Source of the DNA: a virus
Lineage: Duplodnaviria > Caudoviricetes
Length of the DNA stretch: 61,734 nucleotides
Direction: 5' to 3' (one strand)
IMG/VR virus record: IMGVR_UViG_3300022074_000037
Span: 1 to 61,734 of that record
Shown here: positions 1-61,734 of the stretch, in pieces
Numbering within the stretch: position 1 is the stretch's first letter
Layout of the letters: each line of letters starts with the position of its first letter
Translations under genes and position numbers: made by a program
Notes under the pieces: model-generated
What the model saw: the letters and a program-made list of their open reading frames with translations, nothing else
The model's database searches: none
What the model was told of the DNA's origin: nothing

Positions 1-383
1 TGAGATTTGTTATTGGTTCAACTGCTACAACCGACTTGACTGCTGGTTCATCTGCACAAACTATTACTGTAGAAATCACTTATGACGAACAAGTAACAGT
101 TGCAGGCAACCCAACAGTTGCAGTTGCTAACGGTAACGAAGGAACAGGTTCAGGCAGAGGCCCATACACATTGGTCTACACTGGAACAGGTTCTACTGCA
201 AACAGACTTAGATTCACTCTTGCGTCACAGACAATCGCTGCAGATGACGTATTGACACTTGGTGGTTCTAACATTGCACTTGCTGGTGGTACAATTTCAG
301 ATACAGTACGAGGCGGTACTAACCAAGCTGCTTCATTAGTACTTTCTGGTCTGACTGCCGTAACGCATACAGTACTTGCATAA
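1..383 (+). CDS. 5'-truncated virion structural protein (C-terminal beta-rich domain)
   Basis: Open frame to stop at 383; Thr/Gly/Ala-rich; late-gene context. Confidence 0.55.
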   Translation, partial: RFVIGSTATTDLTAGSSAQTITVEITYDEQVTVAGNPTVAVANGNEGTGSGRGPYTLVYTGTGSTANRLRFTLASQTIAADDVLTLGGSNIALAGGTISDTVRGGTNQAASLVLSGLTAVTHTVLA

Positions 384-417
384 GTAATTATATAATTTTA
401 AATCATGGAGATATAAT

Positions 418-687
418 ATGTCAGCATTGACTGAAACTGAAATTAATATTAGAAAACAGACGTTGGATGCAGAACTTGCTCAACACAAGTCTGCACTCAA
501 CAAACTGGAACAGGACAAACAGAATATCACTGCACAGATTTATGCTGTCAGTGGTGCAATTCAACAGTGTGACTTGTTCCTACAACAACTTAATGGTGGT
601 AACGACAAAGATGTTACCAGTAGCATTCCATCTGAACCCAAGAAGAAAAAGGGTTCAAACGATGTCGCCGCAGCGGTGATGAGTTGA
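418..687 (+). CDS. hypothetical coiled-coil protein
   Basis: GGAG RBS, 89 aa ORF. Confidence 0.7.
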   Translation: MSALTETEINIRKQTLDAELAQHKSALNKLEQDKQNITAQIYAVSGAIQQCDLFLQQLNGGNDKDVTSSIPSEPKKKKGSNDVAAAVMS

Positions 688-707
688 TGGTTTATAGGAG
701 AAAATAA

Positions 708-1187
708 ATGGCCGATAAGAAAATTACAGCGTTATCAGATTTAGGTAATGGAATTGCATCTGAGGATTTACTTCATGTAATTGATGACCCATCTGGTACG
801 CCAGTTAACAAAAAGATTAGTGTTGCGAATCTGTTCAATAACATTCCAACCTACATTGCGTTGGATGGTACTGCACAGTCTATTACAGGCAGTACAGCGC
901 CAAATACAACCACTTCAATTTCACTCGTAGACTTGAGTGGAGTTTCTTCAAGTACAACTGCAACTGGAACTTTAGGTGACGGTACAAATGGTCAAGTCAA
1001 GATTATTGTCATGACTACAGCACCATCAACAAGTTCCACATATAACTTGACAGTAACAAATTGGGGTAGTACTGGAACTGGTACTAATCAAGTGCGATTA
1101 AATGCAATTGGTGAATCTGCAACTCTGTTATTTACTAACAGTAAGTGGTATGCAATTGCAAGTAATGGTGCTGGTGTAATTAACTAA
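708..1187 (+). CDS. putative virion structural/fibre protein
   Basis: AGGAG RBS; N-terminal MADKKITAL; C-terminal domain resembles the C-terminus of 60587..61540. Confidence 0.6.
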   Translation: MADKKITALSDLGNGIASEDLLHVIDDPSGTPVNKKISVANLFNNIPTYIALDGTAQSITGSTAPNTTTSISLVDLSGVSSSTTATGTLGDGTNGQVKIIVMTTAPSTSSTYNLTVTNWGSTGTGTNQVRLNAIGESATLLFTNSKWYAIASNGAGVIN

Positions 1188-1197
1188 GGAGTAAATT

Positions 1198-1377
1198 ATG
1201 GAAGCAGTAAGATATGGAGCCGGTGGCGTACCTATGGTTAACCAAGAAAAAAGAGTTGAACCTGTTGCAAAACCAGCAAAAACTAAAAAGAAACAAGAGA
1301 CTCTTCAAGAGATTCTTGAAGTTAATCCAAACGAAGATGATGGATTTGACGAAGAAGTAACAGGGGAAAAAGAATGA
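1198..1377 (+). CDS. small hypothetical protein (59 aa, not in ORF track)
   Basis: AAGGAG RBS; MEAVRYGAGGVPMV...; ATGA overlap with the next gene. Confidence 0.7.
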   Translation: MEAVRYGAGGVPMVNQEKRVEPVAKPAKTKKKQETLQEILEVNPNEDDGFDEEVTGEKE

Positions 1378-1781
1378 AAACCTTTAAACAATATATGAAA
1401 GAAGCCCCCCATCCAGCAGACGGTGATAACCCTGTTGATGGTGACATGATGTTGGGTGACTTGTCCAGCGATGCAGTAGTCGAAAGATTGAATGCATTTG
1501 TTGGTGCGATTGCAGATAGAGAATATCTCAATCCAGAAAAAGCAGTCGCAGAGATGAGACAAAAACTCATGAGAGTGGGCATTCATTTTGGTGACGTTCA
1601 GTTTACTGAAGGGAGTGGAGAGATTTCTGTTCCTCTTATTCAGTATGGTGGTGCATTTGGTAAAAGTGCAGAGACACCAATTGATGAGTTTGATGACCAA
1701 CAAGAGAGTGGAAGGTCATTGAATTTTGTGTACGAAAGAACAGGTGGGGGAACGCATAGAATTTTAGCAAAGATTATGTAA
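1374..1781 (+). CDS. hypothetical protein with T4-type capsid-targeting-like N-terminus
   Basis: Begins MKTFKQYMKE. Confidence 0.7.
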   Translation: MKTFKQYMKEAPHPADGDNPVDGDMMLGDLSSDAVVERLNAFVGAIADREYLNPEKAVAEMRQKLMRVGIHFGDVQFTEGSGEISVPLIQYGGAFGKSAETPIDEFDDQQESGRSLNFVYERTGGGTHRILAKIM

Positions 1782-1782
1782 T

Positions 1783-2145
1783 ATGTTTGAGAAAATAACC
1801 AATGAGAATGTGATGTTGTTTGCACTGAAACATTACGACAATCCACAGTGCGAAGGCGAGAAAGAATTTCATGATGATATGAAGAGGTTCAAGTATATAA
1901 AGAGATTACTCAAAAAATATACAGACCACGGAGTATTAAAAGAACGGTTATTACTTAATCACATAATTGTGTTAAATAATGTGTTCGGGCCAGATGCTAC
2001 ATCGACACTCTTGTTATTCAAGATTGAACCGAAGTACTGGTCACAGTTAAAGTCTTTCATGAGTTTTTTGGGTATACTCCCAGAACAAGAACTTTTAGAT
2101 GTACACGAAGATTTATATGTGTCAGGCGTTTTAAGGAAACTATAA
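1783..2145 (+). CDS. conserved T4-like phage hypothetical protein
   Basis: YDNPQC...DDMKRFKYIKRLL...ERLLLNHII, recalled from marine T4-like phages. Confidence 0.7.
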   Translation: MFEKITNENVMLFALKHYDNPQCEGEKEFHDDMKRFKYIKRLLKKYTDHGVLKERLLLNHIIVLNNVFGPDATSTLLLFKIEPKYWSQLKSFMSFLGILPEQELLDVHEDLYVSGVLRKL

Positions 2146-2783
2146 TGGGTAGAGCGATAGATTTATTTGTAACGTATAGGTTTATTAAGTTACTTGTGAC
2201 TCCGTTTGAAAAGACGGAGGCGTATAAACTTGGTGTTATTGATGAAAAAGGTAATCGTATTCTGGAGCCAGGTACGAACAAACCCACAATACTAAGAACA
2301 ATTGATGAGAAGAATTCATATACTGTTCTACACAAATTAGTTTTCAACATTAAAAAGTTGTTTGCAAAGGTGCCCGGCCTGCGTACTAAGGTTGGTACAT
2401 ATGCATCTGCATTGTTTTTATTGAAAGATACTTTCAAAGAAGAAGTTGATGACCCCCAGATGTTTGAAAAAGAATTCCTCAAGTATCTAAAAGAAAATGG
2501 ATATGAACTTGACGATACTATTGTAGAAGAGGTAACACTAGAGGATGGTAAGTTACCAAAAGGTATATATAAATTAACACAGGATATTGCATTTGATGAG
2601 GAAGATGCAAATACGCCAGACGCATTAGAAGGTGATGAGGTACAAGCATTTGAAGCAATCGCACCAACTGATACTATCTTAGGAGTAGATGTATTCCCTG
2701 TAATTCATATGCCAACACAGAGTAAAATCTTTGTCAGTGCAGAGGATATCAAAGAAGTAGGAATCGAGGATTTAGAACTATGA
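2145..2783 (+). CDS. conserved T4-like phage hypothetical protein
   Basis: YRFIKLLVTPF..TEAYKLGVIDEKG motif; translationally coupled. Confidence 0.7.
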   Translation: MGRAIDLFVTYRFIKLLVTPFEKTEAYKLGVIDEKGNRILEPGTNKPTILRTIDEKNSYTVLHKLVFNIKKLFAKVPGLRTKVGTYASALFLLKDTFKEEVDDPQMFEKEFLKYLKENGYELDDTIVEEVTLEDGKLPKGIYKLTQDIAFDEEDANTPDALEGDEVQAFEAIAPTDTILGVDVFPVIHMPTQSKIFVSAEDIKEVGIEDLEL

Positions 2784-3286
2784 GTTTAAAATTTCAAGAC
2801 ATCATGAAAAATTTCTACAATGATGAGACATTGGGCATTAAGACAGAAGATGCCCCGGCCATGAACACTGGTGCAGTCGCTGGTGCTGGTGATGATGCCT
2901 CAACGGTTGTAGTCAAAAAGAAAAAGAAAAATATGTACGATGGTCGTACTAAAGAAGCAAGGTCGTTCTTAAAACGAATGGAAACGCTTCGTGCAAAGAG
3001 AGAATCTAAAATTGCAAAGACAGTAAAAGAGAATACTGAGAACTTTGGAGTTGAGTATCTTCTTGCAGAGGATAATGTTGCAATCTTACAGAACATCGTC
3101 AAAAGAAAACAGAACAACAAAATCAAGATGAAGGATGGTACAATGCGTATTGACCTTTTCACTGCATCTGCATTGACGCAGGCTCTTGACCAAGTTAAAC
3201 CAGACACCAAAAAGAAAATGATGGATATCATTAACAAAGGTGGTAAATCACAATTGATGAAACTGGTATCTGTAGTTATGAAGTAA
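2780..3286 (+). CDS. hypothetical protein
   Basis: ATGA overlap, 168 aa. Confidence 0.7.
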   Translation: MSLKFQDIMKNFYNDETLGIKTEDAPAMNTGAVAGAGDDASTVVVKKKKKNMYDGRTKEARSFLKRMETLRAKRESKIAKTVKENTENFGVEYLLAEDNVAILQNIVKRKQNNKIKMKDGTMRIDLFTASALTQALDQVKPDTKKKMMDIINKGGKSQLMKLVSVVMK

Positions 3287-3290
3287 TGTC

Positions 3291-3785
3291 ATGCGCTCGT
3301 TTAGAGAAGTTGCATACAATTTTCAGAAACCAATTGCAGACCTAAATGCGAATGCAGTAACGGCTGGTCTTGGCACTATGAATCCAATCGTTGACCTTCA
3401 GGCTCAGAAGGAAATCACTAAATCCGATTTAGACCAACTAGAGAAGTACGCAGACAGATTGTTTGGTGCCGTTGGTATTGATGTCGAATTCACCAAACAT
3501 TTCCTCGACAGGGTGAATGACGAAAGAAATAGAAAACAAATTACTACTGCCGAACTTACTAGATTATTCAAACAATCTTTCAAGAAGTACGGTAAAAAAA
3601 TAGCACAACTTGGGCCTGATGCCGAAGCGGTGTTAAACGATATGCGAACAGATGTGAATATGCCGTTCGCATTAAATCTCAAGGGTGGTGAGTTAGAACT
3701 TGTTGCGAAAACAATTATGCGTAAGAAGGACTTTAAAACTCGTAATACAAAACTTGCCTTTGAGCAATATAGGAGACTAACATGA
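3291..3785 (+). CDS. hypothetical protein
   Basis: 164 aa ORF in operon; FTKHFLDRVND...KTIMRK motif. Confidence 0.7.
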   Translation: MRSFREVAYNFQKPIADLNANAVTAGLGTMNPIVDLQAQKEITKSDLDQLEKYADRLFGAVGIDVEFTKHFLDRVNDERNRKQITTAELTRLFKQSFKKYGKKIAQLGPDAEAVLNDMRTDVNMPFALNLKGGELELVAKTIMRKKDFKTRNTKLAFEQYRRLT

Positions 3786-3943
3786 TTAATTGGATTAAAA
3801 ACAGAGTAGGTGAAAGAACATCTTGGGATGGTGCGGTATGCATTGGACTAGGACTTATGATTCTTTTTATGGCTCCACTCGCAAAGATTGCTGCTGGTAT
3901 TGCAATCGCATGGGGTGTGTGGACAATTTGGAAATCTGAGTAG
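3782..3943 (+). CDS. small two-TM membrane protein, holin candidate (53 aa, not in ORF track)
   Basis: AGGAG RBS; MINWIKNRVGERTSWDG then two hydrophobic segments; upstream of spanins. Confidence 0.6.
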   Translation: MINWIKNRVGERTSWDGAVCIGLGLMILFMAPLAKIAAGIAIAWGVWTIWKSE

Positions 3944-3954
3944 GAGAATATAAA

Positions 3955-4305
3955 ATGAATATGAAGTTTGGTATTGGCGTGGTTATTGCAATTGTATTGC
4001 AAGTATCTGCTTTTGTTTGGTGGACTGCACAACAGGCACAAACAATCGAAACATTAAAAGGTGAAGTGAATGAACTGACAGCAAAATCAGCAGTTGCAAA
4101 CGAAATCAATATTCAACGTGATATTGAAGACTTAAAAGAAATCATTGCAAAACACGAACAATGGATTGAAGAGAACCATTGGGATATTGCAGATTTAATT
4201 TACTTTGCAACATTTACTGAAAATAGATGGTCAGATACATATGCAACTGACCCATCATATGAGAGGAAATTTGGAACTAAAAATCCAATGTTACAAACAA
4301 AATGA
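3955..4305 (+). CDS. membrane-anchored coiled-coil protein
   Basis: AGGAG RBS; N-terminal TM. Confidence 0.7.
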   Translation: MNMKFGIGVVIAIVLQVSAFVWWTAQQAQTIETLKGEVNELTAKSAVANEINIQRDIEDLKEIIAKHEQWIEENHWDIADLIYFATFTENRWSDTYATDPSYERKFGTKNPMLQTK

Positions 4306-4691
4306 TTAGACTATATGCAATCATATTCATAGTCGCATTACTTGGCGGTGCAGCTTACGCCGCCAAGTATTATTACGACACAACACAGGCAACCATTGCA
4401 CAGTTGCGTGAGAACAACGCAAAGTTAGAGGTTGCAAACGAAGAAAACCAAGCAACAATTAAACAGTTGGGTGAAGATGCGAAAAGATTAAACGCACTCA
4501 CTGACCAACTTAATACTGACTTGCGAAAGGCGGAGGCCTACGGAGATGAACTCCGAAATACTCTAAATAAACATAATTTAACCCATCTCGCAAATAAGAA
4601 GCCTGGGTTGATTGAGAAGAGGATGCAGAATGCGACAGATAAACTATGGGGTGACCTTGAGTCTGTTACTGGCGACAACACTACTGATTAG
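4302..4691 (+). CDS. i-spanin (Rz-like)
   Basis: N-terminal TM plus coiled coil; 3' end overlaps a lipoprotein gene. Confidence 0.65.
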   Translation: MIRLYAIIFIVALLGGAAYAAKYYYDTTQATIAQLRENNAKLEVANEENQATIKQLGEDAKRLNALTDQLNTDLRKAEAYGDELRNTLNKHNLTHLANKKPGLIEKRMQNATDKLWGDLESVTGDNTTD

Positions 4692-5037
4692 TGGTTGTTC
4701 TAGTTTCTATAAACCAGAAAAAGAAGTTGTTACTATAACAAAGTTAATTGAGAGACAGATACCAACTGTTCCTCATCCTAAACAGGTACAGATGAATGAT
4801 ATTCGTATTTACGTTGTATCACCAACTGAGAACTTTGAAGAATTTAAAAAAGAATTTGAGGCCAAGAATGGTGCAGATTCATACATTGCAATTTCTATAA
4901 AAGATTATGAAAATCTGTCTAAGAATTTTGCAGAACTGAGAAGGTATATTGAACAACAAAAACAAATTATCCTCTACTACGAGGAAGCGGTCAAACCGCA
5001 ACAAAAGGAAGAAGATGACGGAGACATTTCCAAGTAA
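4630..5037 (+). CDS. o-spanin (Rz1-like) lipoprotein
   Basis: Lipobox LISG-C; starts inside the i-spanin gene in another frame; GAGG RBS before ATG 4630. Confidence 0.65.
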   Translation: MRQINYGVTLSLLLATTLLISGCSSFYKPEKEVVTITKLIERQIPTVPHPKQVQMNDIRIYVVSPTENFEEFKKEFEAKNGADSYIAISIKDYENLSKNFAELRRYIEQQKQIILYYEEAVKPQQKEEDDGDISK

Positions 5038-5761
5038 ACCATATTTGATGGCGACACTATCTGGCGCCGCATATAAAACACCCAAACAGGCAGAAAAGAC
5101 TTTCAAGAAGTATGGGTATGGTAACTATCGTTTTATTGATAACGATGGTGCTCAATGTTATGTGATATGGAATAAAAAATACGCAATCGTAATTTTTAGG
5201 GGTACTGAACCTAAAGAGTTTTCTGATATTAAAGCAGACTTGAACGCACTACAGTCAAAGAGTAGGACTCGTGGAGATGTTCATGCTGGGTTTAAGAATG
5301 AGATAAACAAGATATGGGATGATTTATCATTCACACTTGCAGACTTATCTGGACATGAGATTTTTATTACAGGACATTCACTTGGTGCCGCCATGGCAAC
5401 TATCTGTGCGTCTAGGTTGAACAGAGATTTCAATATCAGTTGTCTATATACATTTGGTTCACCTAGAGTTGGTGATAAAAGATGGGTGAGAAACCTAAAC
5501 ATTTCACACTATCGTGTCGTTAATAATAATGACATTGTTTGTAAAGTGCCATTCTGGTTAATGGGTTACAGACATCACGGCGTTGAATGTTATATTAACC
5601 ACTATGGTAATGTTCGTAGAATGACATGGTGGCAAAGATTTAAAGACCAATGGAGAGGTCGTAAGGCCGCATGGAAAAACAAACAACCATTTGATGGTGT
5701 TCGTGACCATGACATTGTTGCATATGCAAAGAAGATGAAAAATGTGGTTCTGGGCAATTAG
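5015..5761 (+). CDS. class 3 lipase (alpha/beta hydrolase)
   Basis: FRGT, VHAGF, TGHSLGAA nucleophile elbow, TFGSPRVG, DIV, C-terminal DH. Confidence 0.9.
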   Translation: MTETFPSKPYLMATLSGAAYKTPKQAEKTFKKYGYGNYRFIDNDGAQCYVIWNKKYAIVIFRGTEPKEFSDIKADLNALQSKSRTRGDVHAGFKNEINKIWDDLSFTLADLSGHEIFITGHSLGAAMATICASRLNRDFNISCLYTFGSPRVGDKRWVRNLNISHYRVVNNNDIVCKVPFWLMGYRHHGVECYINHYGNVRRMTWWQRFKDQWRGRKAAWKNKQPFDGVRDHDIVAYAKKMKNVVLGN

Positions 5762-5999
5762 TGCAATAGCAGGGTCTATCCTTGGGTCGGCCTCCTCGGC
5801 GTGGTTTGAAAAAACTGCAATGGGTAGATGGTTTTATAAAAAGATAGACGGTTTGTACAACTGGGCTGCAAAGCGTTATGGACTAGAGATATTAAAGTCT
5901 GAAGACAAATGGAGAAAGAAGTATCCAAATGTCTCAAAGAAAATGGATGACCTTGAGAGTAGAATCCAAGAATTAGAGAAATGGTTTGTTGACAAATAG
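5742..5999 (+). CDS. hypothetical membrane-associated protein
   Basis: Hydrophobic N-terminus; overlaps the lipase stop. Confidence 0.65.
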   Translation: MWFWAISAIAGSILGSASSAWFEKTAMGRWFYKKIDGLYNWAAKRYGLEILKSEDKWRKKYPNVSKKMDDLESRIQELEKWFVDK

Positions 6000-6078
6000 C
6001 ACAGTCAAATTAATTTGTTTGTCAAAAGATTGACACTGCATAAATAGTAGTGTCGCAAATCGACAACGAGAGAGATAT

Positions 6079-6627
6079 ATGACTAGATACATTTTTATTT
6101 TATTTGGTGTGTTGTTTTTCGCAACGAATTCATATGCACAAACCACAAGTGTGGAAACAACTACTAATAGTAAATCTGATGTTACTACATCAGGCAAGAC
6201 AATTGTTATATCCCCACCACCATCTGCGATTTCGCCAAGTATTGGTTCTTCATCTTCAGACCTTTGTACTACAGGGGTTTCTGGTGCAGTCCAAACACAA
6301 ATTCTTGGTGTCTCTACAGGTGAAATGGTAAGGGATGAAAATTGTGAACGTCTAAAGATTTCAAAGACACTCTATGATATGGGCATGAAAGTGGCCGCAG
6401 TATCAGTCCTATGTCAAGACCGTAGAGTTTATGACGCAATGGAAATGGCAGGCACACCTTGCCCGTTCTTGGGTAAAATCGGTGAGCAGGCAACCGATGA
6501 GTGGAAAAGTAATCCAGACAGAATTCCACCTGTCGAAATAATAGAGAAAAAATCAGATGTTCAAAAAAGAAACGCTACTATCGGCGCTACTGTTGGTAGT
6601 CTTGCTTTGCTTCTCCTCTTACTCTAA
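6079..6627 (+). CDS. exported Cys-containing protein with C-terminal anchor
   Basis: Signal peptide, several Cys, hydrophobic C-terminus. Confidence 0.75.
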   Translation: MTRYIFILFGVLFFATNSYAQTTSVETTTNSKSDVTTSGKTIVISPPPSAISPSIGSSSSDLCTTGVSGAVQTQILGVSTGEMVRDENCERLKISKTLYDMGMKVAAVSVLCQDRRVYDAMEMAGTPCPFLGKIGEQATDEWKSNPDRIPPVEIIEKKSDVQKRNATIGATVGSLALLLLLL

Positions 6628-8545
6628 CGCACAAGTAACTTGTTCAACAGACGGTACTACTAATCCATTAGCAGGCAATGGCACCTGTCTAGACCCCAAC
6701 GATAATACTGTTCAACAAATTATAGACCAAGGTGATTTTGGCACAGGTAGTCATAGCACTGGAAGTTCTCATAATCAGATGTATCAGATGACGGACAGAA
6801 GAACTGGTGCAGTTTTGTCTACTGATTACATTATGCACTTCTCGTATACTGACGATACATGGATAACCAATCTGGCTATCAATCAAGCGTTAGTTGGTGC
6901 TGGGTTTGATATTGCTGGTTACATAACAGAATGGGAATGGAAAAATGAAACCACGAATACAATAAATGGTGCTTGTACAGCAACAAAAGTAAACGGTGAT
7001 TGTTTAGATGATTTAGTAATCACTGTCGATGCATTTGCTTCTGGTACTAACATTTATTCTGAAGAGTGGGATTACAGTCAAACAAAATCAAATGGATATA
7101 CGGTTGAGGAAGTATTAAGTTTTGCTCCATTAGCATTAGTGCCAGGCGTAACTATTGACCAAATTGAAGTAACTATCCGAGGCAAAGACAATGGTTATTG
7201 GCAAGGTATGCACGGCCCAAAGGTGAAGAACTTTACTGGTAGTGTAGTTCTTATGCCAGATACCTGTACACTCAATGGAGCGCTATCTGATGCCTCCTGT
7301 CCTGGCTATGCAAATGCGTTGTTTCAACAACAATGCACTTCCAATCCATTATTTGACCCATCTTGTTCAGGCTATGCGGCTGCATACTTGACACAACAGT
7401 GTTCTGCAAATCCTTTGTATGACCCTGCCTGTCCTGGCTATGCAAACGCATATTACAATCAACAATGTCAACTCAATCCACTATATGATAGTGGATGTAC
7501 AGGATACAAGACCGCATATTACAATCAACAATGTCAACTTGACCCACTATATGATAGTGGGTGTACAGGGTATAAGACTGCATACTTCAATCAACAATGT
7601 TCGCTAGACCCCCTCTATGACCCATCATGCCCCGGCTATGCGTCAGCAAACCTTGCAAAACAATGTGACTATGACCCACTATATTCGGTGGAGTGTACTG
7701 GATACCAACAAGCATATCTAGAACAACAATGTGAATTAGATTCATTATATGACGTACAATGTCCAGACTATCAAACCGCAATAGAACTTACAAAGATTGT
7801 TGACAATGGTAGGACAGATGACCCTACAATTATAAACAATGAAATAGATGTTACTACAACAACTGAAATTGAAGGTTTACCAAATGTATTGACGTTACCA
7901 GATGTACAGACAGTTGTGGTTGAAGAGATTGATGACGGTGAAGGTTTTCAAGAAGTCGAAGATAATATCAGAGGTGACCAACTTGCAATGGAAGATGACA
8001 TCGAAAAAGAAATTGAAGAACTAGAAGGTCAAACTGGTAATACTGCAATGGATGATGACATTGAGAAAGAACTTGCAGAAGTAGAGAATGAAGCAAGCTC
8101 TGGTGATGGTAACACAAACCAAGAGGACGATATTGAGAAAGAACTTGCAGAGTTAAAAGAAAATACATCTGAAGATGAAGACTTTCAAGACCCAACTAAA
8201 AAGACTGTTGTAGATAAATCATCAGAACAAAAGATTGGAAAGAAGAAAGTAGTAGAGAAGAAGTCAACTAAGAACGACAAGATAAGAATGTTGTTGGCCC
8301 AGAAGGCGATTGAGTTGACAAAGAAGATTGAACAAGAAACGAATTTGGAAAACCAAATGTTAGTACAACGTCAACTCCTTGCACTGATTTCGTATGTGCC
8401 TGGATTTGACTATGCAGAAAAGAAGAACAAGGATAATGATTTCTATCCAGACAAACCAACTGTAGACCATGCGTTTGCAAGATGGTTTTTGAATGACCCC
8501 AATTTCGACACGATGGAAAACTTACAATATCCAAACTTAAACTAG
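6557..8545 (+). CDS. large exported protein with 22-aa Cys repeats and an acidic region
   Basis: Signal peptide; 8 copies of C-x2-(N/D)PLYDxxCxGY; EDDIEKE repeats. Confidence 0.8.
   Translation: MFKKETLLSALLLVVLLCFSSYSNAQVTCSTDGTTNPLAGNGTCLDPNDNTVQQIIDQGDFGTGSHSTGSSHNQMYQMTDRRTGAVLSTDYIMHFSYTDDTWITNLAINQALVGAGFDIAGYITEWEWKNETTNTINGACTATKVNGDCLDDLVITVDAFASGTNIYSEEWDYSQTKSNGYTVEEVLSFAPLALVPGVTIDQIEVTIRGKDNGYWQGMHGPKVKNFTGSVVLMPDTCTLNGALSDASCPGYANALFQQQCTSNPLFDPSCSGYAAAYLTQQCSANPLYDPACPGYANAYYNQQCQLNPLYDSGCTGYKTAYYNQQCQLDPLYDSGCTGYKTAYFNQQCSLDPLYDPSCPGYASANLAKQCDYDPLYSVECTGYQQAYLEQQCELDSLYDVQCPDYQTAIELTKIVDNGRTDDPTIINNEIDVTTTTEIEGLPNVLTLPDVQTVVVEEIDDGEGFQEVEDNIRGDQLAMEDDIEKEIEELEGQTGNTAMDDDIEKELAEVENEASSGDGNTNQEDDIEKELAELKENTSEDEDFQDPTKKTVVDKSSEQKIGKKKVVEKKSTKNDKIRMLLAQKAIELTKKIEQETNLENQMLVQRQLLALISYVPGFDYAEKKNKDNDFYPDKPTVDHAFARWFLNDPNFDTMENLQYPNLN
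7265..7780 (+). repeat. intragenic 66-bp tandem repeat (about 8 copies)
   Basis: 7451-7516 and 7517-7582 are near-identical at DNA level; 22-aa period. Confidence 0.9.
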
Positions 8546-8554
8546 GAGAGAAAA

Positions 8555-9085
8555 ATGGCTGAAGTAGAATATGGCGGAGTGAAACTTACAGGAAGTAAAT
8601 TGTTTATGATTATCCCACTGGTATCCATGTTAGGTGGTGGTCTGTGGGCAGGCTTTGAATTTTACAAAGACTACATGGACATGAAGGAACAAATACAGAG
8701 TTATGTCGCACCAGACTTATCTGAATTTGATAAAAAACTTGCAGTGTTAAGAGAAGAAATGATTGCACTTGATGAGGGTGTTGCAACTTCTGTTGATGTT
8801 ATGAGAGAAACCAAACATGACTTGAGAGAGGATTTGGTTCGTATGGAACGTATTCTTGACAAGGTTGAGAATGACATTGATGTGGTTGAAGACGAAGCAA
8901 CTTTATTAATGGACAGGACTAAGAAAGAAACCAGAGAATTAATTCTTGATGCGAACAACCGTTTCAATGATAAGATTGATGGTATGGAAGGTTATGTCAA
9001 AAGAGAACTGCAACAACTTGAAGACGAAATGAATAGTAAGTTGACTAAGGCCCTAGACAACCCACTGGCGAATCGTAAAAACTAG
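8555..9085 (+). CDS. membrane-anchored coiled-coil protein
   Basis: AGGAG RBS; TM then helical repeats. Confidence 0.75.
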   Translation: MAEVEYGGVKLTGSKLFMIIPLVSMLGGGLWAGFEFYKDYMDMKEQIQSYVAPDLSEFDKKLAVLREEMIALDEGVATSVDVMRETKHDLREDLVRMERILDKVENDIDVVEDEATLLMDRTKKETRELILDANNRFNDKIDGMEGYVKRELQQLEDEMNSKLTKALDNPLANRKN

Positions 9086-9116
9086 TTCCCATAAATATCT
9101 TCATGGGAGATATGAG

Positions 9117-9560
9117 ATGTCCGTAGAAACAGAAATTGCGCTCTTGAAAAGAGAAGTAGATGACATGAAACAGATTCATGTTCGTCTTGATACTGCTATT
9201 GAAAAGATTGCAGATGTTTCTACGTCATTGCATACTATCATGGCGGTGCATGAAGAGAAGTTAATTAGACAGGAAGAAGCATTGGACGAACAAGAGAAAA
9301 AACTTACAGAAAATATCATGGAGTTGCATTCTCGCATTACGTCCAACGCAAAGGAAACTAACAAGGCTATGGGTGATATGGAACGCCGTCTGGTTGAACA
9401 GATGAACGCTCATAGTAAGATTGAAGAGGAACACTTTCGTAAGATGCGTGAAGAATTGTCGCAGAGGGTGGGTGTTCTGGAAAAGTGGAGATGGCTCATC
9501 ATTGGTGGGTCAATCGTTATAGGGTTTATTCTTCAAAAGGTCTTGACATTCCCCATGTAA
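9117..9560 (+). CDS. coiled-coil protein with C-terminal TM
   Basis: Ends LEKWRWLIIGGSIVIGFIL; CATAAATA upstream. Confidence 0.75.
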   Translation: MSVETEIALLKREVDDMKQIHVRLDTAIEKIADVSTSLHTIMAVHEEKLIRQEEALDEQEKKLTENIMELHSRITSNAKETNKAMGDMERRLVEQMNAHSKIEEEHFRKMREELSQRVGVLEKWRWLIIGGSIVIGFILQKVLTFPM

Positions 9561-9571
9561 ATGTATATACT
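9543..9571 (+). promoter_or_regulatory. sigma70-type promoter for primase
   Basis: TTGACA-17-TATACT. Confidence 0.7.
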
Positions 9572-9578
9572 CACTTTT

Positions 9579-10589
9579 ATGAGTATGTACATAGACCTCA
9601 AATATCTTAATCTAATATCGCACAGACTCCAAAGGTTCAAGAAGAAGAGTGATTATCTCTGGAACTTTAGGTGTCCGTTCTGTGGCGATTCCAAGAAAAG
9701 TCAGTCGAAAGCGAGGGGGTTCGTCTTTCGCAAAAAGAATGACCTATTCTACAAATGTCACAACTGTAGTATGGGAACAAATTTATCAAATGTGATAAAA
9801 CACATCGACTCAAAGATACATGATGACTATATATTAGAACGGTACAGAGAGGGCACCACTGCAACAGGAAGGGGTGGCCATGTCGAGAATCCAAAATTCG
9901 ATATACCGAAACCTGTCTTTACCAAGAAGGGTATCTTCAATAATGTCAAATCTTTTAGGGAAATTGGAAAAGAACATCCTGCCTATCGGTTCATCGAAGA
10001 CCGAAAAATTCCCAATGACAACGATATCTATTTGGTCAATCAGTTTTATTCTTGGACTAATCAATTAGTTCCAAATAAGTTTCCAACCTTGGATGGTGAC
10101 CACCCAAGGATGGTGATTCCGTTTCGTGATTCCAATGGTGACATATTTGCATATCAAGGGAGAGCGTTTGGAAAAGAAAAACCAAAGTACATTACCATCA
10201 TTCTTGATGAGAGTGTACCAAAGATATATGGTCTTGACAGGGTTGATACTTCTAGGGATATTTTTGTCGTGGAAGGCCCTATTGATAGTCTTTTTATATC
10301 AAACTGTATTGCGGTGGCTCAGAGTGATTTGCGTGTACCTCAATATAAAGACAAAGCAGTTCTTGTTCCAGACAACGAACCAAGGAACAGGGAAATCATT
10401 AAACAACTAGGAAAGGCGATTGATGAAGGTTATAGAGTAGTAGTGTGGCCTGATTATGTGCGACAAAAGGATATTAACGATATGATACTATCTGGAATGG
10501 ACGCTCTTGAAATCAAAGAACTTATACATACTAGCACCTACCAAGGTTTAACCGCCAAAGTCGAATTTCAAAAATGGAAAAAAATATAG
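9579..10589 (+). CDS. gp61: DNA primase (T4 gp61-like)
   Basis: CPFCGDS...CHNC zinc finger; TOPRIM EGPIDS, DNEPRN, KDINDM. Confidence 0.95.
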   Translation: MSMYIDLKYLNLISHRLQRFKKKSDYLWNFRCPFCGDSKKSQSKARGFVFRKKNDLFYKCHNCSMGTNLSNVIKHIDSKIHDDYILERYREGTTATGRGGHVENPKFDIPKPVFTKKGIFNNVKSFREIGKEHPAYRFIEDRKIPNDNDIYLVNQFYSWTNQLVPNKFPTLDGDHPRMVIPFRDSNGDIFAYQGRAFGKEKPKYITIILDESVPKIYGLDRVDTSRDIFVVEGPIDSLFISNCIAVAQSDLRVPQYKDKAVLVPDNEPRNREIIKQLGKAIDEGYRVVVWPDYVRQKDINDMILSGMDALEIKELIHTSTYQGLTAKVEFQKWKKI

Positions 10590-10599
10590 GAGAATTAGA

Positions 10600-12423
10600 A
10601 TGCAAACAGCAGAGGTTGTGGAGTTTCCGATGGTGAGAAACTCGCAGTATTTGGGTATCAACATAGATTTTAAACGTGACGATACCTTATCAGAACAAGC
10701 ATCAAAGTTATTAAAAGATTACTATTGTATTGATGGTGAGTATAGTCCACAACAAGCGTTTGCAAGAGCCTCAGTTGCATATTCATATGGGGATATGGAA
10801 CTTGCACAAAGAATTTACGATTACGTTTCAAAGGGGTGGTTCATGTTTGCATCACCTGTATTATCAAATGCACCTTTGCCTGGCCAAAAGGTAAAGGCGT
10901 TACCTATCTCTTGTTTTCTAACTTATGTTCCAGACTCGTTAGAAGGTCTTATTGACCATACGGCGGAACTGAGATGGCTTTCTGTGAAGGGTGGTGGTGT
11001 CGGTGGTCACTGGTCTGATGTACGAGCAGTATCCGACAAAGCCCCAGGCCCAATGCCATTTCTGCACACAGTTGATGCAGATATGACAGCATACAGACAG
11101 GGTAAGACAAGGAAAGGTTCTTATGCTGCGTACATGGATGTTACACATCCAGACATCATTGAATTCTTGAATATGAGAGTTCCTACAGGTGATGTTAATC
11201 GTAAGAACCTTAACTTGCACCATGCAATTAACATTACTGATTCGTTCATGAGAGCAATTGAACGAGATGAGATGTGGGATTTACTTGACCCCAATGATGG
11301 GTCAGTTCGTGATTCCATGAAGGCAAGAAAGTTATGGGAACAAATTCTAGAAGTAAGATATCGTACAGGTGAACCATATTTGAATTTCATTGACACTGCT
11401 AATCGTGCGTTACCTCAAACTCAAAAGGACAAAGGATTAAAGATTCATGGTTCAAACTTATGTAACGAAATTCATCTTCCAACTTCAGATGATAGGACTG
11501 CTGTATGTTGTCTTTCTTCAGTCAATGTTGAGTTGTTTGAAGATTGGAAAAAGACAACAATGATTCGTGACCTTGTTCGATTCTTGGACAACGTGTTACA
11601 ATTCTTTATTGACAACGCACCAGACGAAATCAGTCGTGCAAGATATTCTGCACAACAAGAAAGGTCACTTGGACTAGGTGCAATGGGTTGGCATTCTTTC
11701 CTACACAGAAAGAGAATTCCTTTTGATGGTAGTCAAGCAGATGTATGGAACGCAGTTATATTCCAATACATTCAAAAAGAAGCAATCGAAGAAAGTTTAT
11801 CCCTTGGTTCATCTAGAGGAGAGGCACCAGACATGGAAGGCACTGGTAGACGTAATGCACATCTACTTGCAATCGCCCCGAATGCAAACAGTTCTATCAT
11901 CTGTGGTACTTCACCATCAATTGAACCATTGAAGGCAAATGCGTATACACACAGAACCAGAGCAGGTTCGCACCTTGTAAAAAATAAGTATCTTGCAGAA
12001 GAACTTGAGAAGGTTGAGAAGAATACCGACAAAGTATGGCAAGACATTATTACCAAGGGTGGTTCTGTACAACACCTTAAATTCTTGAAAGACGATGTGA
12101 AAGAAGTTTTCAAGACCGCAATCGAACTTGACCAGAATGTACTGGTAAAACAAGGTGGTGACAGACAAAGATTCTTGTGTCAAGGTCAGTCATTGAATCT
12201 ATTCTTTCCTGCCGGTGCAGAGAAAAAGTATCTACACAAGGTACACTACAATGCATGGAAAGAAGGTTGTAAAGGTCTTTATTATTTGAGAACTGAGACA
12301 GGTCAACGTGCAGAGAACGTATCTGAAAAGGTCGAAAGAAACGCATTGAAAGATTATGAATCACAGGCCGTATGCGACATCACTGCACAATCGCAAGATG
12401 AGTGTGTAGCGTGTCAGGGCTAG
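10600..12423 (+). CDS. nrdA: ribonucleotide reductase class I alpha subunit (no ATP cone)
   Basis: ISCFL, SNLCNEI, APNANSS, KGLYYLR, C-terminal CVAC. Confidence 0.95.
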   Translation: MQTAEVVEFPMVRNSQYLGINIDFKRDDTLSEQASKLLKDYYCIDGEYSPQQAFARASVAYSYGDMELAQRIYDYVSKGWFMFASPVLSNAPLPGQKVKALPISCFLTYVPDSLEGLIDHTAELRWLSVKGGGVGGHWSDVRAVSDKAPGPMPFLHTVDADMTAYRQGKTRKGSYAAYMDVTHPDIIEFLNMRVPTGDVNRKNLNLHHAINITDSFMRAIERDEMWDLLDPNDGSVRDSMKARKLWEQILEVRYRTGEPYLNFIDTANRALPQTQKDKGLKIHGSNLCNEIHLPTSDDRTAVCCLSSVNVELFEDWKKTTMIRDLVRFLDNVLQFFIDNAPDEISRARYSAQQERSLGLGAMGWHSFLHRKRIPFDGSQADVWNAVIFQYIQKEAIEESLSLGSSRGEAPDMEGTGRRNAHLLAIAPNANSSIICGTSPSIEPLKANAYTHRTRAGSHLVKNKYLAEELEKVEKNTDKVWQDIITKGGSVQHLKFLKDDVKEVFKTAIELDQNVLVKQGGDRQRFLCQGQSLNLFFPAGAEKKYLHKVHYNAWKEGCKGLYYLRTETGQRAENVSEKVERNALKDYESQAVCDITAQSQDECVACQG

Positions 12424-12701
12424 TTCAGTTAACTGATAGTGCAAAAGAATATCTAAGACAAGTCGGTAAACCAAATGTCTACTTGTCAGTCAAGGGTGGT
12501 GGTTGTTCTGGATTCCAATATGTTTGGAATACCACAGATGAACCAGCCACTGTTGAGAACTTAGTTATTGACCCTGTTGCAGAGATGTTTGTAATGGGTT
12601 GCACAGTAGATTATGTTACAGAATTGGGTGGGTCTTACTTAAAAGTATCTAACCCTAATGCCACTGCATCATGTGGATGCGGTGAGAGTTTTGCAGTGTA
12701 G
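12402..12701 (+). CDS. iscA: IscA/HesB Fe-S cluster carrier
   Basis: GGGCSGFQY and SCGCGESF motifs; exact start uncertain. Confidence 0.9.
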   Translation: MCSVSGLVQLTDSAKEYLRQVGKPNVYLSVKGGGCSGFQYVWNTTDEPATVENLVIDPVAEMFVMGCTVDYVTELGGSYLKVSNPNATASCGCGESFAV

Positions 12702-12711
12702 GAGACAATTC

Positions 12712-12942
12712 ATGCAAGAGACATCTTTCGGAATACCACTGACTACACCAGTACAGGTTAATGCCGACCTTACTGGAAAACAAAAGCGTTACATTCTAGT
12801 ACGAATGGAACAACTAAAAGAAGATATGGAGAAGGCACATGATGAACACGATAAAAAGTGGTACAACAGGTGCATCCAAGAATTAGATTGGGTTTTACAA
12901 ATGCGTGAAAAACCTAATCACAACTGTTACATGGAGAAGTAA
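12712..12942 (+). CDS. hypothetical protein
   Basis: AGGAG RBS before ATG 12712. Confidence 0.65.
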   Translation: MQETSFGIPLTTPVQVNADLTGKQKRYILVRMEQLKEDMEKAHDEHDKKWYNRCIQELDWVLQMREKPNHNCYMEK

Positions 12943-12945
12943 GAA

Positions 12946-14196
12946 ATGGAAATAAAAGTAGTAACTAAAACAGACTGTCCTTTTTGCGAAATGGCCAAGA
13001 AATGGTTAGACGAAAATGGATTTGAATACCATGCAGAAGTCATGGACAATGAGGAAGAACGTCTTGCGTTCTATCAGTCAATCAACGGTATCAGTGAAAT
13101 CGTTGGGAAACCAAACGATGTTCGCAGAGTAAATTCAGTACCACAAATCTTTGTGGATGGTGACCGTATCGGTGGATACGATGACTTGATGAAATATGCT
13201 GAAACTCTCTTTAAGAAAAGAGGTGGTGGAAGTCTGTTGAAGTTTAGTGAAACTTACAAACCATTCTACTATCCTTGGGCAGTTGAAATCACAACAAGAC
13301 ATGAGAAGGTACACTGGATTGAAGACGAACTTGATTTGTCAGAAGATGTATCTGATTGGAAGTCTGGTAAGGTTAGTGTTGCAGAAAAAGATTACATCAC
13401 CAACATTCTAAGACTATTCACACAGGCCGATGTTGCAGTTGGACAAAACTATTATGACCAGTTGATTCCAAAATTCAAGAACAATGAAGTCAGAAATATG
13501 TTGGGTTCATTTGCGAACAGGGAAGCAATCCATCAACGTGCATATGCATTGTTGAACGAGACACTTGGTCTTCCACCAGAAGAATATCATGCGTTTCTTG
13601 AGTATTCAGAAATGGCAGACAAGATTGACTTCATGATGGATTCAAACACATCGACACACAGAGGTCTTGCACTTGCAATGGCCAAGTCAGTAATGAACGA
13701 GGGTATCGCTCTGTTTGCATCATTCGTGATGTTGTTGAACTTCCAGCGTTTCGGTAAGATGAAAGGTATGGGTAAGGTTGTTGAATGGTCAATCAGAGAT
13801 GAATCAATTCACGTTGAGGGTATCGCAAAACTGTTCAGACAATTCTGTACAGAATATCCAAAGGTTGTGGACGATGAATTCAAGTCTGAAATCTATGAGA
13901 TGGCAAGACAGTCAGTGAAATTGGAAGACAAGTTCGTTCAGTTGACCTATAAGATGGGCGCTCCAGAAGGTCTTGAGGCCTCTGATGTGAAGACCTATAT
14001 AAGATATATCACCGACAGAAGATTGCTTCAGTTGGGATTGAAACCGAATTTCAAGGTGAAAGAGAATCCTCTACCGTGGTTGGAATGGGTACTTAACGGT
14101 GCAGACCATACTAACTTCTTTGAGAATAGAGTGACCGAATATGAGGTTGCTGGTTTGACTGGCACTTGGGATGATGCGTATGAGGACGCTGCATAA
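12946..14196 (+). CDS. nrdB: glutaredoxin-fused ribonucleotide reductase beta subunit
   Basis: N-terminal CPFC...VPQIF..GGYDD Grx domain; FTQAD, EAIH...Y, DESIH ligands; NFFE. Confidence 0.95.
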   Translation: MEIKVVTKTDCPFCEMAKKWLDENGFEYHAEVMDNEEERLAFYQSINGISEIVGKPNDVRRVNSVPQIFVDGDRIGGYDDLMKYAETLFKKRGGGSLLKFSETYKPFYYPWAVEITTRHEKVHWIEDELDLSEDVSDWKSGKVSVAEKDYITNILRLFTQADVAVGQNYYDQLIPKFKNNEVRNMLGSFANREAIHQRAYALLNETLGLPPEEYHAFLEYSEMADKIDFMMDSNTSTHRGLALAMAKSVMNEGIALFASFVMLLNFQRFGKMKGMGKVVEWSIRDESIHVEGIAKLFRQFCTEYPKVVDDEFKSEIYEMARQSVKLEDKFVQLTYKMGAPEGLEASDVKTYIRYITDRRLLQLGLKPNFKVKENPLPWLEWVLNGADHTNFFENRVTEYEVAGLTGTWDDAYEDAA

Positions 14197-14198
14197 AT

Positions 14199-14360
14199 AT
14201 GAGTAGAAAGATTATCTCCTGTGAGGAATGTGACGCAGAATTCACAGTGCGACATACAATGTCAAGTAGACATTATCAAGTACAGTACTGTGTTTTCTGT
14301 GGTGCAGAAATCCCAGAAGATAATGAAGATGACTTATACGATGAAGAAGAAGAATATTGA
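14199..14360 (+). CDS. small zinc-ribbon protein (53 aa, not in ORF track)
   Basis: CEEC...CVFC plus acidic tail. Confidence 0.7.
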   Translation: MSRKIISCEECDAEFTVRHTMSSRHYQVQYCVFCGAEIPEDNEDDLYDEEEEY

Positions 14361-14701
14361 AAACTCAAAGTGCGAAAGCTAAAGGCCGAAGATTACAACA
14401 GTGGGTTCGTGACCAACTTATAGAAAAACTTGAAGTGCATCCAGAAGATGTTGAATCAAGGTCAATGGGTGCAGGCGGTGAAGACTTGATTATGGCAAGG
14501 GCTGCGAGAGAAAAGTTCCCTTATTCTGTTGAGTGTAAAAACCAAGAAAAAGTAAACGTGTGGGAATCATATTCTCAGGCAGTCGAAAATTGCAAAGACT
14601 ATGAACCAGTGGTGGTTATTAAACGTAACAACCATAAACCACTTGTGGTAGTTGATGCTGAATATTTTGTAGGACTGCATAAAGGTGATATACCAACATA
14701 G
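14357..14701 (+). CDS. PD-(D/E)XK endonuclease, Holliday-junction-resolvase-like
   Basis: SAKAKGRRLQ...EDL...VECK. Confidence 0.65.
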   Translation: MKTQSAKAKGRRLQQWVRDQLIEKLEVHPEDVESRSMGAGGEDLIMARAAREKFPYSVECKNQEKVNVWESYSQAVENCKDYEPVVVIKRNNHKPLVVVDAEYFVGLHKGDIPT

Positions 14702-14906
14702 ACATTTTATTCTAGACATGAACGGCCGTAAAGCAAAACTTTACAAAAGTGGTCGCTTGCAATTTATGGGTGACCATTATGTTGCAATCACTATGTTATT
14801 ACGATTCTCAGACAATCATCCAGACGTTAGAGAAAAGTTTCGACAACAAATTGAGATGCGTGAGAAACCCCAATTCACTTCCCCAGAATATACTGCAAAA
14901 AAATAA
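14685..14906 (+). CDS. hypothetical protein
   Basis: Overlapping ORF in operon. Confidence 0.55.
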   Translation: MIYQHRHFILDMNGRKAKLYKSGRLQFMGDHYVAITMLLRFSDNHPDVREKFRQQIEMREKPQFTSPEYTAKK

Positions 14907-14972
14907 TCAGACCTATGCAAAAATAGCACTACAGATTTTCCGTAGCCGCAACAGTTATGGCAGTGTTACTGT

Positions 14973-14980
14973 TATAAATA
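14973..14980 (+). promoter_or_regulatory. T4-type late promoter TATAAATA
   Basis: Exact consensus in an intergenic region. Confidence 0.6.
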
Positions 14981-15025
14981 ATTGCGTAATAAACCATTAC
15001 AACTTAACCTAAAAGGACTTGCCGA

Positions 15026-15088
15026 ATGTGGCCTTACACCGAAGAAGAAGCGGACTATCTTAGTTTGCGAAAAATTACAAAAAAATAA
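15026..15088 (+). CDS. 20-aa peptide MWPYTEEEADYLSLRKITKK
   Basis: AAGGA RBS; lies between a late promoter and a terminator. Confidence 0.5.
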   Translation: MWPYTEEEADYLSLRKITKK

Positions 15089-15091
15089 TAC

Positions 15092-15115
15092 AGGGGTGCA
15101 TTGCACCCTTTTTTT
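15092..15115 (+). terminator. intrinsic terminator
   Basis: GGGTGC/GCACCC stem plus U7. Confidence 0.7.
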
Positions 15116-15132
15116 ATGCGTGGAGTAATAAT

Positions 15133-15297
15133 ATGTTAAAAATATTGACTAATTTGTTTCAACAGAGACAAGACGATAGGGGAATTGTTAATTATGTTCG
15201 CACTGAATGGAATAGTGAAACTAGACATCTATCAAATGAAGCCTGCATAGACTTCTATAACAACTACTTGACATCTAAAGGGAGAATTAAACGATGA
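15133..15297 (+). CDS. small hypothetical protein (54 aa, not in ORF track)
   Basis: GGAG RBS; ATGA overlap with the next gene. Confidence 0.65.
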   Translation: MLKILTNLFQQRQDDRGIVNYVRTEWNSETRHLSNEACIDFYNNYLTSKGRIKR

Positions 15298-15500
15298 GTA
15301 TTGGATTAGTATTAAGACACACTTACGAAGAGACTTGTGAAATCTGTGAAAAGATTGCACACTTCTTTAAAATTGCTGGGAAAAAATGGAATGTATTTTT
15401 TACCAGAGTTGGATATGCAAGAGCGGCTTCGCAACTTGCATCTCAAGGATATTACGAAGAGGCGAAGGCCCTCATGACAGAAAAGGATAATTTAAAATGA
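15294..15500 (+). CDS. small hypothetical protein
   Basis: GGAG RBS; GYARAASQLASQGYYEEAKALM. Confidence 0.7.
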   Translation: MSIGLVLRHTYEETCEICEKIAHFFKIAGKKWNVFFTRVGYARAASQLASQGYYEEAKALMTEKDNLK

Positions 15501-15931
15501 AACCACTTGCATTTATAGGAACAGTATTTGCGTTTGTCTTTATGGCGAATCTTGCATACGCAAAAACTATTGAAATCGAAATGTTGAATAAAGACGGAGC
15601 AGGCCGAAAGATGGTTTACTCTCAAGAATTAGTACACGTTGATTCTGGTGATGTGGTTGTATGGTTTCCAACATCCAAAGGACACAACGTAGAAATCGTT
15701 GCGGCTCCAGAGGGATTTGAGATTCCAAAGAAGTCAAAGAACAGTAAAGAAGTATCTATCGAATTTACTGTGCCTGGCATTTATTATTACTGGTGTACAC
15801 CACACAAAGGAATGGGTATGATTGGATTGATTGTTGTGGATGGTGATACGTCAAATAAAGATGCTATTGCAAATGCAAAGGCGATGGGTAAGTCAAAAAA
15901 GAAACTTAAAAAACTTCTTGACGAACTGTAA
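15497..15931 (+). CDS. pseudoazurin (type 1 blue copper protein)
   Basis: Signal peptide; IEMLN, GHN, YWCTPHKGMGM ligands; Lys-rich C-terminal helix. Confidence 0.9.
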   Translation: MKPLAFIGTVFAFVFMANLAYAKTIEIEMLNKDGAGRKMVYSQELVHVDSGDVVVWFPTSKGHNVEIVAAPEGFEIPKKSKNSKEVSIEFTVPGIYYYWCTPHKGMGMIGLIVVDGDTSNKDAIANAKAMGKSKKKLKKLLDEL

Positions 15932-15952
15932 AAAATACTATATAAAGATAAT

Positions 15953-15977
15953 AAGGGGAACAATTAAGTTCCCCTTT
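15953..15977 (+). terminator. hairpin, probable terminator
   Basis: AAGGGGAAC/GTTCCCCTT inverted repeat. Confidence 0.55.
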
Positions 15978-15994
15978 AATTTATGGAGTGTCCA

Positions 15995-16468
15995 ATGTCC
16001 GATAAACTTTGGAGAAAGGTTAAGAAAATGGAATTAGGTAATCCGATTATCACAGCACTTGTAGGCCTTGTAGTATTTTATATCGGTTTGAAAATGTTTT
16101 CTGGTGGTATGAAATCTATGGGTAATATGGAACACCTTGCATTCTTCTTAGGTAATCCAATTTATATGTTCTTTGGTGGTATTGTTATGACATTGCTCTG
16201 GCAATCATCATCACTCTCAACAACGGCAATCATTGCATTAGTTGCTTCTGGTGCGTTACCACTTCCTGCCGCAATAGGGGCAGTTCTTGGTGCAAACATA
16301 GGAACGACAGGTACAATCTGGTTGGCAGGACTTCTGGTTTCAGATGGAATGCCTAAGGGTGATACCTTGAGGGTTGCACTTGCACATTCTGGTGCAAATC
16401 TATTCATGTCTATCATGTTACTACCTTGGGTACATCATATCGCAAGGTTCTTAGGTAAGGTAGGGTGA
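15995..16468 (+). CDS. Na+/phosphate cotransporter-family protein (single repeat)
   Basis: QSSS motif, GANIGTT, AH..ANL; hydrophobic. Confidence 0.85.
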   Translation: MSDKLWRKVKKMELGNPIITALVGLVVFYIGLKMFSGGMKSMGNMEHLAFFLGNPIYMFFGGIVMTLLWQSSSLSTTAIIALVASGALPLPAAIGAVLGANIGTTGTIWLAGLLVSDGMPKGDTLRVALAHSGANLFMSIMLLPWVHHIARFLGKVG

Positions 16469-16602
16469 TTCGGCACGATTCGGCATTTTACACTAATCTA
16501 AACTAAAAACTCTAAAAAATCTCTCACGAAAGCCCTTGATTTACAAGGGCTTTTTTTTATTTTAAAAAAGGCCTTGACTTTGTTCTCAAAACATCGTATA
16601 GT
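16466..16602 (+). promoter_or_regulatory. modular early promoter 1
   Basis: TGATTCG 16466, CGATTCG 16476; AAGCCCTTGATTTACAAGGGC-T8; TTGACT(16574)-17-TATAGT with TGTTCTCAAAACA. Confidence 0.85.
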
Positions 16603-16631
16603 GTATATGTAATTGAGAGAAAGGACTTCAA

Positions 16632-16874
16632 ATGACAAATCAAGAAACAATTTTTATCGGTGCCGACAACGGTGGTATTAAAGTTTACAAAGGTGTTGGT
16701 AACAATGTTGGGTTTGCAAAGACCGCTAAGATGCTTGCATATATCCTTGACACCCACAAGATTTACGGTGAAGTGATGTTCACAAGCAGCATGGACTTTG
16801 CTGATGAGTATGGGTTTGACCACTATAACGGTGCGAAAGACCTTTGGAATGAAGCTGTTGAGATGAGGGTTTAA
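16632..16874 (+). CDS. early hypothetical protein
   Basis: GAGAGAAAGGA leader. Confidence 0.75.
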   Translation: MTNQETIFIGADNGGIKVYKGVGNNVGFAKTAKMLAYILDTHKIYGEVMFTSSMDFADEYGFDHYNGAKDLWNEAVEMRV

Positions 16875-16876
16875 TT

Positions 16877-17113
16877 ATGGGTTACTTTTACGATGATTGG
16901 AAGGACAAAAAGATGTTTGTCGAGAACGCAGAAGGTCAGTTTGTTATGAACTTTGGTGAAGCCGAAAAGTCAATGATTCAGAATCTTGAAGATGCTGTCA
17001 TCAATCTTACAGAAGGTGCTTCTGATGAGAAGAGAATGGCCATTGGATACATGGAGTATCTTGCAGATTGCCTGAAAAGGGGTAAACTTGAAGTGAAGTG
17101 GAATATCTCATAG
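16877..17113 (+). CDS. early hypothetical protein
   Basis: GAGG RBS. Confidence 0.7.
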   Translation: MGYFYDDWKDKKMFVENAEGQFVMNFGEAEKSMIQNLEDAVINLTEGASDEKRMAIGYMEYLADCLKRGKLEVKWNIS

Positions 17114-17121
17114 GAGTAGAA

Positions 17122-17322
17122 ATGTTTAACAATGTAGGACATCCAATCGAAGGTTGGGCAATTCTGAAATGTGAATCAGACAATCAACCAGAAATTGTTT
17201 CTTTGCACCAATGTTTGGGTAATGCAGAGGAAGAAAAGATGGTTCTGAATGAAATGGCCGAGGGTACAGATACTACCTTTGTAGTAAAAAATACTTTTGG
17301 TTGCATGATAGAAACGGTCTAA
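17122..17322 (+). CDS. early hypothetical protein
   Basis: AGGAG RBS before ATG 17122. Confidence 0.7.
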   Translation: MFNNVGHPIEGWAILKCESDNQPEIVSLHQCLGNAEEEKMVLNEMAEGTDTTFVVKNTFGCMIETV

Positions 17323-17329
17323 AAACTAC

Positions 17330-17358
17330 TTGACATTGTTCTGATAACATGATAGCAT
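17330..17358 (+). promoter_or_regulatory. early promoter 2 with spacer palindrome
   Basis: TTGACA-17-TAGCAT; TGTTCTGATAACA. Confidence 0.8.
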
Positions 17359-17382
17359 ATGTATAGAAAGTGAGGAAATATT

Positions 17383-17739
17383 ATGAGTTTAAAAGTTTTA
17401 GAGTTTGAAAATGATGATGCATTGAATACCAATGGTTATCATTATATCAGTTGTGTTACTACCACTTATGACAAGTTGGTAGAGATTTTTGGTAAACCAA
17501 CATACACAGATGCAGACCCATATGAAAAGGTCAATGCAGAGTGGACTATCGAGGCCAAGGTTGTCGATGGAGATGATGACCCAGATGATTACTATTACAA
17601 GGGGTTCACCGTCTACAATTGGAAAACTGGTTACATTCCTACTGAGGAATACGAGTGGCACGTTGGTGGTAAAGATTATGAGTCAATGGAGGCTCTGCAT
17701 GAAATCTTTGAGAATCACATAAATAAATCTAAAGGATAA
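17383..17739 (+). CDS. early hypothetical protein
   Basis: GAGG RBS; LVEIFGKP...FTVYNWK...WHVGG. Confidence 0.75.
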   Translation: MSLKVLEFENDDALNTNGYHYISCVTTTYDKLVEIFGKPTYTDADPYEKVNAEWTIEAKVVDGDDDPDDYYYKGFTVYNWKTGYIPTEEYEWHVGGKDYESMEALHEIFENHINKSKG

Positions 17740-17745
17740 GATGTT

Positions 17746-17958
17746 ATGGTAACAATTACAACGGCAGTAACCATTACTATGTGTTGTACGATGTTCGCAT
17801 TTTACTTTGGTCAGAACCTTGGTCGTAGGGAAAGGATTGAAGTAATTATTGACTCCATGCTTACACGTTTGGAGAAAGATGGGTTCATCAGAACTAAAAA
17901 AGGTAAAGATGGGGAGACAGAATTAATTCCCATAAAAGACTTGACAAATGGTGGATAA
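17746..17958 (+). CDS. small membrane-anchored protein
   Basis: AAGGA RBS; N-terminal hydrophobic segment. Confidence 0.65.
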   Translation: MVTITTAVTITMCCTMFAFYFGQNLGRRERIEVIIDSMLTRLEKDGFIRTKKGKDGETELIPIKDLTNGG

Positions 17959-18074
17959 TGTTATAATATGAGTTTGAGAGTCGGAATTAAGGTTGGTTGG
18001 CCCACTTTGAAAGTTCCAAATATTATGGTGTGGGGATGCAAGTTTCCGACTCTCATTTTATTATGTTGGAGATT

Positions 18075-18644
18075 ATGAACAAATACATTGGAATGACATT
18101 GATACTTGGATTGAGCGGTTGTCCGACTTGGGCGCCTGCATACGAGAATCAAACCCCATGTGATTATGAACATCTAGTAAACTCTTCATACATATATACA
18201 ATTCAGAACACAAAAGAATTCAAGAAAGAGGTGTTTCCTTATGTCGAGGACACCAGAAAATGCGTTATCACAATGTGGGTAACCATTGAGGATAAGACAT
18301 ACCCAGCACAAGGTAGTTATGTATTTGGGCCTGATATGACAGAAAATCAGGCGTGTGAGTTCGCAGAGAAGAAAGCGAAAGAACAGGTAATACGAGAAGT
18401 ATCACCTGTTAAGTTGTCTTCCAATACTGACCTTTCATGCATCAAGAAAGATGTTGTAGAGGCACCAGAAGAGGAAGTTATTGTTAGTAGTGAGGTTGTA
18501 GAGGTTCGTCCTGTAACACTGGCTGATAAGTTCAAACCTATCAAACCATCTTACAGTCCAGACCCAACTTACTATTATGGAAACTACGACAGTGGTAAGA
18601 TTACTTTTAGTAGTGTACTGTCGTTATTATTAGGGGGTATGTAA
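18075..18644 (+). CDS. exported protein, possible lipoprotein
   Basis: GGAG RBS; LSG-C; sigma70-like promoter near 17941. Confidence 0.65.
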   Translation: MNKYIGMTLILGLSGCPTWAPAYENQTPCDYEHLVNSSYIYTIQNTKEFKKEVFPYVEDTRKCVITMWVTIEDKTYPAQGSYVFGPDMTENQACEFAEKKAKEQVIREVSPVKLSSNTDLSCIKKDVVEAPEEEVIVSSEVVEVRPVTLADKFKPIKPSYSPDPTYYYGNYDSGKITFSSVLSLLLGGM

Positions 18645-18784
18645 TGTTTAAATTCATATTCGGTATTGTTGTGGGTATTATTCTTGTCACCTATTACCCA
18701 GATATTATAACAACCACCACTGATTGGTTTATCGACAGTGGTGCTCGTGACGAAGTAATCGAAACTCTAGAAGGGATGAAATGA
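18644..18784 (+). CDS. small membrane protein (46 aa, not in ORF track)
   Basis: MFKFIFGIVVGIILVTYYP; coupled on both sides. Confidence 0.65.
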   Translation: MFKFIFGIVVGIILVTYYPDIITTTTDWFIDSGARDEVIETLEGMK

Positions 18785-19449
18785 TGAAAAATGTGATTAT
18801 GATTGGTGCGGTTGCATCTTTACTTGCGGCGTGTTCTAGTACAAAGAATGTCGCAGTGATGGACTCACCACCACCACACTCTGGTGTTGATAAGGAAGTT
18901 TATGAGTACAAGGCCAAACTTGCAAATCAACAGGTGAAGGCGATGCCTGAATGGTATACGAAAATTCCAGAAGATGAAGAGGCGATTTTTGCAGTTGGTA
19001 CGGCAGTATCACCAGACCTACAGTTGTCTAATGATATTGCAATTCTACTTGCAAAGAGAACACTTGCTGACCGTATCAATGGTGAGTTGCGTTCTCAAAC
19101 AAAGTCGTTTGTATCGAAGATTGGTACTGATGCGAATGCCTCAGTCTTGAATGAGATTGAGACAGTGACTAAAAATCTGATTGCAGATGTTGATGTTGCT
19201 GGTTACAGGGTCAAGGAATCTGATGTTGTAGTAAACGGTACACAGTATCGTGTTTACGTTCTGTTGGAATATTCCAGTGCAGAGGCAACCAAGATTCTTA
19301 TGAATAGACTAAAACGAGAGAAACAATTGTTGTCTAAGATTTCTGCACTGAACGCTTTCAAGGAACTTGATGCACAGGTGACTGAGAAGAAAAATAGTGA
19401 TGCAGAGAAACTTGACAAGATTGTGGAAACAATAACCACAGAGGGATAA
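18781..19449 (+). CDS. lipoprotein (LPP20-like)
   Basis: Lipobox LAAC; PEWY...FAVGTA. Confidence 0.75.
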   Translation: MMKNVIMIGAVASLLAACSSTKNVAVMDSPPPHSGVDKEVYEYKAKLANQQVKAMPEWYTKIPEDEEAIFAVGTAVSPDLQLSNDIAILLAKRTLADRINGELRSQTKSFVSKIGTDANASVLNEIETVTKNLIADVDVAGYRVKESDVVVNGTQYRVYVLLEYSSAEATKILMNRLKREKQLLSKISALNAFKELDAQVTEKKNSDAEKLDKIVETITTEG

Positions 19450-19668
19450 ATGGAAGTAAGGGTCAGAAAGGGTAGAGATGGTAAACCAGATGTTAATGGT
19501 GCCATTCGTGTACTAAAGAAGAAACTTATGAAGGAAGGGTTCTTTCAAGAACTAAGAGCCCGTGAATCTTTTATGAGTAGGGGTGAAAAGAAACGCAAAC
19601 AAAAGGCCGCAGGCCGAAGACGTTGGTTGCGTAATCAGGCAAAACTGAAGGATGAGAGAGGTTACTAA
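19450..19668 (+). CDS. rpsU: 30S ribosomal protein bS21
   Basis: V.VR..DVNGAIRVLKKKLMKEG.FQELRARESF..RGEKKRK; very basic, 72 aa. Confidence 0.85.
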   Translation: MEVRVRKGRDGKPDVNGAIRVLKKKLMKEGFFQELRARESFMSRGEKKRKQKAAGRRRWLRNQAKLKDERGY

Positions 19669-19669
19669 A

Positions 19670-20065
19670 ATGCCAAGACGTAAAATGACACCAGAACAGA
19701 GAGAGGCTGCCGCAGAACGGTTGCGTCTTGCAAGGGAAAAAAGGTTGCGTGAGAACCCACCTAAGTATTCTAATATACACCCATCTGTTTTGACGTTACC
19801 AGATGAACATCCATTCTCAAGAGTGAATGTTACAAAGTATATCAAAACCCAGAAGGAACAGCTTTCTTCATATCGGGCGGCGGTACGTCAAAAGGTAAAG
19901 GGTGCGATTGCAAACGAAGCATCATGTAAGGCGTATATTCGACACTGTGAAACGTACTTACGAAATGGTGATTGGTGTGATGACTTCTATGGTGAATACC
20001 AAGAGAAGCGAGTTAAGTGGGTGACTGTTGTGCCTGCTGGTCGGAAGGTGGATGATGACGGATGA
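19670..20065 (+). CDS. hypothetical protein
   Basis: GAGG RBS before ATG 19670. Confidence 0.7.
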   Translation: MPRRKMTPEQREAAAERLRLAREKRLRENPPKYSNIHPSVLTLPDEHPFSRVNVTKYIKTQKEQLSSYRAAVRQKVKGAIANEASCKAYIRHCETYLRNGDWCDDFYGEYQEKRVKWVTVVPAGRKVDDDG

Positions 20066-20462
20066 TGGACAGACTAGTAACATTGTGCAGTTCCCAAAGA
20101 AGTATGTGGGTATTGCACCAAAAGTGACAAACTTTGATGCGATGAAACTCAATAAAGAGTTACAGTTCGCAGACGAGTTAACGGATGGAATTATGGTTTC
20201 AATGATACATAATATGGATGAGAATGACGTAGAGATTTCCGAAAGTAAGTTTATACAGGATATTGCATTTTTGTCTGAGGCTATCAAAGCGACCATATAC
20301 AGAGATAGAGGGTTTACTCATCCTTTTCAAAACTTGATTGAATTGATTTCAAATGTGAGTTATGATGAGAAGGAAAAGAAGCACGATGTCCATATGGACA
20401 TGGAATTGATAAGAGAATTGTCAGAAGACTTCACTGAGGATGATGACCCAGACAAGGCATAA
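20052..20462 (+). CDS. hypothetical protein
   Basis: NIVQFPK motif; in operon. Confidence 0.7.
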   Translation: MMTDDGQTSNIVQFPKKYVGIAPKVTNFDAMKLNKELQFADELTDGIMVSMIHNMDENDVEISESKFIQDIAFLSEAIKATIYRDRGFTHPFQNLIELISNVSYDEKEKKHDVHMDMELIRELSEDFTEDDDPDKA

Positions 20463-20471
20463 GGTGATAAT

Positions 20472-21326
20472 ATGATTTTAGTTGATATGAACCAAGTGAC
20501 GCTTTCTAATCTGATGATTCAGATTGGCCGCAACACTGAAGTTGACCCAGACATGGTTCGACATATGGTTCTCAATTCATTAAGGGGTTATCGTAGTAGA
20601 TTCAATGAAGAGTTCGGAGAACTGGTACTATGTTATGATAACAAAAGTAATTGGAGAAGAGAATACTTTCCAAATTACAAACACGGTAGACGTAAAGACC
20701 GTAAGGCATCCAAGTTAGATTGGGGTTCGATATTCGATACCTTGCATCTAATCAAAAAAGAATTAGAAGAGAATCTGCCCTACAAGGTTTTAGAAGTAGA
20801 GAACGCAGAGGCCGATGACATTATCGCATCTGTTGTATCCTACGTTGCAGAAACACCTTCACACTATGAGAAGGTATTGATTGTATCTGGTGACAAAGAT
20901 TTCATTCAATTGCAGAAACACAGTTTCGTTACACAATACAGTCCGACACTGAAAAAGTTCGTGAACGGTATTGACCCAGACGTATACATCAAAGAACACA
21001 TCCTAAAGGGTGACCGTAGTGATGGAGTACCAAACTTCTTATCACCAGATAATTGTTTTGTAGATGAATTACGTCAACGTCCTATCTCAAAGAAGAAACT
21101 GGCGACATGGGTTGACCTTGTCCCAGAGGATTTTTGTAACGAAGAGATGTTGCGAAATTATCAACGCAACAGAAAACTGATAGACTTAGAGTATGCACCA
21201 GATGAGATTAACAAGGCCTGTGTGGATACCTATCTAAATAGTTCGGTAAATGATAGAAGTGGTCTATTAAACTACTTCATTAAACATCGACTAAAAAACC
21301 ATATGGAAAATATTGGAGACTTTTAA
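20472..21326 (+). CDS. rnh: T4-type RNase H / 5'-3' exonuclease
   Basis: ILVD, WR..FP.YK..R, EADDII, SGDKDFIQL, GDRSDGVPN. Confidence 0.95.
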   Translation: MILVDMNQVTLSNLMIQIGRNTEVDPDMVRHMVLNSLRGYRSRFNEEFGELVLCYDNKSNWRREYFPNYKHGRRKDRKASKLDWGSIFDTLHLIKKELEENLPYKVLEVENAEADDIIASVVSYVAETPSHYEKVLIVSGDKDFIQLQKHSFVTQYSPTLKKFVNGIDPDVYIKEHILKGDRSDGVPNFLSPDNCFVDELRQRPISKKKLATWVDLVPEDFCNEEMLRNYQRNRKLIDLEYAPDEINKACVDTYLNSSVNDRSGLLNYFIKHRLKNHMENIGDF

Positions 21327-21327
21327 A

Positions 21328-21786
21328 ATGGCAGTGAATACATATACACCTTTACTACATGAGGTGCTGAAGAAAGTTCATAATGCAAAGACTAAAGAGA
21401 AGAAGATTGAAATTCTTAGAGAGAATAATAGTGATGCATTGCGAATGATTATTAAGGGTTCATTTGACCCTAAAATCGAATGGATTTTACCACCTGGCGA
21501 AGTTCCTTTCAACAGAAACGAAGCCCCAGATGGAACTGAACACACTTTACTCTTCCAAGAGTCAAAGAAGTTATACAGGTTCATCAAAGGTGGTGACAAC
21601 CAAACACCGCAATGGAAGAAGGAACAGATGTTCGTTCAGATGTTGGAAGGTCTGTCTCAAGGCGAGGCAGAGGTGGTAGTGGCCGCAAAGGATAAAAAAT
21701 TACATCAAGTCTATAAAGGACTTTCGGCGGTTGTTGTCAAAGAAGCGTTTGGGTGGAATGACGAATTTGTTGACCCAAATAAGTAA
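21328..21786 (+). CDS. conserved T4-like hypothetical protein
   Basis: FDPKIEW.LP.G.VP...EQMFVQMLEGL; follows rnh. Confidence 0.75.
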   Translation: MAVNTYTPLLHEVLKKVHNAKTKEKKIEILRENNSDALRMIIKGSFDPKIEWILPPGEVPFNRNEAPDGTEHTLLFQESKKLYRFIKGGDNQTPQWKKEQMFVQMLEGLSQGEAEVVVAAKDKKLHQVYKGLSAVVVKEAFGWNDEFVDPNK

Positions 21787-21792
21787 AACTTC

Positions 21793-21821
21793 TTGACATT
21801 TTGGTACTGATGAGGTACTAT
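21793..21821 (+). promoter_or_regulatory. sigma70-type promoter of the candidate sRNA
   Basis: TTGACA-17-TACTAT. Confidence 0.75.
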
Positions 21822-21826
21822 GATTA

Positions 21827-21949
21827 AAGACTTGGTAATGAGGTTGTTATGAAACGGAACACGACTCCTCTCTCTCTCACTTTCAGTGTTCCAGTGATTC
21901 GGCGTGATTTGCTAAAGTCTTGGGGGGAAACGAACTTTCCCCCCTTTTT
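21827..21949 (+). ncRNA. candidate small RNA with CU-rich anti-Shine-Dalgarno loop
   Basis: Own promoter and terminator; AAGACTT/AAGTCTT and GGAACAC/GTGTTCC stems close loop GACTCCTCTCTCTCTCACTTTCA. Confidence 0.7.
21923..21949 (+). terminator. intrinsic terminator
   Basis: GGGGGAAA/TTTCCCCC stem plus U-run. Confidence 0.85.
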
Positions 21950-21955
21950 CTTTTC

Positions 21956-22026
21956 TAAACCCTTGATTTTCAAGGATTATTTAGTTCGTTTTTTCCCTTG
22001 ACATTGTTATCAAAACATAGTAGCAT
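21956..22026 (+). promoter_or_regulatory. modular early promoter 3
   Basis: TAAACCCTTGATT (IHF consensus); TTGACA(21998)-17-TAGCAT with TGTTATCAAAACA; TGATTCG at 21895. Confidence 0.85.
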
Positions 22027-22056
22027 ATACTTGTAATGATGAGAAAGAGAGTAAAT

Positions 22057-22485
22057 ATGAATTACGTTGTTGTAGAGGGTGGGAACAAAGTCCAGAGAGA
22101 CATTGCCGAGAAGGTAGTGAATTTCATGATTGGTCAGTTGTTACCACGACATCGTACACTGGATATTACAGTTCAGTTAAACAAGATGAATGATGACGCA
22201 ATCGGTTACTGTCAGATGGAAGATACCAATCGTGAGTTCATCATCGAAGTTGACAAGACCATTGGTATCAAAGAGTTGGTGACCACAATTTGTCATGAGA
22301 TGATTCATGTCAAACAGTATGTCCGAAATGAAATGAACGATGATTTGGTCGAGAATGGCCAGGCCGTTTGGAGAGGTCGTAAGGTCAACCCAAACACAAA
22401 GTATTACGACTTACCTTGGGAGAAGGAAGCGTATCGTCTACAAGACAAATTTGCAAACCTAGTATGGAAAGAGGAGATTATATAA
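22057..22485 (+). CDS. zincin-like metallopeptidase
   Basis: HEMIHVKQ (HExxH) and PWEKEA. Confidence 0.75.
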   Translation: MNYVVVEGGNKVQRDIAEKVVNFMIGQLLPRHRTLDITVQLNKMNDDAIGYCQMEDTNREFIIEVDKTIGIKELVTTICHEMIHVKQYVRNEMNDDLVENGQAVWRGRKVNPNTKYYDLPWEKEAYRLQDKFANLVWKEEII

Positions 22486-22793
22486 TGACACAGGTAGCAG
22501 TTATTCACACGGCGTTTGAGGACACACCATCCACAGTCGCTTTCGTAGATGTACCAGAGTTTCCAACATTGATTGAGACTCTTGAGTACGCACATCGGTG
22601 GACACAGAACATCATGGACAGTTGGTCACTGAAGATGCCAGAGGATGGTAACGATGCAGTAACCGTTGTTGGTGATATCTCTAGTGGTATGGGATTGCGG
22701 TCTACTTCAGTTGGTGACCAAGTTCTGGTCGGTACTGAAAAGTATGTGGTCGCACCTATGGGATTTACAACACTTGATGGAGAACCAGTATGA
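22485..22793 (+). CDS. early hypothetical protein
   Basis: GAGGAG RBS; RSTSVGD motif. Confidence 0.7.
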   Translation: MTQVAVIHTAFEDTPSTVAFVDVPEFPTLIETLEYAHRWTQNIMDSWSLKMPEDGNDAVTVVGDISSGMGLRSTSVGDQVLVGTEKYVVAPMGFTTLDGEPV

Positions 22794-23035
22794 TGAAATT
22801 CAAAAACACTTCTGCGCCGTTGACGATTAATCTTGACGGCCCAGATGGAAATGCATTTGTACTCTTGGGTACTGCACGAAGTCTTGCTCGACAACTCGAC
22901 ATGGATGAAGACGCAATCACCAAGGAAATGCAATCTGGTGACTATATGAATCTGGTCAAGACAATGGACAAGTATTTCCCCTTTGTTGTTTTTGAAACAA
23001 ACAATGATGAATATATGGAGGCGTTTCATGCTTAA
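22790..23035 (+). CDS. early hypothetical protein
   Basis: LDGPDGNAF..SGDY motif. Confidence 0.7.
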   Translation: MMKFKNTSAPLTINLDGPDGNAFVLLGTARSLARQLDMDEDAITKEMQSGDYMNLVKTMDKYFPFVVFETNNDEYMEAFHA

Positions 23036-23561
23036 AGAATTAATTCTAAGTTCAATGTTGTCATTGACACCAACTGCAAATGCAGATACGGTGCCGACAA
23101 AACAACAATTTATCACAGACGAGGCGTTCTGTCTTGCACAGAATGTTTACTTTGAGGCTCGTAATCAACCACTCGCTGGTCAGATGGCGGTTATATCTGT
23201 TACAGTAAATCGTGTTAATGATAGTCGTTATCCAAATACTATTTGTCAAGTGGTTTACCAAGGCCCACATCGTCCAAGTTGGAAAGACAACACAGTTATG
23301 ATTCCTGTAAGGAATCGTTGTCAGTTCAGTTGGTATTGTGATGGTAAGTCAGACCGTGTTCATGACATGGAAACTTTTGAACAGATTTTTACCTTGACAA
23401 TTGGTGTTGTAGATGGTAGCTATAAGATTGCAGATATTACAGAAGGTGCAACCCACTACCATGCAGATTACGTTGAACCAGCATGGGCGAAGACAAAGAC
23501 AAAGACGATAGAGATTGAAGACCATATCTTTTATCGTTGGGAGATGGAAGAAACAGAATGA
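23028..23561 (+). CDS. cell-wall hydrolase (SleB/Hydrolase_2)
   Basis: CLAQNVYFEARNQ, NRV..RYPNTICQVV, CQFSW, GATHYHA..V.P.W. Confidence 0.92.
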   Translation: MLKELILSSMLSLTPTANADTVPTKQQFITDEAFCLAQNVYFEARNQPLAGQMAVISVTVNRVNDSRYPNTICQVVYQGPHRPSWKDNTVMIPVRNRCQFSWYCDGKSDRVHDMETFEQIFTLTIGVVDGSYKIADITEGATHYHADYVEPAWAKTKTKTIEIEDHIFYRWEMEETE

Positions 23562-24112
23562 ACATTTTTTACTTGAATCATGACCCAAAGATTTGTGCCC
23601 AGATGCACAATGACAGTCATTGCAGTAAGATGATTATTGAGTACGCTCAGTTGATGTCTACTGCACACCGTTATCTTGACGGTGAACAATATTATGGCAA
23701 GACTGCGAATGGTCGCAAGATTGCACGATGGAAACTGAACAGTGACCTTGAACACGTTCTGTACAAAGCGTCACACATCAAACACCCCAGTGGTATTTGG
23801 GTTCGTAAGTCAGTTTCAAATTACAAGTGGTTGTATGAGATGTGGACTGAACTAAACAATGAGTTCATGTATCGTTACAATCATGACAAACCCCATGAGA
23901 GTTATCGTAAACTACATGAGGCATTGGAAAGACCACCAACCAATATGTACGAGGTTGGTTTCTGTGAACCGTATCAGGCGATGTTTGATGATGTTAAGAA
24001 CCCAGACAGTTCAATTCGTGCATATCATGACTACTATATAAAGTATAAACAACATTTGGCGAAATGGACAAAAAGAGGAGCTCCGTATTGGTATGAACAA
24101 ACAGCAGCATGA
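23558..24112 (+). CDS. pyrimidine-dimer DNA glycosylase family protein (DenV-like)
   Basis: MNIFYL...KMIIEYAQLMSTAH...HP..IW. Confidence 0.75.
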   Translation: MNIFYLNHDPKICAQMHNDSHCSKMIIEYAQLMSTAHRYLDGEQYYGKTANGRKIARWKLNSDLEHVLYKASHIKHPSGIWVRKSVSNYKWLYEMWTELNNEFMYRYNHDKPHESYRKLHEALERPPTNMYEVGFCEPYQAMFDDVKNPDSSIRAYHDYYIKYKQHLAKWTKRGAPYWYEQTAA

Positions 24113-24311
24113 CCCAGAACCAGAACGCTATTATGATTGGATGTTATGGAAAATGAGACAGGAAAGAAAAGAAGAACCTGTTGTTATGACAACAGAAAAT
24201 ATGTATAAACGAGAGATTGCAGATATGCAAGCACAAGTTCATGCATTACAAATGAAAGTGAAAGAACTAACAGATGCCCTATTACAACTTCAAGAACAAC
24301 GAGACAGGTGA
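24093..24311 (+). CDS. hypothetical coiled-coil protein
   Basis: GAGGAG RBS. Confidence 0.6.
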   Translation: MNKQQHDPEPERYYDWMLWKMRQERKEEPVVMTTENMYKREIADMQAQVHALQMKVKELTDALLQLQEQRDR

Positions 24312-24567
24312 AGAGTGGGAAGAATTCTTTACCATTTCTGGTAGGGAAGACTTTCTGAAAGAGAACCCACACATCACACAGACACCATCAATGTTTGGTA
24401 TTGCTGGCGGTACAGGTGACAGAATTAAAAATGACGCTGGATGGAAAGAGAATCTATCACGGATTGCAGAGGCCCATCCATCATCTGAACTTGCAGACAG
24501 ATACGGTAAAAAGACAACAAAGGAAATTAAGACTAGACAAGTTTTAAAGAAACACAAAGTGATATAA
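24274..24567 (+). CDS. FmdB-like small protein (no Cys)
   Basis: MPYYNF....TGE..E...FLKENP. Confidence 0.6.
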   Translation: MPYYNFKNNETGEEWEEFFTISGREDFLKENPHITQTPSMFGIAGGTGDRIKNDAGWKENLSRIAEAHPSSELADRYGKKTTKEIKTRQVLKKHKVI

Positions 24568-24573
24568 ATAAAA

Positions 24574-24670
24574 CTGTACTGGTGAGAAAACTACAGTACC
24601 CTCGCAAAGAGACTGTAAACTGTGTAGTCAATCCACCAATGTACAGGGGCGATAGTAAACCTATCGCTCC
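24574..24670 (+). ncRNA. candidate structured RNA in the phoH leader
   Basis: TATAAATA at 24563; nested stems CTGTAC/GTACAG, TGGTG/CACCA, ACTACA/TGTAGT; second hairpin GGCGATAG/CTATCGCT. Confidence 0.45.
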
Positions 24671-24695
24671 ACCTTTAATTATAGTGAGTAAAAAT

Positions 24696-25397
24696 ATGGC
24701 GAAGAAAAAAGATGTGACAGGTGATAGTCTGGTAAAGGTAAAACCGATTACCGACAATCAAAAACTTGTATTTGAAGAATACGCAAAAGGACAGAATTTA
24801 TTCTTACATGGTGCGGCCGGTACAGGTAAAACATTTGTATCACTTTACCTTGCACTAGAACAGGTTCTTAACCCATCAACCCCATACGAATGTGTATATC
24901 TTGTAAGGAGTGCAGTTCCAACTAGAGAAATTGGATTCCTGCCAGGCGATGAAGAAGATAAGACTGCACTGTTCCAAGTACCGTACCAGAACATGGTACA
25001 GTTTATGTTTGAACAGGCATCCGATAGTGCGTTCAGTATGTTATATGACAGACTGAAAGTGCAGGGCAGTGTTATGTTCCTCACCACTTCTTTCCTAAGA
25101 GGTATCACGTTAGATAATGCAATCATCATAGTTGATGAATGTCAGAATCTAAACTTCCATGAATTGGATACTATCATGACTCGTGTAGGACAGGACAGTA
25201 AAATCATCTTCTCTGGTGATTACTTCCAGACTGACTTGCAGAAGAATGGTGAGAAAGAAGGGTTGGGTGCATTTATGGGCATCATCGAAGCGATGGAAGA
25301 ATTCTCCACGGTTGAATTTACAATCGGTGACATCGTGCGTTCTGGATTAGTTCGCAGTTACCTCATTAATAAAATCAAACAAGGAGTTGAAATCTAG
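24696..25397 (+). CDS. phoH: PhoH family ATPase
   Basis: GAAGTGKT, IGFLPG, RG.TLD, DECQN, GD..QTDL, DIVRSGLV. Confidence 0.95.
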   Translation: MAKKKDVTGDSLVKVKPITDNQKLVFEEYAKGQNLFLHGAAGTGKTFVSLYLALEQVLNPSTPYECVYLVRSAVPTREIGFLPGDEEDKTALFQVPYQNMVQFMFEQASDSAFSMLYDRLKVQGSVMFLTTSFLRGITLDNAIIIVDECQNLNFHELDTIMTRVGQDSKIIFSGDYFQTDLQKNGEKEGLGAFMGIIEAMEEFSTVEFTIGDIVRSGLVRSYLINKIKQGVEI

Positions 25398-25531
25398 TGG
25401 CAAAGATGTTTAGTAGTGCAGTCCATGAACCAACCCAAAAGGGAACTTCAATGGGCAAGAAACCAATTACGTCTACGATGAACAAGAACAAACGTAGGTC
25501 GTTTAAAAAATATAGAGGACAAGGTAAATGA
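25397..25531 (+). CDS. small basic protein (44 aa, not in ORF track)
   Basis: AAGGAG RBS, GTG start, ends KRRSFKKYRGQGK. Confidence 0.65.
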   Translation: MAKMFSSAVHEPTQKGTSMGKKPITSTMNKNKRRSFKKYRGQGK

Positions 25532-26067
25532 GTAACTTTGATGAATGTTTGAAACTCATACTCCACCACGAAGGCGGATATGTGAATCATCCTAAAGACC
25601 CTGGCGGCGAAACCAACATGGGTGTAACCAAAAGAGTCTACGAAAAGTGGTGTATGGAAAATGACCTTCAACAGAAGGACATGAGAGATTTAGAATTTGA
25701 TGACGTTGCACCTATCTACAAAAAGAACTATTGGGATAGAGTAAAGGCAGACCAACTTCCAGAGGGGCTTGACCTTTGCGTTTTCGACTGGGCCGTTAAT
25801 TCTGGTACAGGTAGAGCGGCGAAGAAACTTCAGTCCATGATTGGAACAGTTGCAGATGGTGGCATCGGCCCGAACACTTTGCGTTGTCTTGACGAATATA
25901 TCGAAGAACACAGTGTTGAAGGTACGATTGCCAACTACACAGAAATCAGACAGGAGTTTTACGAAAGTCTGAGTACATTCGATACGTTTGGTAATGGATG
26001 GTCACGAAGAAATAAAGAAACAGAAACAGAGGCATTTAAGATGGCAGGGGTATACCTTCCTTCTTGA
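25528..26067 (+). CDS. endolysin, glycoside hydrolase family 108 with peptidoglycan-binding domain
   Basis: HEGGYVNHPKDPGGETNMGVT, DWAVNSG, DGGIGPNT, GW.RR. Confidence 0.93.
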   Translation: MSNFDECLKLILHHEGGYVNHPKDPGGETNMGVTKRVYEKWCMENDLQQKDMRDLEFDDVAPIYKKNYWDRVKADQLPEGLDLCVFDWAVNSGTGRAAKKLQSMIGTVADGGIGPNTLRCLDEYIEEHSVEGTIANYTEIRQEFYESLSTFDTFGNGWSRRNKETETEAFKMAGVYLPS

Positions 26068-26118
26068 CAAACCCATTCTGTTATGATATGATTATGTAAA
26101 TTAACTTGAGGATATATT

Positions 26119-26823
26119 ATGTTTACACACAAACCTGTAGAGATTACAGAACTAGAGACTAAAACAGTAAACCGTAAAAGGTTTTATTTGACACCAGATG
26201 GTAAGATGTATCCATCTATCACCACTGTATTGAGTAACCGCAAGGCAGAGGGTCTTCACGCATGGCGTAAGAAAGTTGGTGATGATGTTGCAAATTATAT
26301 CGCACGAACCGCCGCCGCAAGGGGTACAAAAGTACACCATATGTGCGAGGACTTCTTAAATAACAAAGAAGTAAATCGTGAACCATTTCTGGCCGCCGCA
26401 CTATTTGGTCAACTAGAAAAAGTTATCAAAGAAAAAGTAGATAACATCTATTCACAAGAATGTGGTTTATATTCTGACAGGTATATGGTTGCTGGTCGTG
26501 TAGACTGTATTGCAGAATACAATGGTGAATTATCTATCATTGATTTTAAGACATCTCGTTCAGAACGTAATGATGATTGGAACGAGAATTACTATATTCA
26601 GGCATCTGCATATGCACAGATGTTTGAAGAACGCACTGGTCATGCAATTAATCAGATTGTAATTCTGGTGGTAACAGAGGATGGAGTTGTTCAAGAGTTC
26701 ATCAAAGATAAAAAAGATTATCTAGGGATGTTAGTAGATGCGGTTGACGATTTCACCCAAGCATGGGAAAAAGAAAATGAAAAACTGGATGAAGGCCCTG
26801 ATGTTATCGGCGCTCCTGTTTAG
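26119..26823 (+). CDS. PD-(D/E)XK exonuclease
   Basis: YPSITTVL, RGT.VH, AGRVD..IIDFKT, YYIQ..AY; promoter at 26064. Confidence 0.85.
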   Translation: MFTHKPVEITELETKTVNRKRFYLTPDGKMYPSITTVLSNRKAEGLHAWRKKVGDDVANYIARTAAARGTKVHHMCEDFLNNKEVNREPFLAAALFGQLEKVIKEKVDNIYSQECGLYSDRYMVAGRVDCIAEYNGELSIIDFKTSRSERNDDWNENYYIQASAYAQMFEERTGHAINQIVILVVTEDGVVQEFIKDKKDYLGMLVDAVDDFTQAWEKENEKLDEGPDVIGAPV

Positions 26824-27172
26824 TGGGAGTGCAATCGCACAAGAAAGTGATTTACAACAGGAATTAGAAGACAAAAACTTATTTTACTGGGCACAGAAAC
26901 CTGCCCAGTGTTCAAGCGCTGATGCAGTGGTTGACCTAATGAAGAGACATGGTGAGAACCCTACTGTGTGGATGGAAGGTATCACTGGATTTCCGAATGG
27001 TGCTTTTAACAAATCAAAATTTGTTATTGCAATTAACCATGAGGCGAATCCTATTACATGGTCATTGATTGAATTTGTTGATGACGGTAGACAGGCTTGC
27101 ATTCTTGGATTTGGTCAAGGTGCAATCAACCTTGGTAACATCCCCCTCAAAGAAAAGGGGATTGACCTATGA
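26777..27172 (+). CDS. exported hypothetical protein
   Basis: Signal peptide; Cys pair. Confidence 0.7.
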   Translation: MKNWMKALMLSALLFSGSAIAQESDLQQELEDKNLFYWAQKPAQCSSADAVVDLMKRHGENPTVWMEGITGFPNGAFNKSKFVIAINHEANPITWSLIEFVDDGRQACILGFGQGAINLGNIPLKEKGIDL

Positions 27173-27357
27173 ATATTATCTGGCACATATTACTAACAGT
27201 GTGTTCTGGTAGTACTTGTTTGGAACAGGATGTACAGTGGTTTGAAAGTCGTGCAAATTGTGAAACCATGTTAGTAGAATATACAGAAATACCTGTTGAT
27301 GGTAGTTGGGATACAGTCGAATATATCTGTAAACCAGTAGGAAGTAGAGGAACATAA
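27169..27357 (+). CDS. small Cys-containing protein
   Basis: Coupled ORF. Confidence 0.65.
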   Translation: MNIIWHILLTVCSGSTCLEQDVQWFESRANCETMLVEYTEIPVDGSWDTVEYICKPVGSRGT

Positions 27358-27782
27358 TGTATCAATACAAATGTAAATTGGTGAAAGTAGTTGATGGTGA
27401 CACAATTGATGTTGACATTGACTTGGGCTTTGGAGTGTGGTTACGCAAACAACGGATTCGTATGTATGGTATCGACACACCAGAATCTAGAACCAGAGAC
27501 TTAGAAGAAAAGAAATATGGATTGGCCGCAAAGGCGTTCCTAGAGAAATGGACAAACGCTGGTCATCTTGTTCTTAGAACATTTAAGGATGGTAAAGGTA
27601 AGTATGGTCGTATCCTTGGACAGATTTGGTACGAGGACACTCACAATATTAATCAACTTCTAATCGACAATCATCATGCGGTTGCATATCATGGTCAATC
27701 AAAACAAGAGATTGCTGAGGAGCATATCAAAAACAGAGAGTTCGTTAATCTTAACGATGCTGTAAAATCCCTTGACAATTGA
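27357..27782 (+). CDS. thermonuclease (SNase-like)
   Basis: VVDGDTID, R.YGIDTPE, GKYGRIL. Confidence 0.88.
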   Translation: MYQYKCKLVKVVDGDTIDVDIDLGFGVWLRKQRIRMYGIDTPESRTRDLEEKKYGLAAKAFLEKWTNAGHLVLRTFKDGKGKYGRILGQIWYEDTHNINQLLIDNHHAVAYHGQSKQEIAEEHIKNREFVNLNDAVKSLDN

Positions 27783-27807
27783 ATCAGTCTTTGGTATAAA
27801 TATAATA

Positions 27808-28093
27808 CAGTTTGATGATACAAATCAAAGGACGGACAGGACATGGGGGCAGTACCCATCGCCTCCACCATAACTACTCTTAGATGAGATAGTGAATCAC
27901 TGCATGAGAGTAGTTATGATGGGGGCGAACTAGGTTCGACTGACGTAGATAGAGGCGAGTAGAATTGTCGGATGACTGCGTAATAGGTCAAAACTCGTAA
28001 ATGCAAACGATAACAATGCATATGTAGATTACGCTCTCGCAGCCTAATCGTACTGAGTTTCGGTGGTGTACTTGGAAACAGAAACACCACCAC
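27808..28093 (+). ncRNA. ssrA: permuted two-piece tmRNA (alphaproteobacterial type), tag ANDNNAYVDYALAA
   Basis: Acceptor piece ends CGCCTCCACCA at 27870; hairpin intervening segment; coding piece starts GGGGGCG at 27921 (G3.U70); tag frame 28003-28047; promoter TTGACA 27772 and TATAAATA 27795; outer ends approximate. Confidence 0.92.
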
Positions 28094-28110
28094 TTAATTT
28101 TGGAGATAGT

Positions 28111-28602
28111 ATGTATAAGGTGACAGGACAGTTTAAAGAACGCAAGGTAGTAAAATACTTTGTTGACCTGTATGACGCTATTGATTTTAAGGATAATGTG
28201 GATGCACACTATCCAATGAAACTGACGATGGAAAAGGTAATTGATATGAGAGAATTTATTCATGACAGTTGGCACAGTGTAATGAATGCCGACAAGAACC
28301 CACTAAGACATATCCCAGATACTAATACTAGACATATGGTACTACAGGTACTTGCATGGATGTGGTGTATTGTATTTTCAATGTGGATTGGTAGTTTTTG
28401 GGTTATGGGTGTAAGTATGATTGCCCATGCCTTGATACTTGCGGCCATTGTAATTACAGTTGCAACCTTTGAGACTGCAAGATTACGTCCTACATTCTTT
28501 ATGCACTTTCCTACATCGACACCAAGTCGTGCAAGAGATATCTGGATTGACGGTAAGAAAATTAAACTAGACCCACAAGATAAAGGTGGTGAACATGAAT
28601 AA
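28111..28602 (+). CDS. membrane protein
   Basis: GGAG RBS before ATG 28111; NPLRHIPD...LAWMWC..FS TM region. Confidence 0.7.
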   Translation: MYKVTGQFKERKVVKYFVDLYDAIDFKDNVDAHYPMKLTMEKVIDMREFIHDSWHSVMNADKNPLRHIPDTNTRHMVLQVLAWMWCIVFSMWIGSFWVMGVSMIAHALILAAIVITVATFETARLRPTFFMHFPTSTPSRARDIWIDGKKIKLDPQDKGGEHE

Positions 28603-28732
28603 GTTCAAACAATGGTGGCACGAGACTGACAGTATTGAAATGGTTCTCTTTGCAACCCTATGGAGTCTGTTTGGTTATGGTGCATATGTGGTAGCAGTTG
28701 CACTTGCACAAAAGATTACATGGATAGGGTGA
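28595..28732 (+). CDS. small membrane protein (45 aa, not in ORF track)
   Basis: AGGTGG RBS; one TM. Confidence 0.55.
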   Translation: MNKFKQWWHETDSIEMVLFATLWSLFGYGAYVVAVALAQKITWIG

Positions 28733-28926
28733 CGCCTTAATACGTCCGTGTGGGGTCACGGTTAACTCCACAACACAGAGACACCGCATCCTAGGCAAGC
28801 ACTGTGGTACTATAGACCTCTGTGTCAACACGAAAGGAGAAGGGTGGGTTAGTCACCACCTTGCAACAGTCGGTATATATGACTGCTCTGCTGTATAAAA
28901 TCAGATAGAGGGTGACTCCCTCTATC
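28727..28926 (+). ncRNA. candidate multi-hairpin structured RNA upstream of gp33
   Basis: GC-richer 200-nt gap with several inverted repeats, e.g. ACACAGAG/CTCTGTGT and GATAGAGGG/CCCTCTATC. Confidence 0.4.
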
Positions 28927-28944
28927 GTCTTAAAGGAATATAAT

Positions 28945-29166
28945 ATGGAAAAATTGATGACACCAAAAAAGTTCTCACTTGCAGTGGAACAAGTTGTTCA
29001 AGAGTGTGGTTGTTCTCATATGGAAGCAGTACTAGATTACTGTGAGAAAAACAACATCGAACCAGATACCATCAAACCCCTTATTACAAAATCACTGAAG
29101 GAAAAGATTGAGTGTAATGCAAGGGATTTAAATTACCTACCAAAAGTTGCACAGTTGCCCGTATAA
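28945..29166 (+). CDS. gp33: late transcription co-activator gp33
   Basis: F...E......MEAVLDYCEKN.IEP.....I.KSLKEKI...A..LN.L; upstream of gp59. Confidence 0.85.
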   Translation: MEKLMTPKKFSLAVEQVVQECGCSHMEAVLDYCEKNNIEPDTIKPLITKSLKEKIECNARDLNYLPKVAQLPV

Positions 29167-29750
29167 TGGAAGCCTATGACGCATATAGAATATATCATGC
29201 GTTGAAACTTCACTTTACCAGTAACTATGACTATGCAAAATATAATGGTAAGGCGAATGTGAGCGTTGACTCGTTCTTAAAACGTAATGATAGGCCTTTC
29301 TTTGGTAAGGTCGCAAGAAAGTATAAAGAAGATACCAAAGACTTCTTCATATCCAACTTCATAGTCAATCCCAAAGGCTGGGTTGGAAACTTTAACGATG
29401 AGAATTATTTGAACTGGAAGAAAAGAAATCAATCCCTTAAATATAATTACAAATCAGAGATGGTTGAATTATTTCACAAAGTTGAATCATTCGATGAAAT
29501 ATTTCAAGGTGGTGGACAACACCCCTTGTTATTAAAACAATTCATGTCCAAGAAGGTTTCGATTGAGACAGTCGCAATACTGGAATCACTTCTTGGTTTC
29601 TGCAACCGTTTTGATAAGGAGATTAATGAAACGATAGTATGGCCCGACAGAAAAAAACTGATAAAAAATTATAGTAACCTCTTGACAAATGATGTAAATG
29701 AGTATAGAGTAGTAACAATGCAGTTAATAAAGGAGCATTTTGATGACTGA
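29166..29750 (+). CDS. gp59: helicase loader gp59
   Basis: Y.ALKLHF...YDY.KYNGK...F.KR.D..FF.K. Confidence 0.88.
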   Translation: MEAYDAYRIYHALKLHFTSNYDYAKYNGKANVSVDSFLKRNDRPFFGKVARKYKEDTKDFFISNFIVNPKGWVGNFNDENYLNWKKRNQSLKYNYKSEMVELFHKVESFDEIFQGGGQHPLLLKQFMSKKVSIETVAILESLLGFCNRFDKEINETIVWPDRKKLIKNYSNLLTNDVNEYRVVTMQLIKEHFDD

Positions 29751-29955
29751 CGTAACCCTTCACTTTGACGGTGACCCTGTAGAGAAAGAAAGGGATTTCT
29801 ATCGTGCAAAACTAGAAGAGGCCAATGCACGAATTCACACTTTGGAGTATGACTTGGCCGAACTCCAACAGAGAGATAAAACTCTCACTGAGCGAGTCAA
29901 GTTTATGGCTTCAAATCCACCTCGTAGACCAAGGAGTCGTTATGCACGACACTAG
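29740..29955 (+). CDS. hypothetical coiled-coil protein
   Basis: AAGGAG RBS. Confidence 0.65.
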   Translation: MMTDVTLHFDGDPVEKERDFYRAKLEEANARIHTLEYDLAELQQRDKTLTERVKFMASNPPRRPRSRYARH

Positions 29956-30151
29956 GTCTTACAAGGTATTCCAAGGCGGTTATGTCATCCCAGCCAAGGA
30001 TGACAGACCTGCCGATTATGTAAAGGCGAAACCACCTGTCTTTCACTGTCAAGTATTTGATGGTAAAAATACAGTTGCGTTTTATACAAGAAAAACTTAT
30101 GCAGAAGCAAAAATGGAAGGGGAGAATTCACTTGAACGTAGAGTTGGTTGA
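29942..30151 (+). CDS. hypothetical protein
   Basis: AAGGAG RBS before ATG 29942. Confidence 0.6.
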   Translation: MHDTRSYKVFQGGYVIPAKDDRPADYVKAKPPVFHCQVFDGKNTVAFYTRKTYAEAKMEGENSLERRVG

Positions 30152-30755
30152 CCATATGGGTGATGACCTTTCTGTAGTGAATGCAGCAAGAGTATCCTTT
30201 GGTAAAAAAAAGACACAGTTTGAACACGGTGACCTCAAACTGATTAAGTTTCTTGCAAGAGAAGACCATTGGAGTCCATTTGGACACGCATCTATGCAGT
30301 TCCATATCAAGGCTCCAATCTTTGTTGCAAGACAGTTAGTCAAACACCAAGTAGGTTTGGTATGGAATGAAATATCAAGACGATATGTTGATGATGAACC
30401 AGAATTCTATACACCGAAAGAGTGGAGACTGCGAGCAGAAGATAAGAAACAAGGTAGTAGTGAAGAGACTGTCGAGTATAATATTGATGGTGCAATTCAG
30501 TTCGTGACACAGACATACAAGAATCTGTTGAACGCCAATATCGCACCAGAGATGGCGAGAATGGTTCTCCCACAAAACCTTTACACAGAATGGTACTGGT
30601 CTGGTACACTGATGGCCTTTGCAAGAATTTGTAATTTACGTTGTGCAAAGGACACTCAATATGAGACACAGATTATCGCAAACAAGATTGATGAATATGG
30701 ACACAATTTATTCCCAGCATCCTGGCCTGAACTCAGAAGTATTGATTCAGAATAG
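30132..30755 (+). CDS. thyX: flavin-dependent thymidylate synthase
   Basis: VVNAARVS, HWSPF, RQLVKH, NEISRRY, ARMVLP, LR...TQ.E; probable TTG start. Confidence 0.93.
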   Translation: MNVELVDHMGDDLSVVNAARVSFGKKKTQFEHGDLKLIKFLAREDHWSPFGHASMQFHIKAPIFVARQLVKHQVGLVWNEISRRYVDDEPEFYTPKEWRLRAEDKKQGSSEETVEYNIDGAIQFVTQTYKNLLNANIAPEMARMVLPQNLYTEWYWSGTLMAFARICNLRCAKDTQYETQIIANKIDEYGHNLFPASWPELRSIDSE

Positions 30756-30756
30756 G

Positions 30757-31578
30757 ATGACAACAGAGAACGCATTTTGTTTTGGTAACGGAAAGTCAAG
30801 ACTAGATTTTGACATGAAGGTTATCGAAGGTAGAGGCACCACGTTTGGGTGCAATGCAATATATCGTGATATGAAGGTTGACCATCTGGTAACAGTGGAT
30901 AATGAAATCACTCATGAGATTTACAGAAGTGGTTACTGTCAAGACAATCACACTCATATTCGTGATTGGAATGTATTACCTATGTTCTTTCTCAATGAGA
31001 TGAAGGAAGACTATCAAGACGCTGATATCTGTATAGGACATGATGACGTTGGGTTTGTAATACACGGTTCTAATACGGCCGATGTGGATGCACACTTTAA
31101 AAAGATTGTGGAAGAGAACCCAGACATTGACATCAAGAAACTAGAATGGGAACGCAAACAAGTCAAGACCTTTATCACTGGTGTTAAAGAAGGTGACCTT
31201 GCAAAAACGATTGTGAATGACAGGATGCAGAGTTGTGGTGTTCTGTCTATTCAAATCGCCTGTGAGATGGGTGCAAAGAATGTGTTCATTATAGGTCATG
31301 ACCTATATTCAAAAGATTTGAAGTTAAACAATGTATATGGTGGAACAACTGGATATCTACCAGAAACTTCAAATTATGTGAAGCCCGACAGTTGGATTGT
31401 CGGTCATAAAACTAATTTTGACAACTACCCAGATGTCAACTTTTACAAGGTGAATAAAGATGTTCTAGGAACAGATGACACCTGTTGTTTTGTTGAGGCC
31501 TGGCGTGATTGTGAAAATCTACAGTATATTACCCAAGAAGAAGTTGAAAGACTCCTTGACTTTGGGTGGATGATGTAG
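30757..31578 (+). CDS. conserved phage protein (Rossmann-like, GNGKSR...GCNAIYRD)
   Basis: Motifs GNGxSR, GCNA, IIGHD; function unclear. Confidence 0.65.
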   Translation: MTTENAFCFGNGKSRLDFDMKVIEGRGTTFGCNAIYRDMKVDHLVTVDNEITHEIYRSGYCQDNHTHIRDWNVLPMFFLNEMKEDYQDADICIGHDDVGFVIHGSNTADVDAHFKKIVEENPDIDIKKLEWERKQVKTFITGVKEGDLAKTIVNDRMQSCGVLSIQIACEMGAKNVFIIGHDLYSKDLKLNNVYGGTTGYLPETSNYVKPDSWIVGHKTNFDNYPDVNFYKVNKDVLGTDDTCCFVEAWRDCENLQYITQEEVERLLDFGWMM

Positions 31579-31648
31579 TATTATAAATAAAATATATGAT
31601 GAAAGACTGTGAAATACTTAAACATACGATAACATACGGAGAAAAAAT

Positions 31649-32533
31649 ATGTCGTTAGATACACTTAGACGAGCGAACACGCTCGACAAACTACTCTCTC
31701 AAGTTCAGGCAGAGAGTGCCCCTCAAGAGAAGAAGTCTTATGTAGACGAAAGACTGTGGAAACCAGAACTGGATAAGTCTGGTAACGGTTATGCAGTTAT
31801 TCGTTTCTTGCCTGCACCAGAAGGTGAAGAACTACCTTGGGTGAAAGTCTGGAAACACGCTTTCCAAGGCCCAACAGGTAAGTGGTACATTGAGAATTCT
31901 TTGACCACCATGAACCAAAAAGACCCTGTGTCAGAATACAATTCCTCACTATGGAATTCTGGTCTTGAGTCTGATAAGGAGATTGCGAGGAAACAGAAAC
32001 GTAAACTTGAGTACTACTCAAACATTTACGTTGTGTCTGACTCCAAACACCCAGAGAATGAAGGAAAGGTATTCCTTTTCAGATACGGTAAGAAAATCTT
32101 TGATAAGATGATGGCGGCAATGCAACCAGAATTTGAAGATGAGACACCTATCAATCCTTTTGACTTTTGGGAAGGTGCGAACTTCAAACTGAAGATTCGT
32201 AAAGTTGATGGTTACTGGAACTATGATGCATCCTCTTTTGAGACTGTATCTGCACTGAAAGATGATGATGATGCTCTCAACAACATCTGGAAGACCCAGT
32301 ATTCATTGCAAGAGTTTCTTGCACCTACCAACTTCAAGTCTTATGACGAACTGAAGAAGAGACTTGATGATGTTCTCTCTGGTACGGTAACTGCAAGTGC
32401 GGCTGCAATGATGGATGAAGATGTTGTTGAAACACCTCAATTGAAGAGTGAACCAGCGCCATCTATTCCTAGTGTAGATGCAACTGACGAAGATGACACC
32501 ATGTCATACTTTCAGAAACTTGCGAATGGGTAA
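31649..32533 (+). CDS. gp32: single-stranded DNA-binding protein gp32
   Basis: DERLWK..DKSGNG.AVIRFLP, WYIEN, GANFKLK, acidic tail; TATAAATA at 31582. Confidence 0.97.
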   Translation: MSLDTLRRANTLDKLLSQVQAESAPQEKKSYVDERLWKPELDKSGNGYAVIRFLPAPEGEELPWVKVWKHAFQGPTGKWYIENSLTTMNQKDPVSEYNSSLWNSGLESDKEIARKQKRKLEYYSNIYVVSDSKHPENEGKVFLFRYGKKIFDKMMAAMQPEFEDETPINPFDFWEGANFKLKIRKVDGYWNYDASSFETVSALKDDDDALNNIWKTQYSLQEFLAPTNFKSYDELKKRLDDVLSGTVTASAAAMMDEDVVETPQLKSEPAPSIPSVDATDEDDTMSYFQKLANG

Positions 32534-32606
32534 GTTGTCAAACCCTGTGTAGAAAGTCCTTAGTGTCGTAACACCACAAAAAGACAACGCATAGTAGACC
32601 AAGACG

Positions 32607-32638
32607 GAGAGGCAGGGGCAACCCTGTCTCTCTTTTTT
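32607..32638 (+). terminator. intrinsic terminator
   Basis: GAGAGGCAGGG-GCAA-CCCTGTCTCTC plus T6. Confidence 0.85.
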
Positions 32639-32674
32639 ACTAAATACTATTGAAGTCATCAGTAGGAGAGAGAG

Positions 32675-33157
32675 ATGATTGAGGTAGTCGCCGCTGTGTC
32701 AGCGGCATCGAGCGCCTTTGGCGCCATCAAAAAAGGTTTTGAGGTCGGTAGAGATATTGAATCCATGGCAGGCGATTTAGGTCGCTGGATGGGTGCAGTA
32801 TCAGATATCAAGAAGGCCGAAGAGTATAATAAAAAACCACCCCTGTTTAAAAAACTGTTTGCGGCCGGTTCTGTTGAAGAAGAGGCCATGCAAATATTCA
32901 TGGCCAAGAAGAAGGCCGATGATATGCGTGAACAGTTACGTCAAATCATTACCTATACTAGAGGGCCAACTGCATGGCAGGAGCTCTTGAAAACAGAGGC
33001 GGATATACGCAAGAAACGTCAGAAGATGATTTATGACCAAAAGGAAAGACAACGTAAGTTTGTAGAGTACACACTCGCATTTATACTTGTTGCGATAACA
33101 TCTGCCTTAATTGTTTGGGGTATCTATTTCATCATGGATGTAAAAGGAATGTTGTAA
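32675..33157 (+). CDS. hypothetical protein with C-terminal TM
   Basis: AGGAG RBS. Confidence 0.75.
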   Translation: MIEVVAAVSAASSAFGAIKKGFEVGRDIESMAGDLGRWMGAVSDIKKAEEYNKKPPLFKKLFAAGSVEEEAMQIFMAKKKADDMREQLRQIITYTRGPTAWQELLKTEADIRKKRQKMIYDQKERQRKFVEYTLAFILVAITSALIVWGIYFIMDVKGML

Positions 33158-33342
33158 TGATGTTGTTTTTTATTGTGGCCTGTCTCGTTTCACTTCTTGG
33201 GTGTCTAGGTTATATTATATGGATGGATGACCAGTTATACAGAGAACCATATATTCCAGAGTTTGATTCAGAGAGAAAAGTTCGTGAGATTAAATTACGT
33301 CTTGCAGACTTAGAATTCAAACAGAAACAGTCGATACAATGA
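33157..33342 (+). CDS. small membrane protein
   Basis: TAATG coupling. Confidence 0.6.
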   Translation: MMLFFIVACLVSLLGCLGYIIWMDDQLYREPYIPEFDSERKVREIKLRLADLEFKQKQSIQ

Positions 33343-33569
33343 TACACGCATTCATGTTAGTAGTTGTTTTAGGAACAGGTGAGTTTCGACAGATACAACC
33401 GAATGCAATGGTATTCAGAAGTATTGATGTGTGTTTGTATTATGCAAAACGTATTCCTAAACAATATGGTAATTACTCATATAGTTCATACATAGACCCC
33501 AAGGATAGAGTCACTGCATATTGTAAACCTGTCAAAGTTCAAGACGGGCCTAACGTGTATGACCACTAA
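33339..33569 (+). CDS. small hypothetical protein
   Basis: ATGA coupling; Cys pair. Confidence 0.65.
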   Translation: MIHAFMLVVVLGTGEFRQIQPNAMVFRSIDVCLYYAKRIPKQYGNYSYSSYIDPKDRVTAYCKPVKVQDGPNVYDH

Positions 33570-35509
33570 AGTACTGGTACTGTTCCTGCCGGTGCTGCTG
33601 TATCTTTAAGAGGTTGAGTAGTCACACTTGAACTACTACTGTTATTACTATTATCAGTGTTGTTATAGTTGTTTACAACGACACCGCCCTGTTGACCCCT
33701 CATTTCTTCAGACGCATTAATTAACTCTTCCATTCTATCTGCATCACCAGACGCTCTCGCCTCTGCAAACTCTTGAGTAAGACCTGCCGACTTCAATAAT
33801 GCAGATTGAGTATCATCTGGTTCTGGAAGAATCCTTGCACCTGTGTTTGGGTCAAGACCAGCGAATTCGTAAACACCATCTGGAATAACGGATGAAACTG
33901 CACCCCTAATCCAGTTTGCAATTCTACTACCACCTTCTTCTCCAGCAGGATTAGGTAAGATACCACGAAGAATACCTTTCAATAAGTCTTTTGCGGCCTC
34001 ACCAATATTTTTCATACCAGACATCAAGTCTGCAATCAAATCATTTTCACCAGTAAACAGACCTACAATATAATCAACTGCCTTTGATACAAGGTTGAAC
34101 GGTGCAGATACAATATCCATCAATAGGTCTTTGAAACTAAAAGAGTCAAGGAATTCAACCGCACCGTCAAACCCAAGTTTACCCATAATCCATGAGACAC
34201 CATCTTTAAGTAAGTCAAGAGGCATACCAATCAAGTTACCTATCAGTTTAGATAGACCACCACCAACACCATCAATAAATTTAGATACTATACTGTCACC
34301 ATCTGATTCTTTCCAACCGTCAATGAAACCTGTTATCGAATCAAATGCCATCATAACGATTGTTACTGGTAGGAATAATTTACCCAACACTGTACCAAAT
34401 CCTTTTGCAAAACCAAGTATTTTACCAATGACACCACCCTTGCCCGCCATTGCAGAAACACTGGTTACTGAATTTCCAATTGCACCAAACACTCTTGATA
34501 CTGGTTGAAATAAACTTTTCACACCCTTGATAAAATCATCCAACATGGTTGATGCAGTAGTAATAAACTTGTTTCCTTGGAGATTTGTTAGACCTGTAGT
34601 GAAGAAACTTTTGATTGCCTTGAATTTGTCACCAATGAATGTAAAGAATCTACCAATTAGAGTGTCGGGCCCTGCGAATGTATTTGCAGTATTTCTTATG
34701 ATGGCCTTGATAGGGTCAAAAAGTTTGTCAAATGTTAGAATTATCGCCTTGATACCGTTGAATTGTCTTTTGATTTCTGTTACAAACCCACCAACAAATG
34801 ATGTAATGACTGCACCTATCAAACCAATCGGTGCGAGTAGACCCATACCGACATCTTCTGCTTTGATGTTTGCGACACCTTCTGCAAGATTGTCGATACC
34901 TCTTGCAATACTGTGGAAGATAGATTGTGTCTCTTGTTCTTGACGCATCTTCTCATTATCTTTTTCAACTCTTTTGGCCGCACCCTTCATCTCATTTGCA
35001 CGAGCCTTATCGTCTGCGTCAAGTTGTTCTTGATTCATACCAATCAACTTATCGACACCCATCAAGAACCCACCCTTGTCATTGGTGAACATACCAGCGG
35101 CGATGTTAAATTGGTCTACATCAAATCCAAGTAAATTTTCTGTTGCAGACTTTAACTCTGACGCCTCTTTTTCTTGTGCCTGAAATACTGCCTGTTGTTT
35201 TTTAAGATGACCAAACTGTTCTCTTGTAAGACCAAGACGTTGACGCAAGAGTGCTTGTTCTCTCTTGTCCTTCAACATTGCAAACCCTTTGTTGAACAGT
35301 GTCTTACCAACTGCACCAAGTGTTTGTACGCCAGGCAGATTTAGAAACGGTTGTGTGAATGAATCAGTGACCTTTTTCAAATCGCCAGCGACTGTCAATG
35401 CAATCTCTTTACCTGCCGATTGATTAAAATCTCTGAGTTCTTCTGTAACCCTAGTTAGTTGTCTGGATGCCTCTGCAAACGCTTGGGCCTGTCGTGCGTC
35501 ATCTGCCAT
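33566..35509 (-). CDS. tape-measure / baseplate hub protein (gp29-like)
   Basis: 647 aa, helical Gly/Ala/Phe-rich, Asn/Ser-rich C-terminus; downstream of gp26/gp51. Confidence 0.6.
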   Translation of the reverse strand: MADDARQAQAFAEASRQLTRVTEELRDFNQSAGKEIALTVAGDLKKVTDSFTQPFLNLPGVQTLGAVGKTLFNKGFAMLKDKREQALLRQRLGLTREQFGHLKKQQAVFQAQEKEASELKSATENLLGFDVDQFNIAAGMFTNDKGGFLMGVDKLIGMNQEQLDADDKARANEMKGAAKRVEKDNEKMRQEQETQSIFHSIARGIDNLAEGVANIKAEDVGMGLLAPIGLIGAVITSFVGGFVTEIKRQFNGIKAIILTFDKLFDPIKAIIRNTANTFAGPDTLIGRFFTFIGDKFKAIKSFFTTGLTNLQGNKFITTASTMLDDFIKGVKSLFQPVSRVFGAIGNSVTSVSAMAGKGGVIGKILGFAKGFGTVLGKLFLPVTIVMMAFDSITGFIDGWKESDGDSIVSKFIDGVGGGLSKLIGNLIGMPLDLLKDGVSWIMGKLGFDGAVEFLDSFSFKDLLMDIVSAPFNLVSKAVDYIVGLFTGENDLIADLMSGMKNIGEAAKDLLKGILRGILPNPAGEEGGSRIANWIRGAVSSVIPDGVYEFAGLDPNTGARILPEPDDTQSALLKSAGLTQEFAEARASGDADRMEELINASEEMRGQQGGVVVNNYNNTDNSNNSSSSSVTTQPLKDTAAPAGTVPVL

Positions 35510-35513
35510 TTAC

Positions 35514-35858
35514 TTACTTCTTTTTATCTGTATATGCATTTGCACCAAAGTATGCGGCGACTAATGCAGAGATGGCAACAAAGTATGTCGGTGCAATATC
35601 ACCAATAATTGTTGCGGCCTTCTCTTGTCCTAAAATTGATGTAATAAAAATACCTGCCGGATAGAGTAACATACCCAACAATGCAAACCAAGTCATCTTA
35701 CGCATTGCATCTCTACGGGCATCTGCGTCTTCAAGTTCTTTTCTTTTGAATTCCAAATTCATCTCCATTTCTTCTTGTGAAATGTGTCCATCACCATTAC
35801 TGTCAACCTTGTCTATAACCGCTGGGTCTGCGGTAACGGTTTTCTTCTCTTCAGACAT
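35514..35858 (-). CDS. EF-hand-containing two-TM membrane protein
   Basis: DSNGDGHISQEE loop plus two TM helices. Confidence 0.7.
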   Translation of the reverse strand: MSEEKKTVTADPAVIDKVDSNGDGHISQEEMEMNLEFKRKELEDADARRDAMRKMTWFALLGMLLYPAGIFITSILGQEKAATIIGDIAPTYFVAISALVAAYFGANAYTDKKK

Positions 35859-35875
35859 TACTCTCTCCCTTTGTA

Positions 35876-36070
35876 TTATTTATACTGTGCGTTCTGTCTT
35901 TTAATGCGTTCATTTTCTTCTTCAATATGTGCCTTCAACATTGAGACATATATTTCCCTTTCCCACGGTATCATATCATCTAATTCTGTTAGATTGTAAT
36001 GATAGTTTTGCATCATGATAAAATTAGTCTTATAGTACGCTTTAAGACTATCATGAGAAAGGCCTACCCT
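35876..36070 (-). CDS. gp51: baseplate hub assembly protein gp51-like (first ATG 36016; frame open to 36070)
   Basis: YYKTNFIMMQNYHYNLTELDDMIPWEREIYV; not in ORF track. Confidence 0.8.
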   Translation of the reverse strand, partial: RVGLSHDSLKAYYKTNFIMMQNYHYNLTELDDMIPWEREIYVSMLKAHIEEENERIKRQNAQYK

Positions 36071-36771
36071 AAAAAACTTTGCAATCCTTCAAGTCTGATT
36101 TTATTCTCAACATCAGTGTTTGGGTTCTTGATTACAATATCATGTCTCAATCTAGGGATACCATCAAAGAACGCTTGTACATCTGCGAACTGGTCAGTAT
36201 TCATAGATTCGATAAACTCATCTAATTCATTTTTAGGTAGTTCCTCATAAACCTCATTCTCATCAAAAATGTTTACAAGACATTCACCAATCACACCAAA
36301 CGTCAACTCTACTGCACCCATCTCACCACTAGTATACTTTTTCAAGTCTTTCAGTGATGGATACTTCATTGTCATACCAACTGTGTCGGTAATCATGATT
36401 GTGTTGGAATGACCTTCAGTATGTTGAATTTCAACATCATTAAGATTTAGAGTGTATGGAACAATTGTCTTATTATCGTCTTCACAAGTTAGTTGTAATT
36501 CGATTTCGTCACCAACTGACTTGGAACGAATTTTGAGAAACATATACTCAACATCGAATGACGGTAATTGTTCTGGATTTGCAATTGCACCAAAGGTACA
36601 TGACTTGATGAGTTCGCACATGGCATCGGCCATCTCTGTACCTTCACCTGTCTCTTGCGCCATCATCAAGACCTTTTGTTCCTTTACCAGAAAGGGTCGG
36701 AACTTAATTGTTTCCCCTGTTGACGGTTGTACCATCTCATGCGTAGGGGTATTTAACTTAGGCAACGCCAT
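36064..36771 (-). CDS. gp26: baseplate hub subunit gp26
   Basis: MALPK...PSTG..IKFRPFLVKEQK, FDVEY.FL.IRSKSVG, LEGLQSF. Confidence 0.9.
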   Translation of the reverse strand: MALPKLNTPTHEMVQPSTGETIKFRPFLVKEQKVLMMAQETGEGTEMADAMCELIKSCTFGAIANPEQLPSFDVEYMFLKIRSKSVGDEIELQLTCEDDNKTIVPYTLNLNDVEIQHTEGHSNTIMITDTVGMTMKYPSLKDLKKYTSGEMGAVELTFGVIGECLVNIFDENEVYEELPKNELDEFIESMNTDQFADVQAFFDGIPRLRHDIVIKNPNTDVENKIRLEGLQSFLG

Positions 36772-36792
36772 AATATTCTCCTATATTAATAA

Positions 36793-37521
36793 TTAAAATA
36801 ATCGCCTCAAAACAGCTGGTATCTGAGTTTGTACTTGTTTGATAACAGCGTCTTTCAATATATCTTGAAGTGTAGACTCAAGATTTGCCTTTTGTGGTTC
36901 GGTTGCAATATTTCTCCAATAACGATACGCAAACGAAACACTACACTTATTTATCGTGTTACTTGATGCATGACCAAATGGTATTGCATCAATAGTTTTA
37001 GGGAACGCCTCTTCAAGACGGACACCCATTGTTCTCTCATCTTTTTCGTTGAGTGCATAAATCTCAACTGCACCAACATACTCTTTATAATAGTTGATGT
37101 TATATGTGTCTGGATTGTATGTGACCTTCTGCCATTCCTCAAAGAAATATCTTTCGGCCATGTCAGACCCCATGTAGAATGTTGCGGCAACCTCTGCAAA
37201 TGTTTGACCCTGTACCATCTCATGTGGTGGGCCATAAATGTTACCATTCATTTGAGTACGAAGGTTTCTGCCTGGCATGGAAATACTGTCACAACGAAAC
37301 GAAATACGTCTTGCAGTTTCACCATGTAGTTGTGATAACAAGTTACCAGATTGTGCAGAATCACCTGCCTCTGGATTGTTACTACCAGACGGTAAACCAA
37401 TCACCACCTCATAACGATTTGCCTTTGAATATCCATCTCTGGATGCATTGTGTGAAAGGATTGCATTCAACCCACCAAACACTGCACCACCAAGGACATT
37501 ACCAAAATTGAATTTTGCCAT
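36793..37521 (-). CDS. tail tube initiator / tube-like protein (gp54/gp19 family)
   Basis: NRYEV...C.SISMPG, FFEEW, YY.EYVG, FPK, V.FAYRYW. Confidence 0.65.
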   Translation of the reverse strand: MAKFNFGNVLGGAVFGGLNAILSHNASRDGYSKANRYEVVIGLPSGSNNPEAGDSAQSGNLLSQLHGETARRISFRCDSISMPGRNLRTQMNGNIYGPPHEMVQGQTFAEVAATFYMGSDMAERYFFEEWQKVTYNPDTYNINYYKEYVGAVEIYALNEKDERTMGVRLEEAFPKTIDAIPFGHASSNTINKCSVSFAYRYWRNIATEPQKANLESTLQDILKDAVIKQVQTQIPAVLRRLF

Positions 37522-38042
37522 TAAATCATCTTCCTAGAATCTGACCATACTTCAGTCGCAGACGCTTTCTTAAACCGTTGTACTGGTAACATAATTGCAG
37601 TAAGGTTGTCATCATCTGGTATCTTGCGAAAGGCCGACTTTGTAAACCCATACAAATATCTTTTCAGACATGGACGAGTCAATCGGTTATTTTCAATCGC
37701 ACTGATACTTAGATTATCACCACCAGCCGCATCAAGTAATCTCGCTCTTAATGCATATGGTAGATAGTGAAAGTTAAGACCAAGGAAACCATTACTATAT
37801 CTTTTCAATGGTAGTACCAATGGGAACGTGTCATAGTATGGTAGTTTATTTCTCAACTTAGGAGAATACACAAACATATTCAATGAACCAAACGCAGGCG
37901 TTCTATTTAAATCACCACTACGCAACAGTTCAGGCACACTAGGTGTACCCAATTCCTTAATACGATTTCGATACCATTTAAACGGTTCGTTGCCCGTCTT
38001 TATCTGTTTCGATATCCTGTCAAAGTAACTTTCTTCTGCCAT
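37521..38042 (-). CDS. gp2: DNA end protector gp2
   Basis: LPYYDTFPLV, FLGLNFHYLP, C.KRYL, VWSDS. Confidence 0.88.
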   Translation of the reverse strand: MAEESYFDRISKQIKTGNEPFKWYRNRIKELGTPSVPELLRSGDLNRTPAFGSLNMFVYSPKLRNKLPYYDTFPLVLPLKRYSNGFLGLNFHYLPYALRARLLDAAGGDNLSISAIENNRLTRPCLKRYLYGFTKSAFRKIPDDDNLTAIMLPVQRFKKASATEVWSDSRKMI

Positions 38043-38050
38043 ACTTCTAT

Positions 38051-38485
38051 TTATATCATCAATTCAACTTCTGTGAGGATGATAAACTCCATATTCCTGT
38101 CCTTACACCACTCTGTCGCATTCATCCACTTGGCCTCATTGATTGCATATGTACGCACCTCATTGATGTATTTCTTGGTTTTGCGTTTTGGTGTTTTAGG
38201 GGGTTTTGTTTGCACTTTCGGTTTGACTTCTACTACCCACTTCTTGACTTTGTTTTCTTTGGTTTTGACCTTTACATAGAAGTCTGGAAAGTAACGGTGT
38301 ATCTTACCATCAATGGGTGAACGATATGGAATGAAAAACTCTTCAGAACCCCATTCTATAATTCTGTCATTCATGTCACAATAAACCATGAACTTTCGCT
38401 CCCACAAACTACGATAAATAATATTAGATGGGTCGCCTTTATACTTTTTGGGGTTGGATGGACTATATCTTCCACGGTATGCCAT
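38051..38485 (-). CDS. gp4: head completion nuclease gp4
   Basis: NPKKYKGD..NI.YRSLWERKFM, YFPDF, VEVKP, NEAKW; late promoter 38518-38525 on minus strand. Confidence 0.92.
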   Translation of the reverse strand: MAYRGRYSPSNPKKYKGDPSNIIYRSLWERKFMVYCDMNDRIIEWGSEEFFIPYRSPIDGKIHRYFPDFYVKVKTKENKVKKWVVEVKPKVQTKPPKTPKRKTKKYINEVRTYAINEAKWMNATEWCKDRNMEFIILTEVELMI

Positions 38486-38528
38486 GATGTTACACCTAAA
38501 TAAATAATATACAAGGATATTTATAACG

Positions 38529-39587
38529 ATGCGTGGATTCTTAAACGAAATCAAAAATGTTGCAATTAACAGGGCAACGAACAGAATTAACAATGCACTG
38601 GGCGGTTTAGTCAGTCCTTTGGGAAGAGGTATTCCCAATAACATTGGTGGTACATTTCAAACGAATGTGTACAACACCCTTGCAAACAATCCCTTCAAAG
38701 GTGAAACCGTCATCTACCCAGAAGACTTAGGGTCAAATGACCAAGGCCACTATGTGCAGTTTTACATCAACGAACAACAAAATGCACAGGTGAACTTCCA
38801 AGGTAAAAGTCCAACATTTGCACCAAGTGGTGAACAGTTAAGTGGTGGTACATCAACTGCATCAATCAAACGTGCGCCCACCAAAAGATTGCAAAGTTCA
38901 ATTTGTATGTATATGCCCGCAACGGTTAGTGCATCACAGAACTCAAAGTATGGTGAAGTAGAAATTGGCGCCGCAGTTGCGACTGCACTTGCAGCGTATA
39001 AAGGATACCAAGATGGTACAGGTTTCTTTGGTACAATGGAATCTGTTTTTGCAAACGCATCACCAACAATGAAAGAGAATTTGGCCGAGGCAGGTAAGAA
39101 GGCACTTGACATTGCAGCGCCAGGCGCCAAGGCGGCGATTGACATTGCGAGAGGTAAGGTTACAAACAACCGTATGGAGATGGTATTTGAGGGTGTTGAT
39201 AGAAGGTCATTCAGTTTCAGTTTCAAGATGATGCCCAAGTCAGAGGCAGAGGCGATTGCAGTCGATAAGATTGTCAATATGTTTAGGTTCTACATGGCAC
39301 CATCATTTGACAGTGCGGCCACTCAATCCAGAACATTCATCGTACCAGCAACATTTGATATTGAGTATTATTACAACCCTGGCAAGAGAAACAAATTCTT
39401 GAACAGGATTTCAACTTGTGTTCTTGAATCATGTAACGTCACATATGGTGGAGAACGTACACAGTTCTTCAGACCAACAAGTGGTGGTGTACATGGTGAT
39501 GGTGCTCCCCCTGTTGAAACTTCTATTGAGTTGTCATTCAAAGAACTGGAAGTTATCACCAGAGAAAAAATTGCAGAGGGTTTCTAA
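38529..39587 (+). CDS. gp48: baseplate tail tube cap gp48
   Basis: YP.DL, I.MYMP, F.GV.RR.FSF.FKM.PKS..EA, CVL..C.V.Y. Confidence 0.85.
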   Translation: MRGFLNEIKNVAINRATNRINNALGGLVSPLGRGIPNNIGGTFQTNVYNTLANNPFKGETVIYPEDLGSNDQGHYVQFYINEQQNAQVNFQGKSPTFAPSGEQLSGGTSTASIKRAPTKRLQSSICMYMPATVSASQNSKYGEVEIGAAVATALAAYKGYQDGTGFFGTMESVFANASPTMKENLAEAGKKALDIAAPGAKAAIDIARGKVTNNRMEMVFEGVDRRSFSFSFKMMPKSEAEAIAVDKIVNMFRFYMAPSFDSAATQSRTFIVPATFDIEYYYNPGKRNKFLNRISTCVLESCNVTYGGERTQFFRPTSGGVHGDGAPPVETSIELSFKELEVITREKIAEGF

Positions 39588-40115
39588 ATGTCATATTTTT
39601 CTATGTTCCCAGAGATTGTTTACGATGCAAAAGGTAATAACAAGTATACACTGATGAAAGACATCTTTCGCAGAGTGAAGATTAGTTCATCTGCAAGGAA
39701 CGCCGTCATGGAGTATGATTACTATGATGTACAGGATGGAGAGGCACCAGAAATTATTGCATACAAGTATTATGGTGATGCAGAGTTACACTGGACTATT
39801 CTAGTTGCAAACAACATTGTAGATTACTATCACGATTGGCCCATGTCATCACAGACATTTGAACAGTATATGAAAGAGAAGTACACGAACCCAGACGCAA
39901 TCCATCATTACGAAATCGAACAAACATCTGGTGACACAACTGAGGTGATTGATGTAGGAATGAATACTACAGACTATCCATCTGCGACACCGATTTCTAA
40001 CTACACATACGAGACAAGAATCCAAGATGTGAAACGACAAATCAGATTGATACAACCGCAATATATTGAAGACTTTGTAGACGAATTTGAGACAAAACTT
40101 AAAGAAGGTGATTAA
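39588..40115 (+). CDS. gp53: baseplate wedge gp53
   Basis: YFS.FP, DGE.PE.IA.KYYG...HW.IL..N, WPM. Confidence 0.9.
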   Translation: MSYFSMFPEIVYDAKGNNKYTLMKDIFRRVKISSSARNAVMEYDYYDVQDGEAPEIIAYKYYGDAELHWTILVANNIVDYYHDWPMSSQTFEQYMKEKYTNPDAIHHYEIEQTSGDTTEVIDVGMNTTDYPSATPISNYTYETRIQDVKRQIRLIQPQYIEDFVDEFETKLKEGD

Positions 40116-40117
40116 AC

Positions 40118-41497
40118 ATGGCTAGAGGTGACTTGCAATTTGCGGGCGAATTTCTGGTTCAACGTGCAGAGTTATTAACTGCATCTGGTACAACATATGA
40201 TATCAGACAGTTGATTCAATCCATCAACATATACGAAGACATTTTCTCAACCGCAGTCAGTGGAGATATTGTTCTGAAAGATACCAACAACATGGTTGCA
40301 AACGGCCCAATTGTTGGTGAAGAACGTCTGTTACTAAAAATCCACACACCACAAGCGAATCCAAATGAAGATTCAGTAATCGACTATACAGACACACCGT
40401 TGATACTGTATCGTGTAAACCTTGTGACAGGTGAGGGTGAGAATGCATTGTTGTATTCACTAAACTTCACAACACAAGAGGCCATTCGCAATCAAACATC
40501 AAGAGTTTCACAATCATACAGAGGTCAACCGTCTGAGATTGTAGAGAAGATTGTAAGAGATAAGAACTATCTGGACTCCACCAGAAGACTGTTCCTTGAG
40601 GAAACTGCAAACAATACAATGGTTCTGTTTCCAAACATCAAACCATTTATGGCCATCAATCATCTCAAGAAGATATCAAATTCAAAACAGTACAATCAAT
40701 CACCAGCGTGGTTGTTCTATGAAACCTGTAAGGGGTTTCACTTCAGAACATTAGACGGTCTTGCAAGTCAAGAAACCAAATGGGAGTTTGAAGAGAACAT
40801 ACCGAATACGTTAGATGAAAAAGGTGTGATTAGTGCAGAAAAAAATCTACATACGATGAATAGTTTCTCGATTCAACCGACAAGAGATACTATATATAAT
40901 ATGAGTGAAGGTCTTTACTCATCAAAGTTAAGAGTGCATGATTTGTACAACAAATCAGTCAAAGATTATGATTACAATTATTTGGACAGTTTTGCAAATG
41001 ATATCCACACAGAAACTAATGGTTCACCAATTGTTTCAGACTCAATCGACAGTTCTACAGGTAAACGCCTGAGTGACCATTCGGACACTAAACTATTTGT
41101 TTCGACAACAAGTAGTGGAAAACATTTTTACGAAACTCAAGACTATCCATACCAAAGTGACAACTTAGAGAATACACTACAACGAGGTAAATCTAGAGTG
41201 CAACAGTTTGAAAAGGGTGTCAAAGTACAAGTCCAAGCGCCAGGCCAAACTTACATACAGGCTGGTGACATCATCCAACTCAAAGTTGGACAGACATCTG
41301 CAACGTCAACTGGTAAGTATGATATGCAACACTCTGGAAGATACGTTCTCACTGCACTTAGACATCAATTCAACCTCACTGGTGACCCCAGACATACAAT
41401 CTATATGGAGGCAACCAAGGATAGTCTAATCGAACAATTACCATCAAGTGGCGCCCAGTACTCTAACAATGGGTCGGCCCAAACAGTAACCACATAG
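40118..41497 (+). CDS. baseplate hub protein (gp27-like by position)
   Basis: INIYEDIF..VSG, FYE...GFHF, SGRY.LT.LRH; follows gp53. Confidence 0.6.
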   Translation: MARGDLQFAGEFLVQRAELLTASGTTYDIRQLIQSINIYEDIFSTAVSGDIVLKDTNNMVANGPIVGEERLLLKIHTPQANPNEDSVIDYTDTPLILYRVNLVTGEGENALLYSLNFTTQEAIRNQTSRVSQSYRGQPSEIVEKIVRDKNYLDSTRRLFLEETANNTMVLFPNIKPFMAINHLKKISNSKQYNQSPAWLFYETCKGFHFRTLDGLASQETKWEFEENIPNTLDEKGVISAEKNLHTMNSFSIQPTRDTIYNMSEGLYSSKLRVHDLYNKSVKDYDYNYLDSFANDIHTETNGSPIVSDSIDSSTGKRLSDHSDTKLFVSTTSSGKHFYETQDYPYQSDNLENTLQRGKSRVQQFEKGVKVQVQAPGQTYIQAGDIIQLKVGQTSATSTGKYDMQHSGRYVLTALRHQFNLTGDPRHTIYMEATKDSLIEQLPSSGAQYSNNGSAQTVTT

Positions 41498-41564
41498 GAG
41501 GCAAGTCATAACAACTCAAGAAATCTTTGTCATGATAGTTAAATCACATAGAGAAGGAATTCAC

Positions 41565-41741
41565 ATGAAAGCGAAACAAAAACAGAAACTAAAAAAGTTC
41601 ACCAATTTGCAGAGACAATCAAGGGAGTTAGAACCTATGAACCCAGAGGAACATAAATACATTAAAGAGTTGTTAGAGAAAGTAGACCATGAAAACATTT
41701 CAAGACTTACAAGAGGGAGTTTACGACCCCAATATATTTAA
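41565..41741 (+). CDS. small basic hypothetical protein
   Basis: AAGGA RBS. Confidence 0.5.
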   Translation: MKAKQKQKLKKFTNLQRQSRELEPMNPEEHKYIKELLEKVDHENISRLTRGSLRPQYI

Positions 41742-42357
41742 AGCCATATTCATGGCAGGTGGGCCTGGCAGTGGTAAGTCTTATGTTGCAAGACGAACCA
41801 CTGGTGGGATGGGTATGAAGATGGTCAACAGCGATGACATCTATGAAAAGATGTTGAATGACGCTGGACTAGATACCACACCAGAAGACATTTATTCAGA
41901 CCAAGGACAAGAGATTCGTGGACGAGCGAAAGGTGTTACCAAACGTATGCAAGGTAACTTCCTTGAAGGACGTTTAGGACTCATCATTGACGGTACAGGT
42001 AAAGACTACGACAAGATTGCAAAACAGGTACAAGGCCTGAGAGCTCTTGGTTACGAATGTTACATGATATTTGTCAATACATCACTTGATACTGCACAGG
42101 AACAGAATGCAAAACGCAAACGTACACTTCCAGAGAAGGAAGTTACTACAATGTGGAATGCGGTGCAAAACAACATTGGTAAATTCCAGAGATTATTCGG
42201 TGGTAAGAACTTCATCATTGTCGATAATAACATGGCTGGTGAAGACGTATTTGAAAAGGTCTGGAAAAGATGTATGTTACTGATTCGCAAAAAGGTCACG
42301 AATCGCATCGCAAAAGCGTGGATTGCGAAGGAACTCGCAAAGAAAAACAGAAATTAA
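41689..42357 (+). CDS. P-loop kinase (zeta-toxin/AAA_33-like)
   Basis: GGPGSGKS Walker A, VNSDD, IIDGTG; N-terminus MKTFQDLQE. Confidence 0.8.
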   Translation: MKTFQDLQEGVYDPNIFKAIFMAGGPGSGKSYVARRTTGGMGMKMVNSDDIYEKMLNDAGLDTTPEDIYSDQGQEIRGRAKGVTKRMQGNFLEGRLGLIIDGTGKDYDKIAKQVQGLRALGYECYMIFVNTSLDTAQEQNAKRKRTLPEKEVTTMWNAVQNNIGKFQRLFGGKNFIIVDNNMAGEDVFEKVWKRCMLLIRKKVTNRIAKAWIAKELAKKNRN

Positions 42358-42431
42358 TTTAGAAACCCTTGATTTACAAGGGTTTTTTTCTTTATAAACC
42401 TCTTGACATTGTTCTCATAACATGATAGCAT
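42281..42431 (+). promoter_or_regulatory. modular early promoter 4
   Basis: TGATTCG 42281, CGAATCG 42299; AAACCCTTGATTTACAAGGG-T7; TTGACA(42403)-17-TAGCAT with TGTTCTCATAACA. Confidence 0.85.
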
Positions 42432-42464
42432 AACTATAGAAACTGAGAGAAGAGGTTCTATATT

Positions 42465-43115
42465 ATGTACAACAGTTCAACAGATGCCTACCAAGCGGCT
42501 GCAAAAATCATGTCTCATGATTATGCAAACAAGTACGCTAATTACTGGTCAAAGAAAAACAAGGTAATTAAAACAGGTAAGGCCAACTTCAAAGATGCCG
42601 GTCGTCAAAAGACCTACAATGCAGAATTCGCTGCCATTGCAGAGTATCGAAACAAATATCCCAATGACGTAAAATTCAAACGATTGAACTGGAAACAGTC
42701 AGAACGATATTTCAAGAAGATTGCAAAGTCTAAAACATATCAGGCATTGTGCAAGAAAGAGGATGCGTCACGTTATGGTCGATTAGACCCACAACTTGAA
42801 CTTGCACACTTTCGTGGACGCACCGCTGGACAGGCGACTTGGTATGGTACAATGCGTCTTCAAGAGAACAACTGTCCTTACACAATCATTCATGAGTTCG
42901 CACACTTGTGTGGGAATATGCATCATGACATTGGATTCCGTAGGGATGTAATCAAACTGTCTTCACGGTTCTTAGGAACTGAGTTTGCAAAAATGTTAAA
43001 AGGTCAGTTTAAGAAGGCCAAACTGAAAGTTACCGTATCGCAACACATTATGACACCAGAGAAGTGGATTGAGAGTGTGATGCGTATGGAGAAAATACGA
43101 GAAGGAAATATATGA
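42465..43115 (+). CDS. early protein with HExxH metallopeptidase motif
   Basis: IIHEFAH.....HH...F. Confidence 0.7.
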   Translation: MYNSSTDAYQAAAKIMSHDYANKYANYWSKKNKVIKTGKANFKDAGRQKTYNAEFAAIAEYRNKYPNDVKFKRLNWKQSERYFKKIAKSKTYQALCKKEDASRYGRLDPQLELAHFRGRTAGQATWYGTMRLQENNCPYTIIHEFAHLCGNMHHDIGFRRDVIKLSSRFLGTEFAKMLKGQFKKAKLKVTVSQHIMTPEKWIESVMRMEKIREGNI

Positions 43116-43621
43116 TGAAAATATACTTGGATATGGATGGTGTACTTGCAGACTTCTTTACAGGGTTTGCAAATCACTTTGGAAAAGACCACTGGAAACA
43201 AATCCAGAATAAAGAGAAGTCGATACAGGAACTACAAGGTACTGACTTCTTCAATACACTTGATACCTATCCATCAACAATGGAGTTAGTCAACTTTGTA
43301 CAGACTCTTGTTGGTGATGACGATTGGGGTATCTGTTCTTCACCACTGAGAGGTGATAGAGACAACTCTGCATATTGGAAGAGAGTTTGGTTAACCAGAC
43401 ACTTCATCTTGCCGAAGATAGAGAACCTTATCTTTACTGGTCAGAAAGAAAGATATGCAATGGACAAGATTGATGGAAAACCAAATGTCTTGATTGATGA
43501 CAAACCAGACAACGTAGGACGATGGATTGCGAAGGGTGGTATTGGAATCAGATATCAGGCCAATGAGGATAGTCTTGTAGACCTCAAACAAAAGTTGATA
43601 AAAGCCGTAGAAAGTTCTTGA
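43112..43621 (+). CDS. HAD-family 5'(3')-deoxyribonucleotidase
   Basis: DMDGVLADF, K..WL, LIDD. Confidence 0.85.
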   Translation: MMKIYLDMDGVLADFFTGFANHFGKDHWKQIQNKEKSIQELQGTDFFNTLDTYPSTMELVNFVQTLVGDDDWGICSSPLRGDRDNSAYWKRVWLTRHFILPKIENLIFTGQKERYAMDKIDGKPNVLIDDKPDNVGRWIAKGGIGIRYQANEDSLVDLKQKLIKAVESS

Positions 43622-43646
43622 CTTTTGTTGTGATAACAGGTATACT
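43618..43646 (+). promoter_or_regulatory. early promoter 5 with spacer palindrome
   Basis: TTGACT-17-TATACT; TGTTGTGATAACA. Confidence 0.8.
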
Positions 43647-43673
43647 ATGTATAGATAATAGAGGAGTGATTCG

Positions 43674-44099
43674 ATGGAATATGTGATGGAAAAAGAACTT
43701 GTGGACGTTATCAATACTCAACGTGCAGAGGCGATTGAGTTTTCTAAACAACCCAACTGTTGGATGGGTATGTATGTTGAACCCTCTGATACCAAGTATT
43801 GGTCAGAGCGTGTACCTTCTGGTACACTAAAGGAGTTCAACCGCATCAATCTTGAAGAGGATGCATACTACGCTGTTGCAGACGCATACAGTAAATCGTA
43901 TGCTCGTTCTTTTGATTTTGCATCTATGACAGATGCAGAGGTTGAGGAAATCTTTGACGATGCCTGTGCGTCAATGGAACGTGAACGCAAGTGGGAAGAA
44001 CAAATGAAAAAGGAAGCGATTGAGGAAGAGACAAATCTTGCGAAGTCGCTAGGGATTGATGTTCCCACACTACAACGGTGGATACAGGAGGCAGCGTAA
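43674..44099 (+). CDS. early hypothetical protein
   Basis: GAGGAG RBS; ends EAA. Confidence 0.75.
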   Translation: MEYVMEKELVDVINTQRAEAIEFSKQPNCWMGMYVEPSDTKYWSERVPSGTLKEFNRINLEEDAYYAVADAYSKSYARSFDFASMTDAEVEEIFDDACASMERERKWEEQMKKEAIEEETNLAKSLGIDVPTLQRWIQEAA

Positions 44100-44365
44100 T
44101 GGAAAACTTTAGTGATTTAAAATTTCATAAGTTCATGGATGGTATCGCCGCCAGTGTAACGTATGGTGAATACGAACTGTCGGTTGTACAACACTCTAGT
44201 TCTTATGGTGGTAATGGTGGTCTGTATGAGATTGCAGTGTTCAAGGGTCATGAAATGTTAGAGATGCCTGGCATCACTGAAGATGGTGACACCGTAAAAG
44301 GTTGGTTGACAGAAGACGCAGTCACAGGAATCATGAAGAAGATGATTGCAATTGGAGGCCCGTAG
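44099..44365 (+). CDS. early hypothetical protein
   Basis: SVV...SYG...GLYEIAV...DTVKGWL. Confidence 0.7.
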   Translation: MENFSDLKFHKFMDGIAASVTYGEYELSVVQHSSSYGGNGGLYEIAVFKGHEMLEMPGITEDGDTVKGWLTEDAVTGIMKKMIAIGGP

Positions 44366-44367
44366 TA

Positions 44368-44658
44368 ATGTTGTTTGCAAAGTGGCGTGATTGGACACCA
44401 GAGGATTGTTACAAGGGATATGAACTTGGACTTCAAGAACATGAGTATGATGACAATCTCAAGTGGGATTGGACAATCTACAAGTTTGTAGAAGAACGGT
44501 CTTATGATGGCCGCCCTCTTGCACGAAAGGTATTCACTCAACAGATGTACGAAGAAGTGTGCAGTTTGGATGTGTCACCTTATGAACGAAACAGGGGTAC
44601 AATTCGTGATTTGTTTCAAAAACAAGTTACAAAACTACTTGACAATGACAGTGAATGA
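44368..44658 (+). CDS. hypothetical protein
   Basis: GGAGG RBS before ATG 44368. Confidence 0.65.
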   Translation: MLFAKWRDWTPEDCYKGYELGLQEHEYDDNLKWDWTIYKFVEERSYDGRPLARKVFTQQMYEEVCSLDVSPYERNRGTIRDLFQKQVTKLLDNDSE

Positions 44659-44703
44659 TGGTATTATAAGAAGTAAAATGAGTGAGAAAGGTTTGGTTAT
44701 GTG

Positions 44704-44847
44704 ATGGATTACGACACACTAGAAGAAGCGGTTGCGGCCGCCAAGGAAATGGTTGTCGATTTGGAAACGATTGTGAAGATTACTATTGAAACGAATGGTA
44801 AGTATCAGTTGTTTGGAACTGGTAAGGTTGTACAGGTTGTAGAATGA
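44704..44847 (+). CDS. small hypothetical protein (47 aa)
   Basis: Downstream of TTGACA(44639)-17-TATTAT. Confidence 0.55.
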   Translation: MDYDTLEEAVAAAKEMVVDLETIVKITIETNGKYQLFGTGKVVQVVE

Positions 44848-44999
44848 CCAATTATGATTTATTATGTTTGCGTATATCTAAGGTAGAAAGACACCTAGAG
44901 AAGATGCAAGATTGGGGTTGTACATCATGGGCAGTAAATTACTGGCAAGGTGTATTGAGTGCGTTATACACTCAGATACCCAAGGAGAAATTGAATTGA
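44844..44999 (+). CDS. small hypothetical protein (51 aa)
   Basis: ATGA and TGATG coupling. Confidence 0.55.
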   Translation: MTNYDLLCLRISKVERHLEKMQDWGCTSWAVNYWQGVLSALYTQIPKEKLN

Positions 45000-45283
45000 T
45001 GGAAAGGTTTCAGTTTGTAAAGGGTAGGAAATCACCCAAAGACCACATCATGTTATTCAATGGTGTTGCAGTCAAGTTTGAGGACGTTGCAAAGATGTGT
45101 CTCTTCTTCATGAAGAATGAAGATAATCTGTATCCACCAGAGAAGGGGTTCAAAGGGGCTACACTGTTCAAGGAATATATGTACGAAGTCTTAGAGACAC
45201 GACAGATTCCACAGGACAGGAAGTATGAAATCAAGAAAAACAAACTAACCAAAATAACAGAGGAAGGTGAAATCTATGAGTAA
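44999..45283 (+). CDS. hypothetical protein
   Basis: AAGGAG RBS before ATG 44999. Confidence 0.65.
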   Translation: MERFQFVKGRKSPKDHIMLFNGVAVKFEDVAKMCLFFMKNEDNLYPPEKGFKGATLFKEYMYEVLETRQIPQDRKYEIKKNKLTKITEEGEIYE

Positions 45284-45491
45284 TCAACGAGCCGGAAAAT
45301 GGAAATCTGCAACACTGCGTGATGGTGGTGGGATGCAACAGGTGAACTTCTTTAAGTATGCAAAGGAAGTACTTGAGAGTGAGGGTCATGAAGACGCCGC
45401 ATTCTATTTTGAACAAATTGAATCGTGGTTGCGTGAGGGTAAATCATTACCACAAGATTCACGTTCAATCGCACACGCATTGGGCGTATAG
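45276..45491 (+). CDS. hypothetical protein
   Basis: In operon. Confidence 0.65.
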   Translation: MSNQRAGKWKSATLRDGGGMQQVNFFKYAKEVLESEGHEDAAFYFEQIESWLREGKSLPQDSRSIAHALGV

Positions 45492-45506
45492 TAAAAGGAG
45501 TAAAAA

Positions 45507-45917
45507 ATGAAATATCTAATATATGGTATTGCCATTCTATTTGGATTGGTGATGGCAACAATTGCAAATGCAGAAACAACGAAAGACCATTTCAAGACAG
45601 TCTTTCATAAAACACCACACTATGTCGAGGTCTGTTATGACAAACGAGTTAGTGGAGACAAGACAGGCGATACACTGAAGGGTGCAATCCTTGGTGGTGT
45701 TATTGGTAACAATGTCGGTGACGTAGAAAATGGTGGCGCTATTGGTGCAATCATTGGGGGTATGTTAGGACACAACAATAGTAATGCATCTGGTGGTACT
45801 AAAACTATCTGTCAGACGGAGACTAGATATACAGAGGAGAAGAGAACAATCTATTCTCACTCTACAGTAACCTTCACACATGAGGGTAAATCATATACAT
45901 TGAGGTTTCAAAAATGA
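45507..45917 (+). CDS. glycine-zipper 2TM protein
   Basis: Signal peptide; GAILGGVIG...GAIIGGMLG. Confidence 0.8.
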   Translation: MKYLIYGIAILFGLVMATIANAETTKDHFKTVFHKTPHYVEVCYDKRVSGDKTGDTLKGAILGGVIGNNVGDVENGGAIGAIIGGMLGHNNSNASGGTKTICQTETRYTEEKRTIYSHSTVTFTHEGKSYTLRFQK

Positions 45918-46099
45918 CATATGAACCAGACACATTCATGTCTCAACCAGACGGTAAAATCGTCTACGAAGAGCATATTCGATATATCAAGGATGAAAAC
46001 GGTGTGTTGACCAAACACACAGTGACCAGACACTTCTATGGTGATGGTGACTATCAAGACGGTCAACATTCAACACCACTAAACGGCCCAGATTGGTAA
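45914..46099 (+). CDS. hypothetical protein
   Basis: ATGA coupling. Confidence 0.6.
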   Translation: MTYEPDTFMSQPDGKIVYEEHIRYIKDENGVLTKHTVTRHFYGDGDYQDGQHSTPLNGPDW

Positions 46100-46100
46100 T

Positions 46101-46997
46101 ATGATTCTTGCAGTACTGACATTACTGACGGCTCTTGCGATATCGGCAGTCGCCGCCTATTATAGTATCATCGGACTGATTGCAATTTTCAGTTCGGCCA
46201 TGATACCTATTGCAGTAATGGGAGTTGTTCTTGAAACAGGTAAGTTGGTGTCTGCCGCATGGGTATATCACCACTGGAAGAGAACACCAGTACTACTTAA
46301 AACCTATCTCATCAGTGCAGTTGTTGTATTGATGTTTATCACCTCAATGGGTATCTTTGGTTTTCTATCAAAGGCACATATCGAACAAACCACAGTCAAT
46401 TCAGACAACACACTTCAAATAGAACTAATCGAATCACAGATACAACGAGAGCGTGGTAGTATAGAACGTGCAGAGAACACTCTTGCACAGTTAGACGGTG
46501 CATTAGAGAAGTATGTAGAACTAGGTGCAGTCACTAAGGGATTAACCGCTCGTAAAGACCAAGAGGCAGAACGAAATGAACTCAACGCAACGATTAATGA
46601 ATCAACAGATGTTATCACGAGCCTCACGAAGGAGATGTCAGAACTCAACGCAGACAGAATTGCAATTGAAGCAGAAGTCGGCCCAATCAAGTATATCGCA
46701 GAACTTATCTACGGAGAAAGCTCGACAGGAGTACTTGAAGATGCAGTCAGAGGAGTCATCCTCATCATAGTATTTGTCTTTGACCCACTTGCAGTTCTTT
46801 TGTTGGTTGCGGCCAATCAGTCACTTGTGCAAGAGAATAGAAGACGTAAACAACGCAACAGTGCAAGACGTTCACGACAGAGAAGAAAACAGGAAACTGC
46901 ATGGGAAAAGAAGGTCAAGGAAACCAAAGAACAGGGTGTATTGACCAAGGTAACCAGAACCGCTGACAACGGTACAAAGATGGAGTTTTACGAATGA
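46101..46997 (+). CDS. multi-TM coiled-coil membrane protein
   Basis: 3 TM, coiled coil, EVGPIKY, FDPLA TM. Confidence 0.8.
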   Translation: MILAVLTLLTALAISAVAAYYSIIGLIAIFSSAMIPIAVMGVVLETGKLVSAAWVYHHWKRTPVLLKTYLISAVVVLMFITSMGIFGFLSKAHIEQTTVNSDNTLQIELIESQIQRERGSIERAENTLAQLDGALEKYVELGAVTKGLTARKDQEAERNELNATINESTDVITSLTKEMSELNADRIAIEAEVGPIKYIAELIYGESSTGVLEDAVRGVILIIVFVFDPLAVLLLVAANQSLVQENRRRKQRNSARRSRQRRKQETAWEKKVKETKEQGVLTKVTRTADNGTKMEFYE

Positions 46998-47158
46998 GAA
47001 CGAATATTAGAGAGTATATAAACCATTTAAAAGAGTTACACCATGAACTGAATAAGGACAAACATCCAACTAAAGAGATGAAGGTTCAGAAACTAAAACT
47101 CAAGGACGAGATATTCAAACTTGAACAACAATTCGCAGAGGAATATTGGAGTACATGA
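46994..47158 (+). CDS. small DUF465/YdcH-like protein (54 aa)
   Basis: H.EL...K.QKLKLKDEI. Confidence 0.55.
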   Translation: MRTNIREYINHLKELHHELNKDKHPTKEMKVQKLKLKDEIFKLEQQFAEEYWST

Positions 47159-47325
47159 ATTACATATTTAAGATATGGCAATACGCACTAGGTAGTTATA
47201 GTGACGAAAAGACTCAACCATATGACATAGGTATGTTACTTATTAGAACGGCATGGGTTGCACTACACATTATAACGTGTCTGTTCATCATTGTAGGAAA
47301 CGGAAGGGTATTAGAATTATGGTAA
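47155..47325 (+). CDS. small membrane protein (56 aa)
   Basis: IW.YALGS....T..YD; coupled. Confidence 0.6.
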   Translation: MNYIFKIWQYALGSYSDEKTQPYDIGMLLIRTAWVALHIITCLFIIVGNGRVLELW

Positions 47326-47555
47326 AAGACAATAGGACGTTTTATAGTAAACACATGGGTGTAGACGAATACGCAGATAGAACCGCCTGTATTTTCAAGA
47401 ACGAACATGGCCATTGGGAAGTAGATTTCTGGCAGGCAGATAAACTAATAGAAACAGTTGTCATGAAAACAGAACATGGTGATGAGGTAGTATTTCATAA
47501 TGAGACATACGCTGATTCCGCCGCAGAGAATTATGTATTAGGGTATCATAGATAG
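47319..47555 (+). CDS. hypothetical protein
   Basis: Ends AENYVLG. Confidence 0.6.
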   Translation: MVKDNRTFYSKHMGVDEYADRTACIFKNEHGHWEVDFWQADKLIETVVMKTEHGDEVVFHNETYADSAAENYVLGYHR

Positions 47556-47632
47556 ACTACTATATAATAATGTAATCAGACTGTCGAAAGACGAATTGAT
47601 TACCCAAATGTTTAACAACGAAAAGGAGAAAT

Positions 47633-48643
47633 ATGATGTCAAACATTAAGACGATTCTAGGTCGTGACATTGACCTAGTTACAATTCAACAACAAAACCC
47701 ACAGTCAGAGATTCAACGCAAACTTCCAGATGGAGTAGATTACGTTGGTATCAAATGGCGTGAAATTCCAGAACATCCGACAGACGATAACCTTGGGGTT
47801 CGTGCATTAGGTACACCGAATGCATATGATACACTTGGGTTTGACCTCAAGAGAAACGGTTGGGATATCACCGCTGACCTTCCAGTAGAAGACGTAGATG
47901 ATGGTGAACTCAACGATGGTCGAACCAGAGAAGGTGAGATGCGTAGATTGGGTGAGAAGTGGATGCCTGTTGTGGTCGCTAAGATTGCACCAGAACTGAA
48001 ACGTGCATCTGCGGTCAAGTTAAACAATCACAGTTACTCTAAGAGAATGACGATGGATGACTGTGTTGTTGCGTTGGTTGAGGATATCGCAGATGGGTAT
48101 GTATTACCGAACCAAGATTCGATTGAGACGGCTTTGCATACACGATATAACGTATCAGAACTCTTTCACGAAGGTGGAGGCACATACACCAAGATTGTAT
48201 TGAAGGTACTCGACAGAGTAAACAATGCGGATGAGGTAGTGCGTAACAAGGAAGGTTCTGGTTGGCAAGATTGGGTCAACGCAAACACGGAGTATTCTGG
48301 TATTCATACTATCAACGCTGGAGGCAAGGCCCCACAAAGGTTCTTTGCAGACCATATAGTACCAAAGGGTAGAAAAGGCGAGAAAGTCCAAGTCATTCTA
48401 TATGCACATGAGACAACAGTAGAGAGATGTAAGGAAGTATTTCGTCTATTCAGAAAGAACACAAACAAACTCTATTCAGATGCATTTCACATGGTCATGA
48501 ACACAGTGCCAGGCATCAAGATTGACATCCCAGAACAAGGGTATGAGATTGTCGGTATCGTTCCACAAGTACAGAATGACGTACAAAAGGATGCATACGA
48601 AAACGGTGAACTCATCTCATGGGATGACTATATGAACCAGTAA
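47633..48643 (+). CDS. hypothetical protein with possible ParB/Srx-like N-domain
   Basis: AAGGAG RBS; GW..P...LNDGRTR. Confidence 0.55.
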   Translation: MMSNIKTILGRDIDLVTIQQQNPQSEIQRKLPDGVDYVGIKWREIPEHPTDDNLGVRALGTPNAYDTLGFDLKRNGWDITADLPVEDVDDGELNDGRTREGEMRRLGEKWMPVVVAKIAPELKRASAVKLNNHSYSKRMTMDDCVVALVEDIADGYVLPNQDSIETALHTRYNVSELFHEGGGTYTKIVLKVLDRVNNADEVVRNKEGSGWQDWVNANTEYSGIHTINAGGKAPQRFFADHIVPKGRKGEKVQVILYAHETTVERCKEVFRLFRKNTNKLYSDAFHMVMNTVPGIKIDIPEQGYEIVGIVPQVQNDVQKDAYENGELISWDDYMNQ

Positions 48644-48698
48644 AATAAATAAGTGTACAGGGGATAAAACCTCTGTACACATTTCCAAGAGGATAGAC

Positions 48699-48845
48699 AT
48701 GGACAGATACGACTTATACGCATTCATCATCGCATTAACCCTTGCATTCCTTATAGGGTTTATCATGGGAGAAGGAACACTTGGTATCGCACTGGTAACA
48801 GGTCTAACCACATATATCGGTATACGACTATTGGAGTACATATGA
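48699..48845 (+). CDS. small two-TM protein (48 aa)
   Basis: GAGGA RBS. Confidence 0.55.
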   Translation: MDRYDLYAFIIALTLAFLIGFIMGEGTLGIALVTGLTTYIGIRLLEYI

Positions 48846-48998
48846 ATAAGATGTTAATATGTCTATTGGTATCACAGAACATAGTCATCGCTGATACAGG
48901 GGAAAGAGATAGAATGTGTGTATATAAGTGTCAAAAGAACGAGAAAGAAACCGTATATACACATCCAGTATATCAATGTCCAAAGAGGTTGTATATAG

Positions 48999-49223
48999 AT
49001 GACAAAACAGAGTAAGTATACACAAAGACAATGGGATAGAACAGTAGGATGGGGAACAGTACCAGATGAATATAGTCACGTTTCCACTGACAGTACAGAT
49101 GGACAAGATAGTAAGACAAGCGAAGAGAGTAGAGAAAAGGTCTATAGAACTGTTAGAGAGATACAAGAAGAATGGACACTTGATGACCCTAGATGGGATG
49201 AAAGATGGTATTGCGGAAAGTAA
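48999..49223 (+). CDS. hypothetical protein
   Basis: GAGG RBS. Confidence 0.55.
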   Translation: MTKQSKYTQRQWDRTVGWGTVPDEYSHVSTDSTDGQDSKTSEESREKVYRTVREIQEEWTLDDPRWDERWYCGK

Positions 49224-49320
49224 TCCCAGAGAAACCCATGATATCCCATGATTCCCCATAAATTAAAAAAAGGTTAAAAAGAATATAGCTGTCTTGTCTT
49301 TAAATCCTGCGGCCTATCGG

Positions 49321-49488
49321 CGAATCGGGCCGAATCACCTGCCAAATAACACACGAAATCCCACGAAATGTTACCAGAACAACCTATGGACAGACTGTCG
49401 CACCTCAGAAGCCCTTGATTTATAAGGGCTTTTTCTTTGATTTTTTTTGGCGAAAGCCCTTGACAACTCCTTGACATTCTGGTATTAT
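49321..49488 (+). promoter_or_regulatory. modular early promoter 6 (no spacer palindrome)
   Basis: CGAATCG 49321, CGAATCA 49331; AAGCCCTTGATTTATAAGGGC; TTGACA(49460)-17-TATTAT. Confidence 0.75.
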
Positions 49489-49543
49489 CTGTATGTAGAG
49501 TGAGAATAAAGACTAAATCTAATAACTAATGAGAGGTATGAAT

Positions 49544-49798
49544 ATGGATAGAATGATATGGACTGACGCTGAAGCTTACATGGGTAGAGGTATTAAAGAC
49601 CCAGAGAATGACCATGAGTACAACACCACTGAGTTTCACAGTGGCCCTGAGAACAAGAGAGAGTGTCCTTGTGATACTTGTCCTATGTTTGATATGTGCG
49701 CCAAGGATGGTACTGAGTGTAGTGCGTTCCGTAATTGGGGTACGAATGGTGACTTCAAGGATGCAGATGTGCAGAGGTTACTAAGGGTTGCTGCCTAA
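49544..49798 (+). CDS. small Cys-cluster protein
   Basis: CPCDTC....C......C..F; ends VAA. Confidence 0.7.
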   Translation: MDRMIWTDAEAYMGRGIKDPENDHEYNTTEFHSGPENKRECPCDTCPMFDMCAKDGTECSAFRNWGTNGDFKDADVQRLLRVAA

Positions 49799-49882
49799 TG
49801 AGAGGTATACTGTTGTTCGGACTGTTTACCTTTGTGATGTTAATGATGCTGGCCAAGTGTGCTGGTTTATAGAGGAGTTGTT

Positions 49883-50230
49883 ATGAGTACAAAAGAGTTT
49901 ACTGCACAGGAGATTGCAGACATCAATAAGGATTTCGCTGTAGGTAATGCGATTACCAAGTGGAAGTTTATGCAGACACCAGAGTATGCGAGACTGCCTG
50001 ATGCGGTGAGGTTCACAGTAGAGAAGGAGTGTCTTACGCATTACTTCAATATACTTACTGATGGTATGCCTGATTGGAAGTTGCCTATCTCTGGTACTAT
50101 TCCTATTAGAGACTTGAATCCATTCAGAGCCGCCGTGGAGTATTTCACTGGTACGGAACTGTCTGTCATTGAACAGGACGGCACCAACTTCAAGGTGTTC
50201 GCAAAGGGGTATTACATGATGGGCGATTAG
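49883..50230 (+). CDS. early hypothetical protein
   Basis: GAGGAG RBS; DWK.PI...AVEYFTG...GYY. Confidence 0.7.
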   Translation: MSTKEFTAQEIADINKDFAVGNAITKWKFMQTPEYARLPDAVRFTVEKECLTHYFNILTDGMPDWKLPISGTIPIRDLNPFRAAVEYFTGTELSVIEQDGTNFKVFAKGYYMMGD

Positions 50231-50301
50231 TACTTGACATTTGGTTGAGAGTGTGGTAGTGTAAGGCTATAGTATGGGTATCCCCTAAAACTGAGTGCCG
50301 A

Positions 50302-50490
50302 TTGATAATCTATAAATGCAATAAAGATACGGAGATATATTTGTTAGATAAGTTTCATTTCAAAGTAATCTACCCAGACGGAGAGGTAGAGTATTGGTTT
50401 AACACAGTCGCAGAGACAATCGCAGAGTTGTCCAGACTACAGAAGATACATGACAACAAGGTTCAAATCAAAGGGCCACTAACACTATAG
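50302..50490 (+). CDS. hypothetical protein
   Basis: TTG start; downstream of TTGACA at 50235. Confidence 0.45.
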   Translation: MIIYKCNKDTEIYLLDKFHFKVIYPDGEVEYWFNTVAETIAELSRLQKIHDNKVQIKGPLTL

Positions 50491-50566
50491 GGCCTGTAGT
50501 TCAACTGGATAGAATGTCAGTCTACGAAACTGAAGGTTCATGGTTCGAGTCCATGCAGGCCCACCA
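50490..50566 (+). tRNA. tRNA-Arg (ACG)
   Basis: GGGCCTG/CAGGCCC acceptor, TCAGT-CTACGAA-ACTGA, GGTTCGA, CCA. Confidence 0.93.
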
Positions 50567-50578
50567 TAAGGAGTTCAT

Positions 50579-51076
50579 ATGAATAAGACAGAAGAGATAA
50601 TGGTCAACACTATGGAAGAGTGTGGCGAACTTGTGCAAGCGTGTTCCAAAGCAATACGCAGAGGAGAAATGTTTCGCAACTCTGATAGTGAGATTACATT
50701 CAAAGAAGAAGTAGGTGATGTCTATACAATGATATGTCTACTGGTTGAACATGGTTATATTACATGGGATGAGATATCTCAACGTGAAAAGATTAAACGT
50801 GCAAAGTTAAAGAAGTGGTCTAAGTTAGATATCTTGGATGACCCCCACCCCCCAAAATCTGAAGAGAAAGAAAAGAACTTCCCTAGTAATTCTGTTACAT
50901 GGAGACAATCCACTGATTATAATTATGTGGATGAAAGAGGATATGGTAGAGTTACCTATGTGAAAGAAGACAACACAAATTGGTCTTCAGAACCTATGAG
51001 TGAATATGAAGAACGTGAGTGGGAACGTATTGAACAGATTATGGAAAGTCAGAAACGTGGAAAAGAAACTATCTAA
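50579..51076 (+). CDS. MazG-like nucleotide pyrophosphohydrolase
   Basis: EECGELVQA.SK...EEVGDV. Confidence 0.8.
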   Translation: MNKTEEIMVNTMEECGELVQACSKAIRRGEMFRNSDSEITFKEEVGDVYTMICLLVEHGYITWDEISQREKIKRAKLKKWSKLDILDDPHPPKSEEKEKNFPSNSVTWRQSTDYNYVDERGYGRVTYVKEDNTNWSSEPMSEYEEREWERIEQIMESQKRGKETI

Positions 51077-51314
51077 GGTAACACCTCTACATGACCTTAC
51101 ATGGTATGTGAAATGGGTGAGTACACTTCTGGTGATTGCAGCCGTTATGTGTCGTTCTCTTGAACTGCATCTATATGATATGGTGTTCAGTTTGTTGGGA
51201 GTAATCGGATGGACATTCGTAGGCCTGCGCTGGCACGACAGAGCGCTCACTCTTCTTAACACCGTATTAGGTGTACTACTTATCTTAGGTATCGGTAAGT
51301 ACTTCGTTTCTTAG
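51057..51314 (+). CDS. small three-TM membrane protein
   Basis: WYVKW...W.DRAL..LN; start uncertain. Confidence 0.65.
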   Translation: MEKKLSKVTPLHDLTWYVKWVSTLLVIAAVMCRSLELHLYDMVFSLLGVIGWTFVGLRWHDRALTLLNTVLGVLLILGIGKYFVS

Positions 51315-51321
51315 TGGTTAC

Positions 51322-51407
51322 GCCCCTGTGGTGGAATAGGTAGACACACAAGACTTAAAATCTTGAGACTTTTAGTCGTGCGAGTTCGAGTCTCGCTGGG
51401 GGCACCA
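51322..51407 (+). tRNA. tRNA-Leu (TAA)
   Basis: CAAGA-CTTAAAA-TCTTG, long variable arm, GTTCGA, CCA. Confidence 0.93.
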
Positions 51408-51411
51408 CCGC

Positions 51412-51561
51412 CGAATCACTTTGCGAATCATCTGTACGATTCGCTGAAAAAACCTCTTCCCTTCCCAAAAAATCCAAAAATCCGACTCGTAAGTCACTGA
51501 TATTATTGAGAAAATAAATCTGTTTTTTGCCCTTGACTTGTTATGAAAACATTGGTATAGT
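51412..51561 (+). promoter_or_regulatory. modular early promoter 7
   Basis: CGAATCA 51412 and 51424, CGATTCG 51437, CGACTCG 51483; TAAGTCACTGATA; TTGACT(51533)-17-TATAGT with TGTTATGAAAACA. Confidence 0.85.
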
Positions 51562-51592
51562 ATATGTATAGTCAATGAGAGAGGTACTAAAA

Positions 51593-51874
51593 ATGTTTCG
51601 TATGAATGATTTCCATGTAGTCGAGGGTATGACTTGGGATGAGGCGGTTCGCATCATCAAGGGTCGTGCTAATGATAACCTTCTTGACGGTATGGAATAT
51701 ATGAACGATGTTTGGAATCGTTATGTCACTGACCAGAACGCCTACTACAATGGTGAGAAGGATGAGATGATTTACGGTGATGATAATGACTTCTTTGAAC
51801 ATTGGTGTTATGAGTGTACTGCTTACAACATTGTGTTTGAAGGTATGGGTAAACTTTTTGGAGAGGCTGCGTAA
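51593..51874 (+). CDS. early hypothetical protein
   Basis: GAGAGAGG leader; ends EAA. Confidence 0.75.
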   Translation: MFRMNDFHVVEGMTWDEAVRIIKGRANDNLLDGMEYMNDVWNRYVTDQNAYYNGEKDEMIYGDDNDFFEHWCYECTAYNIVFEGMGKLFGEAA

Positions 51875-52023
51875 TGACTTTTGATACTTTGGTTATGACT
51901 GACTATGGTATGATAGGACGGATTGGTTCTATTGAGGATGTGGATGGTGTTACATACTACACTGTCTATTTTGATGATGGTGCAGTAAAACGGTTTACTG
52001 CTGATAACTTGGAGATTATATAA
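51874..52023 (+). CDS. small SH3/KOW-like protein (49 aa)
   Basis: TAATG coupling on both sides. Confidence 0.55.
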   Translation: MTFDTLVMTDYGMIGRIGSIEDVDGVTYYTVYFDDGAVKRFTADNLEII

Positions 52024-52208
52024 TGGAACAGTTGACACAATTACAAAATGAGTATGTGTTCTTCAAAGATATGTTGAAGACACTAGAACGAAAGAAGAAG
52101 AAGACTCCAGGCAATGGTTTCGCAATGATGAAGTGCAAAGAAAAGATTGCGGAACTAGAGAAAATCTTCGATGATATTGATTATGCAGCACAGGTGACTT
52201 ATGACTAA
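52023..52208 (+). CDS. hypothetical protein
   Basis: GGAG RBS. Confidence 0.65.
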   Translation: MEQLTQLQNEYVFFKDMLKTLERKKKKTPGNGFAMMKCKEKIAELEKIFDDIDYAAQVTYD

Positions 52209-52449
52209 TACAGAAACAATCGTGAATACTCTATGTGACTTTATCGCTTATGTAGATTCGTTCTACAATGAAAAGTCTGGTATCTATCCTATCAAGGGTA
52301 TGACTAATCAAATGGTCATCAATGGTGTACAAACCTACATCACTCAAATCGGTCAGGCCGAATCACTTGAGTGGGGTGGGGGCGATTCGGTTGACCGTGA
52401 ACGTGTTCGTGACATTATCCTCGCTGACAATGAACTTCAGTGGGGATAA
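52201..52449 (+). CDS. hypothetical protein
   Basis: YV.SFY...GIYP...GGDSVDRERVRD. Confidence 0.7.
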   Translation: MTNTETIVNTLCDFIAYVDSFYNEKSGIYPIKGMTNQMVINGVQTYITQIGQAESLEWGGGDSVDRERVRDIILADNELQWG

Positions 52450-52528
52450 ACCCTTGATATTACTAGGCTTTTTATTTGAAAAAAAAGTGAAAAAAAGCCT
52501 TGACTTGTTATGAAAACATTGATATAGT
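52359..52528 (+). promoter_or_regulatory. modular early promoter 8
   Basis: CGAATCA 52359, CGATTCG 52383; TAAACCCTTGATA; TTGACT(52500)-17-TATAGT with TGTTATGAAAACA. Confidence 0.85.
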
Positions 52529-52557
52529 ATAAGGGTAATAGAGAGAAAGGAAACGAA

Positions 52558-52980
52558 ATGGCTTATATTTCACAAGAGAAAAAGAAAGAACTTGCTCCTG
52601 CCATCAAGGCGGTATTGAAGAAGTATGGTATGAAAGGTACTATCGGTATCAACCATCACAGTTCTTTGGTTGTTAATCTAAAGGAAGGTGTTCTTGACCT
52701 TCTTGGTGATGCACAGAAACACAATGACAAGGTTGCGGAACAACGTGGTCAACAGAGTTATCCTATTGGTGACCACCTTCAAGTCAATACCTGCTACGCA
52801 GATGAGTGGGCGACTGATGAAAAAATCAGTAACTTCTATGAGGAGTTGATTGGTGCGATGAAAGGTACTACTTGGTACAACAAGTCTGATGCAATGAGTG
52901 ACTACTTTGACATTGCGTATTACTTGGATGTCAATGTTGGTAAGTGGGATAAAGGTTATGTCTTGAAGGAGGTTGCGTAA
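52558..52980 (+). CDS. early hypothetical protein
   Basis: MAY.SQE.KK.LAP.IKAVLKKY...SD.M.DYF...YY. Confidence 0.75.
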   Translation: MAYISQEKKKELAPAIKAVLKKYGMKGTIGINHHSSLVVNLKEGVLDLLGDAQKHNDKVAEQRGQQSYPIGDHLQVNTCYADEWATDEKISNFYEELIGAMKGTTWYNKSDAMSDYFDIAYYLDVNVGKWDKGYVLKEVA

Positions 52981-53174
52981 TGTTGAAACAGATGTTAGGT
53001 GCGTTTTTTATTTTTGCTGGTCTGGTTGCGATTGCAGGCAGTGCTGGTGACTGTGACGGTAAGTGCATGGAGTATGCAAACACCCTAGAAGAAATGTTGA
53101 TTATTTGTTTTATAGGGTTGACATTGCTTGTCACAGGTGGTATTATAATCTATAAGGAGAATGAAAATGGGTAA
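52980..53174 (+). CDS. small membrane protein
   Basis: Two TM, CDGKC. Confidence 0.65.
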   Translation: MLKQMLGAFFIFAGLVAIAGSAGDCDGKCMEYANTLEEMLIICFIGLTLLVTGGIIIYKENENG

Positions 53175-53388
53175 AGTGAAAAACTACATGATGGACATTG
53201 AAGAGAATGTCTATGACCTTGTTGGTCTTGAAGATAAGATTTCAGAATCAGAAGATGTTTCTGAAGTGAAGTCTTGGGTTGTTGACCAACTTGGACTGAA
53301 GACACATTTCGATATTGGTATCGCCGAAGGTGCGGTCACCGAAATGTGGAATGAACTTTGGGGCAACTATCAAGATTGCCCTTACTAA
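53167..53388 (+). CDS. hypothetical protein
   Basis: AAGGAG RBS; MGKVKNYMMD. Confidence 0.7.
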   Translation: MGKVKNYMMDIEENVYDLVGLEDKISESEDVSEVKSWVVDQLGLKTHFDIGIAEGAVTEMWNELWGNYQDCPY

Positions 53389-53403
53389 GAGAGGAGAATA
53401 ATT

Positions 53404-53736
53404 ATGGGTTTACTAGTGAATGTTTATAAGGATGCGTCATCAAAGTATGATTGCACAAATGGTGGTGTCTCGTCTAGGGATATCAAAGGTCTTTGTCTGA
53501 CTAACGTGCCTGGGCCGTTTGACCCAAGTGAGGATTATCCTGCCGCACAGTTGGTGAAACAGACTTTCGGTTTTGGTTCTTCAGTGAAAGTTATTCCAGA
53601 AGAATGTGAAGGTAAACAGACTATGATGGGTGGTAACTATGCTGGAACATCCGACTCAAGGTTCAGTGATATGATTAAGTCATTTCTTGGTCACGGTTTC
53701 TATGGTGCGGTTGCAATCCACGACAGAGTAGAATAG
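53404..53736 (+). CDS. hypothetical protein
   Basis: DCTNGGVS...MMGGN..TSDSRF...IHDRVE. Confidence 0.75.
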   Translation: MGLLVNVYKDASSKYDCTNGGVSSRDIKGLCLTNVPGPFDPSEDYPAAQLVKQTFGFGSSVKVIPEECEGKQTMMGGNYAGTSDSRFSDMIKSFLGHGFYGAVAIHDRVE

Positions 53737-53742
53737 GACAAT

Positions 53743-53820
53743 GCATCCTTAGCTCAGCTGGATTAGAGCAACGGTCTTCTAAACCGTAGGTCACAGGTTC
53801 GAGTCCTGTAGGATGCGCCA
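53743..53820 (+). tRNA. tRNA-Arg (TCT)
   Basis: GCATCCT/AGGATGC, ACGGT-CTTCTAA-ACCGT, GGTTCGA, CCA. Confidence 0.95.
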
Positions 53821-53823
53821 ATC

Positions 53824-53849
53824 AAGGGGGAACAATCGTTCCCCCTTTT
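53824..53849 (+). terminator. intrinsic terminator closing the early island
   Basis: AAGGGGGAAC/GTTCCCCCTT plus T-run. Confidence 0.8.
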
Positions 53850-53852
53850 CTG

Positions 53853-53860
53853 TATAAATA
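53853..53860 (+). promoter_or_regulatory. T4-type late promoter TATAAATA for the gp5 operon
   Basis: Exact consensus 5 nt before the gp5 ATG. Confidence 0.75.
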
Positions 53861-53865
53861 TCTAT

Positions 53866-55038
53866 ATGCAGAACTTCTTAGGTAGAGATGGATTCATATG
53901 GTTTACTGGTGTTGTCGAGGATAGACAAGACCCAGATAAACTCGGCCGTGTTCGTGTGCGGTGCGTTGGATACCATACAGATGACGTAAATAAAATTCCA
54001 ACAACGGATTTACCTTGGGCATGGGTTATGATGCCGACAACCACTTCTTCTATGGGTGGATTGGGTGAAGGTATGCCGTTTATCGTTGAAGGTAGTTGGG
54101 TTGTAGGTTTCTGGCGTGACCCAGATAATATGCAAGAACCAATTGTTATCGGAACATTACCAGGCGTTCCATCTGAAACACAAAAGGTTGACACTGGTTT
54201 CAATGACCCTCGTAGTGAAAGTGCGGAACAAAGTGAAGGTGCATACAAATACAAACCAGACTTTGGGCCTTATCCTTTACGAACTAATGATAGTGACGTA
54301 TCCAGACTTGCAAAGAATGACACAAACAATATTCATACAGAGATTCAAGAACGTGATGGTGCGGTAACAGAAGGCGTACCAACCGCAAACGAAAAAGAAA
54401 TATATTCTGGTAAAGCAATCGCAACCAACATTGACCCATCTGCAACAACGTGGAAAGAACCAAAGACTACGGATGATTCCGTTAGAGGTGCAGATGCAAC
54501 AGGCCGCAATCCAGAAACAAAAGAAAATAGAACTGCTCCTTACAAAAGACGCAACACGGAATATCCATACAACCGTACATACGAAACAGAGAGTGGCCAC
54601 ATTGTTGAGTTTGATGACACACCATATGCGGAACGTATCTATGAGAAACACAAGAGTGGAACATTCAGAGAGATTGATGCAGACGGTAATGTGGTCACAA
54701 GAGTTGTAGGAAACAACTATGAGATTATTGCAGGCGCAAACTTTGTCAACGTCAAGGGTGATGTCAATCTTACAATCGACTCAAACTGCAAGACTTATAT
54801 TAAAGGTGATTGGGATATTCAAGTTGATGGTAATGTCAATGAGGTAATCAAAGGAACACTAACACAAGATGTTACAGGTGCAGTGTCAGAAACGTATAAA
54901 GATACAAAGACCGAAAATGTAACTGGTGCTGTTACTGAAACATATGCCGCAAACCAAACTACAAACATAACAGGAACACTAGACTTGGATGCTTCTTCTG
55001 AAGTAGACATTGATGCTGGTGTTATTAACTTAAACTAG
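53866..55038 (+). CDS. gp5: baseplate central spike gp5 (OB fold plus beta-helix, no lysozyme domain)
   Basis: WFTGVVEDR.DP.KLGRVRVR, LPWA, YPYN...ETESGH, VxG repeats. Confidence 0.92.
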   Translation: MQNFLGRDGFIWFTGVVEDRQDPDKLGRVRVRCVGYHTDDVNKIPTTDLPWAWVMMPTTTSSMGGLGEGMPFIVEGSWVVGFWRDPDNMQEPIVIGTLPGVPSETQKVDTGFNDPRSESAEQSEGAYKYKPDFGPYPLRTNDSDVSRLAKNDTNNIHTEIQERDGAVTEGVPTANEKEIYSGKAIATNIDPSATTWKEPKTTDDSVRGADATGRNPETKENRTAPYKRRNTEYPYNRTYETESGHIVEFDDTPYAERIYEKHKSGTFREIDADGNVVTRVVGNNYEIIAGANFVNVKGDVNLTIDSNCKTYIKGDWDIQVDGNVNEVIKGTLTQDVTGAVSETYKDTKTENVTGAVTETYAANQTTNITGTLDLDASSEVDIDAGVINLN

Positions 55039-55046
55039 GATATGTC

Positions 55047-55343
55047 ATGCCCGCAGTAACAAGAGTAGGATTAGATAGTCATGTAGGTCACGCAAGTCCT
55101 ACACCAAATCCATTTCACAAAACCGCATATGCATCTGGTTCTTCAAATGTAAATACTAATGGAGCCGCAACAGTTCGTATTGGGGATGCGACAGGTTGTG
55201 GTGACCCAGCAGTTGGTGGTTCTGGTACAGTTTTTGTAAATGGTATTGGTGTTCACAGACAGGGTGATGGAACAGGTGGTCATGGAAGTTGGGTGCCGAA
55301 TGCGTCTGCTTCTGGTTCACCAAATGTTAATGCTGGTGGATAA
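55047..55343 (+). CDS. gp5.4: PAAR spike-tip protein (gp5.4)
   Basis: MPAVTRVG..H..H, GS.NV..NG, R.GD...CG. Confidence 0.88.
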   Translation: MPAVTRVGLDSHVGHASPTPNPFHKTAYASGSSNVNTNGAATVRIGDATGCGDPAVGGSGTVFVNGIGVHRQGDGTGGHGSWVPNASASGSPNVNAGG

Positions 55344-55373
55344 ACGGACTAAATAATAAAAAGAGAGACTAAG

Positions 55374-55814
55374 ATGACAGTACAATCCGCATACAGAGAT
55401 GCACAGGCAACAAACGATACTAATCGTAATGCACAGGTGTACAAAGATTTAAATCTTAACTTTACAAAACATCCTATCAAAAGAGATTTGGTGCCTTTGT
55501 CAAATGCGGCCGCTGTTAAAAGAAGTGTAAGAAACCTTGTTCAGTATGGTCACTTTGAAAAACCTTTTCATCCAGAGATTGGTTCTGGTGTTCGTGACCT
55601 TTTGTTTGAGAACATGACTCCCTTCACTGCAAATACTCTTGCAAGAAAGATTGAGGATGTAATTACAAACTTTGAACCTAGAGCGTTACTCGCTGGGGTT
55701 GAAGTTATACCAAGATTTGATAACAATCAATATGAGGTGACAGTGGAGTTTTATATCCAGAATGCTCCTGCCGAACTTCAAGATTTATCATTCACATTAG
55801 AGAGAATTAGATAA
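55374..55814 (+). CDS. gp25: baseplate wedge gp25
   Basis: YKDLNL.F..HP, AVKRSVRNL, EKPFHP.IGS, FEPR. Confidence 0.92.
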   Translation: MTVQSAYRDAQATNDTNRNAQVYKDLNLNFTKHPIKRDLVPLSNAAAVKRSVRNLVQYGHFEKPFHPEIGSGVRDLLFENMTPFTANTLARKIEDVITNFEPRALLAGVEVIPRFDNNQYEVTVEFYIQNAPAELQDLSFTLERIR

Positions 55815-55815
55815 G

Positions 55816-57717
55816 ATGGCAAGCACAGATAAAAGACTTAATGTCACCGAATTAGATTTTGATGATATCAAAACGAATCTAAAAACATTTATGCGTAACC
55901 AAGATGAGTTTACGGATTATGATTTTGAAGGTTCTGGTATCAATGCATTAATGGACTTACTTGCATATAATACACATTACCTTGCAATGAATGTCAACAT
56001 GGCTGCAAACGAAATGTTTCTGGATACCGCTTCGGTTCGTGCGTCTGTTGTTTCTCATGCAAAGACTTTAGGATACACACCAAACTCTGCAAGAGCTCCG
56101 ATTGGTACAATCAATGTATCTCTGAATAGTTTCCCATCAACATTAACTACTGCAACAATTCCAGCAGAAACAGTTTTCACTGCAAGTGTTGATGATGTGT
56201 CTTATCAGTTCGTAACAATATCTGAAGTCACTATACCTGTTGCGAATGGTATTCTTTCATTTTCAAATATTCCAATCTATGAGGGAACATTCACAAAGAA
56301 CAGATACACTGTTGATATAAAGAACGTAGACCAAAAATTTAAACTTACAAGTGACCGAGCAGATACGACAACTCTAAAAGTTCAAGTATTCGATTCTGCA
56401 TCTTCATCTAACTTTACAACATATACACTTGCGACAGACATTACTCAAGTCGGTTCAACTTCTAATGTATACTTCCTACAGGAGTGTGGTGATGGTAGAT
56501 TTGAGGTTTACTTTGGTGACGGTATTGTGGGTCGTGCATTGTCTGACAATAATGTAGTGGTGTTATCATATGTGGTAACTAATAAAACCAAAGCAAACGG
56601 TGCAACCAACTTTAGAACAACCGCAACTATTTCTGGTATTACAAATGTTACAACAACAACTGTATCCGCCGCATCTGGTGGAGCAGAACCAGAATCAATT
56701 CAATCAATCAAACTCAATGCACCATTAGACTATGCTGCTCAAGGTCGTGCGGTTACCCCAGAAGATTACAAGACAATTATTCCAAAGGTATATGCAAATA
56801 CAAAATCAGTTCAAGTGTGGGGTGGTGAAGATAACTCAACACCTGTCTATGGTCGTACATATATTTCTATTGTTCCAACTGCTGGTTCTATCACTGCGGC
56901 CGCTAAGGAACAAATCGTAAAAGACTTAAAGGGAACTTATGCAATTGCATCTGTGACTCCTGTTATCGTTAACCCTATAACAACCTTTGTTCGTCTTGGT
57001 GTAAATTTTAAATTCAACAAGAAGAACACAACAAAGACATCTGAAACTTTGATTAGTAATGTTACTAAGTCACTGCAAAATTATGACACAGAAAACTTAC
57101 AAAAGTTTGATGGCGTCTTTAGACATTCACAAGTAACAGGTTTGATTGATGATACTGATGATTCAATTTTATCAAATATCACAACAGTAAAACTTTCACA
57201 GTTTATCACACCTTCTCTAAATGTCAATACAAAATATACTTTAGAATTTAACAACGCAATCTACAATCCACACACTGGTCATGCATCTGCCGAGGGTGGT
57301 GTATTGTCTTCTACTGGATTTAAAATTTCTGGTAATTCAAATGAAATGTTCTTGAATGATAATGGTCAAGGTGTTGTGAGAATGTTCTACTATACTGATG
57401 GAACAACAATCACATATCAAGATGAAACTGCTGGTACTATTAATTACAAAACTGGTGTTATTGAATTAACTGCATTGAACATTACTTCTATCTCAAGTGT
57501 TGATGGTGCATCTTCTTCTAAAATTAGAATTGTTGTTACCCCAAACTCAACGGATGTAGTGGCAGTAAGAAATCAAATTTTACAGATTGACTTTGCAAAC
57601 ACAACAGTTGAATCTAGTGAGGATACAATCGCTGGTGGTGGTGCATCTGCTGGTGTCGGTTACACGACAACTAGTTCTTATACCCCAACCACATCAAGTA
57701 CAAGTAGTGGATACTAA
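55816..57717 (+). CDS. gp6: baseplate wedge gp6
   Basis: LDFDDIK.NL, DYDFEGS, FGDG..G, Q.RAVT..DY, WGGEDN. Confidence 0.95.
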   Translation: MASTDKRLNVTELDFDDIKTNLKTFMRNQDEFTDYDFEGSGINALMDLLAYNTHYLAMNVNMAANEMFLDTASVRASVVSHAKTLGYTPNSARAPIGTINVSLNSFPSTLTTATIPAETVFTASVDDVSYQFVTISEVTIPVANGILSFSNIPIYEGTFTKNRYTVDIKNVDQKFKLTSDRADTTTLKVQVFDSASSSNFTTYTLATDITQVGSTSNVYFLQECGDGRFEVYFGDGIVGRALSDNNVVVLSYVVTNKTKANGATNFRTTATISGITNVTTTTVSAASGGAEPESIQSIKLNAPLDYAAQGRAVTPEDYKTIIPKVYANTKSVQVWGGEDNSTPVYGRTYISIVPTAGSITAAAKEQIVKDLKGTYAIASVTPVIVNPITTFVRLGVNFKFNKKNTTKTSETLISNVTKSLQNYDTENLQKFDGVFRHSQVTGLIDDTDDSILSNITTVKLSQFITPSLNVNTKYTLEFNNAIYNPHTGHASAEGGVLSSTGFKISGNSNEMFLNDNGQGVVRMFYYTDGTTITYQDETAGTINYKTGVIELTALNITSISSVDGASSSKIRIVVTPNSTDVVAVRNQILQIDFANTTVESSEDTIAGGGASAGVGYTTTSSYTPTTSSTSSGY

Positions 57718-57719
57718 TA

Positions 57720-60539
57720 ATGTCCTATGATGACAATACGCTGACAAATAAATTATCTTCGTTAGTAAGAACAAGTCTGCCTGAGTTTATTCAAGCAGAC
57801 CATCCTGTATTTTCTCAGTTTATTAGAACGTATTATCAGTTCCTTGAAAGTGCAGAGGTTACTTTCAGTGAGGTTAATAATTATCTTGTTCAAGAAACAA
57901 CTTCAACCAACTTTGTCTTAGATGAGAATGGTGACAATGTTGTTCTTGAAGATTCGCAGGCCAAATTTGTTGTTGGGGAAACAATCACTGGTTTAACATC
58001 TGGTGCAACTGCAACTGTTCTTGTTGATGACGTTGATGATAATAAGCGCTTGTTTATTTCATCTCAAACTCAGTTTATCATAGGCGAAACTGTTAACGGT
58101 TCGGTATCCAATTCATCTGGAACAATTCAAACATATCGTGCAAACCCTGTACAGAACATTCAACAACTTCTTGAGTTCGCAAACGTAGATGCGACAATCT
58201 TCAAATTCCTTGACAACTTTAGAGATGCATTCTTAGATGGTGTTGTCGATAACCTTGATACTGGTGTTGACAAAAGAAAACTTATTAAAAGCATTCGTGA
58301 CTTGTATGTATCAAAAGGTACACGAAAAGGTCATGAGTTATTCTTCAGACTTTTATTTAATGATGATGCAGTTATTTCATATCCTAATGAAAATATGTTA
58401 CGGGCGTCTGATGGTGTTTGGACTTCAAGAACTATTATGCGTGTTCAAGAAACCGCTGGTAATGTTGAAGAACTTATTGGTCAAACAGTTACAGGTCAGA
58501 CTTCTGGTGCAGTTGCAATTCCAGTATCTACAATTGGTATTCGTGAAGCGTTTACTGATATCGTTGAGATTGAGATTGATACTGATACCCAGACAGGAAC
58601 ATTCGTTTCTGGTGAAACCGTAAAGGGTATTTCAAACGTATCAGACCAAGACGTTTCATTTACTGTATTCTCTATTATTACTGATGCAGATGTTTCGACA
58701 ACAGATGAAGGACAATACTATACCGCAGGGCAACAAGTTAACATTGCGTCCAGTGGTTCTCAAACTGCAACCGCAATAATCAATACAGTTGGCGCTGGTT
58801 CTGTCAATGATATTGTTATTGATGATGCTGGTTCAAACTTTGCAATTGGTGATGCAATTAATTTTGACAATAGTGGAACTGATGGTGTTGGTATTTCTGC
58901 TGAGGTTCAAGTTGTAGGTGGTGCAGTAGCGCCTGAGGCTGGTGATGTCGCACAATATGGAATGTCCTTAGATGACCATATTGTTCTTGAAGATGGAACT
59001 CAGTCGTTCATGAACGACACATATCATGGAACTAAGATAGTTCTTGAAGACGCAACCTTTGGTGATGCGCCAGGCAGTTCCGTTGCAGAACGTGGGTCTA
59101 TTACAGATGTAAGACTTATTAATGGTGGTTTTGGTTACACGAAACTTCCTACTGTTACAAGCATTACAACTAGTTCTGGTAGTGGTGCAAAACTTTTGCC
59201 GACTTCGACTTCTGGTATTGGTGCAGTAAAAGATGTTGAGATTACAAACTTTGGTTTTAATTATTCATCGGCCCCAGCGTTCAGTCCATTTAGACACGCC
59301 GTCATTAAAGATATTACAGGAACATTTTCTATTGGAGATGTGTTAACATCACACACTGGTACGGTCACTGCATTTGACAGTACACGACAATTGTTATCTA
59401 TTAATACAACTGCAAACTTATCAAACGGTAATAGTATCACAACCTCTGGTGCAAGTGCAACAATCGCTCAAGTTGATACTCCAACAATCACTCCACAAGT
59501 CGGTACTGTTGCAACAACCTCTGGTGAGTTCTTAGGTGAACGTGGTAAGATTTCATCTGATGTGATGAGAGTACAAGATAGTTTCTATTATCAAGATTAC
59601 TCGTATGTGGTTAGAGTTGGTGAATCAATTAACACATGGAGAAACGCAATCAAGAGAACAGTCCATCCTGCTGGTTGGGCGGTCTTTGGTGAGGTTTCAA
59701 TTGTATCATCTGTAACTGCTGGTATAAATGCGTTCACTGCCGGTGACCTTAGTGTACCAGAAGGAACATTCACACCAGAACTTGCATCTCTCTTTACTAC
59801 AGTATTTACAACTATCTTTGGTAGAAGACTTGGTACGGTAGATGATGGAACTTCAGTTCGTGCAACACCTTCAGTTGGTTCTGACGCAATCTTATCTAAC
59901 ACTGAACGTGACCTTACTCTTACAAGAATTAATACAATTAGTGTTGGTGTGGTTCGTGCAAACGCAAACTTGGGTATCGGGCCTACTCTGGAAAACCTTG
60001 CAAAGTATGCCTTTGCGGTTGAACCCATGTTGACAGATTCAGAACTTGCACATTATCCAAACTTTAGAAGAACTGCAAGAAGTGGTGAGAACGACAGAGC
60101 ATATTATAACATTGAACAGTTCAAACATTTCAGAATTAATCAAGTATCAGAACGTGGTGGAAATGTAGATAGTTTTGATGATACAACTCAGAAGTTTGAT
60201 TCTGACCAAGAGGGGTTTGATGCAAGTGATGTTAATATTCCACAGGCCGCATTTACCACAAGGATTAATGTACCGCCTCCTGGCGAGATTAATATCAGTT
60301 CAACTAGTTCTACCAGTAACTTCTCAGATTCATTTATCACATTTGATGATACGATTAATGAATTCTCAGAAAGTGGTAGTTCAAGTGCAACTCCAACTGT
60401 GACTGACTTCTCTGAAACACTAGTCACTTTTGATAATAATGCAGAGAAATTTGATGAACAGACTGCTGGTGTTCCAGTAGACTTTAGTACGATAGCAAAT
60501 ACATTCGACCAGACAGTAATTACGATGGACGATGGTTAA
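57720..60539 (+). CDS. baseplate wedge initiator (gp7-like)
   Basis: LPEF...HP.F..F...YY.FLE, SKGT, QDSFYYQDYSYVV, HPAG; follows gp6. Confidence 0.75.
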   Translation: MSYDDNTLTNKLSSLVRTSLPEFIQADHPVFSQFIRTYYQFLESAEVTFSEVNNYLVQETTSTNFVLDENGDNVVLEDSQAKFVVGETITGLTSGATATVLVDDVDDNKRLFISSQTQFIIGETVNGSVSNSSGTIQTYRANPVQNIQQLLEFANVDATIFKFLDNFRDAFLDGVVDNLDTGVDKRKLIKSIRDLYVSKGTRKGHELFFRLLFNDDAVISYPNENMLRASDGVWTSRTIMRVQETAGNVEELIGQTVTGQTSGAVAIPVSTIGIREAFTDIVEIEIDTDTQTGTFVSGETVKGISNVSDQDVSFTVFSIITDADVSTTDEGQYYTAGQQVNIASSGSQTATAIINTVGAGSVNDIVIDDAGSNFAIGDAINFDNSGTDGVGISAEVQVVGGAVAPEAGDVAQYGMSLDDHIVLEDGTQSFMNDTYHGTKIVLEDATFGDAPGSSVAERGSITDVRLINGGFGYTKLPTVTSITTSSGSGAKLLPTSTSGIGAVKDVEITNFGFNYSSAPAFSPFRHAVIKDITGTFSIGDVLTSHTGTVTAFDSTRQLLSINTTANLSNGNSITTSGASATIAQVDTPTITPQVGTVATTSGEFLGERGKISSDVMRVQDSFYYQDYSYVVRVGESINTWRNAIKRTVHPAGWAVFGEVSIVSSVTAGINAFTAGDLSVPEGTFTPELASLFTTVFTTIFGRRLGTVDDGTSVRATPSVGSDAILSNTERDLTLTRINTISVGVVRANANLGIGPTLENLAKYAFAVEPMLTDSELAHYPNFRRTARSGENDRAYYNIEQFKHFRINQVSERGGNVDSFDDTTQKFDSDQEGFDASDVNIPQAAFTTRINVPPPGEINISSTSSTSNFSDSFITFDDTINEFSESGSSSATPTVTDFSETLVTFDNNAEKFDEQTAGVPVDFSTIANTFDQTVITMDDG

Positions 60540-60546
60540 CAAACCT

Positions 60547-60566
60547 TATAAATAAAGGTATAAATA
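60547..60566 (+). promoter_or_regulatory. tandem late promoters TATAAATA
   Basis: Two exact copies at 60547 and 60559. Confidence 0.75.
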
Positions 60567-60586
60567 TACTCTAGGAGAAACCAAAA

Positions 60587-61540
60587 ATGGCATATCAAGC
60601 AATCGGGCGTGGTTCTTCAGCCAATGACGGAACAGGTGATGACCTTCGTAGTGGCGCAGGCAAAATCAACGCCAACTTTGTAGAAGTATACACCAAGCTC
60701 GGTGATGGTTCTACTCTTACGTCTGACACAGTAGGTTTACTTGCTGCAACTCAGACTATGACTAACAAAACTTTAACTGCACCTACAATCAATGGTGTTG
60801 TTGGTGGTACAACTACTTCCCAAACAATTACAACTCTGACTACTGAAGGTATTCAGAATGCAACTGGTGAGTTAGAAATTACTGCCGCAAACCAAGTAGT
60901 AGAGATTCAAGGTGGTGGTTCAAACTCTGGTGCAATCACTCTTAACTGTGAACAAAACTCTCACGGTCAAAAGATTATCGCACAACCGCATAGTGCCGGT
61001 GTGACAAACACCTTGACACTTCCTGCCGGTGGCAATCAAGAACTGGTTGGTACTACTGCAACTCAAACACTTGCTGCAAAAACTTTAACATTACCGCAAA
61101 TTAATGATACATCTTCTGACCACCAATATGTGTTCGCAGTATCAGAACTTGCGGCCGATAGAACTGTAACTCTTCCGTTACTTGCTGGTAATGATGAGTT
61201 TGTCTTCAAAGACCATGCAGTTACAATGACTAACAAAACTATGGGTGCAATGTTCGGTACAGTACAAGCACTTTCTGGTGCTGGTGCAGTGGATATCACT
61301 TCGTTGATTACACAAGTTACTACAACTGGTGCAGATGCATTGACACTTGCTAACGGTGCAAACGGTCAAATGAAAATTATTACTATGGTTGCAGACGGTG
61401 GAGATGGAACTCTCACTCCAGCAACTTTTGCAAACGGAACAACAATTACATTCAATGATGTTGGTGATAGTGTACTCTTAGTATACAATACAACTGGTGG
61501 ATGGGCAGCTGTATCTAATGTTGGATGCACAATCGCATAA
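60587..61540 (+). CDS. baseplate/fibre protein with gp9/gp10-like N-terminus
   Basis: G...NDGTGD.LR....KIN.NF.E.Y; TQT(M/L)TNKTL repeats. Confidence 0.75.
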   Translation: MAYQAIGRGSSANDGTGDDLRSGAGKINANFVEVYTKLGDGSTLTSDTVGLLAATQTMTNKTLTAPTINGVVGGTTTSQTITTLTTEGIQNATGELEITAANQVVEIQGGGSNSGAITLNCEQNSHGQKIIAQPHSAGVTNTLTLPAGGNQELVGTTATQTLAAKTLTLPQINDTSSDHQYVFAVSELAADRTVTLPLLAGNDEFVFKDHAVTMTNKTMGAMFGTVQALSGAGAVDITSLITQVTTTGADALTLANGANGQMKIITMVADGGDGTLTPATFANGTTITFNDVGDSVLLVYNTTGGWAAVSNVGCTIA

Positions 61541-61550
61541 GGGGTAGACA

Positions 61551-61734
61551 ATGGCAATTGATACTATTGGTACAAACGCAATCGCAAATGATGCTGTAAC
61601 TGCTGCAAAGATTCCTGCTGGTGCGGTTGATGCCGATATCACTGCAATTCCAGATGGTTCGGTGACAACTGCAAAGATTGCTGATAATGCTGTAACTTCT
61701 GCAAAGGCACTAAACCTTGGTCGTAGGAATCTTG
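61551..61734 (+). CDS. 3'-truncated tail fibre-like protein
   Basis: AVTAAKI / SVTTAKIADNAVTSAK repeats. Confidence 0.7.
   Translation, partial: MAIDTIGTNAIANDAVTAAKIPAGAVDADITAIPDGSVTTAKIADNAVTSAKALNLGRRNL

Follow-up and report, generated by a model that had tools for sequence, protein, structure and literature searches.

Source of the window

The window, a stretch of 61,734 nucleotides taken from IMG/VR record IMGVR_UViG_3300022074_000037, derives from an uncultured T4-like marine myophage that belongs to the Melnitz/pelagimyophage group (Kyanoviridae) and covers approximately 44% of its genome (completeness of the IMG/VR record, 44%). The T4-type genes gp5, gp6, gp7, gp8, gp25, gp48, gp53, gp32, gp59, gp33, RNase H and NrdAB were identified in it. 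The three closest cultured relatives are Melnitz (57% gp6 identity) and Mosig and HTVC008M (50-52%), the latter two infecting SAR11. An alpha-type permuted tmRNA is present (123 bits); because Melnitz carries an alpha-like tmRNA too and infects OM43, the host does not follow from the tmRNA type. The GC content of 38-41% exceeds the 30-35% range applied to SAR11 pelagimyophages. Among the 92 window ORFs, a Pfam scan returned TnsA-like and PD-(D/E)XK nuclease domains and no transcription-factor families, helix-turn-helix included.

Anatomy of the six loci

Six loci carry a sigma70-type early promoter, with -35 boxes at 16574, 21998, 42403, 49460, 51533 and 52500. An earlier note had described them as a three-part module of YGAKTCG sites, an IHF-like site and a sigma70 core. 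All six -35/-10 pairs and the 14 YGAKTCG positions that it gave are present, as is a TTGATW element 33-45 bp upstream of each -35. The layout, a terminator hairpin and an early promoter with a distal upstream GATTCG array, is real and non-random; the identities proposed for two of the parts (IHF, GcrA/CcrM) were not borne out.

Array 1 (16465-16484, plus strand) holds two units in direct orientation at 10-bp spacing, GTGATTCGGC and then ACGATTCGGC. ORF 15983-16468 has its TGA stop within the first unit, and the array is kept in the orthologues L082 and L085. Downstream are an intrinsic terminator hairpin with T run (16528-16562, plus strand; 11-bp stem, loop ATTTA; -15.8 kcal/mol, z -4.87) and the promoter at 16574-16602 (plus strand; TTGACT, 17-bp spacer, TATAGT), which has the conserved spacer TTGTTCTCAAAACAT. 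The hairpin at 16528-16562 is the site that had been called IHF-like. Array 2 (21894-21913, plus strand) combines a single exact GTGATTCGGC with a degenerate second unit, GTGATTTGCT, and lies inside a candidate small RNA; its unit is inverted in L098 and missing in L119. Ahead of the promoter at 21998-22026 (plus strand; TTGACA, 17-bp spacer, TAGCAT) are two stem-loops (21922-21975, plus strand), of which the first (21922-21944) is a strong G/C terminator and the second (21961-21975) a hairpin of the PeSL type.

The two units of array 3 (42281-42305) point towards each other, are spaced 17 bp apart and lie within the 3′ end of ORF 41689-42357, encoding a zeta-toxin/AAA_33-like ATPase. One unit is retained in L117 and none at the orthologous site of Melnitz, where hairpin and promoter are kept. 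The hairpin at 42361-42387 (plus strand; -13.0 kcal/mol, z -3.82) is an intrinsic terminator of the sequence type found at 16528, and the promoter at 42403-42431 (plus strand) again reads TTGACA, 17-bp spacer, TAGCAT. Array 4 (49319-49338, minus strand), in which the direct units GTGATTCGGC and then CCGATTCGCC have a spacing of 10 bp, adjoins a divergent TTGACA-N17-TATAAT promoter in L081 and L086. It is followed by an intrinsic terminator hairpin (49407-49433, plus strand; -13.1 kcal/mol, z -3.01) and by the promoter at 49460-49488 (plus strand; TTGACA, 17-bp spacer, TATTAT with extended TG), in which a second TTGACA occurs at 49471.

Array 5 (51410-51443), with two reverse units and one forward unit, is located directly 3′ of tRNA-Leu (51322-51407). 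An isolated CGAGTCG at 51483-51489 (minus strand), 50 bp before the -35 and kept in relatives, was rejected as an array member since GAGTCG is not enriched at -150 to -75. The hairpin upstream of the promoter at 51533-51561 (plus strand; TTGACT, 17-bp spacer, TATAGT) is degenerate in the window and intact in L027 and L030. Array 6 (52357-52391), two divergent units 25 bp apart, lies within ORF 52201-52449, and 14/14 aligned relatives show no change in its core CGAATCAC or its GATTCG hexamers. Codon third positions are invariant at 5/6 sites in the units against 14/35 elsewhere (a weak test, P = 0.08); with the spacer included, the synonymous-site test gave P = 0.035. A degenerate PeSL hairpin remnant without a stable fold (52447-52470, plus strand) and the promoter at 52500-52528 (plus strand; TTGACT, 17-bp spacer, TATAGT) complete this locus.

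Two further claims of the earlier note stood, the exact 10-bp spacings at 16466/16476 and 49321/49331 and the persistence of sites inside upstream coding sequence (42281/42299 and 52359/52383); arrays 3 and 6 are the two of the six that overlap coding DNA. Phased A-tracts were found at 4/6 loci.

Terminator hairpins and PeSL-type cassettes

At four of the six loci the element described as IHF-like is an intrinsic terminator, the conserved hairpin CCCTTGATTTACAAGGG with an 11-bp stem and a U run, which folds with -13 to -15.8 kcal/mol (z -3.0 to -4.9). This hairpin occurs in 4 copies in the window against 0.12 expected, and the conserved promoter plus spacer likewise in 4 copies against 0.15 expected. 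The strict IHF consensus WATCAANNNNTTR is at chance (6 occurrences in the window, 6.27 expected) and present at only 2/6 loci. The reading as an IHF site was therefore rejected, the sequence in question being hairpin loop and arm at 4/6 loci.

The six loci are PeSL-type (promoter-early stem-loop) cassettes, a known kind of element in T4-type phages that is defined, in the available text of Arbiol et al. 2010 (PMC2839356) and Comeau et al. 2014 (PMC4122927), as a stem-loop combined with an early promoter. As in those descriptions, a repeated stem-loop terminator is joined to a near-consensus sigma70 early promoter whose upstream region is A/T-rich, and the cassettes are flanked by small genes of unknown function in plastic T4-like regions, with gene replacement among relatives. 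The same portions of these papers treat coliphage, Yersinia-phage and Vibrio-phage pairs, not the marine Melnitz/pelagimyophage group, and describe no repeated upstream motif; relative to PeSLs, the upstream GATTCG array is a new, added part.

Definition and statistics of the GATTCG unit

The unit is the 8-bp sequence Y-GATTCG-S, occurring one to three times per array in either orientation, with tandem units spaced 10-13 bp. Arrays are positioned about 95-141 bp upstream of the -35, a distance without helical phasing, and ~130-176 bp upstream of the predicted start. Window-wide, YGAKTCG is not significantly enriched (22 observed, 15.9 ± 4.6 expected; 22 reached in 11/100 shuffles), and GANTC overall is depleted (178 versus 235 ± 16 expected). 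The enrichment is one of position. Relative to 18 strict sigma70-type promoters on the plus strand, 12/30 copies of GATTCG fall in the -150 to -75 zones, which make up 2.2% of the window (binomial P = 7e-13). Six adjacent pairs are at most 30 bp apart, a number reached in 1/100,000 random placements. The 10-mer GTGATTCGGC has 5 exact copies against ~0.06 expected; as several coding-derived 10-mers also reach 4-5 copies, the argument for the arrays rests on position, not on copy number. Only 6/18 strict promoters have an array, the other 12 having no GATTCG within 200 bp upstream, so promoter function does not depend on an array. Among the six copies, the sequence that separates array from hairpin is unalignable.

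Arrays in related phages

In 450 kb of relatives' sequence with 99 strict promoters, 73 copies of GATTCG were located at -150 to -75, against a mean of ~3.4 for composition-matched permuted hexamers, and with the window and more loci included, 93/221 copies occupied this zone; the loci of relatives are not independent, and these counts, as well as those of the 50 units below, overstate the sample. After dereplication to 27 arrays, Y preceded the hexamer in 49/50 units and S followed it in 44/50, unit orientation was 26:24, and same-orientation neighbours were 10-13 bp apart in 13/14 pairs. In an IMG/VR hairpin scan, GATTCG was found upstream of 7/13 promoter-linked hairpins and 4/103 others (P = 1e-5); L120, one of these seven, has three units in 10-bp register. 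L087, a relative of 32% GC, carries two arrays in the same layout.

Relatives retain arrays at the same loci, while unit number, order and orientation vary and flanking DNA diverges. At the 51.4-kb locus they have 2-3 units, ordered and oriented differently, with homologous promoter-proximal DNA and an upstream context alternating between tRNA and ORF. Such unit turnover with retention would be expected under selection on individual short sites. No arrays are present in the cultured relatives Melnitz, Mosig and HTVC008M.

Arrays as probable protein-docking sites

On balance, the arrays probably consist of protein-binding sites of the monomer type and act on part of the early cassettes. In each cassette the upstream unit ends at the hairpin, and a strong sigma70-type promoter and a purine-rich leader for the next small gene follow directly. 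Some cassettes of this phage clade have acquired a third part, one to three Y-GATTCG-S units, each presumably bound by a single monomer of a double-stranded-DNA-binding protein with sequence specificity. With tandem units one helical turn apart, proteins bound to them would line up along the same face of the helix. We infer protein binding and an effect on transcription in either direction, the array serving as an orientation-free upstream module that may raise, lower or time the adjoining early promoter and may also insulate it from the upstream unit.

The predicted action is akin to that of FIS or other upstream activator sites, not to an IHF-looped enhancer. Upstream of rrnB P1, several short FIS sites precede a strong sigma70 promoter, and the likeness extends to the location of such sites some 60-150 bp ahead of a very strong sigma70 promoter and to A-tracts between; the GATTCG unit, however, is unrelated to the FIS consensus and a terminator intervenes here. 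IHF-assisted enhancer looping shares distant upstream sites, a promoter and something in between, but here what intervenes is a terminator hairpin, and the promoter belongs to the sigma70 type instead of the sigma54 type. One candidate for the binder is a host GcrA-like reader of methylated GANTC.

GcrA and CcrM

A GcrA mechanism, a reduced form of the model in the earlier note, is possible but unlikely. The units would be CcrM-methylated GANTC sites read by a host or phage GcrA riding the sigma70 holoenzyme; arrays would concentrate GcrA-RNAP at early promoters on fully methylated injected DNA, with the effect lost on newly replicated, undermethylated DNA, and early expression would be tied to methylation or cell-cycle state. 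The sequence match is exact: Y-GATTCG-S is a subset of YGAKTCG, which the available text of PMC9976885 gives as the consensus for monomeric GcrA binding, and free orientation and variable spacing suit a monomeric reader; as at Caulobacter GcrA/CcrM promoters (PMC9976885), the sites go with sigma70 promoters. Only the K = T form is enriched, though, with 1 GAGTCG against 93 GATTCG at -150 to -75. The position does not fit. According to the same portion of PMC9976885, known boxes are centred at -20, +4 and +12 (about -20 to +12), most activated promoters have one, and a ~60-residue linker tethers GcrA to sigma70; here one to three units lie far outside that range, with a terminator between units and promoter, and no GANTC occurs within any of the six core promoters.

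The alpha-type tmRNA and the SAR11 hosts of 2/3 closest cultured relatives would agree with this mechanism. A CcrM homologue has been reported from SAR11 (PMC3973325), and Pelagibacter's cluster is said to possess CcrM and GcrA (PMC2877005). The tmRNA is no host proof given Melnitz, however, the GC content departs from the SAR11 pelagimyophage range, and the SAR11 phages Mosig and HTVC008M lack arrays, as does the OM43 phage Melnitz. GANTC is depleted in coding (160 versus 215 expected) and not in intergenic DNA (18 versus 17.7), the direction reported for CcrM-bearing Alphaproteobacteria (PMC3973325), but the depletion comes only from GAGTC/GACTC (45 versus 96.5 expected), GATTC/GAATC being at 133 versus 136. 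The window, three complete cultured relatives and two fragments yielded no gcrA or ccrM homologue and no other N6/N4 methyltransferase gene. A precedent for host cell-cycle factors exists in the clustered CtrA sites of alphaproteobacterial phages, for which the available text of PMC9437464 suggests a coupling of phage expression to the state of the host. They resemble the present arrays as short regulator-site arrays in phage regulatory regions and differ in motif (TTAA repeats); for the GcrA motif, that study reports an absence of positional clustering in the phage genomes scanned.

Recombination, RNA and decay

It is rather improbable that the arrays are recombination signals, either recombinase or nuclease sites moving PeSL-flanked cassettes or the upstream edge of a PeSL-exchange homology block. 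PeSLs have been proposed as homologous or site-specific recombination sites in the available text of PMC4122927 and PMC2839356, and the nuclease domains encoded in the window are compatible with such a role. At 51.4 kb, homology to relatives is lost at the array or shortly before it, and the downstream gene varies among relatives as well. Units are inverted between orthologous loci (window versus L049/L050 and versus L098), yet they lack the fixed inverted-repeat geometry used by site-specific recombinases. Gene conversion homogenises contiguous tracts, whereas here 8-10-bp islands occur in both orientations with unalignable spacers to the hairpin, and the same cassette family includes array-less PeSLs (12/18 strict promoters; Melnitz). 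Because arrays always accompany the cassette, roles in recombination and in transcription are inseparable by sequence alone.

Action of the units in RNA or termination, as 3′-end elements of upstream transcripts or as a protein roadblock backing the terminator, is very improbable. Arrays always lie 8-75 nt upstream of the hairpin within the upstream unit's 3′ end, and some inverted pairs could form hairpins (e.g. 51424-51443). Direct repeats cannot, however, and with orientation 26:24 the RNA would bear two unrelated sequences. Furthermore, strong plus-strand terminators at 15092, 15953, 32606 and 53824 have no upstream GATTCG, and arrays remain at the 51.5-kb and 52.4-kb loci despite hairpin decay.

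That the arrays are functionless leftovers of a duplicated, incompletely decayed cassette is disfavoured as the least probable reading: hairpin and promoter spacer do mark the cassettes as related copies, but the units are exact while the surrounding DNA is unalignable, and in relatives at 82-90% gp6 identity and in the 32% GC relative they are rearranged, not lost.

Position of GATTCG sites relative to promoters

The earlier note on this DNA had described, at six loci with -35 elements at 16574, 21998, 42403, 49460, 51533 and 52500, a repeated early promoter consisting of YGAKTCG sites, an IHF-like site and a sigma70 core, and had linked it to GcrA and CcrM. All of its coordinates were correct; the observation was confirmed and the interpretation was partly supported. 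Promoters were defined independently of that note as TTGAC[AT], 17 bases and TAnnnT, resulting in 18 on the plus strand. A predicted sigma70 core of this form (TTGAC[AT]-N17-TAnnnT) was present at all six loci, matching 10-11 of 12 consensus positions.

GATTCG was located 95-141 bp 5′ of the -35 element in 6 of the 18 strict promoters, and no copy was found within 200 bp upstream of the remaining 12. The -150 to -75 intervals of all 18 promoters cover 2.2% of the sequence, and those of the six contained 12 of the 30 copies (binomial P = 7e-13). As composition predicted 18.3 copies in total, the excess corresponds to the arrays, that is, clusters of one to three Y-GATTCG-S units at 16465, 21894, 42281, 49319, 51410 and 52357 (arrays 1 to 6), 130-176 bp 5′ of the predicted start. 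Six pairs of neighbouring GATTCG copies were at most 30 bp apart, a number equalled by 1 in 100,000 random placements. The signal was one of position relative to promoters; in the window-wide count YGAKTCG was not enriched (22 versus 15.9 ± 4.6 expected), at least 22 being reached by 11 of 100 shuffles of the window.

In an unbiased k-mer count, GTGATTCGGC occurred in five exact copies, all at the six loci, versus about 0.06 expected; copy number alone is insufficient, because a few coding-derived 10-mers reach similar counts. Alignment of the six regions was confined to units, hairpin and promoter, and failed for the DNA separating array from hairpin. The stretch from array to cassette is often rich in A-tracts, which may bend the DNA intrinsically or act like UP elements. 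Of the eight phased A-tract pairs on the plus strand (A5-7, 3-6 bases, A5-7), four were within the six loci (16505, 49265, 51467 and 52479). A 161-aa ORF (15983-16468, plus strand) ends inside array 1. It contains part of a Na+/Pi-cotransporter domain (E = 3e-16) and could be either an auxiliary metabolic gene or what is left of one.

Hairpin and promoter cassettes

The middle part of the cassette had been read as an IHF site. Strict WATCAANNNNTTR matches were present at 2 of the 6 loci and numbered 6 in the window versus 6.27 expected. With matches no more frequent than chance and the sequence accounted for by a terminator hairpin, the IHF reading was dropped. CCCTTGATTTACAAGGG occurred four times at two or fewer mismatches (0.12 expected), each copy forming a hairpin (stem 11 bp, loop 5 nt) with a U run behind it. 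These four hairpins, at four of the six loci, had predicted energies of -13 to -15.8 kcal/mol and z-scores of -3.0 to -4.9. The middle part is a predicted terminator, not an IHF site. The hairpin is degenerate at 51.5 kb and 52.4 kb in the window, and the 51.5-kb copy is retained in the related IMG/VR loci L027 and L030. The cassette promoters also share a spacer (CTTGAC-TTGTT-AAAACAT, 4 matches versus 0.15 expected) and a purine-rich leader.

Downstream of the cassettes, genes encode proteins of 80-216 aa with absent or weak family matches. Paralogous HExxH proteins follow two of the six array-bearing cassettes (22036-22485 and 42465-43115, plus strand); both match phrog_1365 and one has a weak SprT-like match. 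T4-type late promoters (TATAAATA) were located elsewhere, 5′ of structural genes, in agreement with an early class for the cassette promoters. In Methylophilales phage Melnitz, the closest cultured phage by gp6 (57% identity), both hairpin and promoter are retained at the orthologue of the 42.4-kb locus. For one locus, at 51.4 kb, the cassette was constant among relatives, and its 5′ context (tRNA or ORF) and downstream gene varied.

This arrangement resembles the promoter-early stem-loop (PeSL) cassettes of T4-type phages, named by Arbiol et al. and Comeau et al. In the available parts of these papers (PMC2839356, PMC4122927), PeSLs are defined as a repeated conserved terminator plus a near-consensus sigma70 early promoter between small T4-like genes, and are proposed as sites of modular shuffling. 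Similarly, the window cassettes belong to a T4-like phage, most of them flanked by small non-core genes, and combine a predicted near-consensus sigma70 early promoter with an adjacent stable stem-loop having terminator features, in several mutually similar copies in one genome. By these sequence features, hairpin and promoter are a member of the PeSL class, extending its range to the marine Melnitz/pelagimyophage clade. The GATTCG array is without counterpart in the PeSL descriptions in the available parts of PMC2839356 and PMC4122927.

Arrays in related phages

Relatives were collected as 80 IMG/VR loci via gp6, with further loci via the tandem unit and the hairpin. Across 99 strict promoters in 450 kb of related sequence, GATTCG occurred 73 times at -150 to -75, versus a mean of about 3.4 for composition-matched permuted hexamers; the top single-bin count of any control was 15. 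After addition of the window and further loci, 93 of 221 GATTCG copies fell at -150 to -75, versus one GAGTCG. Merging near-identical arrays left 27 arrays (9 single, 13 double and 5 triple) comprising 50 units, counts that are not independent events because the loci are relatives. C or T preceded GATTCG in 49 of the 50 units and C or G followed in 44. Orientation relative to the promoter was evenly divided (26:24). Of 14 neighbour pairs in the same orientation, 13 had a spacing of 10-13 bp; for inverted neighbours the spacing was 11-51 bp. One relative (L120) carried three units in exact 10-bp register.

Unit order changed between relatives. At 51.4 kb, where promoter-proximal DNA is homologous in the window and in L027, L030, L049, L050, L052 and L075, the order was reverse-reverse-forward in the window, reverse-forward in L027 and L030, forward-forward in L049, L050 and L075, and reverse-forward-forward in L052. 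At 21.9 kb, L098 carried the unit in inverted form and L119 had none. Within ORF 52201-52449, the core CGAATCAC and GATTCG were invariant in all 14 aligned sequences; of the third codon positions, 5 of the 6 within units did not vary, versus 14 of 35 elsewhere, which is suggestive only (P = 0.08).

The association also held when searched from the hairpin. Among 116 IMG/VR hairpin matches, 13 were followed by a strict promoter, and GATTCG was present within 160 bp upstream in 7 of these 13 versus 4 of the remaining 103 matches (P = 1e-5). A collection scan for the tandem unit gave 10 matches, comprising the new relatives L081, L082, L085, L086 and L087, L003, which was already in the set, and four unrelated or high-GC contigs (L083, L084, L088 and L089) that look like chance. 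In L087, a relative of 32% GC, two arrays were found in the order gene end, unit, terminator, promoter.

Searches of Melnitz and Pelagibacter phage HTVC008M yielded no arrays. Pelagibacter phage Mosig contained one unit pair inside a coding sequence, taken as chance, and no arrays. Given the unit turnover in relatives and the absence from Melnitz, Mosig and HTVC008M, the arrays are, judged by sequence comparison, specific to this clade and were added to a cassette of older origin.

Adjoining the array in two relatives (L086 at about 2390-2500 and L081 at about 5690-5830, orthologous to window 49260-49345), a strong divergent promoter was predicted (TTGACA, 17 bases, TATAAT with TG), directed away from the cassette. 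It overlies conserved ATGGGGAA..ATGGGATATCATGGG, and its -35 is missing in the window. Given this adjacency, the same sites may serve promoters on either side.

Proposed mode of action

On balance, the arrays are probably regulatory arrays bound by protein. Exact short units combined with drifting spacers, order and orientation, and a tandem spacing of one helical turn, form the signature of monomer sites; each unit would be an independent site for a monomeric DNA-binding protein. In distance and in their A-tract-rich stretch, the window arrays resemble the activator-site arrays found upstream of strong sigma70 promoters. The effect could be activation, repression or insulation, and an array may act on promoters at both flanks.

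No transcription factor was found by Pfam among the 92 window ORFs. A minus-strand ORF divergent from array 4 (48885-49259) was considered as a regulator gene and rejected, because its translation is of implausibly low complexity and the ORF overlaps a plausible plus-strand ORF (48999-49223). Four RNA-library runs covering 48800-53800 gave low-depth contigs, uninformative on starts, ends or strand and with possible DNA carry-over.

That the bound protein is GcrA, reading CcrM-methylated units, seems improbable. The match to YGAKTCG is exact and was recovered without the earlier note's pattern; GcrA binds as a monomer according to the available part of PMC9976885, CcrM is reported for SAR11 (PMC3973325), and the bias of GANTC between coding and intergenic DNA runs in the reported direction (PMC3973325). 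However, GcrA boxes at -20, +4 and +12 are described in the available part of PMC9976885, whereas the units lie 95-141 bp 5′ of the -35 element with a terminator between array and core promoter, and none of the six core promoters contains GANTC. Only the K = T form, GATTCG, was enriched. GANTC as a whole was depleted in the window (178 versus 235 ± 16 expected), due only to GAGTC/GACTC (45 versus 96.5), GATTC/GAATC being at expectation (133 versus 136). In addition, SAR11 phages and an OM43 phage lack arrays, and window GC (38-41%) is higher than the range applied to SAR11 pelagimyophages. The suggested gcrA/ccrM homologues were not recovered, PF07750 and PF01555 being absent from the window (44% complete), three complete relatives and two fragments. 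Conceptually, the nearest precedent comes from phages of Alphaproteobacteria, in which host CtrA sites cluster; in the available part of PMC9437464, which describes this clustering, the GcrA motif did not cluster in the phage genomes scanned.

Still more doubtful is the extended form, in which the arrays are the first phage epigenetic early switch, with CcrM-methylated YGATTCGS clusters read by a GcrA-type sigma70 cofactor. If true, this cassette subset would be active only on injected, fully methylated DNA and silent on newly replicated DNA, and would supply the middle-mode control that is missing from marine T4-like phages without MotA/AsiA. The exact motif match makes the methylation link addressable with long-read metagenomes. 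The monomer-site signature of the arrays is not that of an RNA element, for which orientation would matter. Maintenance by gene conversion does not fit, since it preserves contiguous tracts, whereas here short units are exact and spacers drift.

Protein-bound arrays would bear on transcription timing beyond the early sigma70 and late gp55/gp33 promoters. Because middle-promoter detection failed in Melnitz and pelagimyophages (PMC9004378, PMC7029224), an additional control element on early cassettes is relevant to timing in these phages. The pelagimyophage/Melnitz group of marine T4-like phages is an abundant one. Conserved, rearranging arrays on a subset of early cassettes may offer a handle on a putative host or phage regulator. 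A literature search for the 10-mer and the unit gave only unrelated primer-type hits among the matches listed; supplements could list such motifs. Publications on pelagimyophage early promoters yielded no mention of GANTC, leaving aside the supplements of the PeSL, Melnitz and pelagimyophage papers.

Candidate small RNA

A candidate small RNA was located at 21793-21950 (plus strand), with a sigma70-type promoter (21793-21821), a hairpin with a 23-nt CU-rich loop (21856-21892) and a strong G/C terminator (21922-21944) additional to the 21.9-kb cassette hairpin. No Rfam match was obtained at gathering score. The layout is kept in four relatives (L085 442-493, L098 586-640, L119 2342-2399 and L167 5033-5090), in which stem sequences are wholly different, pairing is kept and the CU-rich loop is conserved. 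The bases of this loop complement the GAGAG purine run that the leaders of cassette-driven early genes contain, suggesting a regulator of the anti-Shine-Dalgarno type.

Phage identity and gene content

The window comprises the entire 61,734-base record, rated as about 44% complete. It encodes a T4-type baseplate and tail set (gp5, gp6, gp7, gp8, gp25, gp48 and gp53), gp32, gp59, RNase H, the late co-activator gp33, NrdA/NrdB, ThyX, PhoH, a plastocyanin-like protein, ribosomal protein bS21 and three tRNAs. Identity of gp6 to Mosig and HTVC008M was 50-52%; these phages and Melnitz are all Kyanoviridae. Near-identical DNA was present in 14 seawater or virome DNA runs from 10 studies.

The bS21 protein (19450-19668, plus strand; 72 aa, 34% Lys+Arg) rests on a Pfam Ribosomal_S21 match from a batch search, for which this ORF was chosen by composition. 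One scan of bacterial genomes with the protein gave no close relative, and a scan with a 24-base tRNA-Arg stretch gave no match. A permuted alpha-type tmRNA was found at 27768-28094 (plus strand; Rfam alpha_tmRNA, 123 bits), with tag peptide ANDNNAYVDYALAA (ARAGORN) and a late-type TATAAATA at 27795; phage-borne tmRNA is already known from Melnitz-like phages and pelagimyophages. Finally, ORF 6557-8545 (plus strand), whose 662-aa product had no PHROG match, contained recurring 12-mers spaced 66 bp apart at 7456, 7522 and 7588 (region 7456-7600) and 72 bp apart at 8060 and 8132 (region 8060-8145), which points to tandem peptide repeats in the predicted protein.

Follow-up and report, generated by a model that had tools for sequence, protein, structure and literature searches.

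We conclude with high confidence that the intergenic region downstream of a DUF6433 gene in an uncultured marine T4-type myophage encodes a functional non-coding RNA; this gene defines a new, conserved family of phage small RNAs (sRNAs). The gene lies at positions 21793–21950 of the window, the whole 61,734-nt stretch of DNA analyzed here, which is 61.7 kb of a viral contig with an estimated completeness of 44%. It is a self-contained unit of promoter, hairpin and terminator, each of which is found where the preliminary description of this DNA had placed it.

According to the amino acid identity of a 939-residue structural protein, the nearest named relatives of the source phage are Methylophilales phage Melnitz (43%), Pelagibacter phage Mosig (36%) and HTVC008M (33%). 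The DUF6433 gene beside the sRNA unit is 70% identical to that of Melnitz at the nucleotide level. The sRNA-bearing phages, all uncultured marine myophages, form a subclade that is related to Melnitz and the pelagimyophages. The hosts of this pelagimyophage/Melnitz group include some of the most abundant marine bacteria.

Organization and predicted fold

All elements of the RNA gene lie on the + strand. Its promoter (21793–21821) consists of TTGACA (21793–21798), a 17-nt spacer and TACTAT (21816–21821), and scores 10/12 in a promoter scan. It is of the early, sigma-70 type, though its spacer contains GGTACT...GGTACT and is unlike the spacer of the class-A early promoters discussed below. The sRNA body (21826–21921) comprises about 96–97 nt, with a 5′ start placed from the position of the −10 box, and forms a single long irregular hairpin. 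The closing helix P1 pairs 21827–21836, which includes AAGACTT (21827–21833), with 21912–21921, which includes AAGTCTT (21915–21921). A start-region-like segment follows at 21840–21851, in which GAGG, 5 nt and AUG succeed one another and UUGUUAUG occupies 21844–21851. The inner helix P2, defined by both fold and covariation, pairs GGAACAC (21856–21862) with GTGTTCC (21886–21892) and closes an apical loop of 23 nt (21863–21885, GACTCCTCTCTCTCTCACTTTCA). This loop contains the tract CUCCUC(UC)nAC, the proposed seed that would mimic an anti-Shine-Dalgarno sequence. The 3′ arm carries a tandem motif, GATTCG-N4-GATTTG (21896–21911), which is present in all versions of the RNA. The intrinsic terminator (21922–21950) has a 9-pair stem and a 5-nt loop, GGGGGGAAA-CGAAC-TTTCCCCCC at 21922–21944, followed by a U run.

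The minimum-free-energy fold of the unit is one long hairpin of −40.4 kcal/mol (z = −2.63), and 2 of 200 shuffled sequences fold equally well. The predicted structure reproduces the outer stem, inner stem and loop that had been described from inspection of the sequence. The loop tract is largely exposed, with a mean unpaired probability of 0.51–1.00 across 16 versions and 1.00 in the source phage.

Assembled RNA libraries cover the locus. Twelve of 22 runs are recorded as RNA, with assembled contigs only, and X1, X2, X5 and X6, which come from three studies, were examined. A 183-nt contig from X1 covers 21825–22007 with zero differences and leaves the stretch 21777–21824 uncovered, while contigs from X2 and X5 cover 21771–21998 and 21532–21904, respectively. 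At depths of 2–8, these contigs extend beyond the unit, over the promoter in X2 and over the terminator in X1, and the flanking genes are covered alike; DNA carry-over is possible.

Conservation and covariation

In an alignment of 17 distinct intergenic sequences, both promoter hexamers are invariant and their spacing is free of indels; variation between versions is unrestricted in the promoter spacer, the terminator loop and the downstream spacer. Mean pairwise identity is 86% for the RNA body, compared with 65% for the four-fold degenerate sites in the gene next to it and 67% in the RNA's own promoter spacer. Among the 14 codon-alignable versions, which give 91 pairs, the RNA body is more conserved than the four-fold sites in 82 pairs.

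The predicted helices are maintained across relatives. Fitted to the model, the alignment has 95.7% of its cells paired, and five pairs are changed on both sides; the covariation score is reached by none of 500 shuffles. These changes on both sides are found in P2 and in the terminator, the two places where covariation supports the pairing. P2 (helix 3) has 97.3% of its cells paired and two of its 7 pairs changed on both sides, with A-U replaced by U-A in 5 versions and a closing pair that occurs as G-C, G-U, A-U and U-A. In the terminator (helix 4), three of 8 pairs are changed on both sides. P1 (helix 1) is paired in 99.4% of cells, but 8 of its 10 pairs never vary, and because of this invariance it says nothing for or against the fold by way of covariation.

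The loop tract CUCCUC(UC)nAC is invariant except for the number of CU repeats, so that the conservation on which the preliminary description depended is seen in the tract itself, with only repeat number changing. The most invariant parts of the RNA nevertheless lie outside the loop, and the GAGG-N5-AUG segment at 21840–21851 is invariant or nearly so in the alignment.

Distribution among relatives

The 157-residue DUF6433 protein was used as the query to collect related loci; of 512 relatives found, 80 viral-contig loci were taken. Twenty-six of the 80 show conservation of the intergenic region downstream of the DUF6433 gene. A search with a 21-nt motif taken from the 5′ portion of the RNA gave 33 viral contigs, of which 7 were new. 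The covariance model R1, built from 17 versions, recovers the source-phage RNA at 21826–21949 (118.9 bits, E = 2.3e-19) and matches 34 of 89 sources with scores of 119–145 bits. These matches represent 16 distinct versions, all from uncultured marine myophage contigs. The position of the sRNA is constant in the versions aligned, with the DUF6433 gene before it and the same cassette after it; at DUF6433 loci without an R1 match, the next gene comes directly after the DUF6433 gene.

R1 finds no match in L001 and L028–L081, nor in the complete genomes of Melnitz-1 and Mosig, and its only match in HTVC008M is at chance level (16 bits, E = 0.85). In metagenomes, a looser stem-plus-loop pattern reveals at least 3 further members among the 80 matches listed. 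The 18-nt loop motif is found in 29 viral-contig stretches, of which 26 lie in contigs of the sRNA family and the others, in L113, L114 and L115, are unrelated. We note that L113 and L115, both non-members, contain a hairpin just 5′ of a gene start, formed by pairing of GAGAGAGAGG with CCTCTCTCTC. Cellular carriers were sought with the exact 21-nt 5′ motif over 185,579 species genomes, and no member was found; the one cellular occurrence of the motif, within an ORF of a bacterial MAG, does not belong to the family.

No Rfam family matches the unit. A search of 21793–21950 against Rfam 15 gives no match at gathering level, the best overlap being sraA at 17 bits (gathering 56, E = 5), and all of the overlaps are at chance level. 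Supplementary files aside, the literature searched contains no description of this sRNA and no small regulatory RNA from the pelagimyophage/Melnitz group.

Early-promoter cassettes and complementarity to the loop

The window contains seven class-A early promoters (16574, 17330, 21998, 42403, 43618, 51533 and 52500), each with TTGAC[A/T], a spacer palindrome TGTT...AACA and TAnnnT. The palindrome could be an operator or the stem-loop of a PeSL-type cassette. Behind each promoter is a leader of 25–35 nt with a (GA)n tract, and the leaders begin with a conserved ATATGTATAG-like sequence. The GA-rich leaders noted earlier at 16632, 17383, 22057, 42465, 43674, 51593 and 52558 were all located, as were those at the late-type genes 32675 and 35858. 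The class-A leaders and promoters are copies of repeated cassettes (repeat families D2, D3 and D8). As copies of one repeated cassette, the seven leaders are not independent observations.

These cassettes have the attributes of PeSL elements: a repeated sigma-70-like promoter, a stem-loop, a Shine-Dalgarno sequence and a start codon, placed before ORFans. In a Pfam scan of 10 proteins that included the products of the seven class-A cassette genes, none reached the gathering score. One such cassette (21957–22058, + strand) adjoins the RNA gene, outside the RNA, and is both its neighbor and a candidate target; it comprises the hairpin AAACCCTTGATTTTCAAGG, a class-A promoter at 21998–22026, the GA leader GAGAAAGAGAG at 22041–22051 and a start codon at 22057. 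The gene at 22057–22485, always found downstream of the RNA, encodes a 142-residue protein with an HExxH motif and a weak SprT-like match (21.2 bits, below the Pfam cut-off). A terminator hairpin, AAGCCCTTGATTTACAAGGGC, with a T run is repeated at 16530, 21957, 42363 and 49409, where it precedes early promoters (repeat family D4).

The loop was compared with 111 start regions, called with a codon-usage model. Ranked by duplex energy with the loop, the class-A leaders occupy positions 2, 6, 9, 13, 15, 18 and 26 of 111 (Mann-Whitney p = 1.2e-4); when target accessibility is included, they rank 3, 6, 8, 11, 20, 21 and 34 of 111 (p = 2.3e-4). Their mean duplex energy is −16.4 kcal/mol, versus −10.8 ± 1.6 kcal/mol for 150 shuffled loops, none of which reaches so low a value. 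The other 104 start regions show no shift (−10.0 versus −10.1 kcal/mol with shuffled loops). A plain CCUCCU probe fails to distinguish class-A leaders from other start regions, which places the match in the extended GA repeat rather than in the core Shine-Dalgarno sequence. The complementarity between loop and leaders is thus sequence-specific and real. The claim that the loop is antisense to the leaders of early genes therefore stands as an enrichment beyond shuffled loops, but not as an exclusive relationship: with accessibility included, ranks 1, 2 and 4 are taken by the non-early genes 32675, 19652 and 35858, the last of which sits behind a TATAAATA late-type promoter. Since the loop never varies, covariation between loop and target cannot exist.

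Two other approaches to target prediction were set aside. RNAcofold, applied to the full-length RNA together with every start region, ranks the class-A leaders 18–89 (p = 0.11), and it was discarded because the loop–leader contact is a pseudoknot in that setting, forcing the hairpin open. A duplex scan of the whole window was noisy, with many matches in coding regions, and was replaced by the start-region tests. Apart from the GATTCG family, exact complementary words of 9–12 nt that link the RNA to the window are about as numerous as chance alone would give.

Melnitz has the same promoter class with GA leaders, and their energies against this loop are similar. In G002, a more distant relative, the GA leaders are weaker and the sRNA is absent. 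Because the Melnitz cassettes occur without the RNA, the leaders did not evolve to match it; rather, the leader design is the older of the two, and the RNA, specific to its clade, was added to it later.

Proposed mode of action

The reading that we prefer, which we regard as plausible if not quite probable, is that the sRNA loop pairs with purine-rich ribosome-binding sites and represses translation, with the PeSL-type early leaders as the best candidates within the phage. An RNA of about 100–125 nt would be made from its own promoter and ended by the intrinsic terminator. Its apical loop would display the CU-repeat tract in the manner of the anti-Shine-Dalgarno end of 16S rRNA, and would pair in trans with (GA)n ribosome-binding regions. 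Such pairing would block loading of the 30S subunit and thereby repress translation. The best-matched phage targets would be the short leaders of the PeSL-type early cassettes, most of which head ORFans; genes 32675, 19652 and 35858 are further matched candidates, and host mRNAs may be targets as well. Discrete transcription, pairing in vivo, repression and timing are all steps that we infer. An anti-Shine-Dalgarno mechanism appears likely, and specificity for early genes is only partly supported.

The preliminary description had gone further and cast the RNA as a trans-acting switch of early-gene translation. What survives of this proposal is a conserved RNA, an exposed anti-Shine-Dalgarno-like loop and complementarity to the leaders; what weighs against it is that non-early genes rank at the top, that Melnitz has the leaders without the RNA, and that RegA is present in relatives. 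A simple early-to-late timer is also awkward, because the promoter of the RNA is itself of the early type.

RegA deserves consideration in its own right. In T4, RegB and RegA act on the ribosome-binding regions of early messages, as proposed here for the sRNA, though they are proteins and the phage factor is an RNA (available text of PMC3014915). RegA matches of 146–155 bits are present in 4 of 5 related records (Melnitz, Mosig, HTVC008M and G002), and for this reason RegA is likely encoded in the missing part of the source genome. To judge from these matches, a protein that shuts off early-gene translation probably exists already in this phage group, and its presence in four related records suggests that the sRNA is an addition to RegA, not a replacement. 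A RegA/RegB family search of the 44%-complete window gave no match, and the controls of that search gave none either. No Hfq was found in the same window. Likewise, no TROVE (Ro60) protein is detected there by a search that matched 2 control genomes; with no Rfam match either, the possibility of a Y RNA partnered with Ro60 was rejected for this 44%-complete fragment.

The tandem GATTCG motif is a second element shared with the rest of the genome. The pattern GTGATTCGGC-N2-5-GATTCG occurs 4 times in the window, against 0.21 expected, at 16467 (+), 21896 (+, inside the sRNA), 49336 (−) and 51429 (−). All four stand about 100–130 nt upstream of an early promoter, whichever strand they are on. A relative with the RNA, G001 (L128), shows the pattern at two loci, including one at about 20443, and this genome has an 18-nt stretch identical to the GATTCG motif in other versions of the sRNA; neither Melnitz nor G002 has a copy. 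Among the 26 RNA-bearing loci the tandem pattern occurs only within the RNA, and the 54 loci without the RNA contain one site. The motif could be a protein site or a docking site for the RNA.

A model based on the loop only does not account for the start-region-like segment and the tandem GATTCG motif. Both can be drawn into a more ambitious scheme, in which the RNA would be a global riboregulator of the phage, mimicking the anti-Shine-Dalgarno end of 16S rRNA and shutting off the phage's own PeSL early ORFans, and perhaps wired to RegA through the start-like segment and to other intergenic regions through GAUUCG. We regard this fuller scheme as doubtful.

Alternative explanations

It seems unlikely that the RNA serves host take-over instead, by targeting host mRNAs whose ribosome-binding sites are purine-rich, and that its match to phage leaders is a side effect of their Shine-Dalgarno-like character. 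On this account, a loop resembling the anti-Shine-Dalgarno sequence would pair with any extended Shine-Dalgarno sequence, yet the advantage of the actual loop over shuffled loops is limited to the (GA)n class-A leaders. The history of the locus fits a host-directed role: the presence of GA leaders in Melnitz, which lacks the RNA, shows that they came first, and the gain of the RNA in a variable region was recent and clade-specific, as expected of an accessory function directed at the host. Such an RNA would nonetheless affect the phage's own messages too.

We assign a low probability to a protein decoy or sponge, in which the RNA would titrate RegA, bind a pyrimidine-binding factor such as ribosomal protein S1, or mimic the 16S 3′ end for a nuclease. 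That the most invariant parts of the RNA are outside the loop is in keeping with such a role. So is the start-like segment, in which the 8-mer UUGUUAUG coincides with the core of the SELEX consensus for T4 RegA, as given in the available text of PMC3014915; the GAGG-N5-AUG segment is also almost identical to the genuine start region of gene 49883, GAGGAGTTGTTATG (repeat family D18). The likeness to RegA targets amounts, however, to one 8-mer that was noticed after the fact, in a segment that is partly paired in the predicted fold. Furthermore, RB69 RegA selects a different sequence (PMC3014915, available text), and RegA specificity need not transfer for that reason. The RegA matches in 4 of 5 related records would supply a ligand, although this 44%-complete fragment has no RegA gene, and the recurrence of tandem GATTCG in other intergenic regions is reminiscent of a protein site.

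Improbable, in our judgment, is an element acting in cis or at the level of DNA, whether an insulator, terminator, recombination site or operator array of the PeSL-type cassette system, with the RNA as a by-product. The dedicated, invariant promoter and the covarying terminator that bracket the element argue against it, as do the compensatory changes that keep the P2 helix in the RNA. In a read-through fold, moreover, the hairpin stays intact and the loop remains unpaired with the downstream leader. The location is what recommends this account: the element lies in a variable region and immediately precedes a PeSL-type cassette, coliphage PeSLs are recombination substrates according to the available text of PMC2839356, and the tandem GATTCG motifs stand about 100–130 nt upstream of early promoters on either strand.

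Finally, a small protein starting at the conserved AUG 21849 is hardly credible, even though GAGG and AUG keep a conserved 5-nt spacing and the source-phage version has a 50-residue ORF: this sole ORF ranges from 11 to 50 residues in three frames across 16 versions with no conserved peptide, indels of 1–4 nt directly follow the AUG, it has no PHROG match and is passed over by the codon-usage gene caller, and in the source phage it runs through the terminator. With its changes of frame and length between versions, the ORF bears out the earlier statement that the unit holds no convincing protein-coding sequence.

Comparison with known systems and significance

The unit has two features of a generic trans-acting base-pairing sRNA, namely its own promoter and intrinsic terminator, and a conserved unpaired seed. 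Loop motifs of the anti-Shine-Dalgarno type define two known kinds of sRNA, the cuckoo RNAs (PMC4615179) and Yfr1 (PMC2190773), as far as the available parts of these sources describe them. The cuckoo RNAs of Alphaproteobacteria, such as RSs0680 and SmelC397, expose C/U-rich, anti-Shine-Dalgarno-like hairpin loops as the phage RNA does, and occlusion of ribosome-binding sites has been proposed for them (PMC4615179, available text). The same text describes cuckoo RNAs as chromosomal, with 2–4 adjacent hairpins that each present CCUCCUCCC on variable stems. The phage sRNA, unlike these, forms one extended hairpin that presents CUCCUC(UC)nAC on stems that hardly vary; given its single hairpin, a loop without CCUCCUCCC and no Rfam match, membership in the cuckoo group was rejected.

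Yfr1 is likewise a marine RNA with an ultraconserved, unpaired, pyrimidine-rich motif, ACUCCUCACAC (PMC2190773, available text). The phage loop, ACUCCUC(UC)nAC, has the same ends as the Yfr1 motif, with a CU repeat inserted. The available text of PMC2190773 gives Yfr1 as a cyanobacterial RNA of 54–69 nt in which the motif lies between two stem-loops, not in an apical loop, and the phage clade studied here, unlike the setting of Yfr1, is not a cyanophage clade. Membership in Yfr1 was also rejected: the motif is interrupted and sits in the apical loop of an RNA of about 100–125 nt, which has no Rfam match. By this comparison, the element is likely an anti-Shine-Dalgarno sRNA of a cuckoo/Yfr1-like kind, new in being phage-borne and in being matched to the phage's own cassettes.

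PeSL cassettes were described in the coliphages RB49 and phi1 as a repeated sigma-70-like promoter, stem-loop, Shine-Dalgarno sequence and start codon, mostly preceding ORFans in variable regions (PMC2839356, available text). The target cassettes of this phage and their neighborhood fit that description, and their sequences are unrelated to the coliphage ones. In its available part, PMC2839356 does not mention a small RNA gene among the PeSL cassettes.

The family offers a concrete, testable case of RNA-level control over the gene-expression program of a phage. To our knowledge, few small regulatory RNAs are found in lytic phages. The case ties riboregulation to mobile regulatory cassettes of the PeSL type, and the alignment and covariance model provide a means of annotating the sRNA family in viromes. 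Should the fuller scheme outlined above be true, a riboregulator that mimics 16S rRNA would be the RNA counterpart of the T4 RegB/RegA shut-off, and the first such system in T4-type phages or in phages of abundant marine heterotrophs.

Other features of the window

Several further features were recorded in the window. A permuted (two-piece) tmRNA gene of the alphaproteobacterial type is present at 27768–28094 (+ strand, 123 bits), and Melnitz carries one too. The available text of the Melnitz paper reports the permuted tmRNA gene along with a glutamine riboswitch; an Rfam search of the 61.7-kb window gives no riboswitch match at gathering level. The 50-residue ORF of the source phage (21849–22001) crosses the terminator of the sRNA gene without a stop codon, a trait of a few versions. 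If this ORF were translated on terminated RNA, it would constitute a non-stop message, and the phage is equipped with a tmRNA gene. Three tRNA genes are located at 50490–50563, 51322–51404 and 53743–53817, and a tandem GATTCG site comes immediately after the tRNA gene at 51322, on the opposite strand. Lastly, a 66-nt in-frame repeat (repeat family D1) is present in 4 copies at 7296–7752, within a 662-residue ORF (6557–8545).
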